43,020 bases of DNA, from sequence record PQ863254.1, one strand, 5' to 3'. Positions 1 through 43,020 of this stretch are shown one piece after another; within the stretch, counting starts at the first letter, position 1, and the number at the start of each line of letters is the position of its first letter. The translations under genes and the position numbers were made by a program. This DNA comes from Escherichia phage Ptacy1537. A model generated the notes under the pieces. It worked only from the letters and a program-made list of their open reading frames with translations, did no database searches and was not told where the DNA came from.

Positions 1-1914
1 ATGGCTCACATCTTCGAGAGTGAAGACGACATCCCGTTGGATTATGTCTTCGAAGAGGATTACGACGCCGACGAGGGTGCTGGAGAATACCTCAGCGACG
101 AGGACTTCGCACAGCTCCCCGCCTTAGAGCAAGAGCGTGTAATCCGAATGGAGCAGCTGAGAGAGCTGCAACGCTACTACAAAGACTTCAACACCTTCCT
201 GCTGGACGCGATGATTCACCTGGGCTTCTCCTTATCGAAGGTCCAGGCCGACATCGGCAAGTTCATGGCATACGGGCCGAAGTACCTGATGGTGCAGGCC
301 CAGCGTTCCCAGGCAAAGACAACCATCGCTGCCGCCTTCTGTGTATGGACCTTGATTCACGACCCGCGACACCGTATCCTGATTATATCAGCAGGGGGCG
401 ACCAGGCCGACGATATCTCCAAGCTGGTTACTGGCTTGATTATGGATATGGACGTCCTGGAGTGTATGCGGCCGGACAAGTCCAAAGGCGACCGCGTAAG
501 CGTTAAAAAATTCGACGTCCACTATTCACTGCGCAAGCTGGATAAGTCGGCGTCAGTATCCTGTTGCGGTATTACGGCAAACTTGCAGGGTCGGCGTGCT
601 GACCTGTTGCTGGCAGATGACATTGAGTCACAGAAGAACTCCCTGACGGCCCTCATGCGTGAGCAGCTGCTGGCGAAGACCCTGGACTTCATCTCCATCA
701 ACCAGTCTGGCCGTATCCTGTACCTGGGTACTCCGCAGTCCTCGGACTCAATCTACAACACACTCGCTGGCCGTGGTTACGCAATCCGTATCTGGCCTGG
801 CCGATTCCCTACTGCTGAGCAGCGTCCGTACTACGGTGAGTTCCTGGCACCGATGCTGGACGATATGTCGAAGAAGCACCCGGAGCTGCTGGAAGGCGGC
901 GGTGCGAACTACGACCAGGGCCGTCCCATCGAACCTTCGTTCCTGGGTGAAGACCTGCTGCAAGCGAAGGAGCGTGACCAGGGGCCGTCTTGGTTCCAGC
1001 TCCAGCACATGCTGAATACCAAGCTGATGGACGCCGAGCGCTATCCTCTGAAGTCAGAGAATATCATCGTGTTGCCTATCCGTATTGGAGACCAGCTCCC
1101 ATATGAGGTAAAACGTGGCTACGCATTCCAAGAATACCAGCTCCTCGGTAAATCTTATCGATTCGCTCTTGCGCACTCAATCAGCCCTGCTGTCGAGTAC
1201 CCAACCGGAATCAACTTCTACATCGACCCAGCGGGCGGGGGTAAAGGCAAAGGCACCCACGGAGGTGACGAAACCGGGTGGGCCTGCACAGCGTTCCTGA
1301 ATGGCAACATCTTCTGCCTCGGGTATGGCGGTGTTAAGGGTGGCTACGATGAGACCCAGCTTGATGAGCTTGCCAAGTTGGTTGCAAAGTTCAAGCCCAA
1401 TACCGTCACCATTGAGAAGAACTACGGCTTCGGTGCGTTCGCTGCTGTATTCCTGCCAATCCTCCGCAAGCACTATACAGATTGTGAGGTGCTTGAGGAT
1501 ATGGTCGGCAATGCGCAGAAAGAGATTCGTATAATCGACACTCTGGAGCCCATCATTGCCCGTGGCTCTCTCATCATGGCAGAGTCGGCTATCAAGGGAG
1601 AGCCTAACACCCTCACCAAACATCCTGAAGTAAACCGCATCACGTACATGCTGTGGCAGCAGATGGGCCTCCTCACCCGTGAGAAGGACTCCCTGGTCCA
1701 CGATGACCGTCTTGATGCACTGGCGGGCTCCTGTGCCCATTGGCAGGAGCAGCTGAAGGTTGACCAGGAGAGGGTGCTTGCGGCCCGTGCAGAGGCTGAG
1801 ATGCAGGCATTCTGGAAAGACCCACTAGGTCACAACCGCTACCGCACCCAGGGCCAAATGGCCAACCAGGGTACAAACAACATGCTGGCATACCGCCGCA
1901 ACCAACGCCGCTGA
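1..1914 (+). CDS. Terminase large subunit (T7 gp19-like)
   Basis: 637-aa ORF. N-terminal region matches the remembered T7 gp19 pattern (FxxF..., RSQAKTT, CVWTL..DPRHRILIISAGGDQADD). May wrap from the window end. Confidence 0.85.
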   Translation: MAHIFESEDDIPLDYVFEEDYDADEGAGEYLSDEDFAQLPALEQERVIRMEQLRELQRYYKDFNTFLLDAMIHLGFSLSKVQADIGKFMAYGPKYLMVQAQRSQAKTTIAAAFCVWTLIHDPRHRILIISAGGDQADDISKLVTGLIMDMDVLECMRPDKSKGDRVSVKKFDVHYSLRKLDKSASVSCCGITANLQGRRADLLLADDIESQKNSLTALMREQLLAKTLDFISINQSGRILYLGTPQSSDSIYNTLAGRGYAIRIWPGRFPTAEQRPYYGEFLAPMLDDMSKKHPELLEGGGANYDQGRPIEPSFLGEDLLQAKERDQGPSWFQLQHMLNTKLMDAERYPLKSENIIVLPIRIGDQLPYEVKRGYAFQEYQLLGKSYRFALAHSISPAVEYPTGINFYIDPAGGGKGKGTHGGDETGWACTAFLNGNIFCLGYGGVKGGYDETQLDELAKLVAKFKPNTVTIEKNYGFGAFAAVFLPILRKHYTDCEVLEDMVGNAQKEIRIIDTLEPIIARGSLIMAESAIKGEPNTLTKHPEVNRITYMLWQQMGLLTREKDSLVHDDRLDALAGSCAHWQEQLKVDQERVLAARAEAEMQAFWKDPLGHNRYRTQGQMANQGTNNMLAYRRNQRR

Positions 1915-1937
1915 AAGGCGGCTATAAGGAATATTAA

Positions 1938-2540
1938 ATGCGAGTATCTGACGTCCCATTCTGCCCGTCCATCCTGGCTGCTGCCCAGCTGCGTGTAGAG
2001 GTTTGCAAACTGTTCAACCACGCTGCCCTGATGAAGGACCGTGGCGGCACCTATGCCACTGACGTACTGGTCCCGTTCTGGACTGCTATTAAGGCCCTGG
2101 CGCAGCTGCCCAATGGCCGCCCGTACGACGGACCGTATCTGGGTGCGGGTATCCGGGACCTGCGGCCGCAGATTTACAAGTGTCTCACCTCCGTACGCAA
2201 GTTCCCACTGACCGCTAAGCCGGAGTTCGAGGCGCTATGTGATTGGGCTATTGCCACCGCTACCGCCTTGGCACCGACTGTAGATGTCACAGGCGTTACA
2301 GTAGCACCGGCCACTACCAGCATCGTAGCAGGTAACACCCGCAAGATTGTACCTACCGTGGCACCTGCTGACGCCACCAACAAGGGCGTTACGTGGACTA
2401 CCAGCGACCCGGCTGTGGCCACTGTTGCCTCTGACGGCACTGTCACTGCTGTTGCTGCTGGCACCTGCACTGTGACCTGTATCACTGTAGACGGCGGCTT
2501 CACTGCCACCACTGCGGTTACTGTAACTGAACCTGCTTAA
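1938..2540 (+). CDS. Hypothetical protein with C-terminal bacterial Ig-like (Big_2-like) domain
   Basis: 200-aa ORF with AAGGA 9 nt upstream of ATG. C-terminal about 80 aa is T/V/A-rich with VTWTTSDPAVATVASDGTVTAVAAGTCTVT, typical of Big_2 Ig-like folds. N-terminal half unrecognised. Confidence 0.55.
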   Translation: MRVSDVPFCPSILAAAQLRVEVCKLFNHAALMKDRGGTYATDVLVPFWTAIKALAQLPNGRPYDGPYLGAGIRDLRPQIYKCLTSVRKFPLTAKPEFEALCDWAIATATALAPTVDVTGVTVAPATTSIVAGNTRKIVPTVAPADATNKGVTWTTSDPAVATVASDGTVTAVAAGTCTVTCITVDGGFTATTAVTVTEPA

Positions 2541-2570
2541 TAGGGAGGCCCGGCGTACCGGGCATAGCTT

Positions 2571-3149
2571 ATGGGTATCAAAACTCGCGTAGGCTACTGC
2601 TCTGTAGCCGTCGTCCTGGCCCTGGTCAGTACCAACCACCCAGGGGAGATTCGAACCTCTAAGGAGGGCCTGGAGCTCCTCTCTGGTTATGAGGACTGCC
2701 GCACACAGGCATACCTGGACATCGTAGGAATCCCTACGTGCGGTATTGGCAGCACCTCCGGTGTCCGTATGGGCACTACCTGGACAGAGGCACAGGTGGC
2801 AGCTGCGTTCGTTAAGGACGTACAGGCGGCAGAGAAGTGCGTCCTCGTGTACTTTAACGGATACGCCATGCCGCAACCGGTGTTCGACTCTGTGACCTCT
2901 CTGGTGTTCAACACCGGATGCTGGGGTGCACGCTGGAACAACAAGCTGAACCGCCCGACTGGCATTGCTCAGTACGCTAAGGCGGAGGACTGGCAGAATG
3001 TGTGTTACAGATTGGGTGACTTCATCTACGCTGGCGGGAAGGTCTCTAATGGCCTAAAGAACCGTCGAGCTAAGGAGCAGGCTCACTGTATAAAGTGGCA
3101 AGTACCACAATCCTATGAGGGTTCCAGATGGACTCCAAATCCCCGTTGA
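2571..3149 (+). CDS. SAR endolysin (T4/P1 lysozyme-like muramidase, GH24)
   Basis: N-terminus is a weakly hydrophobic G/A/S-rich stretch (VGYCSVAVVLALVST) followed by EGLELLSGYEDCRTQAYLDIVGIPTCGIG, matching the catalytic E-D-T region of P1 Lyz / P21 R type signal-arrest-release endolysins. Confidence 0.75.
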   Translation: MGIKTRVGYCSVAVVLALVSTNHPGEIRTSKEGLELLSGYEDCRTQAYLDIVGIPTCGIGSTSGVRMGTTWTEAQVAAAFVKDVQAAEKCVLVYFNGYAMPQPVFDSVTSLVFNTGCWGARWNNKLNRPTGIAQYAKAEDWQNVCYRLGDFIYAGGKVSNGLKNRRAKEQAHCIKWQVPQSYEGSRWTPNPR

Positions 3150-3511
3150 TTAAACTGGCCGTAGTCGGCGCTGTATTGGTCGCTATGGTTATCCCGTCAT
3201 TAGTCGGGTATCACTACTACGGTAAGGTGGCAGTGCTCAAGCAGAGCGTTAAAGACCTCACCGACGACCTCGTCCATACCCAGGATACACTGGAGGCCAC
3301 CCTTGAGGGTGAGCAGCGTGCTAACCTGGCTTTATCCGAGCTTCGCAAGAAGAAGGGCTTAACCGATGCTGAACTTCAAAGTGCAAAATCCGAGCTGGAG
3401 CGTATTCACCTTCGCAACCCAGGCAACAATTGTCCTGTATTGCCTGCTGTCGCTGACAGGCTGCGGGCAGCAAACGACCAAGTACGTAAGAGTGGCTCCC
3501 TACGTCCCTGA
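3128..3511 (+). CDS. Rz-like inner-membrane spanin (i-spanin)
   Basis: 127 aa. N-terminal transmembrane segment (LIKLAVVGAVLVAMVIPSLVGY) followed by a charged coiled-coil region. Overlaps the endolysin stop. Confidence 0.6.
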   Translation: MDSKSPLIKLAVVGAVLVAMVIPSLVGYHYYGKVAVLKQSVKDLTDDLVHTQDTLEATLEGEQRANLALSELRKKKGLTDAELQSAKSELERIHLRNPGNNCPVLPAVADRLRAANDQVRKSGSLRP

Positions 3512-3662
3512 GAGCCTCTATGACCCGTGCACTCCACCAGCCTTACCTGAGGGTGTACTTGACCAGTTAATCATTGAGCAGCACGTCCTGGACCTCTATG
3601 GGACCATCTCAGGCTGCAATGATGACAAGGCTGAAATCAAGAAGCTACTCAGCGGTAAATAG
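3366..3662 (+). CDS. Rz1-like outer-membrane lipoprotein spanin (o-spanin), overlapping Rz in the +1 frame
   Basis: ORF starts inside the Rz gene in another frame and runs past its stop. Hydrophobic signal ends in lipobox LSLTGC; the mature part is Pro-rich (PYVPESLYDPCTPPALPEG). Confidence 0.5.
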   Translation: MLNFKVQNPSWSVFTFATQATIVLYCLLSLTGCGQQTTKYVRVAPYVPESLYDPCTPPALPEGVLDQLIIEQHVLDLYGTISGCNDDKAEIKKLLSGK

Positions 3663-4927
3663 TTGCCCGTTACAGTGCACTCCTCTTCCCGACTGGTGAG
3701 TGTACTGTTGCGGCCCAATTATGGCATAAAATTGTATGACCGGAGCGACCCTCGCGACACCCCTCGCTTCCCCCATAGGCCCTCCGCTTTGCACCATCGT
3801 GGAGCATTGGGCCGCCTCCGGGCACCTGGGCCTGCACTGGCAGGGCCATCATGGGCACCTATCGTGTGAGCTCCTGTAACTCCCTGTGCGACACTGTAGG
3901 CCATCACCGCTACCTACGTATCACCGTCTGGCTAATCGCCAGCCGTAGGGCCGCATAGGGCCATCTATCAGCTACTGGTTATCATCACTACTGCCTTATC
4001 GTTTATCAGAGTCGGACAAGGTAGACTCAAGGGTTATCATAGTCGGTCTGTTTAGCAGAGTGAGTACCATCACTCAGAGATTATAGTGTAGCTGAGTCCT
4101 TACTATAGCCGGGGAGTGAACCAGTGTCAACCCTATCTTATGACTATCTCACTACTCATTGTGTCGGGAGTGTCCTATTGTGTTAGACACGCGCTTAGCG
4201 TGGCTGTGCCCTTCTCTGTGCTCTTCCTATCGTGTGACAAGGGTAAGCCCTATCTCATACCTATCGTGCACTCACATTGCTTTATAGCGGCTCTTATTGT
4301 GTGTACAGGGGCGGGCTATCTGTATCCCTGTTTGCCAGCTCATCACACTGTTAACACATACCGTCTAACCATAGGGATAACCTGAGTCATACCCTACCAG
4401 TGACCTATCATCACACCTATCAAGCTATACACTGTATCCATAGTCTAATCGCCTATGGTAAGCACATAGTGATTCTACCGTTGAATATAAACATATCACA
4501 GATAGTGAGTACCTATCTGTCCACTACTAGCTCCACTGTCTAATCGCCAGTGGCTAACGTCCTATTCGTAGTCCTCCGCTACGCTCCGTACATACTCACT
4601 TCTGATACAGATAGAGAGAATTGTAACATACGTTACTACCTACCTATCCCTACCTGTAAGGCCCATTGCTTCGTTCTGTGCTCATAGAGTATGACGAATC
4701 AAACAGCACAGAGCCTGCACTCACAGTGCCTTAAATATAATCCTATTGAATACATACACTTAGCAATTAATTCGAATTTATTTGCAAATAACGCTTGCGC
4801 TTTTAGTCGGCTATACCCTATCATTCAATCACACCGCAGCAATCAGGCGGCAAGCAGTAAGAAGTACCGCTCTTTAACAATATGGTCATAGTATAGTGTG
4901 TCCTCTCAGGAGTATAGGGGATGATAC
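3663..4927. other. Large non-coding region, probable physical genome-end / terminal region in a circularly opened assembly
   Basis: No credible ORF (only short, overlapping, hydrophobic or low-complexity ORFs). Visibly lower GC, many CCTATC-type short repeats and three CTAATCGCC hairpins. Lies between the lysis cassette and the early promoter, where T7-like genomes have their ends. Confidence 0.5.
3928..4553 (+). repeat. Three hairpins sharing a CTAATCGCC core with different complementary stems
   Basis: 3928-3942 CTGGC-TAATC-GCCAG; 4438-4458 CCATAG-TCTAATCGC-CTATGG; 4533-4553 CCACTG-TCTAATCGC-CAGTGG. Stems are perfect inverted repeats that differ in sequence while the loop core is kept. Confidence 0.6.
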
Positions 4928-5299
4928 ATGACACTAAGCAAAGTACAACAAGCCGCGAACAAACAGGCCCAACGGTTAGCCAAACAGGCAGCCCGACAGG
5001 CCCAGAGTACCACAGAGCGTGCCCGTGCTGTGGCCTTGTGCAAAGCTGGCTCCTCAAAGGCTGGCAAGGCGGAGGCCCGCAGGATGGAGCTTGGAAAGCT
5101 GGCGTATAGTAAGACGGTCGGCGGTATGAATTATGCGGTGGATGCACGCAAGCAGCGCAAGCAGGATAAGCCCGCCGCCGCGAAGTACACTAAGCAAACA
5201 GACTTTGGTACACGTACCGCTACCTACGGTAGCAAGACAGATGCAACGGTTAACAGTTACCGCCGGGCTAAATCAGGCGATAACCTGCCACGTAAATAG
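4928..5299 (+). CDS. Hypothetical basic low-complexity protein (doubtful gene)
   Basis: 123-aa K/R/A/Q-rich ORF upstream of the early promoter. Weak RBS. Could be spurious. Confidence 0.3.
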   Translation: MTLSKVQQAANKQAQRLAKQAARQAQSTTERARAVALCKAGSSKAGKAEARRMELGKLAYSKTVGGMNYAVDARKQRKQDKPAAAKYTKQTDFGTRTATYGSKTDATVNSYRRAKSGDNLPRK

Positions 5300-5312
5300 T
5301 TTAAATAAATGC

Positions 5313-5341
5313 TTGACATTAACGAGGATGCACCATACTAT
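5313..5341 (+). promoter_or_regulatory. Candidate host sigma70-type early promoter
   Basis: TTGACA (5313-5318), 17-nt spacer, TACTAT (5336-5341). Sits upstream of the early gene block on the coding strand. Confidence 0.45.
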
Positions 5342-5868
5342 GACCATACAGACAGCGGAGACCGACACGGCAAACAACGTTAGGTGAGTCTCCAATGTTT
5401 GGGCCTTGCACTCGCAAGCGCTTTTGTGAAAGAGACTTTGATGTACACATTGTGGAAGTACCCAGCACAGAGGAAACTCCGGTGATGGGAAGTGGAAGGT
5501 GCTTAAGTGCGATTGCCACGAGGAACCGCGATGGGGAAGCGTAGTATAGGGACGATAACCCTTTAAAGATATCAGGCCGGGTGAGATGGTAGGTCAGTTA
5601 TAAAATCCATCGATAATAGTGTTTGGCGAGCATTCCCTCCACCGAACGGGAGAAATCGCATCCAGCGTCACTGAGCGGGACAAGTCTCAAACGTATTGGA
5701 TTAACATCTGCTCCTGAGTAGGACGGGTAACGCGGTTAGCGCATGGTGACACTGTGAAGTGGTTCGATGCAATGCTTGACGCCTACCGACGCGAAAGGGA
5801 GCGGGTTAACATATGAGTATTCAATGGTGAGTATTCATACCTTTAACCAAACGATGAGGATTTACAAA

Positions 5869-6429
5869 ATGGCTACTACCAAAACCGCTAAAGCTACCAA
5901 AACCACTTCTGATTTCGTCAAGCTGGCTATGATTCCGGCTGATTTGGATAAGGCGATTGACCGTGTGTGTGTCGCTTCCAAGACGCTGCAATCTGACATC
6001 CACGATGTGGCCGTGGCTATCATGGTTCACACCTACAACCACAACGATTTCAGCAAGGCACAGACCCTTGTCGATGGCCTGGGTGAGGGTGTGCGCCGTG
6101 GTGCTCTGGTTGAGTGGTTCCAGGCCGCAGGTCTGAAGGTAAACGCTGAGGCTGGCGCTTTCTCTGGCTTCAACAAGGCCAAGATGGAAGATAAGTGGGA
6201 TAAGGTTAAATCCACGCCGTGGTATACCATGAAGCCGGAGCGCCCGTTTGCTGGCTTTGACCTGATGGCTGAGCTTGAGCGCCTGCTGTCTAAGGCTGAG
6301 AAGGCGACTAAGAAGAACGCCGACACGCCGGAGGACCAACGTGCTGAGGGTTACACTTTTGTGTGCGATGCCGACAAGCTGGCCGCCCTGCGTGCGATGA
6401 TTCACCCGGCAACGCAGACTGTTAACTAA
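5869..6429 (+). CDS. Early hypothetical protein
   Basis: ATG at 5869 with GAGGA 8 nt upstream (chosen over the 5767 start in the ORF track). 186 aa, no recognised domain. Confidence 0.6.
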   Translation: MATTKTAKATKTTSDFVKLAMIPADLDKAIDRVCVASKTLQSDIHDVAVAIMVHTYNHNDFSKAQTLVDGLGEGVRRGALVEWFQAAGLKVNAEAGAFSGFNKAKMEDKWDKVKSTPWYTMKPERPFAGFDLMAELERLLSKAEKATKKNADTPEDQRAEGYTFVCDADKLAALRAMIHPATQTVN

Positions 6430-6490
6430 GTGCTATCCGCAAGCCTGCTCAATGAGTGGGCTTGATGACTATCACTGAGGAGTTATCACG

Positions 6491-6883
6491 ATGAGCAAAA
6501 CAAAGATTCTTACCTTCCTGCGGGAGTGGTTACAGTATTCCGACGCCTGCATGAAGGCACACAAGGCGGGCGAGGAGAAGCCGCACTCGCAGACGTTCAC
6601 GCCGTATGATGGGTTGTGTGGCAACCTCGACCGCTGGGCGCGTGCTTACGCCCGCCGGGAGCAGCTTAACTTTGATGCGGAGCGCCAATTTAACCGGGGC
6701 TTATGTACGGCGCTGAAAGACCTGTTCCGGGCCGATGGCCTGTGTACCTGTTGGACGTTCGGAGAGCGTAGCTTTAAGATGCGCTTTGACCGGGAGTCTA
6801 ACGCACGGTGCCCTAACCGCCGCCGCTGGGTGAAGAATACTATCGCACAGCTTGAGAAGGAGCTATCCGATGGCAATCACTAA
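6491..6883 (+). CDS. Early hypothetical protein, paralog family member A
   Basis: 130 aa. Shares FL(R/T)xWL...F(T/R)PY(D/T)GLC with the 7166..7489 product. Confidence 0.6.
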   Translation: MSKTKILTFLREWLQYSDACMKAHKAGEEKPHSQTFTPYDGLCGNLDRWARAYARREQLNFDAERQFNRGLCTALKDLFRADGLCTCWTFGERSFKMRFDRESNARCPNRRRWVKNTIAQLEKELSDGNH

Positions 6884-7169
6884 GATATCCTTTCTGGCCC
6901 GCTACCACACGCGGGAAATCAGGGAAGTAATACTATCCCCGTGCTGGCCTACTCTTGAGAAAGAGGTCACGGTACAGCACGATAAAGAGGCCGTGTTCGT
7001 ACTCGGGCCGGGGCCATGTGGCAAGACGGTTGACAAGCTGGATGTACGGTATCAGGAGCACGATATTGTTATCACTCAGTACCACGATGATGGTACACTT
7101 AAAGAATTTGCATACCAGCGCGAAGATGTGCTGGGTCGTATAACTATTGAGCGGAGTGTATTTCAATGA
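6870..7169 (+). CDS. Early hypothetical protein
   Basis: ATG at 6870 preceded by GAGAAGGAG. 99 aa. No recognised domain. Confidence 0.5.
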   Translation: MAITKISFLARYHTREIREVILSPCWPTLEKEVTVQHDKEAVFVLGPGPCGKTVDKLDVRYQEHDIVITQYHDDGTLKEFAYQREDVLGRITIERSVFQ

Positions 7170-7489
7170 CCAAAGAGATGAGAGAGTTTCTCACAGCGTG
7201 GCTTGATTGGGCCACGAGCGGCGACGTTAAAGACCATAAATACGGCTGTATATTCCGCCCGTATACCGGGCTGTGTGCTGCTGCGGATTACTGGACAGTA
7301 GACGATGGCCCGGCGCACTACGAACTCATTAGCGAGTTGGGTGATATGCTGGAAGCCGGTGGGTTGGCCACGGACTATCCTTTTGACACCCCGCGTAGCT
7401 ATGACGCTGCCGCAGAGGCAGGCACACAGCACCTTAACCCGGCCCGCCTGGCGTGGGTACGTGCTAAGCTGGAGGTGTCAGATGAGTGA
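7166..7489 (+). CDS. Early hypothetical protein, paralog family member B
   Basis: 107 aa. EFLTAWLDWA...FRPYTGLCAA parallels TFLREWLQYS...FTPYDGLCGN of 6491..6883. ATGA-type overlap with flanking genes. Confidence 0.6.
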   Translation: MTKEMREFLTAWLDWATSGDVKDHKYGCIFRPYTGLCAAADYWTVDDGPAHYELISELGDMLEAGGLATDYPFDTPRSYDAAAEAGTQHLNPARLAWVRAKLEVSDE

Positions 7490-7898
7490 TATCTTTGTTG
7501 GTTTAAAAGTGCGGGCCCGGAAAGATAGCTTGGGCACTGCGATTGAGAACGAGGGGCGCACTGCGGTGGTGTGTACTGTGGATGCAAATAAGGTATTCTA
7601 CAAATACAAGCACCGCCCGACAGTGTACCAGATTACCACTAACCGCTTTTGGGACCGCTTTGAAAGTGTCGAAGATGATAAACCTACTGGCGTCTCCGCG
7701 ACTGCTGGTCATTGTGCTGGTAATGGTGGTCTGCGCGGGCACAGTGTTGGAGATGTATTCCCTGTGGTCGTTTATCAGCGCGGGACTCCTGGCTTTATAA
7801 CGCACTGGCTACGCCTGCCGGATGGCCGGGACATCGGCCCGTACCATAGCTACGATGATGTACACCGTGCCGCAGCATGGCACAAAGATAACCTGTGA
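7482..7898 (+). CDS. Early hypothetical protein
   Basis: ATG at 7482 overlapping the upstream stop; 138 aa (MSDIFVGLKV...). The longer 7305 start in the ORF track would overlap the upstream gene. Confidence 0.5.
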   Translation: MSDIFVGLKVRARKDSLGTAIENEGRTAVVCTVDANKVFYKYKHRPTVYQITTNRFWDRFESVEDDKPTGVSATAGHCAGNGGLRGHSVGDVFPVVVYQRGTPGFITHWLRLPDGRDIGPYHSYDDVHRAAAWHKDNL

Positions 7899-7908
7899 GG
7901 ATATTACT

Positions 7909-8139
7909 ATGACTGTTAAGATTAAAGAACGTACCCCGGCTAAGACACTGGTTCATTTCCGCAACATAAAGCCGGGCCAGTTCTTCGTGTATTCGTCAGA
8001 ACACAGCGAGCGCAATCTGCAATTACGTACCGACACCGGTGCTGTTATCGTAGAGACCGGGGTACATGACGAGGAGGACATCTACTCTAAAGATGCGGTG
8101 TTTGAAGTTATCCGCGATGTAGATATCTTCTGGGGCTAG
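7909..8139 (+). CDS. Early hypothetical protein
   Basis: ATG at 7909 with GAGGA upstream. 76 aa. Confidence 0.5.
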   Translation: MTVKIKERTPAKTLVHFRNIKPGQFFVYSSEHSERNLQLRTDTGAVIVETGVHDEEDIYSKDAVFEVIRDVDIFWG

Positions 8140-8199
8140 TGGTTTGCCGAAGGGCCTGCACTCGCGGGCCTTTTATCAATATCACTGTGGAGTTATGAG

Positions 8200-8412
8200 A
8201 TGAAACAAGATGTGTGCTTTAACGCCGCATTGAAGGCACAGCTGCGCCGTATTGCTGGCGACTGTGACGAGGAAATGTGGTGGAATATGTCCGAGCTTGA
8301 GGACCGTGCGATTCAGGCCCGTGAGAAACTTCGCCGGATGTACTCCGAACGTGCTGCGGCCGTCGGGATGTCCCTTAATGGCTACTGCGCCCGCTTTGGA
8401 GTGAAGCTATGA
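8200..8412 (+). CDS. Early hypothetical protein
   Basis: 70-aa ORF with GGAG upstream. Stop overlaps the next start. Confidence 0.5.
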   Translation: MKQDVCFNAALKAQLRRIAGDCDEEMWWNMSELEDRAIQAREKLRRMYSERAAAVGMSLNGYCARFGVKL

Positions 8413-8708
8413 ACCAGAACGCTGTAACTGTGGCGATGATGCTGTGGGGATACGTGGAGGCTGAGGTGCACTTCGTAGACAGCCACACCCCAGATGACCC
8501 TACAACATATGAGCTGGCCGGTATGGGTGCTGTCGAGGCCTGTGAAGCGGTGCGGCTGCTGGCCATCGAGCTGTATGACCGCTGGGATAAGCCCGACACT
8601 ATGGAGTGGGTGGACTTCCTGTACGTAACCCTGCCGGATGTGGCGCACATCATTGTGCAAGACTGCATCTTAGGCACGTTCCCAACTCTCGAGGCATTTG
8701 ACATATGA
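8409..8708 (+). CDS. Early hypothetical protein
   Basis: 99-aa acidic ORF, overlap-coupled to its neighbours. Confidence 0.5.
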   Translation: MNQNAVTVAMMLWGYVEAEVHFVDSHTPDDPTTYELAGMGAVEACEAVRLLAIELYDRWDKPDTMEWVDFLYVTLPDVAHIIVQDCILGTFPTLEAFDI

Positions 8709-9106
8709 AACTGAATAAAATGATGGTGCTGGTGTCGGCCGAGTGTTCCGACCTGTGCGACTCCGAGAACGCAGACCGCACCGCAGAGCTGCGACACTGG
8801 ATTGGCACCTCTTACCGCCACCGCTTCAGCTCAGCCCTCGGCAAGTACAACGGCAACACTGAGAACTCCTTCTTGATTCAGGTCGATGACTTCCGGGACA
8901 TCGGCTATATCTCAGACAAGGCCGCTGAGATGAATCAGGAATCCATTCTGATACTGGATGCCCGCGACAAGGCATTCCTGTATTACCCGGCGTCAAAATC
9001 ACTTGAGCCTATTGGGTTGATGCTGAGCTGCCCTATGTCGGCATTCAATGCTGCGCACCACACCGCGTACACAATCATCGGCGATACCGCCTATTATACT
9101 ATCTGA
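8705..9106 (+). CDS. Early hypothetical protein
   Basis: 133-aa ORF, overlap-coupled start. Confidence 0.5.
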   Translation: MKLNKMMVLVSAECSDLCDSENADRTAELRHWIGTSYRHRFSSALGKYNGNTENSFLIQVDDFRDIGYISDKAAEMNQESILILDARDKAFLYYPASKSLEPIGLMLSCPMSAFNAAHHTAYTIIGDTAYYTI

Positions 9107-9116
9107 GGATAACACT

Positions 9117-9584
9117 ATGACACGCAAAACTGTATCTGAACGTCGCATGGCTGGCGCTAACAAGCAAATCGCAGAGCTGACCCAGGCGCTGCACGAGTCC
9201 CGTGAGTACGGTGAGGTTCTGGCCGCCGGTATCAAGGATAAGGATGGCTTAATCCGCCACCTCAAGACAGCCAATAACAGTCTGCGCGTTAAGCTGGCTG
9301 AGACGGACTCTGCCTTGAACGCATCTCAGGCGGACCTTCATGAGGTGACGGCAGCGGCCTCTGTAACAGCTGAGAACCGGGACTTCTATAAAGGGGCACA
9401 CGCCGTTGCAACTCGACAGCTGCGGGACATGACTAATCTGGTAGACCTGGAATACGACAGGGCAGACTCTTACCTTGCGAAGCTTAACTCAGCTGAGAAG
9501 GATGTCCTGTCATGGAAGCGTGGATTCTTTGCGCTGGTGGTTATCACAGTAATTGCACAGGTGGTGAACTATGTCTTTGGTTAA
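9117..9584 (+). CDS. Hypothetical coiled-coil protein with C-terminal transmembrane anchor
   Basis: ATG at 9117 with GAGGA upstream. 155 aa. Long helical charged region, then hydrophobic C-terminus FFALVVITVIAQVVNYVFG. Confidence 0.5.
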   Translation: MTRKTVSERRMAGANKQIAELTQALHESREYGEVLAAGIKDKDGLIRHLKTANNSLRVKLAETDSALNASQADLHEVTAAASVTAENRDFYKGAHAVATRQLRDMTNLVDLEYDRADSYLAKLNSAEKDVLSWKRGFFALVVITVIAQVVNYVFG

Positions 9585-10083
9585 CAGCCGCACCCCGAAG
9601 GCGCACCCGGATGAACAACATCAGGGTACGTACAACCTCAAGCCCGTTTCTGTGTTTATGTATGAGGAGGGGAGTCCACGGGAGACCTTCAATGCCGTCG
9701 AGGTCGGCGAACTTCTGCGTTATTACGGTGTTGATAGCGTCATGGACCTTCCTCCTCAGGAGCCTGCACTCGCAGACGCCCCAACGCACGGATTTGGTGA
9801 GCCCCGGCGCTTTGCTTCGGGTTCGCCGGGATTGCAGAACCTTCCGAAGGAGGGTGCGCGTCGGATGTCTGCCCCGGAGGCGTTCGCTGCGCCGTATGGC
9901 GTTTCCGTATCGCTGGAGCATCCATACGGGGAGGTGCGTAAGGTGGTTAAGAAGCGCGAGACCTCACAGACCGGGGTAGTGGCGTTTGATGCCACACTTC
10001 TGTTACTCAAAGGCCTGAGCACCGAGCAGGCTGACTACGTGTTCCAACTTCTGGCTGAACAGCTGGGCTACGATATCCAATAA
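9571..10083 (+). CDS. Hypothetical protein
   Basis: 170-aa ORF with coding-like composition. No recognised domain. Confidence 0.5.
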   Translation: MSLVNSRTPKAHPDEQHQGTYNLKPVSVFMYEEGSPRETFNAVEVGELLRYYGVDSVMDLPPQEPALADAPTHGFGEPRRFASGSPGLQNLPKEGARRMSAPEAFAAPYGVSVSLEHPYGEVRKVVKKRETSQTGVVAFDATLLLLKGLSTEQADYVFQLLAEQLGYDIQ

Positions 10084-10094
10084 GGAAACCAACG

Positions 10095-10352
10095 ATGAAC
10101 CTGATTACCATTCTGCACAAACTGTTAGACCGCGCATACCGTAAAGCCGCCGCCCGTGCTACTGCCCGCGCTGTTAAAGCGGAGAAGCACCGCGAAGCGT
10201 TAGCCGACGAGGCCCTGGAGCTGGCGGCTCAGCTGGCTGAGGTGCAGCACGAGCACCGCAACACCTTTTATGAAATTCAGGCCCAGCATAATGAAGCTGA
10301 GCGTATCGAAGCCCAGCGCCAGAAAGCCGCTGACCTGTTCGGAGGTATCTAA
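10095..10352 (+). CDS. Hypothetical coiled-coil protein
   Basis: 85 aa, A/E/R/Q-rich helical sequence. RBS-like GGAAAC upstream. Confidence 0.45.
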   Translation: MNLITILHKLLDRAYRKAAARATARAVKAEKHREALADEALELAAQLAEVQHEHRNTFYEIQAQHNEAERIEAQRQKAADLFGGI

Positions 10353-10353
10353 G

Positions 10354-10830
10354 ATGACCAAACGCACCATTAAATTCGACATCTCCGTATCCGGCAGCGC
10401 GGTGGTTGACATCGACCACCTGCTTAACCTGCTGCAAAAGTGCAGCAAGTTCCCGTGGGCCCAGCACTTGCTGGCCGTATATGCCAGCGGTGGCGAGGAT
10501 GAACTGGCGGCGACCTATATCAGGCAGGCGTACGCAGGCGGCTTAAATAACCTGCTGCGTGCCTGGGCTACAGATAGCGTAACGCAGGAGGAGCACGGCG
10601 GCAAGGCCAAGTTCGCCCCGGCCCGCGTCACCGTCGAGGTCAAGCAGAAGCGTGTACTGTATGCCAGCGATGTTGCCATCGGAGGCCGCTACAAGTTCGA
10701 CAGCCCGGACTTCGACGGCTACTACGAGGGCGCGTTCACACGTAACGGTGAGCGCTCTTCTGTCACGGCCGAAGGTGGGCATGTGCCGTGGGAAGGGCAC
10801 GAGACCTGGCCGGTTGTGCTGGTAGTGTAA
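10354..10830 (+). CDS. Hypothetical protein
   Basis: ATG at 10354 with GGAGG 8 nt upstream. 158 aa. Confidence 0.5.
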   Translation: MTKRTIKFDISVSGSAVVDIDHLLNLLQKCSKFPWAQHLLAVYASGGEDELAATYIRQAYAGGLNNLLRAWATDSVTQEEHGGKAKFAPARVTVEVKQKRVLYASDVAIGGRYKFDSPDFDGYYEGAFTRNGERSSVTAEGGHVPWEGHETWPVVLVV

Positions 10831-10881
10831 TAGCTATAGCCTGGGCGCTGCCTGGGCTATGTCGATTACACAGGAGGAGTT

Positions 10882-11562
10882 ATGCAGAAATTAGAGGACC
10901 GTGAGTTCCTTACGATTGCCAAAGGCCTCATGATTGGTGAGGTTACTAAGGTAATCCATAAGGGATGTGGTGCCCGCCCGGCGCTGCACATTGCTAATGA
11001 AGCGGACAGATGGTGGGCGTACTGCCACAAGTGCCGCCGCAGTGGAAGTGTGACTAAGACGCTTCAACGGATTAAAGTGAAAGCGCCAGATAAGACCGGG
11101 TGGGTGCCTGCTGTGTTGAAGCCCGCGCAGGACTTCATCAACGAGCTGGTAGTGAATGACCGTCTGCCGGAGTGGGTATGGGAACACATCACAATCTTGA
11201 AGTACGCACCGGATACGAAGCGCATATACCTTCCAGATTGCGCCGGACACCTCTGGGGATACGATGCCACAGGTGCAGCCACTGCGCGGCTCTACAGCCC
11301 GTACAAGCGGCCTGGTGCGGTGTGGGTGCCTGCTGTGTATAACGGCACCGTGTTCATAACGTCCAGTATAACCCGATATCTGAACCATGTTCGTGAAGGC
11401 GCGCGTGTGTACCTGGTCGGGGCCAATGCGGAGTACGCCCATTGTGTATGGTATGTGGCGGAGCACCCAGGCTTCGACTACGTAATCGACCGCAAAGCAA
11501 ACTTCCATCCGAAGTTTATTCGCAACCTCAAACAATTCGGAGCTAAGTTAAATGGCAGTTGA
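10882..11562 (+). CDS. Putative DNA primase (zinc-ribbon containing)
   Basis: 226 aa. Cys/His cluster (HKGCGARP...YCHKCRRSG). Sits immediately upstream of the helicase, as in phages with separate primase and helicase genes. Domain call is tentative. Confidence 0.45.
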   Translation: MQKLEDREFLTIAKGLMIGEVTKVIHKGCGARPALHIANEADRWWAYCHKCRRSGSVTKTLQRIKVKAPDKTGWVPAVLKPAQDFINELVVNDRLPEWVWEHITILKYAPDTKRIYLPDCAGHLWGYDATGAATARLYSPYKRPGAVWVPAVYNGTVFITSSITRYLNHVREGARVYLVGANAEYAHCVWYVAEHPGFDYVIDRKANFHPKFIRNLKQFGAKLNGS

Positions 11563-12802
11563 TACGCTATTACTCGCCGTGCTGGCCAACCGTTCCAAGT
11601 ACAAGGCGTTGGCCAGCGCCGTACCGAAGGAGACACTCGGCGCACAGACCGGGTGGCTTCTGGATGCTTACGGCAAGTTCTTTGAGCAGAACAAGAAGAA
11701 GGAGCGTGTTGACTTTGACGTGCTCGCCACTATGGTGCGCCTCAAGCTGGATGAAACGGCGGCGGGGCCTGCACTCGCGCTAGTTGAAGCGGCGCGTAAT
11801 TCGAAGGCCAGTGAGGAGCAGGAAAAGCTGGTAATCGCGGAGCTGTACGAGCGCCGACTATCCGGCCTGGCTGCGTCACTGGTTAACCGCTATGAGGATG
11901 GTGATGATGTTGATATCTCATATGAACTTTATCGCGTCGCAATGGAAACACGGAAGCTCCTGGGTACTGCTACAGATGCTCTGTTCAAGGAGCCGGACAT
12001 CCATGAAATCCTGGCTGAGCAAGCGAGCGACACGGGTCTCAAGTTCCCGCTCCTCTGCCTACAGGAGCATGTCAAAGGACTCATGCCGCCCGTTAACGTG
12101 GCCCTGTGCGCCGGTGTCGATAGTGGGAAGACCAGCTTCATTGCCAGAACGGTGGTGCATTGGGCTCCGCAGTGCGCCAAACTATTCCCAGGACGTCCGA
12201 TTCTCTGGTTATCAAATGAGGGTGTGGTGCGTGAAATCTGGCCTCGCGTCTATGCGGCTGCTTTAGATAAGAACAGTCTCAAGATGGCAGAGCTATCCCG
12301 TGATGAGCTGTATGCTCAGTACGAGGCGGCGATGGGGGGCAACCGCTCTATCCTCAAGCTGCTGGACATTCACGGCTGGAGTATGGGTCAGGTGGCCGGG
12401 CTAGTTGAAGAGCTTAACCCCTGTGTCGTCATCCTGGACATGGTGGCTAACGTTCGATGCAGTAAGCCAGTAACGGCCCGCCACGAGATGATGGAGACCA
12501 ACCTCCAGGAGTGGCGTGAGATGCAGGCGCTGCACAACTTTATTGGCTTCTCAACTATCCAGCTGTCGGCAGACGGACTGGACCAGCTTTACCCGGCGAT
12601 GCATCACCTCAAGGATACCAAGATTGGGGCACAGGGTACGCTGGACCTCCAGATTATGATGGGCCGGTTGGATGACCCTCAGCAGCAAGGCCTGCGCGGA
12701 TTCTCTACGCCGAAGAACAAGCGTAAGAAAGTCGGCAAGCCGGGCAACTTTAACGCGCAGGTGTTCTTCACACCGGATACCTGTCACTATGAGGACGCAT
12801 AA
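11552..12802 (+). CDS. DnaB-like replicative DNA helicase (T7 gp4 helicase-domain-like)
   Basis: 416 aa. Walker A-like AGVDSGKTS and a RecA-like core. Position in the replication module. Confidence 0.65.
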   Translation: MAVDTLLLAVLANRSKYKALASAVPKETLGAQTGWLLDAYGKFFEQNKKKERVDFDVLATMVRLKLDETAAGPALALVEAARNSKASEEQEKLVIAELYERRLSGLAASLVNRYEDGDDVDISYELYRVAMETRKLLGTATDALFKEPDIHEILAEQASDTGLKFPLLCLQEHVKGLMPPVNVALCAGVDSGKTSFIARTVVHWAPQCAKLFPGRPILWLSNEGVVREIWPRVYAAALDKNSLKMAELSRDELYAQYEAAMGGNRSILKLLDIHGWSMGQVAGLVEELNPCVVILDMVANVRCSKPVTARHEMMETNLQEWREMQALHNFIGFSTIQLSADGLDQLYPAMHHLKDTKIGAQGTLDLQIMMGRLDDPQQQGLRGFSTPKNKRKKVGKPGNFNAQVFFTPDTCHYEDA

Positions 12803-13002
12803 TGGCGAAGCTGGGACCTGCTGCCCAGCGTTGCAATCAGCGGATGCTGTATATGTTCACCGGGCATGATGGTGGCGGCAGCTTCTGCGATTGGCGCTTC
12901 GGCATTATAGAGGCTGACCACCCTCCAGAGTTGGCGGAGGAGTTGGACAAGCTATTCCATAAACTTGACAAGTTACTTGAACACTGTGGAGCTGAGGCAT
13001 GA
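12802..13002 (+). CDS. Small hypothetical protein
   Basis: 66-aa ORF, overlap-coupled to its neighbours. Confidence 0.4.
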   Translation: MAKLGPAAQRCNQRMLYMFTGHDGGGSFCDWRFGIIEADHPPELAEELDKLFHKLDKLLEHCGAEA

Positions 13003-13178
13003 GTAAGAAATGTACCTGTGGGCGGGGCTATGTCTCCGCGTGGGACGGAGCGTGCGGTAACTGCCGACCGCGCAAGAAACAAAAGGCACACCTGTATGCC
13101 CTATTCAATCTTCCTGAGGGTCTTACGACGGAAGAGGCCAAGCAAGTCTATACGGATTTACGGAGACGCTGCAAATGA
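12999..13178 (+). CDS. Small zinc-ribbon protein (below the ORF-track size cutoff)
   Basis: Manual translation gives 59 aa (MSKKCTCGRGYVSAWDGACGNCRPRKK...) with CxC...CxxC. ATGA overlaps at both ends. Confidence 0.4.
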   Translation: MSKKCTCGRGYVSAWDGACGNCRPRKKQKAHLYALFNLPEGLTTEEAKQVYTDLRRRCK

Positions 13179-14134
13179 GTAAGTTAACGGTCCATAAGGG
13201 GATACCATACGAAGAGAAACGCCTCCGGCAATGGTTGGAGGAGGACGGTAAGGTAGTCCTCCAGATTAAGCGCGACGAGATTCGTTGCGTGGTGGAGATT
13301 CACCACAACGATGCGACGGAACCGCCATTCGTAACGTACACCAGTGCCAGCGGTAAACCGCTATACAATCTGAGCTGCTTCGACCAGCATTGGCTTGACT
13401 TCTCGGCACGCACTGGTAAGCGCAAGATTGACTGCGGCGTGGCCATCAATGACAGCTTCGACCTGACCCGGCGCACGGTGATGGCGAAGACCAAGCAGTA
13501 CGACCTATCTGGCAACACGGCCAACACCATTGCAGGCGAGAAGAAGAAAGACCTGCCGCACTACGTCGGCCCGCTGCGTGCGATGTTCTGGCTGTACGAC
13601 GTCATCGACCACTACGGTACGTATGCAGACCGCCGCCGGGATATGGCCAAGTATGCGCTGGACTTCCCCAAGTTTCTGGCGTGCCCGGAGACGTTCGTTA
13701 TTGAGTCGGGTAACTCTGATACCGTAATCCCTCAGTGTGAAATAGACCGGGCTGTCGCGGAGGTGGAGTCTCACTTCCAGCAGGCTCTGGACTGCAAGCA
13801 CGAAGGGTTAATGATTAAACGCTTCTACCACTTCTGGGAGCCCCGTCGCACCACGAACTGGATGAAGATGAAACCGGAGGCAGAAGTCGATGTTGAAATC
13901 ATCGGATATGTGGAAGGAAAAGGCGAGTTTGCTGGCCTGGTGGGAAGCCTTACCGGGCGTGCAGAGGACGGCAGCACAGTCGATTTTAGCGGGTTCACAC
14001 TTGAGCTTCGACGTGCCATCTCTGCGGATTTTGAAAGCTATCTGGGACGCTGGTGTGAGGTTCAATACATGCAGCGAGACGCCCAGGGCGGCTACCGCCA
14101 CCCGCGCTTCTTCCGCTTCCACCCGGATAAATAA
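13175..14134 (+). CDS. ATP-dependent DNA ligase (T7 gp1.3-like)
   Basis: 319 aa. Lysine motif region QIKRDEIR; HEGLMIKR and NWMKMKPE match the T7 ligase motifs EGLIVK and WWKMKPE. Confidence 0.8.
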   Translation: MSKLTVHKGIPYEEKRLRQWLEEDGKVVLQIKRDEIRCVVEIHHNDATEPPFVTYTSASGKPLYNLSCFDQHWLDFSARTGKRKIDCGVAINDSFDLTRRTVMAKTKQYDLSGNTANTIAGEKKKDLPHYVGPLRAMFWLYDVIDHYGTYADRRRDMAKYALDFPKFLACPETFVIESGNSDTVIPQCEIDRAVAEVESHFQQALDCKHEGLMIKRFYHFWEPRRTTNWMKMKPEAEVDVEIIGYVEGKGEFAGLVGSLTGRAEDGSTVDFSGFTLELRRAISADFESYLGRWCEVQYMQRDAQGGYRHPRFFRFHPDK

Positions 14135-14157
14135 GCAACAACTACTGGAGGACATCT

Positions 14158-14742
14158 ATGAATCCTGTCGTACTGAATACGTTGAAACGCACCCATCTGA
14201 ACCTGGTGACGCTTCTTGGCGTACCCGCGAGCCGTTTGTTTCTGGTGGGTGGCTGTGTCCGTGATTGCGCCGCCGGTGCACAGCCGAAGGACTATGACTG
14301 CGTGGTACTTAACGACGTTGTAGAGGCCTGGGATGACTGCACGTCCTTCGCAATGGCGGAGCGTATAGCCCGCCTGGCACGTGAACTAGGCGCTACGGTG
14401 GCTATCTACCAGGCATATGGTAACGCAGCAGGTGCGGATGCGCACGACCTAACCGGACGTACCCGCGACTTCGACGACAACATCTGGTGCGGTATCCACG
14501 TACAGTTCGGAGAGGATACGCCATACGATATCCTCCTGTCCCGACACCAGGATATCGACGATGTGCTGTACAGCTTCGACTGCAACTGGAATCAGCAGTA
14601 CATCGGAGATAAGATTCACCTTTACTGGCTCGGTAAGAACGAGCTGGTATTCACGGGTAAGCCTCTCCGGGAAGGTCGCGAGGAGTATATCCGCAACAAA
14701 TACAACGAGGTATTCAATGTCCTTAATAGCACTGGTTCATGA
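14158..14742 (+). CDS. Minimal Pol-beta-superfamily nucleotidyltransferase, CCA-adding-enzyme head-domain-like
   Basis: 194 aa. FLVGGCVRDCAAGAQPKDYDCVV closely parallels the class II tRNA nucleotidyltransferase signature (YLVGGAVRD...KDRDWVV). A downstream RTRDFDDNI resembles the RRDxTxN motif. Confidence 0.55.
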   Translation: MNPVVLNTLKRTHLNLVTLLGVPASRLFLVGGCVRDCAAGAQPKDYDCVVLNDVVEAWDDCTSFAMAERIARLARELGATVAIYQAYGNAAGADAHDLTGRTRDFDDNIWCGIHVQFGEDTPYDILLSRHQDIDDVLYSFDCNWNQQYIGDKIHLYWLGKNELVFTGKPLREGREEYIRNKYNEVFNVLNSTGS

Positions 14743-17242
14743 CGTAGAGACAGAAACGAACCCGTGGTACGGACACCTGGCCTCCCCGTATAACCCGCTT
14801 AACTATGTGGTAATGGATGCCTTCGAGCAAGTTACCTTTGGTGGCGGTAAGGTGAGAGTCAGCCCCCGAACCGAACAACGCTTCGCTTCTGTCGAAGACT
14901 TTAAGGCCCGCTGGCCCCAGCCGTTCCCTGACAATGTGAACATCTACGTAGCGCACAACGCCGCGTACGAGATGCAGTGGCAGCTGGAACATAACTTTGA
15001 TAACTTCGTAGCGTTCCTGAAACGGGGCGGAAGGGTGTACTGTACGGCGTATGCGCACTACTTGCTAAGCAACCAGCAGGACACGTACCCGCCGCTTAAC
15101 GAAGTCGCCCCACTGTACGGCGGTACGCAGAAGGTGGATGGCGTTAAGGCACTGTGGGACGCCGGGGTGCTTACCTCTGCGATTGACCCAGAGCTGCTGA
15201 GCGAATATCTGTCCGGCCCGAATGGTGATATCGACAACACCACCCGCGTATTCCTGGGCACCTGGAACCAGCTGGTCGAACGAAACATGCTGACGATGGC
15301 GCTGGTGCGTATGGATAGCCTGCTGTATCTGGCATTCTGTATGCACTTCGGGTTGAAGGTTGACGAGGATAAGGCCCACCGCCTACAGGCGGAGAACGAG
15401 GCCGCACTCGCAGACCTTAACAAGCAGCTTTATGAATACCTGCCTTCGGATATGCCGGAAGAAGCCCGCGAGCAATTCAAGGGCACACGCTTCCAGCTTT
15501 CAGCATTCCTGTTCGGCGGCGCAATGAAGTACGAGAGTCAGGTGCCCCGCACCGATTCGACTACTGGCGAGCTGATTTACAAGAAGGCCGAAGGTCCGGT
15601 GTTCAAGTGGCTCAAGGAAACATACGTCAAAGACCCGGCGCTCTGTGAGTTCGACGAAGAGGCTGGCGGTCTGTGGTATGACCCTGAGCGCAAGGTGCAC
15701 CAGGTTCGGTACACGGCAGGTAAGAACAAGGGACAACCCAAGTTCGACAAGTACGTGACCGACGAGGTTGACACCAAGAAAGGCGAGCTGATTTACCAGT
15801 TCCGGGGTATGATTCAGGGCGCTGTGCGGGATAAGCTGCGAGATGCTATCGAGACCGAATGGGCGGGCAGTCAGAAGCTGGCCGACGGCACACCGGTAGT
15901 CTCCACCGCAGGCGACGTGCTGGAAGTCCTGGCTGCCCACGATGTCCCGGTGGCCAAGCTGCTGGACCTAATCGGCAAGATTGAGAAGGACCTGGGTGCG
16001 TTCTACCTGGTGCAGACGTTCAACAAGGATGGCTCCCTGAAGAAGCAATCAGGGATGCTTCAGTACGTGCAAGAGGATGGCTTCATCCACCACACGCTGA
16101 ACACCACATCCACGGTTACGGCCCGCCTGTCTTCTAACAAGCCGAACATGCAGCAGATACCCCGAGCTGAAGAGGCCAAGCCTGGTGACTTTAAGTCAAA
16201 GGTTAAGAGCATCTTCATATCCCGGTTTGGTGCTGACGGCGGCATACTCCAGGAGGACTACAGCGCACTGGAGACGGTTGGCCAGCAGGTAATGACTGGC
16301 GACCAGAACCTCAAAGAGGCGCTGATTAAAGGCCTGGACATGCACTCAATGCGTCTGGCTGCAATGGAGGAGTTGACGTATGAGTACGTCGTCGCCCGAA
16401 CGAAAGATGGTGCTCATCCTGAGCACGCCGAGTGGGATGTCAAGCGAACTGGTATTAAGCCTGTTGCGTTCCAGTATCAGTACGGAGCCACGTCTTACGG
16501 TATGGCCATGTCCACCGGTAAATCGCAGGACTTCTGTCAGGCGTTTATCGACGCCGAGAAGAAGGCGTTCCCAGGGGTAGAGAGCTGGTACGATAACGTG
16601 GTTTACCCGGCGGTTGAGCAGTCCTCGTTGAAGCGTAAGCCAACACGGGTACAGACAGAGGATGGCCAGTACCGACTGTACCGCACAGGGGTATTCATCG
16701 CTCCGTCTGGCACTACGTATCAATTCCAGCAGTACACCAAGCTGCGCTGGGACCCGGAGAGCCGCACTCGCAAAGAGTTCTCTGAGTTCAAAGTCCCGCA
16801 AATGCGTAACTACCCAATCCAGGGTGAGTCCGGCTTCTTCGTACAGCTGGGCTGCGGTATGCTGATTCGACACTTCATTGCCCGCGACTTCTACGGAATG
16901 AAGGCGCTGCCGATTAACACAGTGCACGATGCTAACTACTTCGACGTTCACAGAGACGTAGTGCAGCAGGTAGCCTGTGAGGTGGAAGTAATCATGGAGT
17001 CAATCCCTGAGATGCTGAACCACCTGTGGCCAGCGTACAATGTCGAAGTGCCATTCCCGGTAGCGGGTGGTTACGGCGACAGTATGGCCGAGGAGAACCC
17101 TGTGTTCTCCAGCAAGAGTAAGAAGGAAGAGCCGGAAGGCTTTAAGGCTGACAAGGCCGCCTGGGTGGTACGGAAGAATCAGTTTAAGACTGACTATCTG
17201 GCCGCTAAGAATATCCAAGTTAAATTCCCATGCACTCAATAA
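14717..17242 (+). CDS. DNA polymerase, family A (T7 gp5-like) with 3'-5' exonuclease domain
   Basis: Start taken at ATG 14717 (MSLIALVHDVETE, exo I-like DxE). Pol A motif A DYSALE. 841 aa. The ORF-track start at 14561 overlaps the upstream gene. Confidence 0.85.
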   Translation: MSLIALVHDVETETNPWYGHLASPYNPLNYVVMDAFEQVTFGGGKVRVSPRTEQRFASVEDFKARWPQPFPDNVNIYVAHNAAYEMQWQLEHNFDNFVAFLKRGGRVYCTAYAHYLLSNQQDTYPPLNEVAPLYGGTQKVDGVKALWDAGVLTSAIDPELLSEYLSGPNGDIDNTTRVFLGTWNQLVERNMLTMALVRMDSLLYLAFCMHFGLKVDEDKAHRLQAENEAALADLNKQLYEYLPSDMPEEAREQFKGTRFQLSAFLFGGAMKYESQVPRTDSTTGELIYKKAEGPVFKWLKETYVKDPALCEFDEEAGGLWYDPERKVHQVRYTAGKNKGQPKFDKYVTDEVDTKKGELIYQFRGMIQGAVRDKLRDAIETEWAGSQKLADGTPVVSTAGDVLEVLAAHDVPVAKLLDLIGKIEKDLGAFYLVQTFNKDGSLKKQSGMLQYVQEDGFIHHTLNTTSTVTARLSSNKPNMQQIPRAEEAKPGDFKSKVKSIFISRFGADGGILQEDYSALETVGQQVMTGDQNLKEALIKGLDMHSMRLAAMEELTYEYVVARTKDGAHPEHAEWDVKRTGIKPVAFQYQYGATSYGMAMSTGKSQDFCQAFIDAEKKAFPGVESWYDNVVYPAVEQSSLKRKPTRVQTEDGQYRLYRTGVFIAPSGTTYQFQQYTKLRWDPESRTRKEFSEFKVPQMRNYPIQGESGFFVQLGCGMLIRHFIARDFYGMKALPINTVHDANYFDVHRDVVQQVACEVEVIMESIPEMLNHLWPAYNVEVPFPVAGGYGDSMAEENPVFSSKSKKEEPEGFKADKAAWVVRKNQFKTDYLAAKNIQVKFPCTQ

Positions 17243-17253
17243 GGTAAATATAA

Positions 17254-18084
17254 ATGACTACTGATACTCAACTGTCCCGCGCCCAACAAATCGCTGCCCG
17301 TGCCGCCGCCGCCGTAGACCGTCATGGCGACCAGAACGAAGTCGTAGCGGGCGGTGGCGGTAACTACACCCCGCCACCGGCTGGTAAAGCTAAGGCGCGT
17401 CTGGTTGGTTACTTTGAGACTGGCCCGCAGAAGAACAAGAACTACCCGGACAAACCGGCGCAGAACTCGTTCATCCTGCAATTTGCACTGTACGGCGAGG
17501 GTTATGCCCGTGAAGACGGCAAGCCGATGACCATCGAAACCCGTAAGTTCGCCGTCGGCCGTGGTGAGAAGTCCAACGCAGTTAAAATCTTCCGCCAGCT
17601 GTGCCCTACCAAAGACGTGCAGCACTTCCTGGGGCTGCTGGGCCGTGCATTCTGGGTTGTCATTGAGCACAACACCCAGCCAGCTAAGGAAGCTGGTAAA
17701 CCGGATGTGGTATTCGCCAACATCAAAGAGAGCGAGCTGAAGCCTGCTCTGCGCGACGTGTTCGATGATGACGATAACCTGATTGGCCAGCGCGAAGTAG
17801 CGGTGCCGGAAGCCACCGACGACCAGTTCAAGGTCTTCGAGTGGGACGTACCGAGCAAGGAAGACTTCGACAGTCTGTCTGGTAAATACCAGAAGATTAT
17901 CCGTAGCTCTGAAGGCTTCGCACAGTCCGCCCTGTTCGCACTGGTAGGCGCGGGCAACCCGGCCACCACCGATGCCCCGGACGAAGGACCGGAGCCGCAG
18001 GATAGTGAAGACGAGCCACAGACCCCGCAGACCCCGGTGACTGACACCCCGGTAGCGGACGCTGGCGCACTGCCGTCGCTGTAA
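17254..18084 (+). CDS. Hypothetical protein with acidic Pro-rich C-terminal tail (possible ssDNA-binding or polymerase accessory protein)
   Basis: 276 aa. C-terminus DAPDEGPEPQDSEDEPQTPQTP. Lies between the polymerase and exonuclease genes. Function inferred from position only. Confidence 0.5.
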   Translation: MTTDTQLSRAQQIAARAAAAVDRHGDQNEVVAGGGGNYTPPPAGKAKARLVGYFETGPQKNKNYPDKPAQNSFILQFALYGEGYAREDGKPMTIETRKFAVGRGEKSNAVKIFRQLCPTKDVQHFLGLLGRAFWVVIEHNTQPAKEAGKPDVVFANIKESELKPALRDVFDDDDNLIGQREVAVPEATDDQFKVFEWDVPSKEDFDSLSGKYQKIIRSSEGFAQSALFALVGAGNPATTDAPDEGPEPQDSEDEPQTPQTPVTDTPVADAGALPSL

Positions 18085-19061
18085 TGTATCAGCCGAATAG
18101 AATACGGGAGCGTGCCGCCAGCGCGGCTCCCATGTTCCACTCGAATGATAAGTGGACGCTGCTTAGTTGCGATGCGGATTCCATCATATACAACGTAGCG
18201 GCAACCACTAACAACATCGAGACGGCGAAGCGGCGCTTTGTGGACAAGGCGCTTACCTTACACTTCCTGGCAGACGCGGCGTTGTCACGGATGCACCTGA
18301 CGCCGAAGCACTGCCGCAAGGCTGGGCGATTCAACATCATCGCACAGAAACCATATCAGGCCAACCGGGAGCCAGGCTTCTTTGAAGACGGCACTCCAAA
18401 GCCGAGTAAGAAGCCTGCCCTGGTCGAGCCTCTGCGCTACGCCGTAGGGCGCGGCAAACTACTACTTCCACCGGAGATTGAGATAGTATTCAACGACGTG
18501 TTCGAGGCCGATGACTCAGTGGTTACTGAGTGTACGACCTACGGAGACGACGCAATCTATTACTCCGAGGATAAGGACTTAGATTGTCTACGAAACAGGA
18601 AGTTATGTCAGAAGACGTTGCAGGTGCTCCCGGCTCTGCCGTCGTCTTTGCTGGGTACTCTGGAGCTGGTCGAGTTATCAGCTTCGAAGAAAGTGGCTGG
18701 TCGCGGCCCTTTGTTCTTCTGGGCTCAGATGTTGATGGGCGACACCGCCGACAACATCAAGGGCATCCTCAAGATGCATGGGAAGCTCTGTGGGCCTGCG
18801 AAGACCTTTGAGGAGCTGGAGGTATTCAGTGGTGCCCCAAGCTACCGAGAGGCGGATGTAGCCCGCGTAGTCTTGGAGCATTACAGAGCCATCGACCAGA
18901 ACCCGTGGCCGGAAGCCTGGCTTCTGTGGCTGTACCCCACACCATCATTCACATTCTACCACTACCTGCTTAGCTTGGGTGTGTTAGACGATTCGGAGTT
19001 AGGACGATGGCTGATGAAGAAAAAGGCGGAGCAGTGGTTCCGCGTCCCGGACAGCGAGTAA
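18084..19061 (+). CDS. 5'-3' exonuclease (FEN-like, T7 gp6-like)
   Basis: 325 aa. Acidic metal-binding clusters (SCDADS, FEADD) and a MGDTADNIKGI helix-hairpin-helix-like motif typical of flap endonuclease family nucleases. Confidence 0.7.
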   Translation: MYQPNRIRERAASAAPMFHSNDKWTLLSCDADSIIYNVAATTNNIETAKRRFVDKALTLHFLADAALSRMHLTPKHCRKAGRFNIIAQKPYQANREPGFFEDGTPKPSKKPALVEPLRYAVGRGKLLLPPEIEIVFNDVFEADDSVVTECTTYGDDAIYYSEDKDLDCLRNRKLCQKTLQVLPALPSSLLGTLELVELSASKKVAGRGPLFFWAQMLMGDTADNIKGILKMHGKLCGPAKTFEELEVFSGAPSYREADVARVVLEHYRAIDQNPWPEAWLLWLYPTPSFTFYHYLLSLGVLDDSELGRWLMKKKAEQWFRVPDSE

Positions 19062-19234
19062 AGATTGTCCGGCACGAACCAGAGGCAAATAATTATTCGT
19101 GCCTAGCCGATTGGGGGCCTGCGTTTTCAGTAGGAACTGAACACACAGTGCACTCTTTACACGGCATTGAAGTTACCCTTAAAGAGCACGAAGTACCGTG
19201 CCTTCTCCTTAGCGAAATTGAGGTATTATCATGA
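19007..19234 (+). CDS. Small hypothetical protein (doubtful)
   Basis: 75-aa ORF overlapping the exonuclease 3' end in another frame. Its stop forms an ATGA overlap with the next gene. Confidence 0.3.
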   Translation: MADEEKGGAVVPRPGQRVKIVRHEPEANNYSCLADWGPAFSVGTEHTVHSLHGIEVTLKEHEVPCLLLSEIEVLS

Positions 19235-19599
19235 AGAACATTATCGACGTTAACCCAATGACTCGTGTATTCCTGGCGAGCGAGCTGGGCGACCAGATTC
19301 AGCGCGGCCTGTTTAAGCAGGTCGGCCAGATTCGCACCGAGTATGTGCAGAAGAACATTGAGGGTGAAGAATCCTCAATCGTACAGCGCAGCGTTACGGC
19401 GGTGATTCACGACCTGCACCTGGACAAGTTCTACGAGATTGAGCAGTATCGTGGCCTGGCCATTCGCGCCGAGATTGGCGACGAGGAGATGCTGGGGCAC
19501 ATCCGGGAGCTGTTGCCTACCCTGGGCGACGACGAGGGCTTCGTGTACGACCAGCGCATTGAGCGCGGCGTGGAGTATCTGGAGAGTGCTGATGCATAA
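19231..19599 (+). CDS. Hypothetical protein
   Basis: 122-aa acidic ORF with GAGG upstream. Confidence 0.55.
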   Translation: MKNIIDVNPMTRVFLASELGDQIQRGLFKQVGQIRTEYVQKNIEGEESSIVQRSVTAVIHDLHLDKFYEIEQYRGLAIRAEIGDEEMLGHIRELLPTLGDDEGFVYDQRIERGVEYLESADA

Positions 19600-20032
19600 A
19601 CTTACCCGCGCCCAGCAGGTAGCCTGGGCGAAGCAGGAGCTGAGCAACGGGCGCGGTTGTCCGTTGTGTCTCCGTAGCTGGCAGACGATTATCGCAGAAG
19701 CTGAACAGCGCGGCAGTCGGCAAGCCCCTTACGTTGTGGACCACGACCACATTACCGGCGAAGTACGTGGCCTCCTGTGTCGTGGCTGTAACGGGGCCGA
19801 GGGAAAGGTAACAAACGCCGTAGCCGCCTGGGGTAAGACCGGGCACGATTACGCTAAGATTCTGGCCTGGCTTGACCGCATGGTTAAGTATCTTAAGGGT
19901 CCCGGCAAGGGTGTTATGTATTCGACGCACGTGCTGGCCGAAGACAAAGCACGCAAGGCAGCAGACCGCCGTAAGGAGCAGGCACAGGCCCGCGCTAAAG
20001 CACGACGTCAACAAATTCAACGAGGTAAGTAA
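19592..20032 (+). CDS. Endonuclease VII-like (His-Me finger) DNA junction-resolving nuclease
   Basis: Start at ATG 19592. CPLC...VVDHDHITGEVRGLLCRGCNGAEG matches the Cys4 zinc / HxH-N pattern of T4 gp49-type endonuclease VII. Basic C-terminal tail. Confidence 0.6.
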   Translation: MHKLTRAQQVAWAKQELSNGRGCPLCLRSWQTIIAEAEQRGSRQAPYVVDHDHITGEVRGLLCRGCNGAEGKVTNAVAAWGKTGHDYAKILAWLDRMVKYLKGPGKGVMYSTHVLAEDKARKAADRRKEQAQARAKARRQQIQRGK

Positions 20033-21066
20033 TGGCTAAGGTAACACTTCGCAATCTATTCACCAAAGAGCAACACACTTTAATCCTGGGCCGCTTTCTG
20101 GATAACGTAACCGCGTCAGACGCATATAACGTGACCGCAGCCTACGGGGAAGTACCTACCTTCAAAGAGCTGGCCGAGTTCACTAAGACTCTGGGCGAGG
20201 CAGAGCAACTGGTATCGCGGCAGCTGGTTCGATTCTGGCGTCAAATCTTTATCGACCACGACGGCAGCCGGGCCAAGACCACTCGCGACATTATCAGCGA
20301 ACGTAAGCTGATTCAGCCCAGCCCCTCCGATGATGTGGGTGAGACGACTGTTCCGAAGGTGGCCCGCCGTATCATGACCATTGGCGATACCCATGCGCCG
20401 TATACCCATCCCGACGCATTGGCCTTCCTGGAGAGCCTGAAGGTTAGCTACAACCCGGATGTCGTTGTCCATATGGGTGATGAGACTGACGGGCATGCAA
20501 TCAGCTTCCACGACAGCGACCCTAACCTGGACAGTGCTGGTGTAGAGTTGGAGAAGGCTAAGACCTGGTTGGAGAAACTCCATGATATATTCCCGGAATT
20601 GTTGGTGTGTGACTCCAATCATGGTTCACTCATTTATCGCCGTGCAAAGGCTCACGGTCTTCCTATCCAGTTCATCAAGAAGTATCGCGATATTTTGTTC
20701 CCAGCACACGGGGCACCGGGCTGGTCCTGGGCTGACGCATGGGTACTTGATACACCGCTCGGTGTTGTGCGTTTCCAGCATCAAGTCTCTGGTGACTTCA
20801 TGCTTAATGCCTCACACGAACGTACCAGCCTGGTCCTGGGCCATGAGCACGGCCGCTTTGAAGTCCAGTATGCAGCTTCAAGCACTGCCCTTTACTTTGG
20901 GGCATACGCGGGATGTCTTATCGACAGAAAGAGCATGGCGTTCGCCTACGGCAAGTTGACGCGTAAGAAGCCAATCCTGGGTTGCTTGGTCATTACCGAC
21001 GGCGCTCCTCAGTTAATCCCAATGCTCCTGGACGACGATGGTCGCTGGGTAGGGCGTAAGAAATGA
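20032..21066 (+). CDS. Calcineurin-like metallophosphoesterase
   Basis: 344 aa. Motifs GDTHAP (D-x-H), HMGDETDGH (GDxxD) and CDSNHGS (GNH-like) in the canonical order. Confidence 0.65.
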   Translation: MAKVTLRNLFTKEQHTLILGRFLDNVTASDAYNVTAAYGEVPTFKELAEFTKTLGEAEQLVSRQLVRFWRQIFIDHDGSRAKTTRDIISERKLIQPSPSDDVGETTVPKVARRIMTIGDTHAPYTHPDALAFLESLKVSYNPDVVVHMGDETDGHAISFHDSDPNLDSAGVELEKAKTWLEKLHDIFPELLVCDSNHGSLIYRRAKAHGLPIQFIKKYRDILFPAHGAPGWSWADAWVLDTPLGVVRFQHQVSGDFMLNASHERTSLVLGHEHGRFEVQYAASSTALYFGAYAGCLIDRKSMAFAYGKLTRKKPILGCLVITDGAPQLIPMLLDDDGRWVGRKK

Positions 21067-21560
21067 ACCGTAAGACGGTAATCGTATGGGACCTAGACGG
21101 CACGCTGCGGGACGGTAAGCACCGTCTCCACCTTCTCCCGACAGGCGACTATAGCAATCCTGATAGTTGGTTGCCCTTTAACATGGCGTGTGGTGGTGAT
21201 TCTCCAATCTGGGACAACATAGAACTTCTTAGAAGCCAGGCGATGGCCGGATATCACATCGTACTTCTAACGTTCTGCGACGACCGTGCTATGCAGACTA
21301 CTAAGGAGTGGCTGGCACGCCATTACATACCGTACAACCGACTTATCATGAGGGACATAGATGGTGGTCGGGATGTAGACTTTAAGGAGCAGCGCCTGCG
21401 CTCTATAGGCGTCAACAATATACTGTGTATGTTCGACGACTCAGAGCATGTAGTAAAGCACGTGCGGCGGATGGGTATAACCTGTCACCAAGTAACCCAC
21501 TACGAAGAGAGTGAGAAACACGCACACCTTAAAAGCAGCGAGGAGCTGAGCAATGAGTAA
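21063..21560 (+). CDS. HAD-family phosphatase resembling the 3'-phosphatase domain of T4 polynucleotide kinase
   Basis: 165 aa. N-terminal VIVWDLDGTL (DxDGT). MAGYHIVLLT and C-terminal FDDSEHVVKHVRRMGITCHQV parallel the remembered T4 Pnk phosphatase sequence. 4-nt overlap with the upstream gene. Confidence 0.6.
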   Translation: MNRKTVIVWDLDGTLRDGKHRLHLLPTGDYSNPDSWLPFNMACGGDSPIWDNIELLRSQAMAGYHIVLLTFCDDRAMQTTKEWLARHYIPYNRLIMRDIDGGRDVDFKEQRLRSIGVNNILCMFDDSEHVVKHVRRMGITCHQVTHYEESEKHAHLKSSEELSNE

Positions 21561-22128
21561 GACGAAGGACATTATCATCCTGAACGGGCCGCCAGGCAGC
21601 GGTAAGGATGCCGTGTGCCGCGAGTTCGTGAAGTTATGCGGCGCGGAGCATCTTGAGGTTAAGGCGCGACTATTTGACCTGGCACTGTCAATTAGTGGAC
21701 TGGACCCTAAAGTGTGGTGGGGGCTGTATAATAATCGGGAGACTAAGGAGAAGCCGTCACCTCTCTTTGGTGGACTTTCCCCACGTGGGTTCATGATTTA
21801 CATCAGCGAGCAAGTTATGAAACCCCTGTTTGGGGGTGACTACTTCGGCAAATACGCAGCTACATCGGCCGCATCCAGCCCTAAAGGATGTGTAATATTC
21901 ACGGACGGTGGATTCCGGGAGGAGGTTAAACTTCTCGCAGAGGTTGGAAATGTGCACCTTGTGCATCTCTACCGGGACGGGTACTCCTTCGACGGCGACA
22001 GCCGAAGCTATCTATCACCGGACGAACCATTCCTGTCCACCTACCTGCGTATCGACCAGGTAGAGGGCGAGCTGGGGTATGCTGTTGGGCAGCTGAAATC
22101 CCACATGCTTGAGTGGTGGCTTAAATGA
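21553..22128 (+). CDS. P-loop kinase (polynucleotide 5'-kinase or dNMP kinase-like)
   Basis: 191 aa. Walker A GPPGSGKD near the N-terminus. 8-nt overlap with the phosphatase gene. Confidence 0.6.
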   Translation: MSKTKDIIILNGPPGSGKDAVCREFVKLCGAEHLEVKARLFDLALSISGLDPKVWWGLYNNRETKEKPSPLFGGLSPRGFMIYISEQVMKPLFGGDYFGKYAATSAASSPKGCVIFTDGGFREEVKLLAEVGNVHLVHLYRDGYSFDGDSRSYLSPDEPFLSTYLRIDQVEGELGYAVGQLKSHMLEWWLK

Positions 22129-22280
22129 CATTCTACGAACTTATCCAATCCGGCGTAATTCGCCATATCGACTGCCTGATGGAAACCGGGCGGGAAGATG
22201 AAGCACTAGCCCTGATTGAAGAATGGGTATCACAGCATCCAGAATTAGTGGATGCATTCCGGGAACACTTTAAGGAGTAA
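22125..22280 (+). CDS. Small hypothetical protein (below the ORF-track cutoff)
   Basis: Manual translation gives 51 aa (MTFYELIQSGVIRHIDCLMETGRED...). ATGA overlap with the kinase stop. Ends just before the RNA polymerase start. Confidence 0.3.
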   Translation: MTFYELIQSGVIRHIDCLMETGREDEALALIEEWVSQHPELVDAFREHFKE

Positions 22281-22282
22281 AC

Positions 22283-24778
22283 GTGGCTACACTCGCAGAC
22301 CAATTGGCGTTTGAAATCAAGCACCGCGACCTCGGCCGTGAACGTATGGCGGCTATTATCCAGTCAGCTGGGGAGCAGGGTAGATTGACAGACACGCCGT
22401 TGGGTACGGGTGTGCTCCGTCGATACCTGCAACGCCTCTCTGAAACCATCTCACTGGACATCACTGAGGAGCTGGGCGTACCGGGCCGCTCTAAGCAGTA
22501 CGCTGTATTGCTGAAGAACATGGACCCGGACGTACTGGCCCTGGTGTCTCTGGATACCGTCATCGAACATCTTGAGATGAGCGATGAGGAGGAGGATTCA
22601 GTACCCCTGGGTAGTATGGCATCTGCGATTGGCCGGGCTATTCACAGTGAGATTATCTTGACGGAGTTCAAGGACATATCGCCGGACTTATACGAGGTAC
22701 TGACTAACAGCCTCAAGTCGCGAATGAGCAAGAACCTCCGGCACAAGATGGCAGTGTACAAGATGCAGGCCGCTGAGCAAGGTCTGGTTCTGCCAGAGTG
22801 GACGACGGCACAGCGTGCACAGGTCGGCTCATACCTCATCGGTCTGCTGATTAACATGGGTGTGCTGGAACAGTTCACACGTTGGATTAAGCGCAAGTCC
22901 GTATACTGTGTCTCGCTGGGTACGGATGTGGTCGAATTGATGGAGGCCATCAGGGAGCGCGTAATTGAGCGCTCAGGCTTCGCAGCACCCTGCCTAATAC
23001 CACCGGAACCCTGGACCGGAGAAGAGGGCGTAGGGGGCTTCCACGGAGCTCTGAAGCTACGTGCCCCTCGCTTCTTCAAAGGAACATCCGAGCAGCTGGA
23101 GATAATGCAGACGGAAGGGTGTGACCTGACCACCACCCTGGCCGCGTTGAATTTCCAGCAGAGGGTAGCATGGAAAGTCAACCCATTCGTGCATAAGCTG
23201 GCCCTGTTAATGCTCCAGTACCGCTACGAGTTGAAGAAGTCAATCACTTCGGTGGCGTACTACCCGAAGCCTGACAGGCCCGAGTGGCTCGACCTCTGCG
23301 ACGATATGTCCAAGATATCGCCGAGGCAGAAGGAAGAGTTCGACAAGTGGAAGCTGGCCACCCGAGACTGGCACACAGAGAACAAGAAACGTGCCCGCAT
23401 TGAGGTGCGTATGCGCTTGGCCCTGGCAGCTGCGCGGGACTTCGGTGAGCTTGAGCGCTTCTACTTCGTATGCCAGGCAGATGACCGGGGCCGGGAATAC
23501 TTCTGCTCCGGGCCGCTTAACCCGCAGGGAAGTGACCTACAGAAAGCCCTGCTGCACTCCGCAGTAGGTGGGCCTGTAGACACTCCAGAGGCTGTGTTCT
23601 GGTTTAAGCTAAACATCGCCACGAAGTATGGCATTGACAAACTGGCTCCGGCCGACTGTATAAAATGGGTGGATGATAACCATGACAACATTATCTCGGC
23701 GGCGGCTGACCCTCTTAATCGCGAAGCATTTGACTGGTGGGCACAGGCCGATAAGCCGCTACAGTTTATCGCGGTGTGCGACGAGTATCGCCGTTGGGTT
23801 GAAGACCCTGTGGGTTTTGAGGCTCGAATCGCAGTCTCTATGGACGGGACGTGTAACGGCCTTCAGAACTATTCCGCGCTACTTAGGGACCCCATTGGTG
23901 GACGCGCTACGAATCTCATTAGCGCCGAATCTGGAATACCTAATGACATATACGGTGACGTGGCCCTCGCCGCTTTTAAGAGGCTCGAAGCTGACGTGGG
24001 CGGAATTTACAGACCCGGCTGGCTACTACACGGATTCAACCGAAAGCTGACGAAGCCGTCGGTCATGACCCAGGTGTACGGCTCGACGTTCGGTACGTGT
24101 CGCAAGTCCATTGTGTCGTACTGTGTAGAGCGGGCGCTGTTTGAGGATGAGCAGTATGAGCACGCTGATTACGCTGCACGTCTGGTCTGGGAAGGGATTG
24201 GAGATGTTGTTGTTGCAGCACGGGAATGTATGGAGTGGCTACGCAAGTGTGCCGGACTCATTATGGCTGAGGGTGCTGAGTTCATATCCTGGCCTGCTCC
24301 TTCGGGATTCAGGGTAGTCCAGGTGTACCGCAAGCCAAAGCTGGTGCAGGTAAGGGCGCACATCGGCAAGAGTGTGTCATATGCAATCCAGGTGGCGGTG
24401 GATGACACCGACGACCAGGACAAGATTCGACACCGAAATGCCTTCCCACCCAATTTCATCCACAGCGTCGACGCAAGCCACTTAGCAATGGTGGCTGTGG
24501 GTATGGGTTCCCTACATGAACAGATGCGCTTAGAGGGCCGCCTATCGAAGATTTGGGCTAATGAAAGTGTGTTCCTGCACTTCATCCATGACGACTTCGG
24601 TGCATTGCCACATATGGCGGCTGACTTGGCACGCATAATTCGTGAGAAGTTTGTTGAAATGCACGAGAATTATGACATTGAGTCTATCAGAAAGGACTAC
24701 TGGTTCCTCCCAGAATCTCCGAAGAAAGGCTCATTAGATATTCGTTGTGTACTCGACAGTATTAACTTCTTCCGTTGA
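22283..24778 (+). CDS. Single-subunit DNA-dependent RNA polymerase (T7 RNAP-like)
   Basis: 831 aa. GTG start with AAGGAG 6 nt upstream. C-terminal region has the T7 RNAP-type motif IHDDFG and the palm-domain FIHSVDASH. Confidence 0.9.
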   Translation: MATLADQLAFEIKHRDLGRERMAAIIQSAGEQGRLTDTPLGTGVLRRYLQRLSETISLDITEELGVPGRSKQYAVLLKNMDPDVLALVSLDTVIEHLEMSDEEEDSVPLGSMASAIGRAIHSEIILTEFKDISPDLYEVLTNSLKSRMSKNLRHKMAVYKMQAAEQGLVLPEWTTAQRAQVGSYLIGLLINMGVLEQFTRWIKRKSVYCVSLGTDVVELMEAIRERVIERSGFAAPCLIPPEPWTGEEGVGGFHGALKLRAPRFFKGTSEQLEIMQTEGCDLTTTLAALNFQQRVAWKVNPFVHKLALLMLQYRYELKKSITSVAYYPKPDRPEWLDLCDDMSKISPRQKEEFDKWKLATRDWHTENKKRARIEVRMRLALAAARDFGELERFYFVCQADDRGREYFCSGPLNPQGSDLQKALLHSAVGGPVDTPEAVFWFKLNIATKYGIDKLAPADCIKWVDDNHDNIISAAADPLNREAFDWWAQADKPLQFIAVCDEYRRWVEDPVGFEARIAVSMDGTCNGLQNYSALLRDPIGGRATNLISAESGIPNDIYGDVALAAFKRLEADVGGIYRPGWLLHGFNRKLTKPSVMTQVYGSTFGTCRKSIVSYCVERALFEDEQYEHADYAARLVWEGIGDVVVAARECMEWLRKCAGLIMAEGAEFISWPAPSGFRVVQVYRKPKLVQVRAHIGKSVSYAIQVAVDDTDDQDKIRHRNAFPPNFIHSVDASHLAMVAVGMGSLHEQMRLEGRLSKIWANESVFLHFIHDDFGALPHMAADLARIIREKFVEMHENYDIESIRKDYWFLPESPKKGSLDIRCVLDSINFFR

Positions 24779-24870
24779 TTCGTAATACTCTATGTACGGC
24801 TGACGATTAGTCAGACGATATACAGTGTTATATTATGTGTTATTAAGTGAGTATAATTAATTAATAATCT

Positions 24871-24895
24871 GATTAGTTATACTCTAAGAACACTG
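24871..24895 (+). promoter_or_regulatory. Candidate phage RNA polymerase promoter (copy 1 of a 25-nt consensus)
   Basis: CTGATTAGTTATACTCTAAGAACAC. Shares the core TATACTCTAAGAACAC (CATACTCTAAGAACAC in the third copy) with 28186-28210 and 39376-39400. Lies 12 nt upstream of a gene start in an intergenic gap. Confidence 0.6.
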
Positions 24896-24907
24896 AACGA
24901 GGTAACT

Positions 24908-25087
24908 ATGTCTCAAGATAAACAAGTCGTGCAGGTTGTCACACATCGGCTGTCGCCGGAAGCGTACATCCAGCTCGAACGTCAATGCCCTGCTCCTGCG
25001 TTAAGCAATAACCCTGATAGTGCCGCGTACAACCTTGGCGTGCAGTTCGTGCTGGCCAAGCTACGCGAAGGGTTTGTGGTGGGCTAA
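24908..25087 (+). CDS. Small hypothetical protein
   Basis: 59 aa. GAGG 6 nt upstream. TAATG overlap with the next gene. Confidence 0.45.
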   Translation: MSQDKQVVQVVTHRLSPEAYIQLERQCPAPALSNNPDSAAYNLGVQFVLAKLREGFVVG

Positions 25088-25509
25088 TGGACGTACAGCT
25101 TAACTTGAAAGAGCCGGGGGATGTTACGGAGGGCATCAACTTCCTGAAACACTCCCACTGGCAGAGTAACCCAAACTTTCAGCATTTCCACAGCTACACC
25201 GGATGGATGCGCCTAGTGCAGGAGCTAATCGAGACCAACTACCGGGCAGAGGGTCTGGTGGTGGGAGTAGACGGTACTGTGCTGGCGGCCACCATATGGT
25301 CTCCAGTTACCGACCTGCACTACGGGGATGTGGCCTACCCAATAGCCCACATGATTGACCCGTTCTGGAGAGGTAACGTGGATATGCTGAGGGCAGTGTC
25401 CAAACTGCGGCGGGCGTGTGTGGCGTCTCTGGGTACTGAATGGTATCTTGACGTGCGGCACACTTCTGAACGTGAACAACGACAACGACTCAGGAGTATC
25501 AATGGGTAA
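25087..25509 (+). CDS. Hypothetical protein
   Basis: 140-aa ORF. In the position of T7 gene 6.5-7.3 class small virion or accessory proteins. Confidence 0.55.
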   Translation: MDVQLNLKEPGDVTEGINFLKHSHWQSNPNFQHFHSYTGWMRLVQELIETNYRAEGLVVGVDGTVLAATIWSPVTDLHYGDVAYPIAHMIDPFWRGNVDMLRAVSKLRRACVASLGTEWYLDVRHTSEREQRQRLRSING

Positions 25510-25891
25510 GGTTTTTAAGAAAATCTCCAAGCCCTTCAGTAAGCTGTTAGGTGCCGTAACGGGTGCCAACGCTACTAAGGCGGCTGCGGCATCTCAGGCT
25601 CGGCAAATGGAGGAGCAGCGTAAGCAGGAGCAGGTGGCGGCGCAAGCGGCAGCACAGAATGCACGTGACCAGGCGGCTGCGGCGCAGGATTCTATTGAGA
25701 ATACCATCGCCAGGGACGCGGCAACAAGGGCGGCGGCAGATGCGCAGGCTCAGGCCCAGCTGGATAACAACCAGCAGGTCGATATTGCTGCATCGCAGGA
25801 CACTACGTCCACGGACTCCAGCGGCCGTAAGCTGGCGTCGCGTGATAAGTTCCAAAGCCGGGGTAACGGCAACACAGGACTGCGCTTATGA
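25502..25891 (+). CDS. Hypothetical A/Q-rich protein (possible small virion protein)
   Basis: ATG at 25502 with AGGAG upstream. 129 aa, low-complexity A/Q-rich. The ORF-track start at 25418 is unlikely. Confidence 0.5.
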   Translation: MGKVFKKISKPFSKLLGAVTGANATKAAAASQARQMEEQRKQEQVAAQAAAQNARDQAAAAQDSIENTIARDAATRAAADAQAQAQLDNNQQVDIAASQDTTSTDSSGRKLASRDKFQSRGNGNTGLRL

Positions 25892-27393
25892 GTAATTCCG
25901 CAAAGCACCGCTACGGCCAGCTACAGGCTAAACGCTCTGGATTGGAGACACGTAGTGAACGCTATGCGGAGCTGACAATCCCGTCTATCTGCCCACGTGA
26001 CGGATACGATGAAGGGACTCAGGAGCTGAACCTGGATTACCAAAGTGTGGGTGCGCAGTGTGTGAACAACCTCGTCAACAAGATGATGCTGGCTCTGTTC
26101 GCACCGTCTCGCCCATTCTTGCGTCTCGACCTTCCGGCCTCAACTCAGAAGGCATTAACTGAGGCGCTGGGTATATCGGATGCTCAGCTTCGTGAGCAGC
26201 TCGCCATAGCAGAGAAGGAGGCCATGAAGGTGCTCGACAAGAGCGCGTCGCGGCCCACTCTGTACGAACTGATGGCACACCTGGCCGTAACAGGTAACTG
26301 CGCCAGGTACATGGAAGACGGCGTTATGCGCATCTTCGGCATTAAGCAGTACGTAGCCCGGCGTAACAACAAGGGCCTTCTGGTGGAGATTATCACCACT
26401 GAGAAGGTCTGCGTGGAAGACTTGCCACAGGAAGTACAGGCATTCGCACGACAGGGTGACAAGGAGGTGTGCTACTACCGTTGGTGGAAGTGGGACGAGA
26501 AGCGGCAGCTGTTCTTCGAGAAGCAGTACGTAGAAGACACCCTGGTGGATATTCCGAAGTACATGGGACAGTACAAGCGCCAGGACATGCCAATCCAGGC
26601 ACACTGCTGGCGGCTGCCTAGCGGGAAACACTACGGCATCGGGATGGTTGAAGACTACGTTGCTGACCTGGAAGGGTTGAGCATGTTGTCCGAGGCAGAG
26701 GTTAACGGTGCTATCCTGGCATCGGAGTTCCGGTGGCTGGTTAACCCCGGCGGACAGACTCGCCCCGAAGACTTCAAGACTACCCGAAACGGCGATAGCA
26801 TCCCCGGCCAGAAGGGTGACGTTGAGCTGGTGGTGGCGGCAGAAGCGGCGGCGGCGTTGCAGATTGTCGGCGGCGTTGCGGAGAAGTACATTCGGCGCAT
26901 CGGTTCTGCATTCTTAATGGCTCAGAGTATTCAGCGGGATGCTGAGCGTGTGACGGCGGAAGAGATTCGCATCCTGGCTAACGAGCTGGAAACCACCCTG
27001 GGTGGCATCTACTCGCGGCAGGCTGTGGACTTACAGCTTCCCCTGGCGTACTGGATGCTTGAACAGGTGGATATGCAGGTGCTCGGTGATTCCGAGCTAC
27101 AGCCAACCATCATCACAGGTCTGGATGCCCTTAGTCGAAATGGAGACCTGGAGAACCTCCAGATGTTCATGAACGACTGTATGCCATTTATCACAATGCC
27201 GCCAGAGTTCGCTGATTACTTCAAGCTACCGAGCATATTCGCAGACCTGGCAGCAGGGCGGGGCATCATGTCCAGTACGTACCTGAACGACCAAGGCACC
27301 GTGGATACTCTGCGGCAGCAACGGCAGCAGCAGCTTACTCAGCAGCAGCAAGACTTAATGGCCCAAGAGGCCGCACTTAAAGGACAGAAATAA
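25888..27393 (+). CDS. Portal (head-tail connector) protein, T7 gp8-like
   Basis: 501 aa. Position and size fit T7-like structural-module synteny (portal, scaffold, capsid). Q-rich C-terminus. Confidence 0.75.
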   Translation: MSNSAKHRYGQLQAKRSGLETRSERYAELTIPSICPRDGYDEGTQELNLDYQSVGAQCVNNLVNKMMLALFAPSRPFLRLDLPASTQKALTEALGISDAQLREQLAIAEKEAMKVLDKSASRPTLYELMAHLAVTGNCARYMEDGVMRIFGIKQYVARRNNKGLLVEIITTEKVCVEDLPQEVQAFARQGDKEVCYYRWWKWDEKRQLFFEKQYVEDTLVDIPKYMGQYKRQDMPIQAHCWRLPSGKHYGIGMVEDYVADLEGLSMLSEAEVNGAILASEFRWLVNPGGQTRPEDFKTTRNGDSIPGQKGDVELVVAAEAAAALQIVGGVAEKYIRRIGSAFLMAQSIQRDAERVTAEEIRILANELETTLGGIYSRQAVDLQLPLAYWMLEQVDMQVLGDSELQPTIITGLDALSRNGDLENLQMFMNDCMPFITMPPEFADYFKLPSIFADLAAGRGIMSSTYLNDQGTVDTLRQQRQQQLTQQQQDLMAQEAALKGQK

Positions 27394-28175
27394 TGCTTTT
27401 CATGAATATCGCACGTAAGTTTGGCGCAGTGTACCAGGAAGAAGCAAGCCCGGAAGCAGGTTCCCCGGCAGCGGTAGCCCCTAGTGAACCAGCGGCCCCC
27501 GCAGCGGCTGCAACGCCAGCGGCACCTGCAACACCAGAAGCAGCGGCTACGGGTTCGGTAGACTATGCAGGCGTTATCTCTGAGTACGCCGAGGGCAAGC
27601 CTGCACTCGCAGTAGCTTTAGGGTTCCTTGGTGAGTGCGGTATCGACCACACCGGCCAGGCATTCGAACTGGCTAAGGGTGGTGACTTTACCTTACTGGA
27701 AGCTGAGCTGGCCAAGCTGGGTAAATCCGGTACTGCTGAGATGGTTGCCATCCTCAAGCAGGAAGTTGAGGCCAACGACAAAGCGGCACAGGAGCACGCA
27801 GCGCAAACGGAGCAGACCTTAACCAACATCCTCGGCGAGAGCAAGGACGTAATTCTGGAGTGGGCCCGCAGCGGTGCCACTGAGCAGGAGAAGTCGGCTA
27901 TCAACGAGATGCTGGACGCGGGCGGCTTCTATGCGCACTGTGCAGCTATCGCACTCCGAGAAGCGTACCAGGGCTCAAATGCCACCATCCCGGCTAAGAA
28001 CCCGATTACCAGCTCGGCGGCGGTACAGGGCGCTGCAACGGCCCTGTCGGCACGTGAGTTTGCCGCAGAATGTGAGAAGTTGTCCCGTGCTAACGGTGGC
28101 GTGGACCCGCGAGGTTTGCCAGGTTATGCACAGCTTCAGACTCGCCGTGCGGTAGGTCGTAAGCAGGGTATCTGA
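27393..28175 (+). CDS. Scaffolding protein (T7 gp9-like)
   Basis: 260 aa. Acidic, A/P/E-rich N-terminus and helical composition. Called by synteny between portal and capsid. Confidence 0.6.
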   Translation: MLFMNIARKFGAVYQEEASPEAGSPAAVAPSEPAAPAAAATPAAPATPEAAATGSVDYAGVISEYAEGKPALAVALGFLGECGIDHTGQAFELAKGGDFTLLEAELAKLGKSGTAEMVAILKQEVEANDKAAQEHAAQTEQTLTNILGESKDVILEWARSGATEQEKSAINEMLDAGGFYAHCAAIALREAYQGSNATIPAKNPITSSAAVQGAATALSAREFAAECEKLSRANGGVDPRGLPGYAQLQTRRAVGRKQGI

Positions 28176-28185
28176 TACCCAAAAG

Positions 28186-28210
28186 TTGATTCGCTATACT
28201 CTAAGAACAC
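28186..28210 (+). promoter_or_regulatory. Candidate phage RNA polymerase promoter (copy 2) upstream of the capsid gene
   Basis: TTGATTCGCTATACTCTAAGAACAC, 45 nt upstream of the capsid ATG. Same consensus as copies 1 and 3. Confidence 0.65.
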
Positions 28211-28255
28211 ACAACGATTTCACGGGCCGCTCAGGCCCAACAATGGAGAAGTACA

Positions 28256-29299
28256 ATGGCTGAAGTAGGCATCTTTGCATCTACTAACGTGCAGTATGAC
28301 ATCACCCGTCCTAACCAGCGCCTCGGTGCAGGCGACGAACTGGCTGACGTTACTGAACAGTTCACTGGCACCGTGGAAGGCACTATCAAGCGCCGCTCCG
28401 TGATGGCAGGCTTTATCCCGGTACGTTCCGTTCGCGGCACCTCTACCATCTCCAACCGTGGTATCTCTCGCGCTAAGCTGAGCAAAATCACCCCCGGTGT
28501 GACTCCAACCCCACAGGTTGAGCCGCACACCTCCAAAATCTTCCTGACCATCGACACCGTTATCATCGCCCGTAACGCCGAGCCAATGCTGGATGAGTTC
28601 CAGACTGACTACGACTACCAGGGCGAAGTGGCGCGTGAGCAGGGTCAGGAAATCGCGAACATGTACGACGAGACCTTCTTCATTCAGGCCGCTAAGGCTG
28701 CGAAGTCGGCAACCTCTCCGTACGAGCGTAACAAGGCTGGCGCTAACGTTGCCGGTGCAATGCCGGGCCACTCTGGCGGTCACGTTGTTAAGCTGGCTGC
28801 TGCGGCAGACGCGAAGGACCCGGCCAAGCTGTACGCTGCGATTGCAGACGTGGTTGAGAAGTTCCTGACCGTTGATGTCCGTCCGAACGAAGAAGACATG
28901 ATTGCTGTACTCCAGCCGTCCGCCTTCACTGCGCTGATGCAGGCTGAGTTCATCACCAACGGCGAGTACGTGACCTCTGCGGGTGTGACTCTGAACACCA
29001 AGTACGAGTTCGCAGCCTTCGGTATCCCGGTAATCACCTCCAACAACGCTGTATGCGGTAAAGAAATTACCGACCACCTCCTGTCGAACACCCGTAACGC
29101 CAACGCGTACGACGGCGACTTCACCAAGGTTGTGGCGCAAATCTTCTCCCCGCGTGCATTGCTGGCAGGTTCTACCATCCCGGTGACTTCCAAAATCTTC
29201 TTCGACGACATCTCGAAGCTGTGGTTCATCGACTCCTGGCTGTCCTTCGGTGTAACCGTGAACCGCCCGGAATACGCAGCTGTAATCGAGCTGCCGTAA
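28256..29299 (+). CDS. Major capsid protein (T7 gp10A-like)
   Basis: 347 aa, similar in length and sequence pattern to T7 gp10A. Flanked by the promoter consensus upstream and a hairpin terminator downstream. Confidence 0.85.
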   Translation: MAEVGIFASTNVQYDITRPNQRLGAGDELADVTEQFTGTVEGTIKRRSVMAGFIPVRSVRGTSTISNRGISRAKLSKITPGVTPTPQVEPHTSKIFLTIDTVIIARNAEPMLDEFQTDYDYQGEVAREQGQEIANMYDETFFIQAAKAAKSATSPYERNKAGANVAGAMPGHSGGHVVKLAAAADAKDPAKLYAAIADVVEKFLTVDVRPNEEDMIAVLQPSAFTALMQAEFITNGEYVTSAGVTLNTKYEFAAFGIPVITSNNAVCGKEITDHLLSNTRNANAYDGDFTKVVAQIFSPRALLAGSTIPVTSKIFFDDISKLWFIDSWLSFGVTVNRPEYAAVIELP

Positions 29300-29306
29300 T
29301 CTAACT

Positions 29307-29334
29307 GGCCTGCCCTTATGGGTGGGCCTTTTTT
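29307..29334 (+). terminator. Rho-independent-type terminator hairpin after the capsid gene (T-phi analog)
   Basis: GGCCTGCCC-TTAT-GGGTGGGCC (9-bp stem including two G-U pairs) followed by TTTTTT. Confidence 0.65.
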
Positions 29335-29349
29335 CGTTGAGACGGTGCA

Positions 29350-29934
29350 ATGATTGATGAACTGAACGTTGTAAACGCTTGTCTCGGCTCTATCGGTGAA
29401 CTTCCTGTAGTAGAGCTGACAGATGACCATCCCCTGATTGGTGGCTGACGCCCTAGTCCAGGTGACGCCCTAGTCCAGGAGAGTCATATCAAGTGGTGGT
29501 TCAACACGGATTGGGAAACCCTCCGCGTAGCTAACGACCACTTCATCTACACACCGGCAGATGCTGTGTCGGTGTACCCATACCGCAGACCGGACCTGAT
29601 TCAGAGGGGCCGCCGCCTGTGGGACCGTATTAACTCCACGTACGAGATGCAGGGGCCAGTGCTCTCCATCATTGTGCGTAATCTGCCGCTGGAGGACTTG
29701 CCTCCGCAGGTGGCCTTGCTGGTTAAGTATGCCGCCGTGCAACTATTCCAGCAGGACTATGACGCCGACGAAGCGAAGAAGGCCGACGTGGCCAGAGCAT
29801 ACCAGAAGGCGTTTATAACCTGCAACGCAGAACATGCACGACAGGTCCAGCTCAATGGGCTTGAGACCCTGTTCACCGGACGTGAGCGTGGCAGACTGCG
29901 ACCACGTCAATCCTCTGGAATCCCTGTGAGGTGA
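29350..29934 (+). CDS. Tail tubular protein A (T7 gp11-like), interrupted by an in-frame TGA at 29446-29448
   Basis: ATG at 29350 encodes MIDELNVVNACLGSIGELPVVELTDD, matching the T7 gp11 N-terminus. The frame hits TGA at codon 33 and then stays open in the same frame to 29934 (the ORF-track 29566..29934 ORF). Total 194 codons, against 196 for T7 gp11. Confidence 0.6.
29446..29479 (+). repeat. Perfect 17-bp tandem direct repeat (TGACGCCCTAGTCCAGG x2)
   Basis: Copy 1 at 29446-29462 and copy 2 at 29463-29479 are identical. Copy 1 begins with the in-frame TGA of the tail tubular A gene. Confidence 0.9.
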
Positions 29935-29959
29935 ATATGATTGGATACGGAGAAGGTTA

Positions 29960-32518
29960 ATGAAGGTTCAAGGCAGTTACCAATCAGTTGTGCTTGGCGT
30001 GAGCCAGCAGGTGCCACATGAGCGCCGTAGCGGTCAGATGTGGGAGCAGGTCAACATGGTGAGTGACCCCGTTCGCGGGGTTGCTCGTCGTTGGGGTTCT
30101 GTGTTCCTGGATAGCCGCGAAGTCCGAGATACAGAGATGTCTGAATCGGACATGAAGAAGGCAGTAAACCTGTACCGGGAAGCCGAGTACACGTGCGATG
30201 GCCGCGACTTAGTTGTGCTGTACGCAAAAGGAGATGTACGACCGTACGGATTGCCACCAGTAATGGCCTACGATATCACTCAGAAGAAAACGCTGAATGT
30301 TGTTGGGGAGGGTAATCTGTACGACGCTCTCCGGGCTAACGGTGCTGCATCTCGCGCTAACGTTGGACGTTTCTTGTACGTGGCGGTAAATAACTTTGTC
30401 ACTACGTTCTCTGTGTCAGACAACATTGGTGCTCCGCTGGCGGCACGTGGAGGGGCTGTATGGGTGCGGCAGGGTAACTTCTCCCGCCCGTATGCAATGA
30501 CCGTGGTAAATACCGACGGCAGTACCCGAACATTCACGTACACAACACCGGCAGCATCCTACCCCGGTAAGCTGGATACGTCGGATATTCCAATCCCAGA
30601 CGTACCGCAGGGCGACCCTTCAAATGCGGACTTGCAGGCGTACCAGAAAGCCCTGGCTGAGTACAACAAGCTCATCAGCGACCGCACCAACGCCTACAAC
30701 TCAGCTGTAACGAGTTGGATTGGTGAGGCTACTGAGAAGATGCAGCCCGCGTACATCGCGAACCAGCTTGCACAGCAGATGACGGATGCCGGGTACACAA
30801 ACGTCTGGCCTAATGGGGCGTACGTAACGTGGAATAATAGCGCAGGTATCGCTGACGTTGTAATGCCGGAGAACAGCGACGGGACGTTCATGCGGGCTGT
30901 GGCTTATCAGGTAGACGAGGCAACTAACCTTTCACCTAAACATTGGGTTGGGCAGGTTGTTAAGGTCTCGGCCAAGAAGCAGGACCAGAAGGACGCCTAC
31001 TACATGCAGGCGTACCGCAAGTCAAGTGACACAGAAGCATTCACGGACGTTATCTGGCGTGAGACCGCAGGGCAGCGGACCAAGCCAGGAGATATCTTCC
31101 TGCACTGCTGGGCAGACCTGAACACCCTGTACATCGGGAGTAGCCCTGCTGGACTGAATGGCCTGGCACCTGACGCCGAGGCTCCGGGGTACGAGGACAG
31201 CTCGGTAGGTGATGCGTTGTCATCACCGGCACCCGGATTCTTTGGCAAGGCTATTAACTACCTGGGCGTGTTCCAGGACCGTCTGCTGATTAGCTCCGGT
31301 GCAGTGGTGTTCGCCAGCCGACCGGGCGATTATCTAAACTGGTTCCGCAAGACTGTTCTGGACGTTATCGACAACGACCCTATGGAGATGTACGCCCTCG
31401 GCTCAGAGGACGACACCATTTCCTGGGACACTACGTTTGACCGCAACCTGGTATTGTTTGGGCGTAAGAACCAATACATTATCCCAGGGCGGCAGACAAT
31501 GAGTCCTAAGTCGCCGTACATTCAGATTATGTCGAGCATCAAGGACACCGTGCTGGCTGAGCCTAAGGCCAGCGGAAGTTATGTGTTCTACGGCAAAGAT
31601 ACCTCTGTGAAAGGTAGTGTGCACCAGATTCAGATTGGTGCCGTATCCGATAGCTCCGACAGCTACGAGATTAGCCAGGCCCTGGATAACTACCTGAGCG
31701 GGCGTCCTGTACAGCTGGTGACTATACAGTCACCCAACAATGTGGTAGTGCGGACAACGGACTACAACTACGGGTTGTACGTGTATACCTACCTTCAGAA
31801 CATGAACGGCGGCGAGCGTGTCTTTGACAGCTGGTCTCGCTGGGAGTGGCCAAAGGCCCTGGGTATGTGTCTGGGTATGTGTGACGACGACGGGGCGCTG
31901 TTGGTATTCAAGCTGCGTAACATTGACGGAAAGACAGCTCTACAGGCGGAGCGCTTCAGCTTCGAGACGGAGTTGCCGGATACCGGGTACTTGGACTGCA
32001 ACCGGCCTATGGACCTGAATGTCCCGAGAGAAGCTGGGCGGGCTGCGCACTACATCGGCGGCCACGAGTATTTCTTGCTGGGTTCCCGTCTGGATAAAAT
32101 TGACAGTAATATGTCCTGGTGGGAGGAGGACCTGGCCTACCTCCGTACGGGATTCGTAACTGATGCCTATGTGGTGCCTACCGCGCCGTATATGCGGGAC
32201 AGAAACGATAACCCCATAACAACAGGCCGCCTGACCCTGGGCAGCTTTAAGGTTAACGTCGAACAGACAGCCGGGCTGTATGGCTCTGTAACGACCGCAG
32301 ACCGCACTTACGAGATGGTTGACTATGGTGGGCGCTTGCTTACCCGTAAGTCGAACCAGGTGGGTCGTGTACCGCTTGTCGATACTTCCCTCTCAGTCCC
32401 GGTGTATCGGGAGATTCGTGAGTTCCAGCTGAAGCTACAGGCACGCGACTGGCTCCCTCTGACCATTACTGGCCTTGAGTGGGTTGGTCAATGGTTCAAC
32501 CGCACTCAGAGGGTGTAA
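29960..32518 (+). CDS. Tail tubular protein B (T7 gp12-like)
   Basis: 852-aa ORF directly after tail tubular A. Size and position are consistent with gp12. Confidence 0.75.
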   Translation: MKVQGSYQSVVLGVSQQVPHERRSGQMWEQVNMVSDPVRGVARRWGSVFLDSREVRDTEMSESDMKKAVNLYREAEYTCDGRDLVVLYAKGDVRPYGLPPVMAYDITQKKTLNVVGEGNLYDALRANGAASRANVGRFLYVAVNNFVTTFSVSDNIGAPLAARGGAVWVRQGNFSRPYAMTVVNTDGSTRTFTYTTPAASYPGKLDTSDIPIPDVPQGDPSNADLQAYQKALAEYNKLISDRTNAYNSAVTSWIGEATEKMQPAYIANQLAQQMTDAGYTNVWPNGAYVTWNNSAGIADVVMPENSDGTFMRAVAYQVDEATNLSPKHWVGQVVKVSAKKQDQKDAYYMQAYRKSSDTEAFTDVIWRETAGQRTKPGDIFLHCWADLNTLYIGSSPAGLNGLAPDAEAPGYEDSSVGDALSSPAPGFFGKAINYLGVFQDRLLISSGAVVFASRPGDYLNWFRKTVLDVIDNDPMEMYALGSEDDTISWDTTFDRNLVLFGRKNQYIIPGRQTMSPKSPYIQIMSSIKDTVLAEPKASGSYVFYGKDTSVKGSVHQIQIGAVSDSSDSYEISQALDNYLSGRPVQLVTIQSPNNVVVRTTDYNYGLYVYTYLQNMNGGERVFDSWSRWEWPKALGMCLGMCDDDGALLVFKLRNIDGKTALQAERFSFETELPDTGYLDCNRPMDLNVPREAGRAAHYIGGHEYFLLGSRLDKIDSNMSWWEEDLAYLRTGFVTDAYVVPTAPYMRDRNDNPITTGRLTLGSFKVNVEQTAGLYGSVTTADRTYEMVDYGGRLLTRKSNQVGRVPLVDTSLSVPVYREIREFQLKLQARDWLPLTITGLEWVGQWFNRTQRV

Positions 32519-32519
32519 G

Positions 32520-33299
32520 ATGGTTTGGGCTCAGATTGCAATGGGTGCTATGAACGCCTTAACTGGTAAGTCTGCAAAGGCTTCCCAGATGAAGGTGGCA
32601 AAGGCCCAGCTCGCTCTTGACCAAGGGCGAGCCAATAATAAAATGCAGATTCAGGTTGCCAACAACTTGCTATCTGCGGCGCAGGCAGAAGTCACCCGAA
32701 GTAACCAGGCTCGCCAGAACCGTAAGGTAATGGAGAACATGGAGAAAGGGTTGGAACAGAATGCCTTCAACCTCGGCAAGCAAATGGACGGGCTTGCTTC
32801 TAACAAGTTCTCCGCACGTCTCCAGGGTGCGGGAGCTTTGGGTACGTTGGCCGCTTCGGCGGCCTCTGCTGGAGTGGGTGGTGCCTCTGTGGATGCACTG
32901 GCCAGTACGGAGATGTTCCGCCAGGAGCTCGCAGACCAGGCAGTAGATAAGCAGGCTAAGGATGCCAGCTATGTTGCCAGTCTGAATAACAGTGCCCTGG
33001 TAGACAACGCGTACAATAACCTTGATGATTCCTATGTGTTCGCCAGCTTCGACTACAGCCCGCGTGACTTTGTAATGGACACGACGGCACAGTATAAGTG
33101 GGGCCTTGGTAATGCAGTCTCCGACTTCGCACAGGGCTTCTCCGGCAACATGAATCAGATGGGTATGAACCTTCAGGATGCAGGCTATAAAGGCGACACA
33201 TCGTTGGCGCAGGCCGGTAGCAACGCCTGGAGTGGATTGAAGAGCGGTGCCTCCAAGCTATTTGGTGGCGGTAATGCAGGTGCGACTTCGAGGTTATAA
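32520..33299 (+). CDS. Internal virion protein (T7 gp13/gp14-like position)
   Basis: ATG at 32520 one nt after the gp12 stop. 259 aa, A/G/N-rich. Called by synteny only. Confidence 0.5.
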   Translation: MVWAQIAMGAMNALTGKSAKASQMKVAKAQLALDQGRANNKMQIQVANNLLSAAQAEVTRSNQARQNRKVMENMEKGLEQNAFNLGKQMDGLASNKFSARLQGAGALGTLAASAASAGVGGASVDALASTEMFRQELADQAVDKQAKDASYVASLNNSALVDNAYNNLDDSYVFASFDYSPRDFVMDTTAQYKWGLGNAVSDFAQGFSGNMNQMGMNLQDAGYKGDTSLAQAGSNAWSGLKSGASKLFGGGNAGATSRL

Positions 33300-35527
33300 T
33301 GGCAGAAACTCCAGTGGTACAGGCTCCTGGGAAGGGGCCTATCCTTCCACAGCCATCTCCGGTACAGGTTCAGGTCCCACTGGCCAGCCAGGTGGCACAG
33401 TCCGGCGTACGTCCAACGGAAGCTCGCTTCAGCGTAGGCGGCTCTAATGGGCGTGAGTCTATGGACATGCTGAATAACATCCGGGCGGAAACCCTCCGCT
33501 CGCTGTCAGCATTCTCCCCGTTAATCGCAGAGAAGTTAAAGCAGGCCCAGGAAGATGAGTTCGCCAATGGCTACATGCGCCAACTTCAAGGTGAGACGGT
33601 TGACGACATTCGGGCTGAGCAGCCCCTGGGCGGCTTCTTTGGTGACGGCAGTGCGGTTCGTGGCGCACAGGCACGGCAGGCCGAGACTGCTGGCCAATCC
33701 ATGTTGCAGTACATCCAGCAGAACCAGGGCGACTTGTCGCGTATGGACCTGGAGTCACAGCGGCGGGCGATTGGTGCCTACGTTGAGGGGTTGAAGACCG
33801 GAGACCCTTCCAGCGACTTAATGATTGCACAGGGCGTCATGAAGATGATGCCTGCTGTGCTGGATAATCTGGCCCGTACTTCGGAGTCAGAGAACCAACG
33901 ACAGGCCCAGGTGCAGCAGGCAGATGCTATGGCCGCAGCGGGCGACAGTCTGCGTTATGCGGAGAGCGCCTTCCGTACCGGGCAGATGGGTGAGACGGCG
34001 TACAACCAGGTCAAGGCCAACTATATTCAGATGGCCGGACCGCTGCCGGGGCAAACTAACGCAAGCTACCGGGCTGCACTCACAGGCCAAATCATGCAGC
34101 TGTCTAAGGATGGCAGTCATGAGATGGCAAATCTCCTGTACGACAACCTCCTTCACGGGCAACTCACCGCCGACGAGCGGTTGCAGATGGAAGGTCAGAT
34201 TAAAGCCAGCAGAGCAGAGTGGCTACTGAACAACCCAACCGCGTACGACTTCACTGAATATCGTGCGACGTTAGGTAGTCAGATTGACGGTGGGCGATAC
34301 TCCACCCAGGCCGAGCTCGAAGCAGATATCGACCGCCAGAACGCAGACTATAAAGCCCAGACGGGTTCCCTGGTTCCACTCATTGACAACAAAGAGAAGG
34401 GCCGCGCAGTATCAAGCTGGCTGGATTACAAGCAGCGTGCAGACGCCGCTAACCAGAAGCTGATGACTGCGGAGATGGACGAGGCCGCTAAGATGGGCCT
34501 GTTCAAAGAGGGGTATGCTAAAGGCAGTCCGAGCCAGATGCAAATGAGCGGCCTGGACAGCAAGCAGAAGTACGCAGTGGAAGCCACCGAGGCTGGCCGC
34601 TTTATGGAAGGTTCGGAAGCCTCTGCACGTGTTCTGGGACGCTTAGCTTCGAATGGATACACCAACCCTGTAATTACCGAGCAAATCGGCAATACTATGG
34701 GAATCCTACGAGGAGGTGGTATCCCGAAGGCTGAGACTCTACAGCAGTTGCAGCAGATTTACGGACAGCTTAAAGCGACCCCTTATGGTGCCGCCGCCAC
34801 GGATGCATACTTCAAAGAGGACTTGCCGCTGATTGAGCGTATGGCCGGAATGGATATGACAGACAAGTCAAACGTCCAAGCTGTGCGTGAGATGGCCAAC
34901 GCCAACCGTACTACTGTCACGGTGCCAAAGGATGTGCAGACCGCAGCAGCTGAGCTTGTCGATGACGAGCTCAAGCCCGGTGTGTTCAGCCGCTGGTTCG
35001 GTGATGGTATTGAGTTAGGTGTCGGCTATGAGGCCCAGCTCAAGGATGAGATGAAGAAGCACGCTGGTGAGATTATGGCGCAATCGCCTAACGCCAACCA
35101 GAAGAACGTGCTGGAGATGGCCAAAGCACGGACACTGCGTAGCAAGGACATCGCCGGGAATATGCTCATCACAGGCAGCAGGCCAGGGCAGTTCGTATCC
35201 GCCGTAAACCAGCATCTCAACATCAAGGTATCCGACCCAAAAGATACCAGAATTAACACGTTCATCACTGACGCTGTAAAGCCGAAGATGCCGAACGGCC
35301 AATCCTTCAACGTAGGTTCGGTGGCTATGCTTCCCAACGGGGAGTCAGTAGTCGTTACTGTAACCCGTGCGAATGGCGGCAACCAGAGCCTGGTGCTCAG
35401 TCTGAAAGATATCGCCGATATCCAGAACAACAAGCGCCAGGATTATACCCGCAAATACCGTGACGCTATGAGTAAGGTGCACCCTGACCCATACGTGCTC
35501 TCCGGTATGGAACGTCCTGAGGAATAG
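33299..35527 (+). CDS. Internal virion protein (T7 gp15-like)
   Basis: 742 aa (T7 gp15 is about 747 aa). Predicted largely helical. Called by synteny. Confidence 0.6.
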   Translation: MAETPVVQAPGKGPILPQPSPVQVQVPLASQVAQSGVRPTEARFSVGGSNGRESMDMLNNIRAETLRSLSAFSPLIAEKLKQAQEDEFANGYMRQLQGETVDDIRAEQPLGGFFGDGSAVRGAQARQAETAGQSMLQYIQQNQGDLSRMDLESQRRAIGAYVEGLKTGDPSSDLMIAQGVMKMMPAVLDNLARTSESENQRQAQVQQADAMAAAGDSLRYAESAFRTGQMGETAYNQVKANYIQMAGPLPGQTNASYRAALTGQIMQLSKDGSHEMANLLYDNLLHGQLTADERLQMEGQIKASRAEWLLNNPTAYDFTEYRATLGSQIDGGRYSTQAELEADIDRQNADYKAQTGSLVPLIDNKEKGRAVSSWLDYKQRADAANQKLMTAEMDEAAKMGLFKEGYAKGSPSQMQMSGLDSKQKYAVEATEAGRFMEGSEASARVLGRLASNGYTNPVITEQIGNTMGILRGGGIPKAETLQQLQQIYGQLKATPYGAAATDAYFKEDLPLIERMAGMDMTDKSNVQAVREMANANRTTVTVPKDVQTAAAELVDDELKPGVFSRWFGDGIELGVGYEAQLKDEMKKHAGEIMAQSPNANQKNVLEMAKARTLRSKDIAGNMLITGSRPGQFVSAVNQHLNIKVSDPKDTRINTFITDAVKPKMPNGQSFNVGSVAMLPNGESVVVTVTRANGGNQSLVLSLKDIADIQNNKRQDYTRKYRDAMSKVHPDPYVLSGMERPEE

Positions 35528-35530
35528 TGA

Positions 35531-38500
35531 ATGGCTGAGTTTAAAGTAGCGCTAGACAAAAGCACGCCGTATGACGAGATGGCCCGCGCCACCGAGGAGA
35601 AATACGGACTGCCAGAGGGCCTGCTAAAGACCACCCTGCTTATTGAGAACAGAAACAACATCAAGAACCGCGTGTCTCCGAAAGGGGCGCGTGGTATTGG
35701 CCAGATTATGCCTGCCACTGCCCAGGGCTTGGGGTACAAGCCGGAGGATGCAGATGACCCGGTTAAGTCCATTGAGATGATGGGCAAGCTGTACTCCGAG
35801 CTGAATAAAACGTACGATGGCGACGTAGGGGCCATGATGGCCCACTACAACGGCGGTACTGCGGCAGGGTCTGCTTACGTTGAGGGTAAGGGTTTAAACC
35901 CGGAGACGGCGGATTACATCAAGTATGCCGCGCCGTACCTGGAGCAGACTGGTAAACCTTCGAAGTACCAGACTCAACTCCAAGGCGCTATGGACGAAAC
36001 ATTGCTGGGAGAGGCACCGAGCGACACCGCCATCTTCAACGAGACCGAAGGGGATGAGGCGTTCGGCCAGGACCTCTCAGCTAAGTTTGAGAAGCAGCTT
36101 CAGGACGAAGCACAGTTCTTCAACATGTCACTGTGGGAAGCGGCTAAGACCGGCTTCCGCAGCACCATGACCGACGCTATCGCCCATGCGTACTCCCGCG
36201 AGGATGATATCGACTTCAACCTGTCACAGTCGCACTTCGACCGTATCCAGCAGGAGTTCCCGAATGGGCTCGACCAGTCATCAACAGATAGACTTTACAA
36301 CTCTCGAAGCGATTCTGACTTTGAGTTCAACCTCGGACGCGTTAGAGATTCGCAGAAGTTTGCACAGACGCTTGGATTCCAATCTGGCCTCGACAAGTAC
36401 GCAGGTTATGCGGCTACGTTCGCAGGCGGCTTGGCTGACCCTGCGGCCCTGCCAGCAGGCACCTTCGGCCTGGCTGGGCGTGTCATCAAGGGCGGTAGTA
36501 TCGCCGCAAGTGCTAGTCGTATGGCTGTTGAAGGTGCTGTTGGTGGTGCCATTGTGTCGCCGGTTACACAGTTTGCAGACAAGGGCACAGTCTCTGCTGA
36601 GGAGCTCATGGAGAACATGGCAGCGTCTGCGGTCATGTCTACGGCAATCGGTGGAATCCTGTCTCGTGTGGGAAATCCAAAAGGATGGCGCGAGGAAGTT
36701 GATTCCTCGGTCACGGGACGAGTGGATGGCAATCCCGACTTTGTGGGTCCTCAACGACCTAAGCCAGTGGATTCTGATGGTGATGCTGTAGACTTCCGCA
36801 ACGCTACGGACACGTCGGTATCCACAGATGGGGCTGTAAGTGGAGTAGGCCCTACGGCTGTTAAGCGTGCTGCTGCGGAGTGGAACGAAACGCCTGAGAT
36901 TGGCACCGAGGCTATCCAGGCACGCCGCCAGAAGTATTACGGAAGCAAGTGGCGTGAGAAAATCTTCGGGTGGTCTGACTCTGAGGGCGTACGTCTCGCA
37001 ACCTCTAAAAGCAAAATTGCACGGTTCGTCGGCGCTATGTGGGCCGGTAACTCAGGTGCGATTGGCAAGGTAGAGGCACGTACGGCTGCTGTGTTGAAGG
37101 ACCAGCTCAAGGAGCAGCTCGACTTCACCTACATCCCGGCGATGAAGGAGATTTATGAGGGATACCTGACACCAGGCCAGAAGTATGACTACATGGCAGG
37201 CGGCTCTAAGGATGCGCAGCAGGCATTCTCCCGTGAGGTGCAGCTGGAGCGCTACCGCCACCGCGAGTACCGGATGCAGAACGAGAACAGCAGCAAGGGC
37301 TACCAGTCTACCGCCCCGGCGGCTATTCAGCGTGCAGCCAAGCTCCTGGACGACCATTACGCTGACACCAAAGCCATGCACATGCAGGCCCAGACAGAGC
37401 ACGCCGCTCAGCTCAAGGACAGTGACCCCATCGGTTACATTGAGCAGCGCCCGGACTTCGTTAAGCTGCAAAGCTCGGATACGGCGACGCGCAAAGCGTT
37501 CTTGGAAATGGTCAAAGATGACTACCGAGCAGAGGCCCAGGCCAAGATTAACAAGATGCGCGGTGAGCGGGAGGCGTGGATTACTCAGGCGTATAAGCGT
37601 GCTGAGCAAGCGCTAGATGGTCAGAAGGGCGAAGGCAAGCCTGCTAACCCGCTGTGGGTTGACGAGTTCCTCAAGAACCCGGACGCCTACTTCGACAAGC
37701 ATATCTCGCAGCTCTCGAAGAAGATTGCAGCGGAGATGGACAAGCGTGCCAGCCACTGGTGGGATAACGCCCTCAGCGACCCTGAGACGCGCTATCAGAA
37801 CTCAGAGGCCTCCTTGCTTAGCCTGGCCAGAGAGATGTCTGACGAGTGGTTTACGGGACGTGAGGTTGACGCTGAGTTGGTCAAGTCGTTCCAGCAGGCA
37901 CTGACCAGCAAGTGGGCAGACACCTCCCGTCGGGAACTGCGCATGACCAATAGCCGCCAGGTTAACGGTGAGCAGGTGTATCTCCTGGACATGTTCCAGC
38001 ATGATGTATTCGGAACTATGTCGAACAACATCGCAGATACAGCGGGCCGGGTAGCAATGGCTAAGATGGGGTGGAAGACGGAGCAGGATATCGCCGACAC
38101 ACTATCAGCCATGCGTGAGGAGGGTGTGCCTACTCGTGAGCTGGAGGCTGCGAAGCATATCAGTGACCTTATTCTTAACCGCGCACGTGGCCTGGATAAC
38201 AATCCCCTGGTTATGGCTGCGAGCAACATCACCCACGCAGCAATGATGGGTAAGCTCGGTACGTCTATTCTGGCGGACCTGCCAACCATTATCGGCAACC
38301 TCGGCATCGGCGGGATGACCCGCGCCCTAGGTGACATGGCCAAGCAGGTGGTTAACGGGGAGCTGTTCGTTAAGAACGGGCGCAAGACTGCCCTGGGTAA
38401 CGACCTGGACGCATACCTGACAGGTCTGAACGGGCACGACCACGAGCTGTGGATTCCTCAGCAGATTAACGCTGACGGGCAAGCTATGGACATGTCCGGC

Positions 38501-39358
38501 TCAATCCTCCGCCGCTCGGCTGCTGCTGCACGATTCACCAACACCCTCAGCTTCGCTAACGCCATCAGCCGCTCTATAGGCACCGCTGTGACACGCACGA
38601 CCAACAAGTCACTGCACAAGTACCTGCGCACCGGTAAGGGCATCAGTGATGCGCGTATGGTGGATGCAGGCATGTCGGCGAAGCTGCGTCAGCGTATTAA
38701 GGCGCAGTTCGACGCCCACGGCGGCAAGAATGACTTCGGCCTGGATAAGTGGACAGACCCGTATGCGAAGGAGAGCTTCATCTCAATCGCACACCGCTTC
38801 ACTAACCAGAACCGCATCGACCACCAATCAGCAGGAGAACTTCCGAAGTGGACCAGAGACAACATGCTCGGCGTTCTATTTGGCCGTTTCCGTACAATTG
38901 GGATTCGAGCCCAGGAGAAACTTCTTGTCCGAAATTTAACGATGGCAGACAGCAACACCCTGGCAATGTTAACCGCTGGGTTGGCTTTCACTACCTTCCT
39001 GGCATACGGTCGTATCTACTTAGACGCTGCCACCTCGAAGGATGGTGCGAAGGTACTGAAAGACCGTCTTACGCCGATGGGCGTGGCAAATACAGTGACC
39101 CGTCTGTCATCGGTAACTGGCCTAGCCTCGGAGGGTCTTGGCCTGCTGGACTTGATGACTGGTGGCGGAGTCAAGGGCGGCGGTGATACACCGCTTACTG
39201 GAGCTATCGGAAACATTACAGGTGCCCTCGGCGCTACTGGTTCGGCGCTTACCGGTAACGGTGAGTGGTCCCAGGCGGGTGCGGCTTCCTTCAAGTTGCT
39301 TCCCGGTGCAAACACTTATCTTCTGATGGGATTGCAGAAATCTATCAGTGACGACTAA
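35531..39358 (+). CDS. Internal virion protein with N-terminal lytic transglycosylase (SLT) domain (T7 gp16-like)
   Basis: 1275 aa. N-terminal region with LLIENRNN...GARGIGQIMPATAQGLGY...MMAHYNGG matches the SLT/goose-lysozyme-like fold signature, as in T7 gp16. Confidence 0.75.
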   Translation: MAEFKVALDKSTPYDEMARATEEKYGLPEGLLKTTLLIENRNNIKNRVSPKGARGIGQIMPATAQGLGYKPEDADDPVKSIEMMGKLYSELNKTYDGDVGAMMAHYNGGTAAGSAYVEGKGLNPETADYIKYAAPYLEQTGKPSKYQTQLQGAMDETLLGEAPSDTAIFNETEGDEAFGQDLSAKFEKQLQDEAQFFNMSLWEAAKTGFRSTMTDAIAHAYSREDDIDFNLSQSHFDRIQQEFPNGLDQSSTDRLYNSRSDSDFEFNLGRVRDSQKFAQTLGFQSGLDKYAGYAATFAGGLADPAALPAGTFGLAGRVIKGGSIAASASRMAVEGAVGGAIVSPVTQFADKGTVSAEELMENMAASAVMSTAIGGILSRVGNPKGWREEVDSSVTGRVDGNPDFVGPQRPKPVDSDGDAVDFRNATDTSVSTDGAVSGVGPTAVKRAAAEWNETPEIGTEAIQARRQKYYGSKWREKIFGWSDSEGVRLATSKSKIARFVGAMWAGNSGAIGKVEARTAAVLKDQLKEQLDFTYIPAMKEIYEGYLTPGQKYDYMAGGSKDAQQAFSREVQLERYRHREYRMQNENSSKGYQSTAPAAIQRAAKLLDDHYADTKAMHMQAQTEHAAQLKDSDPIGYIEQRPDFVKLQSSDTATRKAFLEMVKDDYRAEAQAKINKMRGEREAWITQAYKRAEQALDGQKGEGKPANPLWVDEFLKNPDAYFDKHISQLSKKIAAEMDKRASHWWDNALSDPETRYQNSEASLLSLAREMSDEWFTGREVDAELVKSFQQALTSKWADTSRRELRMTNSRQVNGEQVYLLDMFQHDVFGTMSNNIADTAGRVAMAKMGWKTEQDIADTLSAMREEGVPTRELEAAKHISDLILNRARGLDNNPLVMAASNITHAAMMGKLGTSILADLPTIIGNLGIGGMTRALGDMAKQVVNGELFVKNGRKTALGNDLDAYLTGLNGHDHELWIPQQINADGQAMDMSGSILRRSAAAARFTNTLSFANAISRSIGTAVTRTTNKSLHKYLRTGKGISDARMVDAGMSAKLRQRIKAQFDAHGGKNDFGLDKWTDPYAKESFISIAHRFTNQNRIDHQSAGELPKWTRDNMLGVLFGRFRTIGIRAQEKLLVRNLTMADSNTLAMLTAGLAFTTFLAYGRIYLDAATSKDGAKVLKDRLTPMGVANTVTRLSSVTGLASEGLGLLDLMTGGGVKGGGDTPLTGAIGNITGALGATGSALTGNGEWSQAGAASFKLLPGANTYLLMGLQKSISDD

Positions 39359-39375
39359 TATATAGCCAGGGAAGG

Positions 39376-39400
39376 CTGATTCGTCATACTCTAAGAACAC
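39376..39400 (+). promoter_or_regulatory. Candidate phage RNA polymerase promoter (copy 3) upstream of the tail fibre gene
   Basis: CTGATTCGTCATACTCTAAGAACAC, 25 nt upstream of the tail fibre ATG. Confidence 0.65.
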
Positions 39401-39424
39401 TACACGAACCAATGAGGCTCCGCG

Positions 39425-41680
39425 ATGGACAAGTCTACCCTTGAATGGATGACGTCGGATTCTACAGAACCAGATTACCTTACTATGGTTACGTACACTG
39501 CCGACGGCACTACGGACCAATACGAGTTTAACTTCCCAGGTGGCTACCTGAACAAGGCGGACATTAAAGCGTACATGTTCGACCCAGCAGGCGTTGTCCG
39601 TACGGACCTTACTGTAGCGTTCATTGCTGACAACATTGTTAAGCTGACCCCGGAACAGGCGGCCGGTAACTTAGTCACCATCTACCGCGACACTCCAAAA
39701 GAGCTGCCGCTGGTTAGCTTTACCGACGGCGCTATGATTGAGGCTCGCAACCTTGACCGTAACGCAAAGCAGTGTATCTTCGCCGTCGCTGAAATCCTGG
39801 ACAAGTACAATATCGTGTACAGCCAGGTAGAGCTGGCGGAGCGATATGCAACTATTGCCCGAGACGCGGCGGATACCGCAACAACCCAGGCCGAGTTCGT
39901 CGCCTACATTTACGAGCGGTTTAAGATTACCGACGAGATGATGGCGGAGATTAACCGTGCACGTGATGACGCGCAGTTTGCAGCAGGCCGGTCCGAGCAG
40001 GCCCAAGACGCCGCTGAGCGTGCGCGTGATGCAACGGAAGCTCTGGCCACAAGTGCTGGAATCTTCCAGTCTATTGCAGCGGGCCTTGCAGGCACCTCCA
40101 CCGGCCAATACTTCACGGTAGGGCAGGGTGTGGATTCCGAGACGGCTGCCATCACGTACCTGAACGACAACGGTACGGCTGTGCCTGTATTCAAGACGGC
40201 GGGTACTCAGGCGTATGTAAACCTGAATAAGAGGTTTATGGACGTATTCCTGGAAGGCACCTACGGTAACGCACTCGCCGGTTTCGTGGATGACGAGGAC
40301 AACTCGCCGCTGTTTATCGACGACAAGGGCGAGGTCGTAATCAATGACATCAACTTCCTGAAACAGGTGCAGGACATCATTAACGAATTGGTAGCAATTC
40401 GTAACGTGTTCATCTCTGAATCAGACAGCTACATCCAGAAGGGTGGATTCATGGATGATGAAGGCAAGCTGCCTATCTACTTCGACGAGAAGGGTGATGT
40501 GTGGCTGGGAGATGGCCCGGTTAACCTGACTCAGTTCGTAAAAGAGGGCGACCCCGTTCTGGCTAACCGCGTGCTGGCTTTAGAAACTCAGTATGCACGC
40601 CTGAATGATAAGTTCTTCGAGGCGGATTCAGACTACAGCCAGGTAGCAGGCTTCGTTGATGATGAAGGCAAGCTGCCCCTGTATGTGGACAAGTTTGGTG
40701 ATGTTTGGATTGGCGCAGGTCCGGTTAACCTTAGCGAGTTCGTTAAGAGCGGCGGCGGCATTCCTTCTGAAGAGTTCACTGCATTGAAGGCGCAGGTGGC
40801 CAACCACGAGCGTGCCATCTATGGAACGGGCAACATCGTCTGCGAAGGCGATTCCCTGACTGCCGGTGCCGGTGCGGTATCCCGTACTGGTTATGTAGAG
40901 CGCCTTCGTGCCCGCCTACAGTCCCAGGGCATTGTGGTGACTAAGCGTGCAGTCGGAGGCACGGGCTCTGCATCCATCGCAACCCGACAGGGTGGTTATG
41001 TTAACCTGCTGACGCTGGAGAATAACAGCATCCCAGCTGCCCGCGTCCCGGTTAATATCCTGTCCAGTACGCAAACACCAATCACCAACCAAGGCGGTGG
41101 CCCTATCAAGGGTACTATAATGGGTATTCCTGGTGTAGTTGCTGCTACCTTCTCGGGAACTGAGCGTACCTCCTACACCTTCACTCGCGACGTGGCAGGC
41201 ACCGTGGCCACCTACGTGGACCCGGAGACCCCGTTCATCAAACAGCGGGATGGTATGGAGGGCGACATCGCTATCCTGTGGCCGGGCCGCAACGACACAT
41301 GGCGCACCGATATGGGTGACGAGGTAATGAATGCGGTTGACGCGATGGTGGCTCACCTGGTATCCCAGCGTAAGCAGTTCGTCGTAATGTCCGTGCTCAA
41401 CGGTGAGTATGTTAACGAGTACAAAGGCGGGCCAGTATACGACCGCATCCTGGGCTATAACAACCGCCTCAAGTATAAGTACCCGGAGCAGTATTGCGAG
41501 ATTCGTAATGTCCTGGTACGTGCATACGACCCAAGCAAACCGCAGGACGTGCTAGACTTCCAGCATGATATCCCACCAGCCAGCCTGCGTGCGGACGGCA
41601 TTCACCTGCTGGACCCTGGCTACGACATCGTTGAAGAGACTGTGTATACCCATCTCAAGAACAGAGGATTAGTTAAATAA
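39425..41680 (+). CDS. Tail fibre protein: T7 gp17-like N-terminal adaptor domain, three internal repeats, C-terminal SGNH/GDSL hydrolase domain
   Basis: N-terminus (LVSFTDGAMIEARNLD) parallels T7 gp17 (LVDFTDGSILRAYDLN). Three 68-aa repeats (GF(V/M)DDEGKLP...GDVW(I/L)G.GPVNL..FVK). C-terminal IVCEGDSLTAGAG ... DGIHL matches the SGNH esterase catalytic Ser block and Asp-x-x-His block. Confidence 0.75.
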   Translation: MDKSTLEWMTSDSTEPDYLTMVTYTADGTTDQYEFNFPGGYLNKADIKAYMFDPAGVVRTDLTVAFIADNIVKLTPEQAAGNLVTIYRDTPKELPLVSFTDGAMIEARNLDRNAKQCIFAVAEILDKYNIVYSQVELAERYATIARDAADTATTQAEFVAYIYERFKITDEMMAEINRARDDAQFAAGRSEQAQDAAERARDATEALATSAGIFQSIAAGLAGTSTGQYFTVGQGVDSETAAITYLNDNGTAVPVFKTAGTQAYVNLNKRFMDVFLEGTYGNALAGFVDDEDNSPLFIDDKGEVVINDINFLKQVQDIINELVAIRNVFISESDSYIQKGGFMDDEGKLPIYFDEKGDVWLGDGPVNLTQFVKEGDPVLANRVLALETQYARLNDKFFEADSDYSQVAGFVDDEGKLPLYVDKFGDVWIGAGPVNLSEFVKSGGGIPSEEFTALKAQVANHERAIYGTGNIVCEGDSLTAGAGAVSRTGYVERLRARLQSQGIVVTKRAVGGTGSASIATRQGGYVNLLTLENNSIPAARVPVNILSSTQTPITNQGGGPIKGTIMGIPGVVAATFSGTERTSYTFTRDVAGTVATYVDPETPFIKQRDGMEGDIAILWPGRNDTWRTDMGDEVMNAVDAMVAHLVSQRKQFVVMSVLNGEYVNEYKGGPVYDRILGYNNRLKYKYPEQYCEIRNVLVRAYDPSKPQDVLDFQHDIPPASLRADGIHLLDPGYDIVEETVYTHLKNRGLVK

Positions 41681-42453
41681 TGGGCAATTTCATCAAGATT
41701 GGCACCACCCTGACCAACCCGAACATCACCAAGCTGACTCGGGATTCACTCATTGATGCCAACACCGTATTTATTGCGGACCTGAGCCGCAAGGCATCCA
41801 ACCCGGCGCAGGTGGACCTGTCCAACGGCAATCTTCTGTATAACCTGACTAACGGTGGCCTAAACGCCACCACCATCACGGGCACTAAGATTCCGTTCTC
41901 TGCGGCGGGTAAATATCTCACCAAAGAGGTTGGCGATATCTCGTCCCGTATCCAGCTGCCGGACACCTGTAAGGTGCTCGCTACCGACAACAGCTTCCAG
42001 TTTACCCTGTGGTTTACTGAGCTGGCCGGACAGGATACTACGGGCTCTCAGGGTCTGGCAGGATACGCATCAAACTCCAGCAACCAGATGGCCTTCGCGT
42101 TCTACTGGTTCGATGGCCAGTATTTCCTGGGTTGTGCGGGGAACCGGCACCCAATCGCAACACCTGCTGTAGGCGCAGTAAGCCAGTTGACGGTGGCCTG
42201 TGACCGTAATCTGGGAATCCGTAAGTATTACTACAACGGGGCCCTAGTGCGTTCTGAGACCAATCAGGTTATCAATGATATGCCTATTCCGGTAGCTGGT
42301 TCTAACCCGTGGCTGTTCTACCTGGGCGGTGGCTTCAACTCCCGCCGCAACGTTAAGCTGCACCGTGTATGGTTGGATGTAAACGGCCCCGGCGATAACT
42401 TTGACGCCAAAGTAGTTCGCGACTGGAACGAGAACAAACTTAAATTCGTATAA
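41680..42453 (+). CDS. Hypothetical tail-associated protein (possible lectin-like or receptor-binding accessory protein)
   Basis: 257-aa ORF, TAATG-coupled to the tail fibre gene. Composition suggests a beta-rich fold. No firm domain call. Confidence 0.5.
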   Translation: MGNFIKIGTTLTNPNITKLTRDSLIDANTVFIADLSRKASNPAQVDLSNGNLLYNLTNGGLNATTITGTKIPFSAAGKYLTKEVGDISSRIQLPDTCKVLATDNSFQFTLWFTELAGQDTTGSQGLAGYASNSSNQMAFAFYWFDGQYFLGCAGNRHPIATPAVGAVSQLTVACDRNLGIRKYYYNGALVRSETNQVINDMPIPVAGSNPWLFYLGGGFNSRRNVKLHRVWLDVNGPGDNFDAKVVRDWNENKLKFV

Positions 42454-42459
42454 GGACCT

Positions 42460-42648
42460 GTGATGTGGCTGATTGATGACCTCCTGGACCGGGCGGGGCC
42501 CCTTCCGGGGGTCACGGTATCCGGTGTTACTCTGTTAGGGCTTAACCTACAGACTACGGTGTATGTTCTTACTATCGTATACCTGGTACTGCAAATTGGC
42601 CGCTTTATTTGGAAGTGGCTTGACGAATGGAGAGGTAAAGATGACTGA
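42460..42648 (+). CDS. Putative holin (pinholin candidate)
   Basis: 62 aa. Hydrophobic segment VTLLGLNLQTTVYVLTIVYLVLQIGRFIW followed by a charged C-terminus. Lies just before small terminase, as T7 gp17.5 does. Confidence 0.5.
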   Translation: MMWLIDDLLDRAGPLPGVTVSGVTLLGLNLQTTVYVLTIVYLVLQIGRFIWKWLDEWRGKDD

Positions 42649-43020
42649 CTTCGAAGACGACCTGCCTGAGAAGTCCCCGGACGAGCTCGACAAGATTGCT
42701 GAACAGGAGAAGAAGGATGCTGAGTTCCTCGAAAGACTGTCCAACATGTCTAACGAAGAGTTAGCCAAGCTCCTCCTGAATAATTCCCTGAAGCAGCTCC
42801 TGGTTACTATAAACAAGGGCTGGGCCACTGCGTCGGATATAAACACCGCCCGACAGTTTCTCAAGGACAACAACATCGGCATTGTACCTACCCGCAGTAA
42901 TGCTGCTGGGGCCCTCCAGAAGAAGCTCAAAGAACGTGCAGATGCTGCAAAGGACGGGGCACACCATAACGTTGCTGACCTCGACAACGTGGGTATCGAT
43001 GACTTTATTCAGAGGCACTA
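42641..43020 (+). CDS. Terminase small subunit (T7 gp18-like), 3'-truncated at the window end
   Basis: ATG at 42641 opens a frame with no stop before the window end. The pattern resembles the remembered T7 gp18. Probably continues across the circular junction towards position 1. Confidence 0.5.
   Translation, partial: MTDFEDDLPEKSPDELDKIAEQEKKDAEFLERLSNMSNEELAKLLLNNSLKQLLVTINKGWATASDINTARQFLKDNNIGIVPTRSNAAGALQKKLKERADAAKDGAHHNVADLDNVGIDDFIQRH

Follow-up and report, generated by a model that had tools for sequence, protein, structure and literature searches.

The layout of the Aeromonas phage Ahp1, described in 2016 as the "Ahp1-like subgroup", has an RNA polymerase (RNAP) gene that closes class II, an ORF39 with an N-terminal transglycosylase, a holin gene (ORF41) ahead of maturases A and B, and an endolysin gene (ORF45) past the large terminase (PMC5014404). 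A matching arrangement, with three late promoters at three corresponding positions, is found in phi80-18 (PMC7316996). The GAP227-like phages, or "Ahp1-like subgroup", are today's Melnykvirinae, a lineage described in 2013–2016 and ratified (PMC5014404; PMC7316996; taxonomy). In the present work, we have analysed a stretch of 43,020 nucleotides from Escherichia phage Ptacy1537 (PQ863254.1), hereafter the window, which the original prediction had taken for a mosaic pointing to a lineage between the T7 and phiKMV layouts or to modular exchange. Ptacy1537 is a new but ordinary relative of Klebsiella phages already known, and represents no novel mosaic type.

Ptacy1537 is a podophage of the T7 superfamily that belongs to the genus Cullenvirus, subfamily Melnykvirinae, order Autographivirales, and nothing was found that contradicts membership of Cullenvirus, to which KYP, 6937 and K59PH2 are assigned in NCBI taxonomy. 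The gene order of the window matches K59PH2, KYP, GP-4 and 6937 gene for gene, and likewise GAP227 and phi80-18 (tblastn and annotations). Megablast against the Cullenvirus relatives gave 86–88% identity across 80–87% of the window, and a VIRIDIC-like calculation, a BLAST-based approximation made in-house of VIRIDIC, which would be the official tool, gave intergenomic similarities of 75.5–76.5% to four Cullenvirus-type genomes (K59PH2, KYP, 6937 and GP-4), 28.6% to GAP227 and <2% to T7 and phiKMV. All named species fall below 95% similarity by these two comparisons, and Ptacy1537, being only ~76% similar to Cullenvirus members, is most likely a distinct new species under the 95% rule. Neighbour-joining trees of six proteins (viz. 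RNAP, DNA polymerase (DNAP), large terminase subunit (TerL), major capsid protein (MCP), portal, and tail tubular protein B (tube B)) each group the window with Cullenvirus and next with GAP227 and phi80-18, whereas these proteins are only 16–41% identical to those of T7, SP6 and phiKMV. TerL is 97% identical (aa) to K59PH2/KYP and 69% to GAP227; MCP 95.7% to K59PH2 and 81% to GAP227; RNAP 96.6% to K59PH2, 57% to GAP227 and 26–29% to T7/SP6/phiKMV; and DNAP 97.6% to GP-4, 40% to phiKMV and 18–19% to T7/SP6. We consider it very highly probable that the window is the complete, permuted genome of a lytic podophage, with its terminal repeat collapsed to one copy, that it represents a new species of Cullenvirus, likely of the Klebsiella group, and that its layout is the ancestral one of the Melnykvirinae, inherited vertically. 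The host group, judged solely from the hosts of relatives, is most likely Klebsiella. The features of the window are summarized in Table 1.

Table 1. Genes and candidate regulatory elements of the Ptacy1537 window
Feature	Position	Strand	Evidence
TerL, large terminase subunit	1-1914	+	Pfam Terminase-T7_RNaseH-like 1.4e-32; phrog_17672/38
200-aa Ig-like protein	1938-2540	+	C-terminal Pfam Big_2 8.4e-16, aa 116-193; phrog_215
GH24 endolysin, SAR-like N-terminus (predicted)	2571-3149	+	Pfam Phage_lysozyme 1.6e-24, aa 40-169
Rz-type i-spanin, N-terminal TMD aa 3-32	3128-3511	+	phrog_214 1.2e-11
Rz1-type o-spanin lipoprotein, lipobox LTGC	3366-3662	+	Pfam LysC 4.3e-8; phrog_456
Homolog of GP-4 584-bp direct terminal repeat	3745-4318	.	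GP-4 alignments
Fourth phage-promoter-like motif, pointing to left genome end	4678-4702	-	3 consensus mismatches; 0 matches in 100 shuffles
First early gene	4928-5299	+	phrog_9286; positional counterpart of GP-4 gene 0001
Sigma-70-like early promoter (predicted)	5313-5341	+	TTGACA-17-TACTAT; site of GP-4 annotated 'host promoter'
Early block, ~14 small ORFs, functions mostly not assigned	5767-10830	+	PHROG matches
SAM-lyase/'methyltransferase'-family gene, within early block	8705-9106	+	Logan annotation PF23780 S-AdoMet_lyase
DNA primase	10882-11562	+	phrog_8634 2.1e-61
DnaB-like helicase	11552-12802	+	phrog_19 9.4e-60; Pfam AAA_25
ATP-dependent DNA ligase	13175-14134	+	phrog_114 5e-60
Nucleotidyltransferase	14158-14742	+	phrog_1614 2.7e-27
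DNA polymerase I family	14717-17242	+	phrog_17/9556; start refined to ATG 14717, GAGG upstream
phrog_862 protein	17254-18084	+	SSB in GP-4 annotation; phiKMV gp21-like
5'-3' exonuclease	18084-19061	+	phrog_107 3.2e-49
Endonuclease VII	19592-20032	+	phrog_423 1.2e-32
Metallo-phosphoesterase, divergent allele	20032-21066	+	phrog_221 3.7e-105
Polynucleotide kinase/phosphatase	21063-21560	+	phrog_415/phrog_139 pair of matches
dNMP kinase	21553-22128	+	phrog_415/phrog_139 pair of matches
Single-subunit RNAP, GTG start	22283-24778	+	Pfam RNA_pol 1.1e-84, RPOL_N; phrog_414 1.4e-234
Candidate late promoter 1, 3' of RNAP gene	24869-24893	+	motif CTGATTCGNNATACTCTAAGAACAC; D2 repeat family
Small virion gene, 5' neighbour of gp7-like gene	24908-25087	+	
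T7 gp7-like 'host range and adsorption' virion protein	25087-25509	+	
Small virion gene, 3' neighbour of gp7-like gene	25502-25891	+	
Portal (head-tail connector)	25888-27393	+	phrog_449 2.1e-172
Scaffolding protein	27393-28175	+	phrog_1018 3.6e-52
Candidate late promoter 2, 5' of MCP gene	28186-28210	+	
Major capsid protein	28256-29299	+	phrog_267 1.2e-84
Intrinsic terminator 3' of MCP gene	29307-29338	+	9-bp stem, 7 GC pairs, then TTTTTT
Tail tubular protein A (tube A; T7 gp11 homolog), interrupted	29350-29934	+	phrog_446 for portion past stop
Tail tubular protein B (nozzle)	29960-32518	+	phrog_457 1.5e-183; PF25675 Phage_nozzle
gp14-like internal virion protein	32520-33299	+	phrog_5745 9.8e-67
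gp15-like internal virion protein	33299-35527	+	phrog_3883 1.7e-186
gp16-like internal virion protein, largest	35531-39358	+	Pfam SLT 5.4e-12; phrog_342 1e-230
Candidate late promoter 3, 5' of tail-fibre gene	39376-39400	+	exact consensus match
Tail fibre, T7-type N-terminal adaptor	39425-41680	+	Pfam Phage_T7_tail 2.8e-11
257-aa orphan at fibre-associated gene position	41680-42453	+	weak phrog_19357, 2.7e-5
T7-family class II holin (predicted)	42463-42648	+	Pfam Phage_holin_2_2 'T7 family' 3.8e-7; phrog_920 2.9e-16; hydrophobic segments
TerS, small terminase	42641-43020 (+1; stop TAA finished by window base 1)	+	Pfam DNA_Packaging_2 6.3e-16; phrog_9441 2e-41

The window is circularly permuted, opening at the TerL ATG, and the TerS stop codon (TA, then A) is split across its end and start; continuity over this junction holds, also in relatives and Logan contigs. 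Because of the permutation at TerL, genes located after TerL occupy the right end of the genome in its physical form. Positions 64–584 of the GP-4 repeat align with window positions 3819–4318 (83%), and the right end of GP-4 aligns with 3658–4318; the repeat homolog probably marks the physical genome ends, present as a single collapsed copy in the circular assembly.

All gene calls of the original prediction are borne out by the gene map. The RNAP gene closes the DNA-metabolism block, past primase, helicase, ligase, DNAP, exonuclease, endonuclease VII, phosphoesterase, polynucleotide kinase and dNMP kinase, and is followed by the genes for the portal, scaffold, MCP, tube A, tube B, internal virion proteins and tail fibre, all on the plus strand. 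Primase (42% identical to GAP227 primase and 32% to phiKMV gp14) and helicase (99% to K59PH2 and 36% to phiKMV gp15) are unfused, as had been claimed. The early block is the most variable region (45–99% aa identity to K59PH2/KYP), and the metallo-phosphoesterase is 73% identical to K59PH2/KYP yet 74% to GAP227.

The predicted "T7-type structural module" is present as a gene order, but the order portal, scaffold, MCP, tube A, tube B, internal proteins and fibre is common to T7, SP6 and phiKMV and hence does not discriminate among them. The gp7-like gene and its two small neighbours match phrog_2746, phrog_5112 and phrog_6529. As anticipated, the transglycosylase is N-terminal in an internal virion protein: the SLT domain occupies aa 17–113 of the gp16-like protein (nt ~35579–35869), compared with aa 15–127 in T7 gp16 and aa 18–117 in GAP227 gp40, while Pfam gave no N-terminal SLT match in phiKMV gp36 or gp37. 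The N-terminus of this protein is 28% identical to that of T7 gp16, and its body (aa 800–933) is 26% identical to phiKMV gp37. The tail fibre ends in a divergent SGNH/GDSL-like domain (Lipase_GDSL_2 30.5 bits, under the 32.9-bit gathering score) that shares ~30% identity with proteins from phages of Stenotrophomonas, Rhodococcus and Gordonia; only aa 1 to ~265/370 of the fibre match Cullenvirus fibres, and BLAST found no counterpart of the C-terminus or of the 257-aa gene in known Cullenviruses. This orphan gave zero tblastn matches among 50,697 phage records and no BLAST similarity to the 253–256-aa positional equivalents of relatives; an identical protein is encoded on Logan contig DRR865494_2306.

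The tube A gene shows a 17-nt loss together with an exact 17-nt tandem duplication (29446–29462 and 29463–29479), and has an in-frame TGA at 29446–29448. This TGA is seen in the window only, the gene being intact in K59PH2, KYP, GP-4 and Logan contig L008. Because this essential gene has an in-frame TGA, the Ptacy1537 record is either slightly mis-assembled or a defective variant.

The split lysis cassette also agrees with what had been proposed, with a T7-family holin gene directly upstream of TerS, the start of which its 3' end overlaps, and a SAR-like endolysin gene and Rz/Rz1 past TerL. The Ig-like gene between TerL and the endolysin gene is positioned as GAP227 gp44 ('Hoc-like head decoration') and is 33% identical to GAP227 39164–39484. 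The holin is 31% identical to T7 gp17.5, and the phiKMV holin was not matched (tblastn). As read from the sequence, the endolysin has a weakly hydrophobic N-terminus, MGIKTRVGYCSVAVVLALVST (segment aa 2–23), and a triad E41-8aa-D50-5aa-T56 that aligns with that of phiKMV gp45 (30% identity). Rz1 overlaps the 3' end of Rz and runs past it, and is not embedded in Rz.

The putative late-promoter motif CTGATTCGNNATACTCTAAGAACAC has 4 matches in the window against 0 expected, and it is present at the three late sites in all relatives examined. Candidate promoters 1 and 3 correspond in position to P2 (PMC7316996) and P4 of phi80-18, respectively, promoter 2 is kept in all Cullenvirus genomes examined, and a weaker copy lies at ~24775. 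A terminator is annotated in GP-4 at the site corresponding to that 3' of the MCP gene. The leftward fourth motif near the left end is conserved, with its minus-strand orientation, in K59PH2, KYP, GP-4 and one Logan contig.

Homology and anatomy suggest the following life cycle. The early genes would be read by host RNA polymerase from sigma-70 promoters lying immediately inward of the left terminal repeat. Transcription would run on via replication and nucleotide metabolism until it reaches the gene for the phage RNAP at the end of that block, and this enzyme would in turn fire the three late promoters, one past the RNAP gene itself, one ahead of the capsid gene and one ahead of that for the tail fibre. 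The gp14/15/16-like proteins would make up the ejectosome, the SLT domain cutting peptidoglycan while DNA enters. At lysis, the holin may depolarise the membrane and release the Sec-exported, membrane-tethered endolysin, after which the spanins would disrupt the outer membrane.

Modular exchange, which the original prediction had allowed for, is not supported by these results, as the six core proteins agree in their grouping and the sequence of no module stands out as T7-like. A recent recombinant, in which a phiKMV-type replication/RNAP backbone acquired a T7-type ejectosome protein and holin–terminase segment, is very improbable. It would account for the match of DNAP, helicase, primase, ligase, exonuclease and endonuclease VII to phiKMV (32–40%) and hardly to T7, for the T7-like holin and for the alignment of the SLT domain with the T7 gp16 N-terminus; however, identity to T7, SP6 or phiKMV exceeds 41% in no module, the three are at roughly equal distance from the structural proteins, and SP6 also has the holin-TerS-TerL...endolysin split. 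The weak resemblance of the gp16-like body to phiKMV gp37 indicates that the whole protein is no T7 import. Furthermore, the combination is a fixed trait of at least four genera (viz. Cullenvirus, Cronosvirus, Pokrovskaiavirus, and Ahphunavirus, from Klebsiella, Cronobacter, Yersinia, and Aeromonas), and hence any exchange is older than the subfamily. The lineage is old and coherent, rather than a T7 x phiKMV recombinant of recent origin; true mosaicism is limited to the usual places, namely the early genes, the nucleotide-metabolism block, and the fibre C-terminus with the orphan gene.

An assembly chimera, the mixture arising from two phages joined in silico, is exceedingly improbable: the window is a circular contig that was re-oriented by computation and has one local anomaly, that in the tube A gene, but it runs collinear over its full length, junction included, with five isolates sequenced independently and with two independent Logan contigs, and its composition is even except in the non-coding terminal region. 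Nor is there any appreciable likelihood that Ptacy1537 represents a genus or subfamily, so far unrecognised, standing midway between the T7-like and the phiKMV-like phages; its layout is unlike both type phages and its similarity to every named species is below the species limit, but the ~76%-similar relatives belong to a named genus in a lineage already ratified. The proposed lineage apart from the T7 and phiKMV layouts is therefore real but not undescribed, being the Melnykvirinae, and the identical gene order of its Cullenvirus relatives is the very result that the original prediction had named as its refutation.

Among known systems, Cullenvirus (the Klebsiella phages K59PH2, KYP, and 6937; also GP-4, vB_Kpn1-P3, and vB-Kvc-Y10) has genomes of ~43 kb with identical gene order and 94–99% aa identity to the window in TerL, helicase, DNAP, RNAP, portal, MCP, and the gp15-like and gp16-like proteins (90% in the gp14-like protein). 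These phages carry the late-promoter motif at the window's sites and, in all but 6937, the leftward fourth motif, and they differ in the early genes, the 20.0–22.3 kb block, the fibre C-terminus and the downstream ~257-aa gene. GAP227 (Cronosvirus), phi80-18 (Pokrovskaiavirus) and Ahp1 (Ahphunavirus), with core proteins 44–81% identical (aa) to the window's, share with it the separate primase and helicase, the RNAP gene ending the middle block, the N-terminal SLT of the largest internal protein, and holin-TerS-TerL, one accessory gene and endolysin-Rz-Rz1 at the right end; their three late promoters are positioned alike with a different consensus, and their fourth promoter copy is on the plus strand, whereas the window's is on the minus strand.

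In phiKMV (Krylovirinae), the replication proteins of which are the closest outside Melnykvirinae (32–40%), RNAP likewise comes last among the DNA-metabolism genes, primase and helicase are encoded separately, Rz/Rz1 lie past TerL and the published SAR endolysin gp45 is a GH24 enzyme like that of the window, but the holin gene lies directly between TerL and endolysin rather than before TerS, and annotation assigns the virion lysozyme motif to gp36. T7 (Studiervirinae) resembles the window in the SLT at the gp16 N-terminus and the holin gene immediately 5' of TerS, and SP6 (Molineuxvirinae) in the same holin position and an endolysin gene downstream of TerL. Both differ in their early RNAP gene near the left end and fused primase-helicase, and T7 also in its lysozyme, which is an amidase encoded in the middle region, and its spanin genes between TerS and TerL.

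The genome of Escherichia phage Ptacy1537 (PQ863254.1) probably represents a new species of the genus Cullenvirus (subfamily Melnykvirinae, order Autographivirales), and its gene order is the textbook layout of that established subfamily. Megablast searches align it at 86–88% identity with the Klebsiella phages K59PH2, KYP and 6937 (80–87% of the window covered) and vB_Kpn1-P3, GP-4 and vB-Kvc-Y10 (67–82% covered). Genome similarity, as given by a BLAST-based, VIRIDIC-like calculation that is our own approximation of the official VIRIDIC, is 75.5–76.5% to K59PH2, KYP, 6937 and GP-4, 28.6% to the Cronobacter phage GAP227, 1.5% to phiKMV and 0.4% to T7. In the NCBI taxonomy KYP, 6937 and K59PH2 are assigned to Cullenvirus within the Melnykvirinae. 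The ICTV thresholds of nucleotide similarity over the whole genome are at least 70% for a genus and at least 95% for a species; the values of 75.5–76.5% pass the first and the value of ~76% to K59PH2, KYP and 6937 misses the second, hence the genome is a member of the genus and can be filed as a probable separate species. At the higher rank, it has the RNA polymerase (RNAP) of the Autographivirales (T7 supergroup), as well as the ~40-kb genome (43,020 bp), the genes on one strand and the direct terminal repeats (DTRs), the latter recognized as a homolog by alignment. Two Logan contigs from public sequencing runs (DRR865494_2306 and DRR865495_20149) are 94–97% identical to the window over most of the overlap and 79–90% identical in the early-gene region, and their capsid and 257-aa proteins are identical, which indicates from sequence comparison that the same or a sister species occurs in these two samples.

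The gene calls of the original prediction are backed by profile searches (Pfam, PHROG), and its account of the layout is correct. The RNAP gene follows the DNA-metabolism genes, from primase to dNMP kinase, and precedes the genes for the portal, scaffold, capsid, tail tubular proteins A and B (tube A and tube B), three internal virion proteins and the tail fibre, in that order. Primase and helicase are separate genes, and the 61-aa T7-family holin (PF10746) precedes the small terminase (TerS) gene and overlaps its start, while an Ig-like-domain gene, the endolysin, Rz and Rz1 follow the large terminase (TerL) gene. The transglycosylase (SLT) domain is N-terminal (aa 17–113) in an internal virion protein of 1275 aa, compared with aa 15–127 in T7 gp16 and aa 18–117 in GAP227 gp40; profile searches gave no N-terminal SLT match in phiKMV gp36 or gp37. 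The structural module described as T7-type does have the T7 gene order, but this order is common to T7, SP6 and phiKMV and is not specific for T7. The RNAP gene has a GTG start codon; that of the Yersinia phage phi80-18 also starts with GTG, the sole non-ATG start in that genome (PMC7316996).

It is the interpretation of this layout as a new mosaic that has to be abandoned, as close relatives with the same gene order are present in a described genus. The order recurs in the deposited annotations of K59PH2, KYP, GP-4, 6937, GAP227 and phi80-18, and tblastn comparisons with K59PH2, KYP and GAP227 are strictly collinear once the permutation is allowed for. For the Aeromonas phage Ahp1 (PMC5014404, 2016) it was reported that the RNAP gene is the last in class II, that ORF39 carries an N-terminal lytic transglycosylase, that the holin (ORF41) precedes maturases A and B and that the endolysin (ORF45) follows the large terminase. 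On the basis of DNA polymerase (DNAP), RNAP and capsid trees, the same work proposed an "Ahp1-like subgroup" (viz. Ahp1, phiAS7, phi80-18, GAP227, phiR8-01 and ISAO8) apart from the T7-, SP6- and phiKMV-like groups (PMC5014404). The phi80-18 publication and record likewise show the same order, with three phage promoters, one downstream of the RNAP gene and one each upstream of the capsid and fibre genes (PMC7316996).

Two other explanations of the layout, a recent recombination between a T7 and a phiKMV phage and a chimeric assembly, were considered and rejected. All six neighbour-joining trees (RNAP, DNAP, TerL, major capsid protein, portal and tube B; seven taxa each, no bootstrap) group the window with Cullenvirus and then with GAP227 and phi80-18, the core proteins being 47–81% identical to those of GAP227 and phi80-18 versus 16–41% identical to those of T7, SP6 and phiKMV. 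These low identities, the concordance of the six trees and the tblastn table argue against a recent recombinant. No module close to a T7-like phage was found among the window modules compared: T7 gp17.5 shares 31% identity with the holin, and the gp16 N-terminus 28% with the SLT domain. The body of the SLT-bearing protein is a weak match to phiKMV gp37, and a lean toward phiKMV is clear only for DNAP and other replication proteins. The window also differs from the T7-like phages (Studiervirinae) in that ~18.5 kb lie between the inferred left end (~3745) and the start of its RNAP gene, which in those phages is near the left end, in that it lacks a fused gp4 primase-helicase and in that its endolysin is a GH24 enzyme instead of a gp3.5 amidase lysozyme. 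A chimeric assembly is contradicted by the collinearity with the relatives and by the alignment of the Logan contig, the junction of the record included. The layout is thus neither new nor a product of modular exchange between the T7 and phiKMV types, and whatever shuffling lies behind it is older than the split of the genera whose hosts are Klebsiella, Cronobacter, Yersinia and Aeromonas. The original prediction of a lineage between the two classical layouts, or of modular exchange, stands insofar as the lineage is its own, but it amounts to the rediscovery of a subfamily that already has a name, and the mosaic appearance carries small weight for biology.

The window holds the complete phage genome in a circularly permuted form, re-oriented so as to open with TerL: its first base is that of the TerL ATG, the stop codon of TerS straddles the junction 43020/1 and an independent Logan contig aligns across this junction without a break. 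The plus strand carries every sizeable ORF with homologs. The sole long non-coding, lower-GC stretch of the window (~3663–4900) aligns with the annotated 584-bp DTR and left-end region of GP-4, which suggests that the physical genome ends lie near 3745, that one copy of a ~570-bp repeat has been collapsed and that, in the virion DNA, the lysis genes located after TerL lie at the extreme right. With the collapsed copy restored, the true genome length is probably ~43.6 kb.

Coordinates of features in the Ptacy1537 genome
Feature	Coordinates	Strand	Basis or remark
DTR homolog	~3745–4318		Alignment to annotated 584-bp DTR of GP-4; collapsed circular assembly hides the repeat itself
Fourth motif copy	4678–4702	−	
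AT-rich stretch	4734–4795		Adjoins fourth motif copy
Sigma-70 promoter (good)	5313–5341		GP-4 has annotated host promoter there
Primase	10882–11562	+	Before RNAP
Helicase	11552–12802	+	Before RNAP
Ligase	13175–14134	+	Before RNAP
Nucleotidyltransferase	14158–14742	+	Before RNAP
DNAP	14717–17242	+	Before RNAP
Exonuclease	18084–19061	+	Before RNAP
Endonuclease VII	19592–20032	+	Before RNAP
Metallophosphoesterase	20032–21066	+	Before RNAP
Polynucleotide kinase	21063–21560	+	Before RNAP
dNMP kinase	21553–22128	+	Before RNAP
RNAP	22283–24778	+	Pfam RNA_pol 1.1e-84, RPOL_N; phrog_414 1.4e-234
Weaker motif copy	~24775		
Late-promoter-like motif	24869; 28186; 39376	+	
gp7-like gene	25087–25509		Divergent allele
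Intrinsic terminator (strong)	29307–29338		3' of capsid gene; annotated at same site in GP-4
Tube A	29350–29934		In-frame TGA at 29446–29448 (anomaly region 29440–29480)
Tail fibre	39425–41680		
257-aa gene	41680–42453		
TerS ORF	42641–43020	+	Stop TAA, last base = window base 1

A 25-nt motif, CTGATTCGNNATACTCTAAGAACAC, is present in three copies on the plus strand, and a search with it returned four matches where 0 were expected, besides a weaker copy. The late-promoter-like sites are kept in all Cullenvirus genomes examined and are the positional equivalents of the late promoters of GAP227 and phi80-18, in which the consensus differs. The sigma-70 and terminator scans were overall at or near shuffle expectation, and only one promoter and one terminator were retained, because both coincide with annotated features of GP-4. 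Together with the candidate late promoters, they fit a programme of the phiKMV type, in which the host RNAP would read from the early genes through the middle ones as far as the phage RNAP gene, the late genes being left to the phage enzyme.

The fourth copy of the motif points to the genome end; it adjoins an AT-rich stretch and lies ~360 nt inward of the left repeat. K59PH2, KYP, GP-4 and the Logan contig DRR865494_2306 also carry it on the minus strand, whereas its counterpart in GAP227 and phi80-18 is on the plus strand. An origin, concatemer processing and antisense transcription are possible roles. That it serves replication or concatemer processing and not gene expression is, jointly with a recoding of tube A, very improbable.

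The essential tube A gene is interrupted by an in-frame TGA. At this site K59PH2, KYP, GP-4 and the Logan contig, the last differing little from the window elsewhere in the surrounding 1.7 kb, read …PLIA(A/T)ARSRLADALVQ…, whereas an equal-length stretch of 39 nt in the window reads …PLIGG*RPSPGDALVQ…. Relative to these four, 17 nt have been lost and the 17 nt that follow (TGACGCCCTAGTCCAGG) occur twice as an exact tandem duplication, so that the length and the downstream frame are kept. Searches for the 34-nt tandem duplication in IMG/VR viral contigs and JGI metagenome contigs gave no match, nor did a search of viral contigs for its flanks separated by any 22 nt; hence no second instance of the anomaly was seen, and the source contig of the window did not turn up in these sets. 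The gene is intact in the samples of both Logan contigs. Compared with the near-identical Logan contig, the window shows no other frame disruptions, the gaps being confined to the divergent gp7-like allele, where they are alignment noise.

A local assembly or consensus error is the most likely explanation of the TGA, and this probable error in the record matters for its deposition or use. Alternatively, the variant could be defective, or the TGA could be recoded. In that last case, the TGA would be genuine and tolerated through readthrough or a short ribosomal hop, with take-off at the GGC codon directly before the TGA and landing 15 nt further on, at an in-frame GGT within the exact 17-nt duplication; combined with a non-transcriptional role of the leftward motif, we hold such decoding to be scarcely credible. 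An assembly error predicts GCTACAGCGCGGAGTCGGT in place of the duplication, while decoding would yield either a readthrough peptide with Trp (…PLIGGWRPSPGDALVQ…) or the hop product …PLIGGDALVQ….

Identity within the genus falls in four places, viz. the early genes (45–99% at the aa level), the gp7-like gene (65%), the block 20032–22280 and the tail-fibre gene. In the block, identities are 61–78% (polynucleotide kinase, dNMP kinase and a 51-aa ORF, 61–78%; metallophosphoesterase, 73% to genus mates and 74% to GAP227) and the flanking genes are 85–97% identical, a pattern suggestive of local replacement by DNA that does not come from the known Cullenviruses. The match of the tail fibre to Cullenvirus is limited to the N-terminal ~265–370 aa; in its C-terminal ~285 aa a GDSL/SGNH signal stays below threshold, and the resemblance there is to proteins from phages of Stenotrophomonas, Rhodococcus and Gordonia (~30% identity). 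The adjacent 257-aa gene has no tblastn match in 50,697 phage records, and its product no BLASTP similarity to the 253–256-aa positional equivalents in four relatives. The fibre C-terminus and the 257-aa gene constitute an ordinary replacement of a host-range cassette. That the SGNH-type C-terminus and the orphan gene form a receptor-binding cassette new to sequenced phages is much more likely than the recoding of tube A or the non-transcriptional role of the leftward motif. This cassette, unlike that of the relatives, may interest assemblers of Klebsiella phage panels.

The lysis proteins conform to published types. SAR endolysins were recognized by a weakly hydrophobic, Gly/Ala/Ser/Thr-rich N-terminal transmembrane domain (TMD) preceded by basic residues and by a T4-lysozyme-type domain with the triad E-8aa-D/C-5aa-T (triad as defined in PMC4640515). 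The N-terminus (K4/R6, then VGYCSVAVVLALVST) of the GH24 endolysin, encoded at 2571–3149, and the triad E41-8-D50-5-T56, read in the sequence and kept in the alignment to phiKMV gp45, fit this signature, from which Sec-dependent export, tethering to the membrane and release upon depolarisation are predicted. A two-component spanin consists of an i-spanin with an N-terminal TMD and an o-spanin lipoprotein with a lipobox, overlapping in the +1 frame, and the pair in the window corresponds to this: Rz has an N-terminal TMD (aa 3–32), and Rz1 has the lipobox LTGC and overlaps Rz over 3366–3511. In phiKMV-like phages (Krylovirinae/Phikmvvirus) the holin, SAR endolysin, Rz and Rz1 genes form a contiguous cassette after TerL, whereas in the window no holin is located between TerL and the endolysin, the holin gene lying upstream of TerS. 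SP6 (Molineuxvirinae; 35399–39332) also has the order holin-TerS-TerL with the endolysin further downstream; hence, the split lysis cassette is not specific to the Melnykvirinae but is shared with SP6.

Follow-up and report, generated by a model that had tools for sequence, protein, structure and literature searches.

The analysed window (43,020 bp) is the whole genome of a T7-like Klebsiella phage of the Melnykvirinae, and its first gene encodes the large terminase. The assembly was deposited in circularised, permuted form and contains a single collapsed copy of the terminal repeat (DTR); its physical ends have now been placed, with the DTR at 3745–4318 (574 bp). The placement was made via the DTRs of GP-4 and phi80-18: the 584-bp repeat of GP-4, determined with PhageTerm, is exact, and the ligation-mapped repeat of phi80-18 ends at the same motif as the DTR of the window. 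The left edge reads GCGACCC..., and at the right edge ...GGGCTA is followed by TCTGTATC.

The right edge carries the 11-mer CTATCTGTATC (4316–4326, plus strand), and a second copy at 4604–4614 on the minus strand forms a perfect inverted repeat of it. Each copy is invariant in 7 of 7 genomes and contains ATCTGTA, which matches the T7 class II signal ATCTGTT at 6 of 7 positions; the copy at 4316–4326 corresponds to the class II pause signal that T7 has at its concatemer junction (T7 position 161). A leftward promoter for the phage RNA polymerase (RNAP) was found at 4679–4700 on the minus strand (GATTCGTCATACTCTATGAGCA; 2 mismatches, 0 expected by chance). Its +1 probably lies at about 4683, and the minus-strand 11-mer spans approximately +70 to +80 downstream. 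The promoter is conserved, and its sequence tracks the promoter type of each genome. All minus-strand open reading frames between it and the left part of the repeat are at most 25 amino acids long, and a small protein gene behind the promoter was therefore rejected. The predicted fold of the leftward RNA is not unusual in overall stability (z = −1.0), which leaves a globally structured transcript unsupported.

The annotation of GP-4 lacks a phage promoter consensus; the one obtained here, GATTCGTNATACTCTAAGAACA, gave five matches with up to 5 mismatches, at 24777, 24871, 28188, and 39378 on the plus strand and at 4700 on the minus strand. Promoter P1 (24777–24798, plus strand) overlaps the stop codon of the RNAP gene, which ends at 24778, and P2 (24871–24892, plus strand) precedes the first late gene. 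A tract with 80% A+T, against a genome average of 45%, occupies 24815–24870, immediately before P2. A perfect boxA (CGCTCTTTAACAA) lies at 4871–4883, in the same non-coding region as most of the hairpins described below. T7 and this phage share the layout of the DTR, with TTCCCCCATAGG near the left end, ATCTGT exactly at the right edge of the repeat, and boxA before the first gene. Both also have a phage promoter near the left end, but it points left here, while phiOL of T7 points right. The inverted second pause motif with the leftward promoter has no counterpart in T7 except the leftward E. coli promoter A0 at position 224.

A family of five hairpins at the genome ends and behind the RNAP gene

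The sequence-only reading had pointed to three hairpins in the terminal non-coding DNA, with stems CTGGC/GCCAG (3928–3942), CCATAG/CTATGG (4438–4458), and CCACTG/CAGTGG (4533–4553). All three were recovered, but the family is larger and has five members per genome, the additional ones being inverted copies at 4185–4205 and 24797–24817; the packaged genome contains seven, because the DTR is duplicated. Two members are located inside the DTR: E1 (3925–3945, plus strand; CG-T-CTGGC TAATC GCCAG-C-CG; 38.1 bits), with eight stem positions and a T·C mismatch at position 6, and the inverted E4 (4185–4205, minus strand; plus-strand reading AG-A-CACGC GCTTA GCGTG-G-CT; 30 bits). E2 (4438–4458, plus strand; CCATAG-T-C TAATC G-C-CTATGG; mismatch at position 2; 37.8 bits), about 129 nt right of the DTR edge, and E3 (4533–4553, plus strand; CCACTG-T-C TAATC G-C-CAGTGG; 33.6 bits) lie 120–225 bp to the right of the repeat and upstream of the early promoter region, bracketed by the two convergent class II-like motifs and the conserved leftward promoter. 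The inverted E5 (24797–24817, minus strand; plus-strand reading CG-G-CTGAC GATTA GTCAG-A-CG; 36.9 bits) sits directly after the RNAP gene, 19 nt past the stop codon, between P1 and the A+T tract. It covers approximately +4 to +24 of P1 and is identical in 7 of 7 genomes. The terminal location originally assigned to the family thus holds for E1–E4 and fails for E5.

The common architecture, present in 5 of 5 copies, consists of eight stem positions, namely seven Watson-Crick pairs and one pyrimidine-pyrimidine mismatch, which becomes purine-purine on the opposite strand. In every copy a C-G pair closes the pentaloop TAA[T/G]C, which is G[A/C]TTA on the other strand; the two loop variants differ in the second base of G-N-T-T-A and keep the G and A at its ends. 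The minus-strand loop of E4 is TAAGC in the window genome, and five relatives have CAGGC GATTA GCCTG at this site. The 9-mer CTAATCGCC, previously taken for the loop core, was mis-delimited and is not all loop: the core that is invariant across copies and genomes is C-TAATC-G (closing pair plus pentaloop), and E1 in three related genomes reads CTAATCGGC. E1 and E5 share the same flanks (cgtCTG.CTAATCG.CAGccgta).

The distance from the centre of E1 to the left edge of the DTR is 187–190 nt in 7 of 7 genomes, and the DNA between E1 and the left terminus is the least conserved part of the region. E4 and E2 are mutually inverted and flank the right DTR cut at distances of 124 and 129 nt. The two copies in the DTR, E1 and E4, are oppositely oriented and present the same face on the 3'-ending strand near each mature end.

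Conservation of pairing and distribution of the family

The 9-mer CTAATCGCC occurs exactly three times in the window (3932, 4445, and 4540), always on the plus strand and within 617 bp, with approximately 0.33 exact copies expected on both strands by our own arithmetic. The non-coding stretch 3663–4927 contains 15 hairpins with perfect stems of 5 bp or more, compared with 8.1 ± 2.9 in 1,000 dinucleotide shuffles of the same stretch (p about 0.017), and none of the 1,000 shuffles had three hairpins with an identical central 7-mer.

The window and six closely related genomes were compared, and all five sites are kept in the six relatives. Over 13 distinct sequences, 85.6% of the cells are paired, versus 63% after shuffling, a level that none of 500 shuffles equalled; sliding the register lowers pairing to 18%–43%. 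Seven of the eight stem pairs have changed on both sides. Orthologues alone account for at least four compensatory double substitutions (T-A to A-T and G-C to C-G in E1, G-C to C-G in E4, and A-T to G-C in E2) and for only two uncompensated single substitutions, and their flanks are invariant. The loops and flanks form invariant blocks amid DNA that is 40%–70% identical, and the single mismatch is retained in every copy. One-sided (wobble) changes were found at no pair, and G·U was absent among the 104 pair cells, few positions of which could show one. A covariance model detected exactly five sites in the window, at 30–38 bits against 10 bits for the next best match, and five in each genome of the clade.

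These data bear out the earlier suggestion of selection on structure and indicate that the hairpins are a real, selected signal. Since the pairing is maintained by selection, they probably act in single-stranded form; a cruciform in duplex DNA, as had been proposed, is unlikely for stems of 5–8 bp. The predicted DNA folding energies are −5.4 to −8.3 kcal/mol for the G[A/C]TTA strand and −3.3 to −5.1 kcal/mol for the other. This evidence narrows the initial list of binding, processing, and origin elements, too broad to be testable, to a single-stranded hairpin of DNA or RNA that is strand-specific and associated with genome ends and with promoters of the phage RNAP.

The family appears to be specific to this small group of T7-like Klebsiella phages. 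The covariance model found no member in the whole genomes of MA13, Dev-CD-23823, and phi80-18, though the DTR layout is common to them, and none in T7 positions 1–6200. Loci retrieved by terL from IMG/VR likewise share the DTR layout and contain no family member. This absence from sister genera indicates that the hairpins are not essential to the general replication mechanism of the subfamily. A related GGCGATTAGC hairpin is present in the DTRs of phi80-18, fHe-Yen3-01, and MA13, the RNAPs of which are 55%–59% identical to that of this phage. A metagenome scan with the E1 flanks yielded one truncated contig of the same clade, with no new stem variants. The 16 matches to CCNNNGTCTAATCGCCNNNGG in IMG/VR have 0–2 of the 3 free pairs complementary and are unrelated chance matches, which served as a negative control. 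Among 185,579 genomes searched for host elements of the REP/BIME type, the E1/E5 consensus had five matches, none in Enterobacterales, and one of the five had complementary free stem positions. Rfam 15 gave no match at the gathering score over the whole window, and within 3300–5500 only two snoRNA-type chance matches (E 1.6–4.1). In the literature on the clade, the subfamily, phi80-18, and T7 end processing we found no account of these hairpins or of the leftward promoter, and the family appears to be undescribed so far.

Possible functions of the hairpins

The site of E5 has the layout of a T7-type origin, in which promoters and then an A+T tract follow the RNAP gene: here these are the promoters at 24777 and 24871 and the tract at 24815–24870. 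E5 therefore likely adjoins a replication origin. Its position between two phage promoters resembles the T7 primary origin, where phi1.1A, phi1.1B, and an A+T-rich region follow gene 1; the secondary origins of T7 also lie at phage promoters. Every T7 origin contains a T7 promoter (PMC8373140). Unlike the E5 site, the T7 origin region (positions 5810–6010) has no hairpin of this kind.

We propose, with a probability of roughly one in three, that the C-GATTA-G face of the hairpins is read as a strand-specific single-strand signal, either in the priming of replication or in the processing of ends. This choice of face, in general form C-G[A/C]TTA-G, is based on the greater predicted stability of the G[A/C]TTA strand, on loop variants that keep its terminal G and A, and on the lack of one-sided (wobble) changes. 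The face could be exposed in two ways. One would be single-stranded DNA of the 3'-ending strand at the genome ends or at a cut concatemer junction, with E1 the closest to the left end, E4 the closest to the right end, and E2 and E3 immediately right of the junction cut. The other would be the non-template strand displaced by the phage RNAP, with E5 behind P1 and with E3, E2, and E1 behind the leftward promoter. The phage replication machinery would recognise the exposed hairpin or nucleate on it, so that the complementary strand is primed or primase or helicase is loaded. Replication would thereby start at the origin-like site behind the RNAP gene, and the terminal repeat would be copied or duplicated. 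E2 and E3 lie between convergent class II-like signals, and if the polymerase stops there, little transcription would cross them, which favours a role as DNA.

Similar signals are known from single-stranded replicons. The complementary-strand origin of phage G4, the minus-strand origin of M13/fd, and ssoA of rolling-circle plasmids with its conserved CS-6 loop are single-strand initiation signals: short hairpins active only in single-stranded DNA, strand-specific, with conserved loops and variable stems, at which primase or RNA polymerase starts the complementary strand. A conserved loop, free complementary stems, and a strand-specific hairpin are also found here. The likeness is one of sequence organisation without sequence similarity, and the setting differs, since the present genome is of the T7 type, a linear duplex that encodes its own RNAP and primase, rather than a single-stranded replicon read by host enzymes. 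T7 itself is not known to require hairpin signals of this sort; it primes lagging-strand synthesis at short primase sites and relies on concatemers to complete its ends. A further argument against the proposal is that priming within the DTR would leave shorter single-stranded tails for the annealing that is thought to form concatemers. Since transcription through the DTR is possible in both directions, the orientation rule is flexible and has little statistical weight.

A close rival, possible but doubtful, is that the hairpins work as RNA, in the form of C-GAUUA-G stem-loops in phage-RNAP transcripts. Such elements might be 5'-proximal or internal stabilisers, sites for a phage RNA-binding protein, or modulators of the polymerase (pausing, primer RNA release). 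E5 starts about 4–7 nt past the probable +1 of P1. E3, E2, and E1 lie downstream of the conserved leftward promoter, and E4 would get the same GAUUA reading from rightward read-through over the concatemer junction. The orientation arguments fit RNA equally well because the RNA has the sequence of the non-template strand. Relatives also have hairpins close behind phage promoters, such as ACCAG-AAAGA-CTGGT behind the leftward promoter of MA13 and the GC-rich stem-loops that follow the capsid promoters. The predicted RNA stability is −7 to −11 kcal/mol, and E2 and E3 stay local hairpins when 284 nt of the leftward transcript are folded. A pentaloop with G first and A last combined with a purine-purine mismatch is typical of protein-binding RNA hairpins. 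On the other hand, the class II-like stop signals separate E3 and E2 both from the leftward promoter and from rightward read-through, and the fixed distance of E1 from the DNA end has no obvious rationale in RNA. The shortness of all reading frames in the leftward transcript, its ordinary overall fold, the absence of G·U pairs (at the few positions that could show one), and the lack of an Rfam match also speak against RNA.

Recognition of duplex DNA is quite unlikely. In this reading the double-stranded 7-bp core CTAATCG would be bound, for instance, by the small terminase or a different protein of packaging or end recognition, or would serve the RNAP as a partial promoter. The core is asymmetric, as in many protein sites, four of the five copies surround the two DTR cut sites, and the inverted arrangement of E4 and E2 around the right cut would suit such a protein. 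CGATTAG (loop plus closing pair) is similar to TGATTAG at the upstream edge of the promoter, P2 and all promoters read in three relatives begin with the hexamer GATTAG(T), and 10 of 12 bases in the right half of E5 agree with promoter positions −17 to −6. However, the loop does not track the GATTCG/GATTAG promoter switch between genomes, and none of the five promoter matches coincides with a hairpin, so that an identity of the hairpins with the phage promoters themselves was rejected. Duplex recognition needs no complementarity of the flanks, yet these co-vary to stay paired while their sequence is free, the mismatch is held at a fixed place, and E5 is 20 kb from the ends. It is, in turn, highly unlikely that the elements lack a function of their own, being quasi-palindromes that arose when a promoter-plus-leader module was duplicated and that template-switch repair during replication keeps perfect. 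Concerted changes of both arms can arise in quasi-palindromes by template switching without selection, and module duplication is suggested by the shared flanks of E1 and E5 and by the 3' flank of E1, CATAGGG, which on the opposite strand recalls the start region of P1, CTCTATG. Nevertheless, template switching should have corrected the mismatch, which never happened; the invariance of loops and flanks within divergent DNA, the retention of five sites in every genome, and the GGCGATTAGC hairpin in the DTRs of distant relatives are also contrary to this explanation.

Several known systems resemble the hairpins in part. Single-subunit T7-type RNAPs, such as the virion RNAP of phage N4 and POLRMT at the mitochondrial OriL, start RNA at small hairpins in single-stranded DNA, and the N4 stem is 5–7 bp. 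The N4 promoters have 3-nt loops and lie upstream of early genes, whereas the loops here are 5 nt, no gene follows in either direction, and ordinary duplex promoters are clearly defined elsewhere in the genome. Likeness to lambda boxB includes a 5-bp G+C-rich stem, a pentaloop with G first and A last on the GAUUA face, and a boxA in the same non-coding region. In lambda nut, boxB is within about 10 nt of boxA, while here boxA lies beyond the early promoter region, more than 300 nt from the end of E3 at 4553. The early leader made by the host RNAP does not include the hairpins, one of which is inverted and another 20 kb away, and no N-like protein is known here. T7 RNAP class II signals need ATCTGTT in the non-template strand and no hairpin, and the motif is absent from the hairpins. 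None of E1–E4 was listed in a scan for intrinsic and T7 class I terminators, and a terminator role was rejected, as no T run follows the stems (ccgtagg, gtaagca, ctaacgt, acgatat). RNase III sites such as the T7 R sites extend over about two helical turns, but pairing here ends after eight positions in every copy. A kissing loop of E1 (TAATC) with E4 (GATTA) was rejected, since E4 has GCTTA in the window and Y10 with E1 unchanged, and a tRNA-anticodon-like reading of CUAAUCG or CGAUUAG was dismissed by reasoning, position 37 (C) or position 33 (G) being wrong.

How the terminal repeat is duplicated at concatemer cutting and what beyond a promoter defines an origin are mechanistically unsettled in T7-like phages. 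The T7 concatemer-junction signals include a "hairpin end" processing intermediate (Chung, Nardone & Hinkle 1990, J Mol Biol 216:939, cited in PMC4925675). Hairpin formation by DNA has been proposed to take part in the duplication of the T7 terminal repeat. The T7 class II signal is not a hairpin, and the T7 hairpin end is a large snap-back intermediate, unlike the small conserved-loop family here. By extension of the single-strand proposal, this T7-type phage would use strand-specific DNA hairpins with G...A-closed pentaloops as initiation or processing signals at both ends, at the junction, and at an internal origin. With the leftward promoter and the pause sites fencing E2 and E3, strand-displacing synthesis primed by leftward transcription would proceed through the DTR, and the displaced strand, primed at the hairpins, would complete the duplication of the repeat; in this full form the scheme is rather unlikely.

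At the terminal repeat, the concatemer junction, and the origin-like site, the clade offers a compact and genetically tractable set of cis elements, made up of five hairpins of 21 nt each, a leftward promoter, and a convergent pair of pause motifs. Its natural compensatory variants already reveal which features matter, and this non-coding DNA should be left intact when these Klebsiella phages are engineered for therapy.

Genome and terminal repeat

The window is a complete T7-like podophage genome that starts with the large terminase gene (ORF 1-1914). Six Klebsiella phages in GenBank (K59PH2, KYP, vB-Kvc-Y10, 6937, vB_KpP_GP-4 and vB_Kpn1-P3), all Melnykvirinae of the Autographiviridae, shared 77%–89% identity with the hairpin region, and no other match to it was found in 50,697 phage records, low-stringency searches included. 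Since identity of the RNA polymerase (RNAP) falls from 95.5%–96.6% with these six relatives to ≤59% with the next-closest phages, and no further matches to the region were obtained, the seven genomes form a small, isolated clade.

The direct terminal repeat (DTR) of GP-4 was determined by PhageTerm (PMC11486747), and its record keeps the physical ends with an exact 584-bp DTR. Edges transferred from GP-4 place the DTR of the window at 3745-4318 (574 bp), present as a single copy because the assembly was circularised. The left edge (GCGACCC...) is about 22 nt upstream of TTCCCCCATAGG, and at the right edge ...GGGCTA is followed by TCTGTATC. The phi80-18 DTR, with ligation-mapped ends, stops at the same motif (GGCGGCTTA before TCTAT). 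The T7 layout is likewise: TTCCCCCATAGGGGG at 23-38, a 160-bp repeat, ATCTGTT from 161 and boxA GCTCTTTAACAA at 813. Because the DTR edges and layout match those of GP-4, phi80-18 and T7, the genome is of T7 type, and its non-coding region 3663-4927 is where the concatemer junction and the control region of the left end lie. Directly left of the DTR lies a block conserved at 90%–100% (3673-3745), with an 11-bp hairpin ACAGTGCACTC...GAGTGTACTGT at 3673-3709 and CAATT-atggcataa-AATTG at 3716-3734; its GCGGCCCAA.TATGG is also retained in Dev-CD-23823. This block is a candidate pacB-like packaging or cleavage recognition site.

Hairpin family and selection on its structure

The sequence-only reading had described three hairpins with a common loop core and covarying stems. 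Their shared centre, CTAATCGCC, occurs exactly three times in the window, always on the plus strand, at 3932, 4445 and 4540 (hairpins E1, 3925..3945; E2, 4438..4458; E3, 4533..4553), and the three stems are as originally given. The observation holds: 15 perfect small hairpins were counted in the region versus 8.1 ± 2.9 in shuffles, and none of 1,000 shuffles had a common central 7-mer in three hairpins. The loop core is indeed conserved, except that the GCC assigned to it belongs to the stem and is GGC at E1 in three genomes; the invariant core of the family is C-TAATC-G. A fourth copy in the relatives lies on the minus strand within the DTR (CAGGC TAATC GCCTG), and its counterpart in the window, E4 (4185-4205), has both pair and loop altered (minus strand CACGC TAAGC GCGTG). 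A genome-wide scan revealed a fifth copy, E5 (24797-24817, plus strand CTGAC GATTA GTCAG), whose minus-strand flanks correspond to those of E1 (cgtCTGaCTAATCGtCAGccgta versus cgtCTGgCTAATCGcCAGccgta).

When the loops are aligned, the five copies in all seven genomes show one architecture: of eight stem positions, seven form Watson-Crick pairs and one is a pyrimidine.pyrimidine mismatch. Counted from the loop, this mismatch occupies position 2 in E2 and E3, and position 6 in E1, E4 and E5. The loop is TAA[T/G]C throughout, closed by a C-G pair, and pairing ends at position 8. A covariance model trained on 13 distinct family sequences recovered exactly five sites in the window (30–38 bits); in GP-4 the number is seven, as the elements of the DTR occur twice there. 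The best non-family score was 10 bits among 264 kb searched, which took in the whole MA13, Dev-CD-23823 and phi80-18 genomes, Aeromonas-phage contigs and T7 1-6200.

The hairpin structure is under selection. The compensatory variation proposed earlier was borne out by at least four independent double substitutions versus two uncompensated single changes (KYP E2 and GP-4 E3), and different stems were found among orthologues of E1, E2 and E4. E1 orthologues have three stem versions, all perfect (CTGGC/GCCAG, CAGGC/GCCTG and CAGCC/GGCTG), between flanks invariant for >10 nt on either side; E4 stems are CAGGC/GCCTG or CACGC/GCGTG, and E2 stems CCATAG/CTATGG or CCGTAG/CTACGG. Over the whole family, two-sided changes occur at 7 of 8 stem pairs, and 85.6% of cells are paired versus 63% in shuffles (0/500 as high) and 18%–43% in slid registers, shuffle figures that are not probabilities because paralogues are pooled with orthologues. 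The orthologue-only double substitutions are the cleaner evidence. The hairpins are located in conserved islands of 0.87–0.97 identity, and adjoining blocks have 0.41–0.70. A pattern scan of IMG/VR gave 16 matches with merely 0–2 of the 3 free pairs complementary, while 185,579 prokaryotic genomes contained five matches, none in Enterobacterales and one with complementary free positions.

The DTRs of phi80-18 (L048 111-131), fHe-Yen3-01 and MA13 (L046 2626-2646) contain the hairpin CTAGGC-GATTAGCTG-GCCTAG, a possible ancestor of the family. Since this hairpin has AGGCGATTAGC in common with E4 and is likewise oriented on the plus strand, differing in the closing stem, E4 may be the ancestral copy and the other four a clade-specific expansion. 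The flanks common to E1 and E5 point to an origin of these two by duplication of a promoter-plus-hairpin module. The T7 terminal repeat carries a 7-bp hairpin, GTCAACC-TTC-GGTTGAC (L054 66-82), with the loop C-GAA-G on the minus strand, which is 3'-ending at the left end. C-GAA-G is a very stable DNA mini-hairpin motif, and the T7 hairpin may parallel E1 in orientation.

Promoters, pause-like motifs and putative early control

A 22-mer, GATTCGTNATACTCTAAGAACA, is repeated at four plus-strand sites (24777, 24871, 28188 and 39378) corresponding to the places of promoters P2–P4 in phi80-18. A fifth match, with 2 mismatches and 0 expected by chance, is on the minus strand (4700-4679). In Y10, 6937 and Kpn1-P3, both post-RNAP promoters carry GATTAGTTACACTC in place of GATTCGTNATACTC, and the minus-strand site is switched likewise. 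Because it co-switches with each genome's own promoter type, this conserved site is a real leftward phage-RNAP promoter. No ORF of >25 aa was found downstream of it up to the left part of the repeat, and it has no annotation in the related phage records examined; for GP-4, phage promoters were unreported (PMC11486747). In the T7 left-end region, the sole leftward promoter is the E. coli promoter A0 (position 224).

An 11-mer at the DTR right edge, CTATCTGTATC (4316-4326, plus strand), resembles a T7 pause site: class II signals of T7 read ATCTGTT on the non-template strand, and one of them lies at the concatemer junction (bioRxiv 10.1101/2021.01.11.426313). The perfect inverted copy of the 11-mer, GATACAGATAG (4604-4614, minus strand), lies about 70–80 nt downstream of the leftward promoter and faces it. 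Both copies are invariant in all seven genomes, and, being convergent, they enclose E2 and E3. In phi80-18 and Dev-CD-23823, the left-end promoter is followed in the rightward orientation by ATCTGTT at about +36 and ATCTGTA at about +45, respectively. The window has six occurrences of CTATCTGT versus 1.1 expected, four of them within 300 bp around the pause motifs. A 29-nt insertion at 4461-4520 sets the window and GP-4 apart from the other five genomes, and an 8-bp hairpin at 4498-4520 in both (ACAGATAG-tgagtac-CTATCTGT), with a terminator-like score on the minus strand, adds two further copies of CTATCTGT. Unannotated minus-strand promoter copies in phi80-18 (L048 21197-21185), Dev-CD-23823 (L047 19317-19306) and MA13 (L046 23738-23727) are back-to-back with the post-RNAP promoter and read into an A+T-rich tract. 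A further leftward promoter of MA13, close to its left end (L046 3181-3170, minus strand), is directly followed by the hairpin ACCAG-AAAGA-CTGGT.

E5 is located 19 nt past the RNAP stop codon and begins at about +4 of P1, the first of two post-RNAP promoters. The order at 24777-24892 is P1, E5, an 80% A+T tract and P2, resembling the T7 primary origin arrangement after gene 1. P1 and P2 are conserved in all seven genomes, which do not differ at all in E5 or in the initial part of the tract.

A perfect rrn/lambda-type boxA, CGCTCTTTAACAA (4871-4883), lies 45 nt ahead of the first gene (ATG 4928), with a small hairpin CCGC-AGCAATCAG-GCGG (4834-4850) upstream. Since the same boxA also precedes the first gene in T7 (position 813), phi80-18, Dev-CD-23823 and MA13, Nus-dependent antitermination of early transcription by host RNAP is suggested. 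The sole strong sigma-70 match (TTGACA-17-TACTAT, 5313-5341) is downstream of the first ORF (4928-5299). A weaker, fully conserved match, TTGCGC-18-TATCAT (4796-4825), behind a 73% A+T tract (4725-4795), is a candidate promoter that would feed the boxA leader.

Functional face and possible role of the hairpins

Three observations point to C-G[A/C]TTA-G as the functional face. It is predicted to be more stable as DNA (−5.4 to −8.3 versus −3.3 to −5.1 kcal/mol) and to fold better as RNA too. Both loop variants alter position 2 of G-N-T-T-A, retaining the terminal G and A, and the fixed mismatch is purine.purine on this face. GATTA is on the non-template strand, and so would also be read in the RNA, at E5 behind P1 and, with the leftward promoter as the start, at E3, E2 and E1; at E4 it matches rightward read-through across the junction. 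At both mature ends, the closest element (E1 on the left, E4 on the right) likewise has GATTA on the 3'-ending strand, and the same holds for E4 and for E2/E3 on the two sides of a cut made at the right edge of the DTR, a rule that would explain one copy per orientation in the repeat. E1 is 187–190 nt from the left terminus in all seven genomes, even though no part of the region is more divergent than the DNA between them.

The hairpins did not qualify as terminators, class II signals, promoters, nut sites, RNase III sites, N4 hairpin promoters, host REP-like repeats or members of any Rfam family. At the level of sequence they do fit the definition of such a signal of the ssi-like kind, which is a candidate function. 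With a probability of roughly 0.35, they would be single-strand sites for recognition or nucleation of complementary-strand synthesis or for replication-protein loading. They would form on exposed single strands, which would be either 3' tails where the genome ends or a junction is cut, or strands displaced behind phage RNAP at promoter-type origins. The proposed logic is that of single-strand initiation signals, of which G4 oriC, the M13 minus origin and ssoA are examples.

Slightly less probable is the main rival reading, an RNA hairpin with a role in transcript stability, protein binding or tuning of the polymerase. No observation is decisive between RNA and single-stranded DNA. On weak arguments, we lean to DNA because stop-like signals fence E2/E3, the position of E1 is set relative to the physical DNA end, and one-sided (wobble) changes, looked for in the family stem pairs, were absent. 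Protein sites in duplex DNA are unlikely, since they leave the complementarity of the free stems unexplained, and a neutral quasi-palindrome is still more improbable, as it accounts for neither the invariant loops and retained mismatch nor the conservation islands.

These hairpins belong to a known category, the conserved-loop structural cis-elements of phage end and origin regions; neither they, the leftward promoter nor the inverted pause motif appear in the papers found on these phages or relatives (PMC11486747, PMC7316996 and others). Seen in seven close genomes, the element is real and has clear bounds, and the function given here is inferred. The hairpins sit where the duplication of the terminal repeat, a long-standing T7 question, is decided.

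The clade also encodes a ligase, a metallophosphoesterase, a polynucleotide kinase/phosphatase, a phosphotransferase and a nucleotidyltransferase whose head domain is of the poly(A)-polymerase type (GP-4 9049-10616 and 15912-17960; also in the window), a combination suggestive of RNA or tRNA repair. The late gene region contains a 131-nt direct repeat (40429-40559 and 40633-40763; 70% identity, 204 nt apart).

Follow-up and report, generated by a model that had tools for sequence, protein, structure and literature searches.

Predicted genome ends and a single collapsed copy of the terminal repeat in the gene-free gap of Escherichia phage Ptacy1537

Direct terminal repeats are carried by several sequenced T7-like phages, and the same sequence is found at both ends of the records of GP-4, phiR8-01, phi80-18, T7, T3, SP6 and phiKMV. 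In T7, the sequence ATCTGTT is the class II pause and termination signal of the concatemer junction and is linked to packaging; the paused polymerase and lysozyme have been reported to interact with gp18 and gp19, leading to maturation and the start of packaging. The ends of phi80-18 were obtained by ligating a known fragment to virion DNA, followed by ligation-PCR and sequencing (PMC7316996). Those of GP-4 were called by PhageTerm from Illumina reads of a tagmentation-based library, and its authors term them tentative (PMC11486747). Within the Melnykvirinae repeat lengths vary widely (325, 385, about 392 and 584 bp), and collapse of the repeat in short-read assemblies is a documented artefact of T7-like phages.

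The window, by which we mean the whole 43,020-nt stretch of Escherichia phage Ptacy1537 DNA analysed here (PQ863254.1), has the appearance of such an assembly. It opens with the gene for a T7-type large terminase (TerL, 1..1914, + strand; PF22530 Terminase-T7 RNaseH-like domain, E 1.4e-32; phrog_38 and phrog_17672) and closes within the gene for the small terminase (TerS, 42641..43020, + strand; PF11123, phrog_9441), which runs off the 3′ end. The window ends in ...CACTA and starts with ATG, such that the TerS stop codon TAA is made up of the last ‘TA’ and the ‘A’ of the TerL ATG, a one-base overlap that is identical in GP-4. A stop codon split across the window ends confirms that the assembly is circularly rotated, as an earlier note on this DNA, which had recognized a T7-like genome with TerL at base 1, proposed. 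Phage contigs are commonly opened at the large terminase gene. Domain searches found, besides the T7-type terminase pair, a single-subunit RNA polymerase gene at 22283-24778 (PF00940/PF14700).

Megablast and blastn searches against 50,697 phage records identified six Klebsiella phages that match the gap region at about 77-86% identity (KYP, K59PH2, Y10, 6937, Kpn1-P3 and GP-4), along with a short match in Cronobacter phage GAP227. The four relatives with full record taxonomy, KYP, K59PH2, 6937 and GP-4, belong to the Autographiviridae, Melnykvirinae. We aligned the window with the six Klebsiella phages (hereafter the seven phages), and overall identity in the region is about 80%. The window and GP-4 are collinear from end to end, the exceptions being the tail-fibre region and some of the early genes. 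GP-4 is about 86-88% identical to the window, with about 82-89% nucleotide identity over most aligned segments and 87.9% over TerL and the genes downstream of it; all GP-4 genes lie on the + strand. Scans of IMG/VR with the junction sequence matched only GAP227 itself, and exact-protein look-ups with Rz1 and the first early ORF returned no contig on record and hence no usable assembly breakpoints.

Among these relatives, GP-4 is the only one deposited as a linear record with both ends, and its identical 584-bp repeat_regions span 1-584 and 43104-43687. The other five have just one repeat copy in records of 41.7-43.4 kb. Without one repeat GP-4 measures 43.1 kb, and the window measures 43.0 kb. 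The GP-4 repeat aligns with the window from end to end, its nt 1 (GCGACCCTCG...) falling on 3745 and its nt 584 (...GGGGCGGGCTA) on 4318, and from these mapped ends we predict a direct terminal repeat of 574 bp at 3745..4318 on the + strand, with the right end placed to within 1 nt. The predicted repeat sits inside the non-coding gap between Rz1, which ends at 3662, and the first early ORF, which starts at 4928. Comparison of the whole window with itself found no second copy of the repeat or other long direct repeat, and this, together with the TerS stop that spans the ends, fits a collapsed-repeat assembly. On this sequence evidence the gap is very likely the site where the assembler joined the genome ends, and it would hold one copy of the terminal repeat. 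That the exact ends lie at 3745 and 4318 (±1), positions inferred from the relatives, is likely. The virion DNA is predicted to be about 43,594 bp long (43,020 + 574). The earlier suggestion that termini and a collapsed repeat are hidden in the gap is thereby supported by the end-to-end alignment of the GP-4 repeat, by its presence as a single copy and by the conserved motifs at its boundaries; such a collapsed repeat is an ordinary, expected feature of this phage family.

No other stretch of the window free of long + strand ORFs is as large as the gap itself (3663-4927, 1265 bp). Upstream lie ORFs for an endolysin (2571-3149), an Rz-like protein (3128-3511) and, as the immediate left neighbour, an Rz1-like protein (3366-3662, + strand; phrog_456), and the right neighbour is the first early ORF (4928-5299; phrog_9286), so the earlier description of a gene-free stretch following the lysis genes holds. 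We considered whether small protein-coding genes had been overlooked here, since mechanical ORFs of 41-89 aa are present on both strands and the phiR8-01 annotation includes a leftward ORF of 37 aa close to the left end. Against this, none of the five gap ORFs scanned (3663-3869+, 4116-4385+, 4691-4891+, 3670-3858- and 3719-3907-) matched a PHROG family, frame-breaking indels of 1, 2, 10 and 29 nt interrupt the gap ORFs among the relatives, conservation in the gap sits in short motifs and not in ORFs, and the stretch is essentially gene-free in the annotation of all six relatives; overlooked genes are thus extremely unlikely. An Rfam scan of 3400-5900 at E ≤ 1 gave no match.

Both edges of the predicted repeat were compared with the ends of other T7-like phages. 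To the left of the repeat is an 82-bp non-coding block (3663..3744, + strand) that would be unique to the right end of the virion DNA; it contains a hairpin and an A+T-rich patch (3717-3739) and is a candidate terminase recognition region. The sequence from 3693 to 3754, which straddles the left boundary, is invariant in all seven phages, and it is so regardless of whether the upstream gene is Rz1 or, as in three of the phages, an extra 189-bp ORF. The left-terminal motif (3745..3779, + strand) reads GCGACCCTCG...(23 nt)...TTCCCCCATAGG, with TTCCCCCATAGG at nt 24. GCGACCC forms the first bases of the GP-4, phiR8-01 and phi80-18 records, the last of which starts GCGACCCT, as well as of the predicted window end. 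The junction ...GACnGGTA|GCGACCC..., in which the bar marks the cut, is common to phiR8-01 (annotated 385-bp repeat) and GAP227 with its register kept; the left junction reads ...tgcgggccaaatttgatatagttatgcgagacggta|GCGACCCCGCGCGACACG... in phiR8-01 and ...tgcggcccaattatggcataaaattgtatgaccgga|GCGACCCTCGCGACACC... in the window.

This register extends to more distant phages. The start of CCCCATAG falls on nt 27 at the predicted window end, as it does in T7, GP-4 and phiR8-01, on nt 28 in phi80-18, on nt 29 in SP6 and on nt 30 in T3, and phiKMV has CCCCGTAG at nt 27 in its place. A C-rich ..(A/G)TAG motif is accordingly found in register, about 24-30 nt from the left end, in all phages compared, and an A+T-rich patch lies 12-30 nt to the left of the cut in the window, T7, T3, SP6 and phiKMV. 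The hairpin directly after the last stop codon pairs 3667-3670 with 3710-3713 and 3672-3682 with 3698-3708, the latter forming an 11-bp stem around a 15-nt loop. As DNA, the 3672-3708 segment folds at -12.2 kcal/mol (z -2.7), and among the relatives its stem is invariant while its loop is variable. We found no clear counterpart in GAP227, phiKMV or T7, and SP6 has only a weak palindrome with adjacent arms; the lack of counterparts in the first three leads us to consider the hairpin lineage-specific, and given these missing counterparts we do not claim it as a T7-type ‘hairpin intermediate’ site.

The right boundary is marked by the 11-mer CTATCTGTATC (4316..4326, + strand), which contains the predicted cut site CTA|TCTGT and is invariant in the seven phages and GAP227. 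The wider context GGGCTA|TCTGTATCC is likewise invariant in 7/7 phages and present in GAP227, and the boundary sequence CTATCTGT is present and invariant. SP6, with a 174-bp repeat, has the right boundary GGGCTA|TCTGTTCG, that is GGGCTA|TCTGTT; in T7 and T3 it is GTGTCCCT|ATCTGTTA, or CCCT|ATCTGTT, and in phiR8-01 it is GGGCTAT|CTGTATCC. The right cut therefore shifts by one base among phages, coming after CTA in GP-4 and SP6, after CTAT in phiR8-01 and after CCCT in T7 and T3, and from this scatter we take the right end to be placed to within about one base. Not every phage has the motif: TCTGT is absent from the phiKMV boundary.

The likeness of the right boundary to the T7 signal suggests that CTATCTGTATC at 4316-4326 probably acts on the phage RNA polymerase as a class II-like pause signal. 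The window has ATCTGTA where T7 has ATCTGTT, and for the T7 polymerase any base change has been reported to abolish class II termination, so the pause role of ATCTGTA stays putative here. Outside the region, ATCTGT occurs twice on the sense strand where about nine occurrences are expected (P about 0.007, order-3 Markov model), and its reverse complement is found 12 times against 12.4 expected under the same model. This avoidance on the sense strand fits a signal to which the phage’s own polymerase responds.

Both boundaries bear on the possibility that the ends lie in the gap but that the repeat is shorter or longer than 3745-4318, or that the cuts are shifted by more than 1-2 bases. Repeat lengths do differ greatly between Melnykvirinae genera, the GP-4 termini that anchor our prediction have tentative status, and ACAGTGCAC at 3673-3681, about 70 nt upstream, resembles the first bases of the T7 left end, CACAGTGTAC. 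Yet each of the GP-4 boundaries lies within a block that all seven close relatives share without change, and their register agrees with independent ends, namely GCGACCC in phiR8-01 and phi80-18, the C-rich ..(A/G)TAG at nt 27-30, and CTA|TCTGT in SP6. We therefore judge other boundaries to be improbable.

We give still less weight to the idea that the gap is merely a regulatory region or replication origin, in a genome that is packaged headful and circularly permuted or has its ends elsewhere. A regulatory or origin role would suit the promoters, the A+T-rich block and the cumulative G-C curve, whose global minimum is at 4844, and a physical end is not provable from sequence alone. But the terminase is of the T7 type and not the headful type, GP-4, the closest relative with a termini analysis, has fixed ends and a repeat at the same place, motifs seen at the termini of phages with determined ends recur here in register, and the window has no other sizeable non-coding stretch with such motifs. 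This alternative is accordingly very improbable.

Our preferred reading, which we hold with high confidence, is that the window represents a complete T7-like genome (Autographiviridae, Melnykvirinae) that was assembled as a circle and rotated to TerL, the gap being the concatemer junction with one copy of the repeat and with virion ends at 3745 and 4318. The gap would then consist of 82 bp unique to the right end (3663-3744), the repeat (3745-4318) and a 609-bp leader at the left end (4319-4927). Every sequence-level feature that we examined fits the class of T7-like genomes with short exact terminal repeats. The virion DNA is predicted to be linear, to start at 3745 (GCGACCCTCG...) and end at 4318 (...GGGGCGGGCTA), and to carry a copy of the repeat at each end. 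With T7 as the model, replication would yield concatemers with one repeat per junction, the rightward-reading phage RNA polymerase would pause at ATCTGT at the right edge of the repeat, and TerS and TerL would be recruited and cut at both boundaries, TerL being the enzyme expected to do so; DNA synthesis would then duplicate the repeat, giving two copies per packaged genome.

Besides the boundary motifs, the gap carries an array of short repeats. CCTATC is the most enriched hexamer in the gap region, where 10 of the 17 + strand copies of the whole window fall within 2.9% of its sequence (Poisson about 8e-14). These ten copies, at 3858, 4132, 4226, 4249, 4260, 4404, 4416, 4512, 4643 and 4817, make up a + strand array (3858..4822), and the - strand has no CCTATC anywhere in the window. 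The earlier note had pointed out CCTATC-type repeats in the gap, and we confirm both the enrichment and a strict strand specificity. The two longer examples that it quoted for 4132 and 4249 are present and start one base earlier, at 4131 and 4248. Its comparison with the arrays of T7 stands in that the repeats are short, enriched and strand-specific, but its copies here are found within the predicted repeat and to its right, not on both sides of it. The lower GC it ascribed to the gap applies to 4319-4927 (0.43) but not to 3745-4318 (0.54), where GC is close to that of the genome (0.55).

A second recurring element is a hairpin with a CTAATCG loop. One copy, CTGGC-TAATC-GCCAG (3928..3942, + strand), lies inside the repeat, and similar hairpins are found at 4438-4458 and 4533-4553. 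In the first, variation over 31 nt is confined to two stem pairs, each changed on both sides, and in the hairpin at 4438-4458 one stem pair has changed on both sides among the relatives; with 3-5 distinct sequences, controls for this covariation were not significant (61/500 shuffles for 3928-3942, which has 3).

Inside the repeat there is a leftward sigma70-type promoter, TTGACA-17-TATAGT (4102..4130, - strand; 11/12 match), whose hexamers are conserved in the seven phages and which has a corresponding site in GAP227. Further right, GATTCGTCATACTCTATGAGCAC (4678..4700, - strand) resembles a phage RNA-polymerase promoter that points toward the genome end, and it is conserved in the relatives. 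It belongs to a 23-nt motif, TGATTCGTCATACTCTAAGAACA, with four matches at ≤3 mismatches in the whole window against 0 expected; the other three copies are rightward and lie in gaps before late genes (about 24871, 28188 and 39378), and a weaker copy is found at 24782. In register, 12-14 of the 23 positions of the motif agree with the T7 promoter (chance of at least 14 about 0.0004), and there is also a likeness to the promoter consensus of phi80-18, TGAT(T/a)(c/g)TCTACCCATATAG.... A search for a rightward phage promoter (16-nt core, ≤4 mismatches) found no + strand match from the end of the repeat to the first ORF. By eye, a loose match to GTCATAC is seen near 4385, which we do not claim as a promoter.

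The boundary 11-mer recurs in the same part of the gap. The window has only two exact copies of CTATCTGTATC, one at 4316-4326 (+) and an inverted one at 4604-4614 (-), and both are invariant in the seven phages, as is CTCACTTCTGATACAGATAGA around the inverted copy. The latter lies 70-80 nt downstream of the leftward phage-promoter copy. This arrangement raises the possibility that the left-end phage promoter of the lineage has been turned toward the genome end and that a 277-bp zone with CTAATCG-loop hairpins (4327-4603) would have a stop for the polymerase on either side. We consider this doubtful. If it were true, replication of the left end might be primed by a short leftward RNA of about 85 nt made from the promoter, or the two-sided pause might mark the packaging site, and either outcome would be an undescribed variant of the T7 junction mechanism. 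The leftward promoter and inverted pause-like motif are the only part of the gap that might repay an experiment.

Toward the early genes, an A+T-rich, nearly invariant block (4735..4830, + strand) is the probable early promoter region. The earlier note had placed a sigma70-like promoter before the early genes; the best rightward site just before the first ORF, held by this block, is weak (TTGCGC-18-TATCAT, 4795-4824, 8/12), and a strong site, TTGACA-17-TACTAT (5313-5341), appears only beyond the first early ORF. That ORF is flanked by the arms of a 25-nt inverted repeat (left arm 4881..4905, + strand; right arm 5324-5348; 88% complementary), the right arm overlapping the strong promoter, and GP-4 and K59PH2 have an analogous 35-nt repeat around a different first ORF. 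A further sequence, GCCTGCACTCGCAGAC, was tried as a phage promoter on account of its ten matches, all on the + strand, against 0.7 expected. We rejected it, as the matches are mostly intragenic and in an Ala-Leu-Ala frame, and two copies are terminator stems, which argues against a promoter role.

The consequences of these findings are mostly a matter of curation, since the assembled sequence is a rotated circle that would be about 574 bp shorter than the real linear DNA. With its true start predicted at 3745, the genome calls for re-orientation and for annotation of the repeat. Having the right ends is relevant to calculations of species-level identity, to the synthetic rebooting or engineering of therapeutic Klebsiella phages and to the comparison of packaging signals. 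In addition, terminal motifs that are kept in register from T7 to the Melnykvirinae offer a way to place ends from sequence when reads are not at hand.

Of the described systems, GP-4 (PP454754; PMC11486747) is like the window in its genome order, in a repeat that aligns end to end, and in its boundary sequences, leftward phage-promoter copy, hairpins and CCTATC repeats. It differs in several respects: the extra 189-bp ORF separates Rz1 from the repeat, the repeat itself is 10 bp longer, the first early ORF and the tail-fibre genes are not the same, and the record is a linear genome that includes both copies. Phages phi80-18 (325-bp repeat; PMC7316996) and phiR8-01 (385-bp repeat) belong to the same subfamily as the window and share with it the left end GCGACCC, CCCCATAG at nt 27-28 and four or five related phage promoters at equivalent places. 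The likeness of phiR8-01 extends to the whole cut-site context and the GGGCTATCTGTATCC boundary, whereas the phi80-18 boundary, TTA|TCTATT, is unlike that of the window. In both of these phages the phage promoter at the left end faces right, 27-85 nt beyond the repeat, whereas the only clear copy there in the window faces left and lies 360 nt beyond it.

T7 and T3 resemble the window in having the repeat in a gap that follows the last late gene and precedes the early promoters, in the A+T patch left of the left cut, in the C-rich ..ATAG motif (TTCCCCCATAGG in T7), in ...CTATCTGT... at the right boundary and in their strand-specific short repeats, and the leftward sigma70 promoter of the window (4102-4130) parallels A0, which is annotated leftward in T7 and T3. 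Their repeats are 160 and 231 bp long, respectively, against 574 bp in the window; their first bases are TCTCA where the window has GCGACCC, and the window is cut one base further right. The repeat unit is CCTATC in the window and CCTAAAG in T7, and the window has no array to the left of the repeat. Unlike in T7 and T3, the left-end phage promoter of the window is leftward and the RNA polymerase gene lies mid-genome, in the phiKMV-like order. The Pseudomonas phage phiKMV (414-bp repeat) resembles the window in gene order; its left end has TTCCCCCGTAGGCCC at nt 24, a register exactly that of the window, and CCAATTTTGATAT is found some 30 nt to the left of the cut. Its right boundary reads GGCTAG|CCTTGCC, and elsewhere nucleotide similarity is not detectable. 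Taken together, the locus is a known arrangement, the standard genome-end architecture of T7-like phages and a direct homologue of the GP-4 repeat. Specific to the lineage are the long 574-bp repeat, the leftward copy of the phage promoter, the inverted copy of the boundary motif and the hairpins with a CTAATCG loop, among which features we also count the leftward sigma70 promoter inside the repeat.

In the window, the early region opens with an ORF (4928-5299, phrog_9286) that has no homology to the one in first position in the six Klebsiella relatives. It is flanked by an inverted repeat whose 25-nt arms, at 4881-4905 and 5324-5348, are 88% complementary. A strong sigma70 promoter 3′ of the ORF is overlapped by the right arm. 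Inverted repeats likewise surround the first ORFs of GP-4 (L001, a piece of that genome, 1150-1184 and 1549-1583) and K59PH2 (L005, 1901-1935 and 2301-2335), with 35-nt arms that match at 89-91% in the two phages. Gene 1 seems to have been swapped along with these arms. The repeat itself could represent an outward-facing duplicate promoter or, alternatively, a long-range RNA stem around gene 1. Unlike the window, GP-4 and K59PH2, Cronobacter phage GAP227 carries no inverted repeat of this kind.

Variation also occurs left of the predicted terminal repeat. Comparison of window 3628-3658 with 3797-4018 of L002 revealed that in GP-4, 6937 and Kpn1-P3 an additional 189-bp ORF separates Rz1 from the conserved block that adjoins the repeat on its left; this ORF is absent from the window, K59PH2, Y10 and KYP. 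With or without it, the conserved block starts exactly at the stop codon. The sole long segment of the window lacking detectable nucleotide similarity to GP-4 is 39850-42463, which corresponds to the tail-fibre / receptor-binding genes and contains an internal direct repeat (40429-40542 and 40633-40746; 114 nt, 73% identity). Because these genes are so dissimilar, the two phages likely differ in capsule specificity.

Probable phage RNA-polymerase promoters, with a consensus of approximately TGATTCGTCATACTCTAAGAACA, are found on the + strand of the window at 24782, 24871, 28188 and 39378, placing them 3′ of the RNA polymerase gene, 5′ of the major capsid gene and 5′ of the tail-fibre gene. GP-4 itself carries the same sites, and its authors reported no phage promoters (PMC11486747). 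A second candidate promoter motif, GCACTCGC and the kindred GCACTCGCAGAC, was rejected: most copies are intragenic and recur in an Ala-Leu-Ala frame, and two terminator-like hairpins (8154-8169 and 5404-5418) have GCACTCGC as a common loop or stem sequence. The recurrence of GCACTCGCAGAC within genes is probably a codon-level coincidence.

Across the window outside the junction, ATCTGT occurs only twice on the sense (+) strand against roughly 9 expected, whereas its reverse complement is not depleted (12 observed, 12.4 expected); the sense-strand deficit fits the idea that a pause signal for the polymerase is being avoided. The GAP227 record (NC_020078) has no annotated terminal repeat, and both its first and its last base fall within the leader of the left end, with the predicted repeat about 150 nt to their left. 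The conserved boundary motifs would place that repeat at 41256-41647 of the record (392 bp).

An exact inverted copy of the boundary 11-mer CTATCTGTATC lies on the – strand at 4604-4614 of the window, 70-80 nt downstream of a leftward, left-end copy of the phage-promoter sequence motif (4678-4700, – strand). The left-end motif recurs at 947 (–) in the sequence piece L012, at 352 (+) in L021 (Yersinia phage phi80-18) and at 470 (+) in L022 (Yersinia phage phiR8-01). Its orientation is leftward in the window's lineage, in contrast to rightward in phi80-18 and phiR8-01.

Follow-up and report, generated by a model that had tools for sequence, protein, structure and literature searches.

The window analyzed here (the whole stretch of 43,020 nucleotides) is the genome of a metagenome-assembled podovirus of the Autographiviridae/Melnykvirinae, and the question it raises is what kind of signal is carried by an 8-mer, GCACTCGC, that recurs along one of its strands. 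The count is nine on the + strand and zero on the - strand; the initial annotation had placed all nine copies correctly and had seen no reverse complement by eye, which the count bears out. The 11-mers CCTGCACTCGC (8155, 9763, 11768 and 27600) and CACTCGCAGAC (6584, 9767, 15405 and 22290) are likewise exact where it had put them, and of its two near-matches CCTGCACTCAC does lie at 4714, whereas CCTGCACTGGC lies at 3831 rather than 3829. The excess over chance that it had reported holds against shuffled, Markov and codon-aware models alike. Dinucleotide shuffles (both strands) give an expectation of 2.63 and reached nine copies in 0 of 100 cases, an order-3 Markov model of the + strand expects 0.81, and k-mers of the motif rank top among the over-represented 8-mers and 10-mers of the window. 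Synonymous-codon shuffles expect 2.84, a figure that includes two intergenic copies left unmoved by such shuffling, and reached the observed count in 0 of 2000 cases; with the unmoved copies subtracted, seven copies are observed in coding DNA against approximately 0.8 expected. The over-represented one-strand motif is real, and is stronger than first reported.

The 8-mer is the core of a motif of about 21 nt, SS-CTGCACTYRCAG-a-n-S-n-WWW, whose functional unit comprises the 12-mer CTGCACTYRCAG and its conserved flanks rather than GCACTCGC alone; the arms are near-palindromic, and an A/T-rich patch lies in fixed register 5-7 nt downstream of the recognition block. In a comparison with related phages, as the initial annotation had suggested, the motif is common to the relatives, and both it and many of its positions are kept beyond overall DNA similarity. 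Eight divergent, genera-level Melnykvirinae genomes contain 66 forward and 3 reverse matches at 0-1 mismatch (60 and 3, respectively, for GCACTYRCA); the motif is strictly polar. Most genomes have about 7-12 good copies, though positions are gained and lost (turnover is seen between ISAO8 and Atoyac10), and Sty003, a Salmonella phage of 39.5% GC, retains mainly the right half, CACTCGCA. Among the Klebsiella-phage relatives, 4 of 120 alignment columns are variable in the core versus 127 of 600 in the flanks, and at third codon positions the corresponding figures are 1 of 32 and 63 of 160 (P = 2e-5); judged from these alignments, the motif is shown to be under purifying selection at the nucleotide level. 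Phages infecting Klebsiella, Cronobacter, Yersinia, Pectobacterium and Aeromonas carry the motif in identical form, and its occurrence follows phage phylogeny. KP34 (a Klebsiella phage), LIMElight and phiKMV all lack it, from which we infer that its reader is phage-encoded; its absence from KP34 in particular, a phage of the same host genus, indicates that it follows the phage lineage rather than the host. The motif is best explained as a cis-acting recognition sequence, which a factor specific to the Melnykvirinae lineage would read on one strand, and a binding or processing site for a phage protein is a live option.

The copies were also said to fall in all three reading frames, which is literally true in the window, but coding copies across the subfamily lie mostly in one: 40 of 52 encode x-Ala-Leu-Ala/Thr-x, another 11 encode Leu-His-Ser-Gln-type peptides and one is in the third frame. 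Among 115 Ala-Leu-Ala tripeptides in the eight genomes, 28 are encoded by GCA-CTY-GCA where codon usage predicts 2.08 (P = 3e-22), and this excess points to a strand-specific signal at the nucleotide level. Together with the synonymous shuffles, the invariance of the core and the changes of frame, it upholds the initial annotation's reading of a nucleic-acid signal and not a protein motif. In the DNA polymerase gene of GAP227, phi80-18 and Arno160, a copy lying about 14 nt from the place of window 15402 in the protein alignment is in the Leu-His-Ser-Gln frame; Ahp1 has CTGCACTTGCAG in the Ala-Leu-Ala frame (also listed in PMC5014404, Table 3); and in Atoyac10 the motif overwrites a conserved peptide.

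The individual copies, all on the + strand, begin inside the terminal repeat (about 3750-4330) with GTGCACTCACAT at 4266..4277, which has two mismatches to CTGCACTYRCAG; GTGCACTCACAG occupies the equivalent place in 6/6 Klebsiella-phage relatives and, in GP-4, both annotated terminal-repeat copies (532 and 43635). An exact copy, CTGCACTCACAG, at 4715..4726 lies in the intergenic leader upstream of the first gene (gene 1; 4928-5299), and its right half is kept in relatives; copies just upstream of gene 1 occur in other genera as well (Ahp1 at 658, phi80-18 at 900). The intergenic copy TTGCACTCGCAA at 5406..5417 forms a 5+2-bp hairpin followed by TTTT in this genome, and at its position the relatives have CCGCACTCGCAG with unrelated flanks and no hairpin, an example of the motif being retained where the surrounding DNA has been replaced. 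CCGCACTCGCAG itself stands at 6581..6592, where the open reading frame (ORF) 6491-6883 translates it as Pro-His-Ser-Gln; five relatives keep the core GCACTCGCA unchanged, two of them with a replaced upstream flank, and K59PH2 has C as the twelfth base of the 12-mer. Further to the right are an exact CTGCACTCGCAG at 9764..9775 (ORF 9571-10083, Ala-Leu-Ala-Asp frame; relatives keep the core despite indels in the flanks), CTGCACTCGCGC at 11769..11780 in the DNA helicase gene (core invariant in 6/6 relatives, flanks varying), and two copies in the DNA polymerase gene, namely CCGCACTCGCAG at 15402..15413 (Ala-Ala-Leu-Ala-Asp; invariant in relatives) and CCGCACTCGCAA at 16762..16773 (Arg-Thr-Arg frame; invariant in 6/6 relatives). 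CTACACTCGCAG at 22287..22298 covers codons 2-5 of the RNA polymerase gene and is invariant in six relatives; a second exact CTGCACTCGCAG, at 27601..27612 in the scaffolding protein gene, sits in a 20-nt block that six relatives share without change while the flanks carry many substitutions; and an exact CTGCACTCACAG at 34074..34085 in the internal virion protein gene (33299-35527) is invariant in relatives, with a copy at the matching gene offset in phi80-18 (GCACT core at nt 777 of g48). The copies at 4266, 4715, 22287 and 34074 are additional to the exact GCACTCGC matches first listed. Two sites are weaker: CTGCACTGGCAG at 3832..3843, whose single mismatch breaks the otherwise invariant ACTC core and which is not conserved in relatives, is doubtful as a member, and the GCACTCGC at 40271..40278, in a variable tail-fiber gene, is probably a chance match rather than a member, because it lacks both the CTG and the CAG arm and has no counterpart in relatives.

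The copies cluster toward the left end of the genome, the part that enters the cell first. By genome decile the 66 copies number 16, 17, 7, 6, 5, 10, 0, 4, 1 and 0 (KS P = 3e-7), and 47 of them (71%, with 42% expected; P = 1e-6) lie upstream of or at the RNA polymerase gene. Fourteen of the 66 are intergenic, about three times the approximately 8-9% non-coding share of the genomes, and these are in the left-end early region; the intragenic share is 79%, with no fixed relation to gene ends. The median distance from motif to next gene start is 261 nt, and 27% of copies are within 100 nt of one.

The best supported reading, a tentative one with less than an even chance, is that the motif marks specific sites where the + strand of virion DNA would carry single-strand nicks, as do the nick consensus sequences of T5, phiKMV and tf. 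Like a nick consensus, it is present in multiple copies on one strand and is conserved among relatives. Its strand exclusivity (9:0 in the window, 66:3 across the eight genomes), its excess over codon-aware nulls, its nearly invariant core, its persistence amid replaced flanks, its different frames in DNA polymerase, the turnover of its sites and its absence from KP34, LIMElight and phiKMV are all consistent with such a role. Nicks are documented in several phiKMV-type podoviruses (PMC7291057, 10.1101/619015), for which the interruption consensus is 5'-CGACNNNNNCCTA/CTCCGG-3' (Kulakov et al. 2009, quoted in PMC3517423 and 10.1101/619015). The phiKMV consensus offers a close precedent: its sites, on the + strand, coincide exactly with features that earlier annotation had called 'putative phage-specific promoters', and in LUZ19 and 15 other Phikmvvirus species the true promoters proved to be another motif (PMC10914365). 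The present motif also bears a loose resemblance to the phiKMV site (ACTC core, G/C-rich stretch, TTAA), and its skew toward the left end recalls the verified nick motif of tf/Rembedalsseter, which is one-stranded, occurs in about nine net copies per genome across a 61-phage cluster and is skewed to one side (PMC11780129, PMC3517423). Against nicking, the motif matches none of the three known consensus sequences (in the window, phiKMV has no match, tf has two forward and two reverse, and T5 has nine forward and eight reverse, hence no strand bias), and known nick motifs show nothing like its near-palindromic arms. A nickase was looked for and none was found, nor did the literature yield a report of nicks in Melnykvirinae. 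If nicks are present, they might, speculatively, act as swivels in the non-template strand while host polymerase transcribes, and so pulls in, the left ~18 kb; an equally speculative alternative is that they would be unligated start points of rightward DNA synthesis.

The intergenic enrichment, the copy in a terminator apex, the copy before gene 1 and the 71% of copies upstream of or at the RNA polymerase gene all count against nicking, and a transcription- or RNA-level role fits this placement at least as well. A transcription-linked signal is a close rival, possible though rather unlikely: a phage factor, or the polymerase itself, would recognize the motif in nascent RNA or in the non-template strand, and elongation would thereby be modulated (pause, attenuation or anti-termination) over the early and middle region transcribed by host polymerase. 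The copy CTGCACTCGCGG at 8156..8167 sits at the tip of an early intrinsic terminator (stem-loop at about 8149-8174 followed by TTTTAT; RNA fold dG -20.9 kcal/mol, z = -5.0), annotated in GP-4 as a rho-independent terminator and conserved across genera with the same ACTC loop in GAP227 (3519), ISAO8 (2794), Ahp1 (4403) and Arno160 (4019). A candidate factor is the product of gene 1, for which the motif would serve as a multi-copy, nut-like site; this very basic, lineage-specific protein is conserved in each of the eight genomes, and the motif-free outgroups lack it. In the window, the copy at 5406 lies 65 nt downstream of a sigma-70-like promoter (5313-5341). An intrinsic terminator is recognizable at 8156, weakly at 5406 and at none of eight other folded copies. 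Weighing against this reading, coding copies fold no better than shuffled sequence (flank-swap z = -1.0), which rejects a stable RNA hairpin there; and a boxB-like hairpin was rejected on uncompensated arm changes (CCGC...GCAG; ACTCACAG). No base-pair covariation was found beyond the core, and an Rfam search gave no match. Moreover, the intragenic majority keeps no set distance from gene ends, what follows the motif is an A/T-rich patch and not a U-run, the late terminator at ~29310 lacks the motif, the late-gene copies (27601, 34074) are also conserved, and we found no precedent for an intragenic elongation signal in about ten copies. The more specific proposal, that the motif is a polar, multi-copy elongation-control element of a new kind, read by the gene-1 protein in nascent RNA or the non-template strand, is less likely still. 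Were it true, host RNA polymerase would be carried through the early terminator and across ~18 kb, which transcription would internalize before the phage polymerase gene is expressed, and a T7-type phage would possess a distributed nut-like system.

We consider it improbable that the motif is a polar replication signal, whether for lagging-strand-template priming or initiation or for polar fork control, read by the phage primase, helicase or polymerase. Its polarity would suit such a role, the + strand being the lagging-strand template of rightward forks, as would the density peak near the left end, where T7-type phages have their origins; the fixed-register A/T-rich patch resembles a melting or initiation region, and the replication proteins are conserved in the subfamily and divergent in motif-free outgroups. 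Known phage primases, however, recognize trinucleotides and not 12-21-mers, and the sequence offers no distinction from nicking.

That the phage RNA polymerase uses the motif as a second type of promoter, the label it bears in Ahp1, is very doubtful. The Ahp1 paper lists it among 'phage promoters' on the strength of PHIRE only (PMC5014404), the KP34 polymerase recognizes two unrelated promoter sequences (PMC6834552), and the A/T patch after the recognition block would agree with a promoter. The window, however, already has a clearly T7-like promoter, TGATTnnnnATACTCTAAGAACAC, forward at 24870, 28187 and 39377 upstream of late genes and antisense at 4678-4701 near the left end, a layout that mirrors the one mapped experimentally in LUZ19 (PMC10914365). 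Twenty-six such promoters in six genomes lie closer to gene starts than the motif does (73% at <=100 nt upstream, median 45 nt), and their sequence changes from each examined genus to the next, whereas that of the motif does not. The motif is distinct from them in sequence, position and evolutionary behavior: it lacks the Autographiviridae-like placement of promoters (intergenic, just upstream of gene clusters), and it does not co-vary with the cognate polymerase between genera. One copy is in a terminator apex, and in Ahp1 a transcript starting after the gene-1-adjacent motif would be without a ribosome-binding site. The Ahp1 label is a mislabel, like that once given to the phiKMV nick consensus.

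The Chi-like hotspot that the initial annotation had raised, taken here as a recombination or anti-exonuclease site read by a host enzyme, would account for a polar, over-represented oligomer in all frames and dense at the first-entering end, but it is highly improbable given that host Chi, GCTGGTGG, is not enriched in the window (two forward, two reverse), that KP34 lacks the motif and that the motif tracks phage lineage through five host genera. That the motif simply reflects codon bias or the recurrence of an Ala-Leu-Ala peptide, a view to which the prevalent x-Ala-Leu-Ala/Thr-x frame lends some color, merits almost no credence and is refuted by the synonymous shuffles, the invariant third positions and the GCA-CTY-GCA excess, and copies also occur in intergenic DNA and in other frames.

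Among known systems, lambda nut/boxB is similar in being a small stem-loop-like sequence in early transcripts, tied to an early terminator, with a copy between the early promoters and a first gene for a small basic protein; unlike it, the present motif has no covariation, is not stably folded in coding copies and occurs in about ten mostly intragenic copies. T7-like single-subunit RNA polymerase promoters share its repeated, strand-specific and lineage-specific character. The phiKMV group consists of podoviruses of the same family with phiKMV-type gene order, and its nick motif, like ours, is on the gene-sense strand only, was first annotated as 'phage promoters' and combines an ACTC core, a G/C-rich stretch and TTAA. 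Its consensus nevertheless differs, lacks near-palindromic arms and occurs at 3-4 sites per genome versus about ten here, and its three consensus-matching sites are all in short inter-gene gaps, whereas 79% of ours are intragenic. The tf/Rembedalsseter phages are unrelated (LUZ24-like tf/PaP3 group, with convergent transcription), and their motif, WACTRTGAC, is different in sequence. Nicks are proven in phiKMV and verified in tf/Rembedalsseter (by gels, sequencing stops and nanopore coverage), whereas for the present motif they are a proposal. WACTRTGAC is nonetheless similar in kind, being short, confined to one strand and present in about 9-14 copies (PMC3517423, PMC11780129), kept across a large cluster with little DNA identity and skewed to one part of the genome.

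The initial annotation had described the octamer GCACTCGC as strongly over-represented on the + strand and had not seen its reverse complement; every coordinate that it gave for the octamer is correct, and the window holds no copy of the reverse complement. The finding is genuine and reaches further than was first seen. Dinucleotide shuffles gave a mean of 2.63 matches on both strands (nine were reached in 0 of 100), an order-3 Markov model gave an expectation of 0.81 on the + strand, and synonymous-codon shuffling with the proteins kept gave a mean of 2.84, which includes two intergenic copies left unmoved by the shuffle (nine were reached in 0 of 2000), so that the excess is not explained by background, codon usage included. 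An unsupervised k-mer ranking of the window likewise returned k-mers of the motif as the most over-represented 8-mers and 10-mers.

Alignment of the copies from eight divergent genomes (the window, GAP227, phi80-18, Ahp1, ISAO8, Arno160, Sty003 [39.5% G+C] and Atoyac10) yields as consensus the 12-mer CTGCACTYRCAG, which contains the octamer. Conservation extends into the flanks, where positions -2 and -1 are G/C, +1 is A, +3 is G/C and +5 to +7 are A/T (W = 0.91 at +5, P = 2e-14), which makes the motif asymmetric, with a length of about 21 nt. On the + strand of the window, exact or one-mismatch copies lie at 4715, 6581, 8156, 9764, 15402, 22287, 27601 and 34074, those at 5406, 11769 and 16762 have two mismatches yet are conserved, and one further copy, at 4266, falls in the terminal repeat. 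The octamer at 40271, which lacks the arms and has no counterpart in relatives, is probably no member, nor is the 12-mer at 3832 (around a near-match in the initial annotation; 11-mer start 3831), which has a broken core and is itself unconserved. Two other oligomers are biased to the + strand and are probably coding by-products: CAGGCCCAG, with seven copies (295, 4997, 10278, 25751, 33542, 33902 and 37385), looks like Gln-Ala-Gln coding, and GTGGCGGTAA, with four (14841, 17354, 30380 and 33265), is faintly ops-like (GGCGGTA).

At 43,020 bp, the window comprises a complete podovirus genome in circularly permuted form; every gene is on the + strand, and the record begins within the large terminase gene. 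It is a metagenome assembly, because the nr entry 'MAG: hypothetical protein [Bacteriophage sp.]' matches one of the encoded proteins at 100% identity. Its nearest relatives, at about 87% identity, are the Klebsiella phages K59PH2, KYP, 6937, GP-4, Y10 and Kpn1-P3, and remoter ones are the GAP227-like phages of Cronobacter, Yersinia, Pectobacterium, Salmonella and Aeromonas (Autographiviridae, Melnykvirinae). GP-4 is annotated with a 584-bp terminal repeat, and homology with it would place the physical left end near 3750 and a collapsed repeat at about 3750-4330; the genome termini read GCGACC... and ...GGCGGGCTA. Of all matches to the sigma-70 consensus in the left 8 kb, the best (4102-4130, minus strand, TTGACA-17-TATAGT, 11/12) lies inside this repeat and faces the genome end. 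In the tail tubular protein A gene (approximately 29350-29934), about 21 nt of the relatives' sequence (CAGCAGCACGTAGTCGGTTGG) are substituted at 29441-29478 by an out-of-register copy of the bases that follow, which leaves two tandem copies of TGACGCCCTAGTCCAGG; the total length is kept, an in-frame TGA interrupts this essential gene, and the change may have arisen as an assembly artefact or by a template-switch mutation, or may mark a defective genome.

The motif is common to the Klebsiella-phage relatives and to all eight Melnykvirinae genomes, and is forward-biased: eight of the nine GCACTCGC sites are at matching places in the six Klebsiella-phage genomes, and across the eight genomes we counted 60 forward vs 3 reverse occurrences of GCACTYRCA and 66 forward vs 3 reverse occurrences of the 12-mer (0-1 mismatch). 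Within the Klebsiella clade, 4 of 120 alignment columns are variable in the 12-nt core vs 127 of 600 in the flanks, as are 1 of 32 third codon positions vs 63 of 160 (P = 2e-5), and at site 5406 the relatives keep the motif amid wholly different flanking DNA. A copy in the DNA polymerase gene reads as Ala-Leu-Ala-Asp/Glu in the window and in Ahp1, and GAP227, phi80-18 and Arno160 have a copy about 14 nt off that reads Leu-His-Ser-Gln; a copy in Atoyac10 overwrites a conserved N-terminal peptide (SPLHSQNY, not SPYCPDNY). The x-Ala-Leu-Ala/Thr-x frame is used by 40 of 52 coding copies, a bias that reflects accommodation and not cause, because 28 of 115 Ala-Leu-Ala tripeptides are spelled GCA-CTY-GCA where 2.08 are expected (P = 3e-22). 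This excess, the third-position invariance and the synonymous shuffles rule out a codon or peptide artefact and bear out the earlier suggestion of a nucleic-acid signal. What emerges from the comparison is a cis-element that is polar, lineage-specific and under strong selection. The positions that bear copies are not the same in ISAO8 and Atoyac10, and copy number and left-biased spread appear to matter more than which individual sites are occupied (decile counts for the 66 copies, starting at the physical left end of the genome, are 16, 17, 7, 6, 5, 10, 0, 4, 1 and 0; KS P = 3e-7).

We rank first the reading that the motif marks strand-specific nick sites, which is plausible although held tentatively, because, among known classes, only verified nick motifs combine all of its properties: they are one-stranded, number about ten copies, are mostly indifferent to gene boundaries, are conserved across a phage group and are skewed to one side of the genome (PMC11780129, PMC3517423). 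Pfam and PHROGs searches across early, middle and lineage-specific ORFs returned no nickase or other nuclease and no methyltransferase; matches were to a SAM lyase, a T3 gp1.05-like protein, a dNMP kinase, a phosphoesterase and uncharacterised families only. A conserved 122-aa protein gave a confident predicted structure, for which no informative structural neighbour was found.

The main rival, a signal linked to transcription, is somewhat unlikely. In its favor, copies are enriched in the region transcribed by the host polymerase (47 of 66 lie at or upstream of the RNA polymerase gene, with 42% expected; P = 1e-6), and intergenic copies (14 of 66) are at about three times the non-coding fraction. 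A conserved early intrinsic terminator, orthologous across genera, carries a copy at its apex (8149-8174 in the window, dG -20.9 kcal/mol, z = -5), and in several genera an intergenic copy lies immediately upstream of gene 1, the first ORF (4928-5299). The product of gene 1 is a very basic, conserved protein of about 90-120 aa with the invariant C-terminal signature KTDxxxNSYxxxKxGDNLPR (phrog_9286), and is limited to motif-bearing phages: by tblastn it is found in 8 of 8 Melnykvirinae genomes examined (including GAP227 [L003] 656-958, phi80-18 [L008] 933-1283, L009 683-958, L010 1023-1328, Arno160 [L011] 1181-1519 and L014 22900-23175), with no match in KP34, LIMElight or phiKMV. Most copies, however, are intragenic, and RNA structure is lacking: the predicted folds of coding copies are no more stable than those of shuffled sequence (z ~0), their flanks are not complementary (flank-swap z = -1.0), arm changes are uncompensated, with no covariation (CCGC...GCAG; ACTCACAG), and an Rfam search gave no match to a known RNA family. 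The T7 class II pause signal ATCTGTT has no + strand excess in the window.

Near the copy at 5406, a good sigma-70-like promoter (TTGACA-17-TACTAT, 5313-5341) precedes a motif-bearing hairpin and T-run (5405-5425) by about 65 nt, and the next gene (5767) begins 340 nt downstream. This arrangement could represent a short non-coding transcript or an attenuator, and is particular to the window genome, since the relatives' sequence differs there.

A replication or priming signal is improbable, and a second class of promoter still more so. We reject promoter function for the motif because of a separate T7-like promoter, TGATTnnnnATACTCTAAGAACAC, and a comparison of positions: the promoter varies in sequence by genus and lies <=100 nt from a gene start in 73% of cases, whereas the motif is constant between genera, with a median distance of 261 nt. 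TGATTnnnnATACTCTAAGAACAC occurs on the + strand after the polymerase gene (24870-24893), before the capsid gene (28187-28210) and before the tail-fibre gene (39377-39400); in both position and form it is a homologue of the phi80-18 promoters (PMC7316996). The true promoters in the Klebsiella-phage clade include an antisense one near the left end (a two-mismatch, minus-strand copy at 4678-4701 in the window; core at about 961 in GP-4), which resembles the mapped antisense early-region promoter P001 of LUZ19; most other Melnykvirinae have a + strand promoter just within the left end (phi80-18 359, ISAO8 414, Arno160 507). Minus-strand phage-promoter copies also lie just 3' of the RNA polymerase gene in GAP227 (19260), phi80-18 (21196) and Arno160 (20052), back-to-back with the forward late promoter, making antisense transcription into the polymerase gene possible in these phages. 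A Chi-like hotspot, also proposed initially, is hardly credible, as host Chi has no + strand excess in the window; the motif shows no similarity to terminase cut sites or genome ends, and dependence on a host factor is weakened because the motif is missing from KP34 (Klebsiella host, another subfamily) and LIMElight, as it is from phiKMV.

Our literature search found no paper on Melnykvirinae nicks or transcriptomes and no report naming the nickase of the tf or phiKMV groups. Site-specific nicks in phage genomes have been known since T5. If the motif marks nick sites, its new and readily recognised consensus would open a new route to the enzyme and to what nicking is for, aided by about ten copies in a left-to-right gradient, measurable selection and tractable hosts across the subfamily (Klebsiella, Cronobacter, Yersinia, Salmonella and Aeromonas); if not, a polar cis-element of an undescribed kind is shaping coding sequence subfamily-wide.

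Nicking is documented for several phiKMV-type podoviruses (PMC7291057, 10.1101/619015). The phiKMV nick site is loosely like the motif (ACTC, then a G/C-rich stretch, then TTAA), a resemblance that we take as a lead only, because the register differs by 3 nt. LIMElight (L015), cited as nicked (PMC7291057), shows an over-represented, strand-specific oligomer of its own, GCACAGGG(TA) (8 forward, 0 reverse), a candidate nick consensus. The phiKMV nick consensus, CGACN5CCTACTCCGG (PMC3517423), has three + strand matches in phiKMV, exactly at the 'putative bacteriophage specific promoter' features of NC_005045; in its close relative LUZ19, ONT-cappable-seq identified GgtTATGTCACacACAnnGG as the sequence of the true promoters, and 15 other Phikmvvirus species have near-identical motifs at corresponding places (PMC10914365). 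The Ahp1 genome paper applies the label 'phage promoters' to TCCCTGCACTCGCAGAGGGT and to four sequences like it, from the repeat-finder PHIRE alone (PMC5014404), probably a mis-assignment. KP34-like phages carry their own repeated, hairpin-like early-region element, AGCCTATAGCGTCCTACGGGGCGCTATGTGAA (1487-1538 and 2508-2559 in KP34, L016), which differs from the Melnykvirinae motif and was initially called a phage promoter, its authors suggesting a possible nick mark (PMC4411677). The mis-assignment of such repeats as promoters seems general in phiKMV-type phages.

Follow-up and report, generated by a model that had tools for sequence, protein, structure and literature searches.

The 13 small genes that precede the primase gene of Escherichia phage Ptacy1537 are best read as the early host-takeover block of a Melnykvirinae podophage, with one product assigned by sequence to a known anti-restriction enzyme family; we put the probability of this whole explanation at about 0.8. 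Within the window (the entire 43,020-nt stretch analysed), positions 5869-10830 contain 13 ORFs, g1 to g13, all on the + strand and arranged head to tail (Table 1). The earlier note had described about 13 small ORFs in a dense, overlap-coupled array, and this description holds: only 153 of 4,962 nt are non-coding (coding density 97%), and neighbouring genes overlap at 6 of 12 junctions, sharing 4, 8 or 14 nt. Comparison with five related phages gave dN/dS ratios of 0.01-0.67 across the 13 genes, mostly below 0.4. As every ratio is below 1, all 13 ORFs are real genes under purifying selection, which discounts chance ORFs. On the 3′ flank, the primase gene is followed by a DnaB-like helicase gene.

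Table 1. Genes and candidate regulatory elements in and around the early block
Feature	Position	Strand	Basis or remark
Candidate sigma-70-like early promoter, TTGACA-17-TACTAT	5313..5341	+	10/12 consensus matches; consensus match only
g1, 186 aa	5869..6429	+	phiKMV/LUZ19 gp3 early-protein family, phrog_1448
Stable hairpin, no U-tract, g1-g2 gap	6440..6464	+	-22.6 kcal/mol for 6425-6495, z = -2.4
17-mer TATCACTGAGGAGTTAT, including g2 ribosome-binding site	6470..6486	+	2 copies versus 0.01 expected
g2, 130 aa, basic, 6 Cys	6491..6883	+	phrog_2510, 6.6e-14
g3, 99 aa	6870..7169	+	T3 gene 1.05 family, Pfam PF25755, 88.4 bits versus cut-off 27
g4, 107 aa, acidic, pI 4.5	7166..7489	+	phrog_2510, paralog of g2
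g5, 138 aa	7482..7898	+	C-terminal half similar to phrog_18383
g6, 76 aa, variable small ORF	7909..8139	+	Patchy among relatives
Predicted intrinsic terminator, hairpin + UUUU, g6-g7 gap	8149..8174	+	-26.5 kcal/mol, z = -4.95
g7, 70 aa	8200..8412	+	DUF7267, Pfam PF23929, 54.6 bits versus cut-off 27
g8, 99 aa, pI 4.05, 18 D/E versus 3 K/R	8409..8708	+	ORFan, variable slot between g7 and SAM lyase
g9, 133 aa, predicted SAM lyase (T3 gp0.3-type SAMase)	8705..9106	+	Pfam PF23780, 87.5 bits versus cut-off 28
g10, 155 aa, predicted tail-anchored inner-membrane protein	9117..9584	+	Coiled coil + C-terminal TM helix
g11, 170 aa	9571..10083	+	phrog_9577, 1.5e-16
g12, 85 aa, probably helical	10095..10352	+	phrog_5965
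g13, 158 aa, two domains	10354..10830	+	AF2 pLDDT 78
Primase, 3′ of block	10882..11562		phrog_8634, 2e-61

The transcription signals are consistent with an early region read by the host RNA polymerase (RNAP). A sigma-70 scan passed a single site, 527 nt 5′ of g1, with total sites no more numerous than in shuffled sequence; the GP-4 record carries a 'host promoter' at the equivalent relative position, right after the homolog of the 4928-5299 gene. With this host-type candidate on one side and the primase gene on the other, the block lies where the earlier note had placed it. Matches to the phage promoter consensus TGATTCGTNATACTCTAAGAACAC on the + strand occur at 24870, 28187 and 39377 only, all 3′ of the phage RNAP gene, and no phage-RNAP promoter was found on the coding strand within or 5′ of the block. 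None of 200 shuffles folded as well as the terminator in the g6-g7 gap, and the GP-4 record annotates a rho-independent terminator at the equivalent place; this predicted element would split the block into two transcription units, g1-g6 and g7-g13. The second copy of the 17-mer lies at 8180-8196, 5′ of g7. After DNA entry, host sigma-70 RNAP would transcribe the block as two translationally coupled operon segments.

The overall layout resembles that of phiKMV and LUZ19, in which the early region (gp1-gp11) is host-RNAP-transcribed and the RNAP gene follows the DNA metabolism genes. LUZ19 gp3 is homologous to g1 (hhalign probability 98%), and LUZ19 gp11, just 5′ of the replication genes, shares with g10 an architecture in which a coiled coil is followed by a C-terminal TM helix. 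By tblastn, no block product other than g1 resembled LUZ19 early proteins, and LUZ19, unlike the window phage, lacks a SAM lyase. Because a literature search found no function for LUZ19 gp3 or gp11, this comparison transfers none. The T7 class I early genes (Ocr gp0.3, kinase gp0.7, gp2) have the same role in host takeover and are likewise read by host RNAP from the genome end that enters the cell, but no homolog of these three was detected in the block, and the RNAP gene lies outside it. Consistent with the earlier note, none of the 13 products matched Ocr or protein kinase families in Pfam at E ≤ 0.1.

Judged from its sequence, g9 is an S-adenosylmethionine (SAM) lyase of the T3 gp0.3 family, a known anti-restriction and anti-BREX kind, which contradicts the earlier claim that the block has no recognisable enzymatic motifs. 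The protein fits the T3 gp0.3 SAMase/Svi3-3 family model full length (residues 8-132 of 133, E 9.8e-25), and a profile built from nine homologs returned T3 SAMase (7OCK/8BB1) as its sole PDB match; the kinship is distant, with E 4.9e-4 for the profile and no match by phmmer. Both proteins share the N-terminal VLVSA...LCD region and are early products of Autographiviridae phages, although g9 has a shorter loop than T3 SAMase between its Tyr and Glu motifs. The invariant residues G46, Y48, E53, S55, Q78 and E79 make up G-x-Y, E-x-S and Q-E-S motifs that correspond to the ligand-binding motifs of Svi3-3 (PMC7877911), as mapped by motif pattern and T3 SAMase alignment rather than by direct Svi3-3 alignment. 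Precomputed Pfam annotation assigns the homolog in metagenome relative L018 to this family too, and SAM lyase homologs occur in every Melnykvirinae genus sampled. The enzyme would cleave SAM into methylthioadenosine and homoserine lactone, and this loss of SAM would starve SAM-dependent type I/III restriction and BREX, in the manner of T3 SAMase. T3 SAMase also inhibits MetK by co-polymerisation. T3 SAMase is described as countering type I R-M and BREX (PMC7877911; 10.1101/2023.02.27.530186). Since g9 is a SAM lyase, the anti-restriction function anticipated by the earlier note appears to be present, but it is of a known family and not novel. A first-line protective role is uncertain because eight block genes and the predicted terminator lie 5′ of g9, the ninth, whereas T3 gp0.3 is the first gene to enter.

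Immediately 3′ of g9 lies g10, in which the coiled coil and C-terminal TM helix noted earlier were both recovered: residues 8-130 show a strong 3.5-residue hydrophobic periodicity matched by none of 300 shuffles, and g10 alone among the 13 proteins has a hydrophobic C-terminal stretch of 19 residues (Kyte-Doolittle mean 2.14 at residue 136). From the N-terminus, it consists of a conserved basic head (1-58), a coiled-coil spacer that evolves fast (59-127) and a TM helix, again conserved (~133-152). In MA13, phi80-18, Kaonashi and phiAS7, the gene after the SAM lyase gene matches g10 in position and architecture; no significant sequence similarity links g10 to its analogs in other genera (hhalign probabilities 15%, 0.8% and 0.15%), and we infer common ancestry or function from position and architecture alone. 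Directly 3′ of the g10-type gene, g11 is a constant neighbour throughout the subfamily. An alignment of eight homologs revealed conserved motifs at its N-terminus (LV-x-x-x-T-x4-P-D/E-E/D-Q-x2-G-x-Y) and C-terminus (LA-x-Q-L-G-Y-D-I-Q), separated by a variable, Pro-rich middle. The C-terminal helix of g10 would enter the inner membrane, with the basic head and coiled coil facing the cytoplasm; g10, probably with g11, may tether or sequester some component of the host or phage at this membrane.

Other identities were weighed for g9 and g10. Both phrog_2226 and the g9 homologs in K59PH2, Kpn1-P3, phi80-18 and phiAS7 are labelled 'SAM-dependent methyltransferase', an activity that would protect phage DNA through methylation. 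Such an enzyme is barely credible here: 133 aa is too short for a Rossmann-fold methyltransferase, no methyltransferase Pfam family was matched, the curated Pfam match is S-AdoMet_lyase with T3 SAMase as the only PDB relative, and GP-4 and Kaonashi name the homolog a SAM hydrolase. The methyltransferase label is probably an inherited misnomer. That g10 is an Rz-like i-spanin or a superinfection-exclusion protein keeping out the DNA of other phages, and no cytoplasmic tether with g11, we consider unlikely, although a weak PHROG match to an Rz-like spanin (E 3.9e-4, residues 15-77), the quick diversification of the spacer, and the fact that many exclusion proteins are small, early-made inner-membrane proteins speak for it. 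Against the spanin, i-spanins are anchored at the N-terminus, place their coiled coil in the periplasm and are encoded in a lysis cassette with an o-spanin, whereas g10 is located in the early block and has a C-terminal anchor with just ~3 residues outside. Lys/Arg residues on the N-side of the helix indicate that the coiled coil should be cytoplasmic. Moreover, the PHROG match is confined to coiled-coil sequence, and an apparent separate spanin region lies next to the endolysin gene, where Kpn1-P3 annotates an 'Rz-like spanin' at the same relative position.

The two genes closest to the primase encode a probable helical protein and a two-domain protein. In g12, residues 1-82 contain neither Pro nor Gly, the two Gly being in the C-terminal GGI only; its hydrophobic periodicity was reached in 42 of 300 shuffles and is not significant, which lends no support to the coiled coil named in the earlier note. 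Strong constraint (dN/dS 0.06-0.08 against four relatives) and weak homologs in MA13 and Kaonashi were found for this protein. The g13 model comprises a helical N-domain (1-99) and a beta-rich C-domain (100-158). The latter is dispensable: homologs in MA13 and P0081/P0082 have the N-domain only, and in GP-4 an in-frame stop ends the counterpart after about residue 123.

T7 gp5.5 (DUF2675) binds H-NS and tRNA. At ~99 aa it equals the g13 N-domain in length, and the two share an N-terminal motif (MTKR-x-x-K/V-F-D/E-hydrophobic) and a C-terminal one (KF-A/S-PA). Weak matches link them: phrog_1452 (E 0.0048, profile positions 4-100 of 101), six gp5.5 proteins by hhalign (E 4.4e-4, KFAPA on KFSPA, at a probability of just 34%) and, by Foldseek, T7-like H-NS-binding proteins in BFVD (TM 0.56-0.63), with no Foldseek match at E ≤ 1e-3. 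A g13 homolog at 82% identity carries the DUF2675 label in nr, whereas Pfam DUF2675 was matched by 0 of 25 family members at E ≤ 1. Both genes adjoin DNA replication genes, but g13 is 5′ of the primase gene and T7 gp5.5 is 3′ of the DNA polymerase gene, and g13 adds the 60-residue C-domain. On this slender evidence it is somewhat probable that the g13 N-domain is gp5.5-like; it would then bind the nucleoid protein H-NS.

Upstream, g1 combines a disordered Lys/Thr/Ala-rich N-tail with a helical domain bearing a beta-hairpin, a predicted fold with no PDB match. By sequence it belongs to the large, widespread and conserved phiKMV/LUZ19 gp3 family and is therefore no variable cassette. The paralogs g2 and g4 share 29% identity (BLASTP, E 9e-9); the g4 homolog in MA13 is labelled 'similar to N4 gp3'. 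Kpn1-P3 is missing g2 and keeps just the last 29 codons of g5, the remnant of a g2-g5 deletion, while g6 is 41-46% identical in K59PH2 and Kpn1-P3 and missing in GP-4 and L018. Homologs of g3 occur in phi80-18 and Kaonashi. The strongest constraint in the block is that on g7 (dN/dS 0.01-0.04), whose C-terminus, Y-C-x-R-F-G-V-K-L, is invariant in the alignment. The earlier note regarded the ORFs as being of unknown function; g3 and g7 exceed curated Pfam cut-offs and g9 is assigned as above, most others being uncharacterised, and membership of g3 and g7 is in name only, as neither family is functionally characterised. Searches of Pfam, PHROGs and NCBIfam placed g8 (dN/dS 0.11-0.15) in no family, and it recurs in three other phage records only; at its slot, 6937 has no gene, and GP-4 and phi80-18 have unrelated ORFs.

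The window phage is a Klebsiella-type podophage of the phiKMV-supergroup and shares about 85% identity with Klebsiella phages 6937, GP-4 and K59PH2, which contain the same block under mostly hypothetical annotations. Sequence comparison delineates a subfamily-wide backbone of g1, g9, the g10-type gene and g11, whereas g2-g6, g8 and the g13 C-domain are gained or lost among close relatives. The variable cassettes that the earlier note proposed to seek thus exist at g2-g6 and g8, and do not extend to g1.

Two wider readings of the block were weighed against this pattern. That some of the ORFs are spurious, open by chance at high GC, might be suggested by the 55% GC and numerous long antisense ORFs of the window and by the absence of g6 and g8 from some relatives. 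This is highly improbable given an SD-like motif 5-13 nt 5′ of each of the 13 ORFs in a tight head-to-tail array, dN/dS below 0.7 everywhere at substantial dS, and the fact that gene callers picked the same frames in six relatives from GenBank and in a metagenome contig. The earlier note saw no recognisable functions but mainly a reservoir of novel anti-restriction, anti-CRISPR and host-shutoff proteins. For nine of the 13 products, neither Pfam, PHROGs, NCBIfam nor PDB offers a functional annotation, and homology to characterised housekeeping phage proteins was not found for every ORF; the turnover of g2-g6 and g8, the fast-evolving g10 spacer, and the extreme acidity of g8, as in DNA-mimic anti-restriction proteins, also fit this proposal. 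Nevertheless, it appears doubtful as a description of the block: g9 is a recognisable enzyme, g1, g3, g7, g11 and g12 are strongly constrained members of conserved families rather than fast-turnover cassettes, no product resembles a known anti-CRISPR or Ocr, and acidity by itself is insufficient for DNA mimicry. The earlier interpretation is partly supported.

Collectively, the block is an ordinary early host-takeover region with a few leads worth testing, in which the variable slots would supply strain-specific accessory genes, plausibly with anti-defence roles.

The region between the early promoter and the primase gene of Escherichia phage Ptacy1537 contains exactly 13 plus-strand open reading frames, numbered here g1 to g13 in 5′ to 3′ order, each with a Shine-Dalgarno-like motif. 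Only 153 of the 4,962 nt in this early block are non-coding, and six gene junctions overlap by 4-14 nt. Compared with five relatives, from which synonymous divergence is substantial, every gene has a dN/dS of 0.01-0.67, in most cases under 0.4, indicating that all 13 are genuine protein-coding genes. The same reading frames are annotated in six GenBank genomes and were called on one 42.8-kb metagenome contig. The dense, overlap-coupled array of small ORFs described in the earlier note is therefore confirmed, down to the starts and stops of the frames that we call g10 and g12. The interpretation placed on it is only partly supported: this is an ordinary early region with homologs already in GenBank. 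It encodes a predicted anti-restriction enzyme of a known kind, a possible H-NS antagonist, two proteins from named families and one from a very large uncharacterised family, and its variable slots hold several ORFans.

Genes and other features of the early block and of the rest of the genome
Feature	Position	Strand	Remark
Spanin-type gene	about 3129-3663		beside endolysin
Gene for 123-aa basic, Ala/Lys/Gln-rich protein	4928-5299		phrog_9286, 6e-22
Sigma-70-like site	5313-5341		TTGACA-17-TACTAT, consensus match
g1	5869-6429	+	phiKMV/LUZ19 gp3 family
Stable hairpin without U-tract	6440-6464		between g1 and g2
g2	6491-6883	+
g3	6870-7169	+	PF25755
g4	7166-7489	+
g5	7482-7898	+
g6	7909-8139	+
Strong hairpin plus UUUU	8149-8174	+	between g6 and g7; -26.5 kcal/mol, z = -4.95
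g7	8200-8412	+	PF23929
g8	8409-8708	+	ORFan
g9	8705-9106	+	predicted SAM lyase
g10	9117-9584	+	coiled coil, C-terminal TM helix
g11	9571-10083	+
g12	10095-10352	+
g13	10354-10830	+	possible gp5.5 link
Single-subunit RNA polymerase gene	22283-24778		after DNA metabolism genes

The 43,020-bp sequence appears to be an entire, circularly permuted podophage genome. At the DNA level it best matches Klebsiella phages 6937, GP-4, K59PH2, Y10, KYP and Kpn1-P3, all Autographiviridae and, where classified, of the subfamily Melnykvirinae; identity to these relatives is 83-86%, with only 44-74% of positions 5700-10900 covered. The location of the RNA polymerase gene downstream of the DNA metabolism genes is shared with phiKMV-like phages. 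The repeated phage-promoter consensus TGATTCGTNATACTCTAAGAACAC is confined, on the coding strand, to positions 24870, 28187 and 39377, so the early block and the replication genes that follow must be read by the host polymerase. The GP-4 record carries a depositor-annotated host promoter at the place corresponding to the sigma-70-like site, just past the homolog of the 4928-5299 gene. That gene, conserved in all relatives, lies upstream of the 5313 promoter and outside the early block, and is in fact the genome's first gene. A near-consensus site for the phage RNA polymerase, with two mismatches, is present on the minus strand at 4678-4701 in the non-coding left-end region, facing the genome end and away from all genes.

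From the sigma-70-like promoter to g1 runs an untranslated leader of 527 nt (5342-5868), and all the Melnykvirinae genomes examined have a gap of 550-650 nt here. The leader lacks sequence conservation among Melnykvirinae: matches to close relatives are limited to its last ~90 nt, and Serratia phage Kaonashi shares, at 90% identity, an island of 40 nt at about 5619-5658. The possibility of a structured RNA was rejected, as the leader gave no Rfam hit and its folding energy is unremarkable (z-score -1.4). At 5401-5423, only ~60 nt past the promoter, lies a weak hairpin resembling a terminator.

The strong hairpin with its UUUU tract, for which GP-4 carries an annotated terminator at the matching place, separates g6 from g7 and divides the block into two translationally coupled segments. 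Directly 3′ of the two stable hairpins we found an identical 17-mer, TATCACTGNGGAGTTAT, at 6470-6486 (before g2) and 8180-8196 (before g7), containing the ribosome-binding site of the respective gene. These copies at cassette boundaries could represent recombination joints or a shared translation-initiation element. A further motif, TGCACTCRC, occurs eight times, all on the plus strand (4267, 4716, 5407, 8157, 9765, 11770, 27602 and 34075; variants at 6574, 15395 and 22280), against 1.2 expected, a count reached in none of 100 shuffles. It often yields a small hairpin, YGC-ACTC-GCR, for example in the loop of the 8149-8174 terminator, and its strand specificity suggests an RNA-level processing or termination element.

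Comparative genomics bore out the expectation of variable cassettes, with g2-g6 and g8 gained or lost among close relatives. Kpn1-P3 lacks g2-g5, retaining 29 codons of g5, and KYP is without g4; g6 is missing from GP-4 and the metagenome contig, and g8 from 6937 and GP-4. Conversely, this phage lacks an 88-codon gene that the relatives have between g1 and g2. Where g8 stands here, between g7 and the SAM lyase gene, GP-4 has an unrelated 92-aa ORF, phi80-18 a 269-aa ORF and 6937 nothing. Across genera, g1, g9, a g10-type gene and g11 are always present and g3, g7 and g12 often. The early backbone consists of g1, g7, g9, the g10 type, g11 and g12, and the fast-turnover slots are g2-g6, g8 and the C-terminal domain of g13. 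This division marks the slots for screening for strain-specific anti-defence activity and the backbone for study as core takeover functions.

The earlier note had seen no recognisable enzymatic motifs in the block, a statement that g9 overturns. Residues 8-132 of this 133-aa product align with positions 1-132 of 133 in the Pfam profile S-AdoMet_lyase (PF23780; 87.5 bits, cut-off 28), and the homolog on a related metagenome contig has the same precomputed match. By tblastn, Melnykvirinae of Pectobacterium, Yersinia, Serratia and Aeromonas carry homologs at the corresponding locus; an IMG/VR search for related loci returned no relatives. A single-sequence PDB search with g9 yielded nothing significant, and the only PDB match of a nine-homolog profile was T3 SAMase (7OCK/8BB1; E 4.9e-4, 91 positions). 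G46, Y48, E53, S55, Q78 and E79, which make up G-x-Y, E-x-S and Q-E-S motifs, are invariant across the nine homologs at identities down to 30%; in the HMM alignment with T3 SAMase, E53 lies opposite the second Glu of TEEK and Q78 opposite the Q of T3. In the lyase Svi3-3, the SAM-contacting residues are Gly56, Tyr58, Glu69, Ser71, Gln104 and Glu105, and the E69Q substitution nearly abolishes activity (PMC7877911). Mapped to Svi3-3 numbering by motif, the g9 residues appear to match these contacts. The PF23780 match, the T3 SAMase profile hit and the invariant SAM-contact motifs lead us to file g9 as a predicted SAM lyase of the T3 SAMase/Svi3-3 type. Enzymes of this type are trimers whose active sites lie where subunits meet, and they turn SAM into MTA and homoserine lactone, the assembly and chemistry predicted for g9.

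The competing label, "SAM-dependent methyltransferase", is carried by PHROGs and by several RefSeq records, including the homologs phi80-18 g09 and phiAS7 gp12; it is very probably wrong, given the lyase profile and a length of only 133 residues. The SAM lyase call corrects this label, which has propagated through both databases. T3 SAMase acts against type I restriction-modification and BREX (PMC7877911; 10.1101/2023.02.27.530186); by analogy, g9 should deplete SAM and so disable SAM-dependent type I restriction and BREX. Unlike T3 SAMase, g9 is the ninth gene, behind a terminator, and is therefore not the first product made. An anti-restriction function, as anticipated for this block, is thus present as judged by family, but it is a known one. 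No known anti-CRISPR was detected in the early block.

Among the other products, g3 belongs to the T3 gene 1.05 family (PF25755; 88.4 bits, cut-off 27) and g7 to DUF7267 (PF23929; 54.6 bits, cut-off 27), both named families only, so that membership assigns no function. The most constrained gene of the block is g7 (dN/dS 0.01-0.04), whose C-terminal Y-C-x-R-F-G-V-K-L is invariant; g2 and g4 are phrog_2510 paralogs (29% identity, E 9e-9). Both g8 (pI 4.05) and g4 (pI 4.5) are acidic and had no detectable similarity in Pfam, NCBIfam or PDB, nor g8 in PHROGs. The ORFan g8 is known from three other genomes, and a DNA-mimic role for it, based on its acidity, is a guess. In line with the earlier note, neither T7 Ocr (gp0.3) nor a protein kinase was detected (no Pfam match at E <= 0.1 among the 13 products); the coiled coil it proposed for g12 found no support in periodicity tests. 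A relationship of g6 to LUZ19 gp7 or gp9 was not detectable despite a superficially similar motif. PDB searches returned nothing significant for the 12 non-g9 products concatenated and nothing for profiles of g1, g7, g8 and g13, and NCBIfam gave no matches for 10 products, a spurious SMC coiled-coil match of g10 aside. In Kaonashi, database labels at 3051-3581, 4398-4823 and 6555-6806 are likely wrong; the doubtful labels are "DNA-directed RNA polymerase" for the g1 homolog, "tail tubular protein" for the g5 homolog and "recombination endonuclease VII" for the g12 homolog.

The two-domain model of g13 (pLDDT 78, only 60-74 at residues 1-20 and 61-100) has a helical N-terminal domain (1-99) that occurs alone in Pectobacterium phage MA13 and two metagenome clusters. 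In the GP-4 homolog (6085-6558), an in-frame stop follows about residue 123 with downstream codons still conserved, so that the stop is either a nonsense mutation of recent date or an error in the sequencing. The N-domain-only homologs and the GP-4 stop indicate that the beta-rich C-terminal domain is dispensable. Several searches touched on T7 gp5.5, the H-NS binder of DUF2675, none with an individually significant match in Pfam, PHROGs, hhalign or Foldseek. The phrog_1452 match (E 0.0048, positions 4-100 of 101) was seen in two of seven members, and an 82%-identical homolog appears under the name DUF2675 in one nr record; none of 25 family members matched Pfam DUF2675 at E <= 1. Aligned by hhalign with six gp5.5 proteins, g13 scored 34% probability (E 4.4e-4, 53 columns), its KFAPA pairing with their invariant KFSPA; with T7 gp5.5 alone the probability was 0.5-2%. 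PDB holds no gp5.5 structure, and Foldseek against BFVD retrieved, at E 0.1-0.5, the MmP1 "HNS binding protein" (target-normalised TM 0.63, probability 0.97) and the Q19 "H-NS and tRNA binding protein" (0.56 and 0.63). We lean towards a link between the g13 N-domain and gp5.5.

The 186-aa g1 product matches phrog_1448 (6.9e-49) and has a homolog in LUZ19 gp3 (98.1% probability in hhalign, E 8.7e-14, 153 columns), placing it by sequence in the phiKMV/LUZ19 gp3 early-protein family, whose gene lies about 2 kb from the left end of many phiKMV-like genomes. A word-indexed search (30 clusters) made g1 appear clade-restricted; an exhaustive profile search recovered 1902 representative clusters at 50% identity, and tblastn recovered 476 phage records, including those of Pseudomonas, Acinetobacter, Aeromonas, Xanthomonas, Vibrio and Ralstonia.

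For g10, the proposal of a coiled coil with a C-terminal transmembrane helix held: the sole hydrophobic segment is at the extreme C-terminus, proline is absent, and a strong 3.5-residue periodicity spans 123 residues. Across 16 homologs, the basic head (1-58) is conserved, the spacer (59-127) is hypervariable with indels, and the anchor SWKRGFFALVVITVIAQVVNYV is nearly invariant, with dN/dS of 0.01-0.14, 0.23-0.74 and 0-0.23, respectively. We found no positive selection, dN/dS never exceeding 1, though the spacer is near saturation. With K/R residues ahead of the helix and only about three residues after it, g10 should, by the positive-inside rule, be tail-anchored with a cytoplasmic coiled coil. 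The alternative of an Rz-like i-spanin draws on a weak spanin PHROG match (E 3.9e-4) that covers coiled-coil residues only. An i-spanin needs an N-terminal anchor, a periplasmic coiled coil, an o-spanin partner and a place in the lysis cassette; the anchor of g10 is C-terminal only, its gene sits in the early block and the phage has its spanin-type gene beside the endolysin, so this assignment was rejected.

The g10 type recurs in position as well as in architecture. A gene of this type, whose product has a coiled coil between a basic N-terminus and a C-terminal transmembrane helix, comes after the SAM lyase gene in MA13, phi80-18 (after one small intervening ORF), Kaonashi and phiAS7. Next to it comes a g11 homolog that can still be recognised, its N- and C-terminal motifs conserved on either side of a variable middle. 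This placement in several genera defines a conserved arrangement of SAM lyase, tail-anchored coiled coil and g11. Sequence similarity was not significant between g10 and the proteins in its place in phi80-18 and Kaonashi, nor between g10 and LUZ19 gp11; LUZ19 gp11, whose gene immediately precedes the replication genes, shares the architecture, giving phiKMV-like phages an architectural counterpart. In the MA13 GenBank record, several early genes are unannotated, among them the g10-type ORF right after the SAM lyase gene and a weak g8-like ORF; unannotated ORFs lie at about 5587-5940 and 3796-4029.

In the literature searched, neither phiKMV/LUZ19 gp3 and gp11 nor the early genes of Melnykvirinae had been assigned a function. 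A more novel but unlikely reading, at a probability of roughly 0.2, is that the SAM lyase, g10-type and g11 genes form one undescribed functional module, its order and translational coupling kept across all Melnykvirinae genera sampled despite divergence of the g10 sequence past recognition; the fast evolution of the g10 spacer could then reflect an arms race. Separately, g1 would stand for an early-protein family of very large size, with a conserved role and no solved-structure analog.

The predicted SAM lyase implies that, in Klebsiella, phages of this group can escape SAM-dependent type I/III restriction and BREX, which bears on the choice of therapeutic phages. Interest in the block is modest and rests on g1 and the g9-g10-g11 arrangement as testable leads: the gp3-like family and the g10 and g11 products are widespread, constrained and without characterisation in the literature and annotations searched. 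If the module reading is true, an early function tethered to the membrane and so far uncharacterised would be common to these podophages; it might, for instance, anchor or sequester at the inner membrane a component of host defence or replication.

Follow-up and report, generated by a model that had tools for sequence, protein, structure and literature searches.

Two small genes in the early region of Escherichia phage Ptacy1537 (PQ863254.1; the whole 43,020-nt stretch was analysed and is referred to here as the window) encode products that resemble one another, gpA (6491..6883, + strand, 130 aa) and gpB (7166..7489, + strand, 107 aa), and are separated by a third gene, gpC (6870..7169, + strand, 99 aa). 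This locus raises the questions of whether gpA and gpB are related, how long ago they separated, and what they might do during infection.

A complete podophage genome of ~43 kb, circularly permuted, makes up the window. Its first part (1–3.5 kb) holds the genes for terminase, endolysin and spanin, and small early genes lie at about 4.9 to 10.8 kb. Beyond them are the primase, helicase and ligase genes, the DNA polymerase gene (14561..17242) and the gene for a single-subunit RNA polymerase (22283..24778), and then the structural genes. No Rfam family and no tRNA gene was found when the window was scanned. The nearest records were Klebsiella phages 6937, GP-4, KYP, K59PH2 and Y10, with patchy DNA identity of 83–88%, and four of these five are classified in the Autographiviridae subfamily Melnykvirinae. 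The encoded single-subunit RNA polymerase and the Melnykvirinae relatives both agree with the original prediction that gpA and gpB are early genes, and place the phage in the Autographiviridae. The description of the phage as T7-like held in the broad sense only, as the layout is of the phiKMV type, with the RNA polymerase gene late in the replication block. Given this late position, gpA and gpB would be read by the host RNA polymerase.

A candidate sigma-70-like promoter (5313..5341, + strand; TTGACA-17-TACTAT, 10/12 in a consensus scan) was located upstream of the early operon. This candidate is weak, in that the number of sigma-70-like sites in the region was no higher than in shuffled sequences; the record of phage GP-4 has a host promoter annotated in the equivalent region. 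Between the promoter-like site and the first operon gene lie ~470 nt (5400–5868) with no convincing ORF and no Rfam match. A hairpin at 5401–5418, which shares GGGCCTTGCACTCGC with the operon terminator, was considered and rejected, being no more stable than shuffles. The first operon gene (5869..6429, + strand, 186 aa) matched phrog_1448, function unknown (E 6.9e-49), and was conserved in four of the five relatives (it was not detected in the stretch of Y10 examined) with a dN/dS of ~0.2.

The genes that follow are tightly packed. The gene for gpA has a Shine-Dalgarno sequence (GAGGAG) 8 nt upstream, the start of gpC overlaps the stop of gpA by 14 nt, the stop of gpC and the start of gpB share ATGA, and gpB again has a Shine-Dalgarno sequence ahead of it. 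The next gene (7482..7898, + strand, 138 aa; phrog_18383, function unknown, E 5.5e-23) has a start that overlaps the gpB stop by 8 nt, and the last small gene (7909..8139, + strand, 76 aa), taken from the ORF list, has orthologues in four of the five relatives and is absent in GP-4. The operon is closed by an intrinsic terminator (8149..8178, + strand) consisting of an 11-bp G+C-rich stem, a 4-nt loop and then UUUUAU, with a computed RNA fold of −23.3 kcal/mol (z −4.5; 0/200 shuffles as stable), and a rho-independent terminator is annotated at the equivalent place in the GP-4 record. By this sequence arrangement, g5869-gpA-gpC-gpB-g7482-g7909 constitutes a translationally coupled operon of the early region, which ends at the terminator and precedes the replication genes.

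The motif on which the pair was originally matched was found in both products (FLREWL...KAHKAG...FTPYDGLC in gpA and FLTAWL...KDHKYG...FRPYTGLC in gpB). BLASTP aligned the two proteins with an E of 9e-9 and 29% identity over 116 columns, and their Smith-Waterman score was 80 compared to 26.3 ± 4.7 for 3000 shuffles (z = 11.3), none of which reached the real score (Gumbel P ~2e-7). Comparison by hhalign of a gpA-clade profile (18 orthologues) with a gpB-clade profile (27 orthologues) gave an E of 2.4e-13 and a probability of 98% over 99 aligned columns. Thus, by pairwise and by profile alignment, gpA and gpB were homologous over their full length, with shuffled controls scoring far below the real pair. 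The claim that the intervening gene is unrelated was also borne out, as the Smith-Waterman z of gpC was 2.7 against gpA and 0.03 against gpB. The product gpC belongs to Pfam PF25755 (Phage_T3_1_05, the T3 gp1.05 family; E 3e-25, 88.4 bits, gathering cut-off 27), a family without known function. Relatives of gpA and gpB co-occurred with gpC in the close Klebsiella phage clade only, and the idea that gpC is their general partner was dropped on account of this confinement.

Both proteins matched the HMM of phrog_2510, gpA with an E of 6.6e-14 (residues 3–124) and gpB with an E of 6.2e-21 (residues 1–103), and a family HMM built in the present analysis gave 4.3e-24 and 1.5e-29, respectively; scanned against the 43-kb window, it returned exactly two copies, gpA and gpB. 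They are almost certainly homologous members of PHROG 2510, a family of phage proteins that is catalogued without a function and has the related PHROGs 2176, 6418 and 27059, and all 53 of 53 diverse family members tested matched phrog_2510. The PHROG 2510 profile spans 219 positions, consistent with two-domain fused members, and gpA and gpB each match one full repeat of it. The canonical acidic member of the pair is gpB. Relative to a typical member, gpA is a basic, Cys-rich derived form that has extra cysteines, has lost the His at family position 89 and carries WTF in place of YPF, none of which makes it different in kind. Scans of Pfam, NCBIfam and PADLOC gave no match at E ≤ 1 for gpA or gpB and no family match for the 53 diverse members, with no Pfam family hit by more than one of these. 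All names attached to family members, including the clusters of 10 diverse members, were 'hypothetical', and in the literature on PHROG 2510, the phage subfamily and Phapecoctavirus anti-defence we found no function tied to any member. The proteins gpA and gpB are new members of a catalogued but unstudied family.

The family proved to be large and widely scattered among phages. Among 1.84 billion cluster representatives searched exhaustively with HMMER, 1701 matched at E ≤ 1e-3, of which 531 reached E ≤ 1e-10 (about 1,700 family clusters, defined at 50% identity). By tblastn, relatives were present in 96 phage records, at up to six places per genome. The carriers belong to Autographiviridae, Drexlerviridae, Straboviridae, Stephanstirmvirinae and other groups, and include phAPEC8-like myoviruses, T1-like siphoviruses and a T4-like Yersinia phage as well as Ralstonia, Pectobacterium, Erwinia, Alcaligenes and Pseudomonas phages. 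A search of 72,556 plasmids gave one weak family match only, and two pattern scans of 185,579 genomes (one per species) gave a single match, in a prophage of Sphingopyxis. In the collections searched, PHROG 2510 is therefore almost confined to phages and prophages of Proteobacteria. The copy in Sphingopyxis sp. JAI128 (5842–6285 of the locus stretch) is flanked by a repressor-like gene and by genes for an Erf-like annealing protein and SSB; downstream of it come genes for an HNH endonuclease and an integrase. Because this copy sits in a prophage, the family also occurs in temperate phages.

An AF2 model of gpB (pLDDT 85, pTM 0.79) contained five helices and superposed on BFVD models of phage homologues with a TM of 0.73–0.81; on these models, the family is predicted to be a five-helix domain of ~100 residues. 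Sequence searches of the PDB with two profiles gave a best match at chance level (E 0.25), and fold comparison against the PDB revealed no relative of the family among solved structures.

Conservation was counted in 121 single-domain representatives and then in 222 domains, and residue positions are given in gpB numbering unless gpA is stated. Cys37 and Arg94 (Cys43 and Arg112 of gpA) were invariant in 222/222 domains, in a sample made up of the best 150 profile matches and close relatives, a choice that favours profile-like sequences and flatters conservation. G35, L36, P72, F73 and W97 were each kept in at least 94% of domains (n = 222). The conserved positions comprise the set FLxxWLxW in helix 1 (F8, L9, W12, L13 and W15) together with F30, the start of helix 2 (G35-L36-C37), L58, F62, G66 and L67, the loop Y71-P72-F73-G74 with Y79, and the start of helix 5, H89-x-[N/D/C]91-P92-x-R94-x-x-W97-V98. 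All of the signature residues are present in gpB (F8, L9, W12, L13, W15, F30, G35, L36, C37, Y71, P72, F73, Y79, H89, R94, W97 and V98) and most in gpA, which departs at Y15, W71, T72, F79 and A89. Across the 222 domains, position 89 was His in 78% and Tyr in 11%, with the non-His 22% including Tyr, Cys, Trp, Ala and Asn; position 68 was mostly Asp (47%) and position 91 was Asn in 53%. From helix periodicity, the side chain of Arg94 probably points inward, since W97, V98 and L102 line that side of the helix too, and the invariant Cys37 and Arg94 could be purely structural. The BcepSaruman protein has Tyr instead of His89 in each of its three domains, and on this ground the idea of a catalytic Cys-His pair was set aside.

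Selection on the two genes was examined by the Nei-Gojobori method, comparing the window with five relatives in four to five codon alignments; synonymous divergence approached saturation in several of the comparisons. Mean dN/dS was 0.32 for gpA and 0.27 for gpB, compared to 0.2–0.33 for most neighbouring early genes. Both genes are under purifying selection of a strength ordinary for the early region, and the diversifying selection that had been proposed was undetectable at the level of the gene. Within the gpA clade and within the gpB clade the end helices were almost invariant, and a hypervariable segment with indels lay between helices 2 and 3 (gpA aa 46–75, 6626–6715; gpB aa 38–57, 7277–7336). 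In this segment the proportion of synonymous differences (pS) was 0.5–0.96 compared to 0.3–0.6 in the core, non-synonymous differences were raised too, and dN/dS was 0.3–0.9 or incomputable where synonymous sites were saturated. This pattern suggests saturation or cassette-like replacement by recombination.

The relatives also bear on whether each gene is needed. The gene for gpA was present in all five related phages, and gpB of K59PH2 is internally shortened to 92 aa. Klebsiella phage KYP (3753–4178 of the locus stretch) has lost gpB apart from six initial codons (MTKEMR), which are fused in frame to the downstream gene, and KYP is thus a natural knock-out of one paralogue with gpA kept. Because KYP lost gpB yet keeps gpA, gpB is dispensable and is not needed by gpA.

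Copy number in the family ranged from one to six, with a single copy in most loci fetched and two in the clade of the window. Yersinia phage JC221 carries four adjacent copies (2311–3655 of the locus stretch) downstream of a DNA ligase gene; the third of these (ORF 2872–3309) is annotated as a 141-nt CDS only and is probably under-annotated. In phiWec188, five copies are dispersed over 7 kb. Natural fusions of two or three family domains accounted for 21 of 200 proteins examined, and the larger fusion proteins (P0052, P0060, P0172 and others) contained no recognisable extra domain. A fusion that resembles our pair was gp03 of Pectobacterium phage PP2 (YP_009787303, 214 aa), which contains the same domain twice and is encoded in the early region (~2108–2750) of another Autographiviridae phage. 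Its domain 1 is basic (+5, Trp at position 89) and its domain 2 is acidic (−5, His89), the same charge order as gpA followed by gpB; unlike gpA and gpB, the two domains form a single polypeptide without an intervening gene, and neither domain is a specific orthologue of gpA or gpB. An AF2 model of PP2 gp03 (pLDDT 87.7, pTM 0.68) hints that two family domains may be able to act side by side.

These data allowed us to weigh how the pair arose. The reading that gpA and gpB are non-functional ORFs, resembling one another by chance or decaying, draws on nothing other than the absence of annotation and the loss of gpB in a relative. It is refuted by alignment statistics far above shuffles, by the hundreds of conserved clusters in the family and by the purifying selection on both genes, and it also runs against the Shine-Dalgarno sequence and coupled start of each gene and the confident structure prediction; its probability is negligible. 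The original prediction pictured instead a recent tandem duplication, split by an unrelated insertion, with fast divergence under diversifying selection. Such an event would fit genes that lie 283 nt apart in one operon, the hypervariable segment with indels in both clades, and the non-synonymous divergence of gpA, which in the variable segment was 2.5- to 10-fold above the core. The wider family contradicts it. Identity of gpB to homologues in unrelated phages was 37–45%, compared to 29% to gpA, and 139 of 173 other family domains scored higher to gpB than any gpA-clade protein did. Similarly, 36 of 169 other family domains scored higher to gpA than the best cross-paralogue score (42 bits), led by the best outside relative of gpA, P0068 (85 bits, 40% identity), which shares the gpA-specific motifs LxYSDxC and RRRWVKxTIxKLEKEL. 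Neither copy is thus the closest relative of the other, and the recent local duplication did not survive this comparison; because outside homologues score above the partner, an old duplication or two separate acquisitions are indicated. The selective part of that account also meets whole-gene dN/dS values (0.27–0.32) like those of neighbouring genes, and synonymous differences in the variable segment that are themselves raised or saturated, such that an omega above 1 is not demonstrable and replacement of the segment is an equally likely explanation. We consider recent duplication very unlikely; by sequence comparison, gpA and gpB appear to be anciently separated members of the family. Their chemistry has also diverged. 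The net charge of gpB is −10 (pI 4.5; gpB clade mean −8.7) and that of gpA is +7 (pI 9.3; gpA clade +7.0 ± 1.9), and the remaining family has a mean charge of −3.8, with 74% of domains negative and only 7% at or above +3. In the gpA clade, moreover, six residues are inserted after helix 1, the variable segment is longer, the C-terminus is extended and there are additional cysteines, and His89 is replaced by Cys, Tyr or Ala (Ala89 in gpA of the window, with WTF for YPF).

Two further readings concern how anciently separated copies might work. In one, gpA and gpB would form an obligate heterodimer, a split form of the fused two-domain proteins that is active only when paired. The 21 natural fusions, the basic-then-acidic order and AF2 model of PP2 gp03, the translational coupling of the two genes, and the opposite net charges (+7 and −10), which would favour association, are all in keeping with such a complex. 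Against it, KYP retains gpA without gpB, most phages have a single copy, the PP2 domains show no specific likeness to gpA (domain 1) or to gpB (domain 2), and a pTM of 0.68 is no proof of a fixed domain interface; we regard an obligate pairing as unlikely. The other reading develops the earlier suggestion of metal binding: a small zinc or other metal module with Cys37, His89 and residues 91 and 68 as ligands, in which the metal would only steady the fold or a partner interface. What recommends it is the invariant Cys37, the usual His at position 89, the occurrence of Asn, Cys or Asp at position 91 and of Asp, Cys, Ser, Asn or His at position 68, and the presence of Cys at all four sites (C37, C68, C89 and C91) in the majority of gpA-clade proteins. 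Only a single candidate ligand is invariant, however, and position 91 is in 53% of domains Asn, a poor ligand; position 89 is Tyr, Trp, Ala, Asn or another residue in 22% (Ala in gpA of the window), CxxC or HxxH spacing is absent, and the all-Cys set occurs in one lineage only and therefore reflects one evolutionary event and not covariation. On balance, we think a metal module unlikely.

What remains is the explanation we favour overall, in which gpA and gpB are accessory host-directed factors with a conserved polar site and diversified copies; taken as a whole, we hold this at a little short of an even chance. The empty scans of defence-related and curated families, the 'hypothetical' names and a literature that offers no function for any member all count against it. 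Its parts differ in strength. A host-directed accessory role is the somewhat more probable side of the question, and the host-takeover or anti-defence role put forward originally is plausible from genomic context. That gpA and gpB act by way of a Cys/Arg site that binds a ligand or is catalytic is rather doubtful, the alternative being that these residues are conserved for structural reasons alone. According to gene order and the annotation of a relative, host RNA polymerase would transcribe the operon straight after infection, and gpA and gpB would be made early as non-essential accessory factors that act on the host, in takeover or in counter-defence. The conserved polar site (Cys37, Arg94) might bind or react with a target common to all Proteobacteria, either a small molecule or a conserved macromolecule; since phages of alpha-, beta- and gamma-Proteobacteria all retain this site, these hosts probably have its target in common. 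Different specificities may have been conferred on gpA and gpB by the charge reversal and the variable segment, and the two would therefore be sub- or neo-functionalised rather than redundant.

Known early proteins offer a partial comparison. The class I early genes of T7 and T3, such as those for Ocr (gp0.3) and S-AdoMet lyase, are small and non-essential and lie at the genome start ahead of the replication genes. The genes for gpA and gpB occupy the same genomic niche, and a gene of the S-AdoMet lyase family (8705..9106, + strand; PF23780, E 9.8e-25) is present in the next transcription unit, 1.2 kb downstream; the S-AdoMet lyase of T3 is a known type of anti-restriction gene. In contrast to Ocr and S-AdoMet lyase, gpA and gpB have no sequence or fold similarity to any PDB entry. 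An Ocr-type DNA mimic was rejected, since gpB is acidic (−10), as a DNA mimic would be, but gpA is basic (+7), and there was no fold match in the PDB. A further likeness, by analogy only, is to Tad1, Tad2 and Acb2, phage sponges of defence signalling nucleotides, which are similarly small, phage-restricted and scattered among unrelated phages, and which likewise have a conserved site against a variable background. In its most specific version, the favoured explanation would make the family a phage-specific fold of a new kind, with a Cys-Arg site that is reactive or binds a ligand, which phages of many families direct, often as several diversified copies, at a bacterial target that is itself conserved, for example a core enzyme or an immune signal. 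If this Cys-Arg counter-defence reading applied, gpA and gpB would be two specificities of one tool, but we think it unlikely in this full form.

The finding is real but fairly ordinary for the window. Two 'hypothetical' early genes are explained as one family, and the notion of a recent duplication with positive selection acting on it may be given up. With ~1,700 clusters, the family is a fair target for functional work, being almost confined to phages and prophages in the collections searched, outside Pfam and the PDB, marked by an invariant Cys and Arg, and repeatedly multiplied or fused. If its members were indeed counter-defence or host-takeover factors, many phage genomes could be annotated at once.

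Two genes downstream of the terminator were also of note. The S-AdoMet lyase family gene at 8705–9106 is under strong constraint (dN/dS 0.09); its PHROG 2226 label is 'SAM-dependent methyltransferase', and its GP-4 orthologue is annotated as a SAM hydrolase. A DUF7267 gene (PF23929; 8200..8412, + strand, 70 aa) was 94–99% identical across the five relatives, and its dN/dS of 0.03 (range 0.01–0.04) sets it well apart as the gene under the tightest constraint in an early region that otherwise evolves fast.
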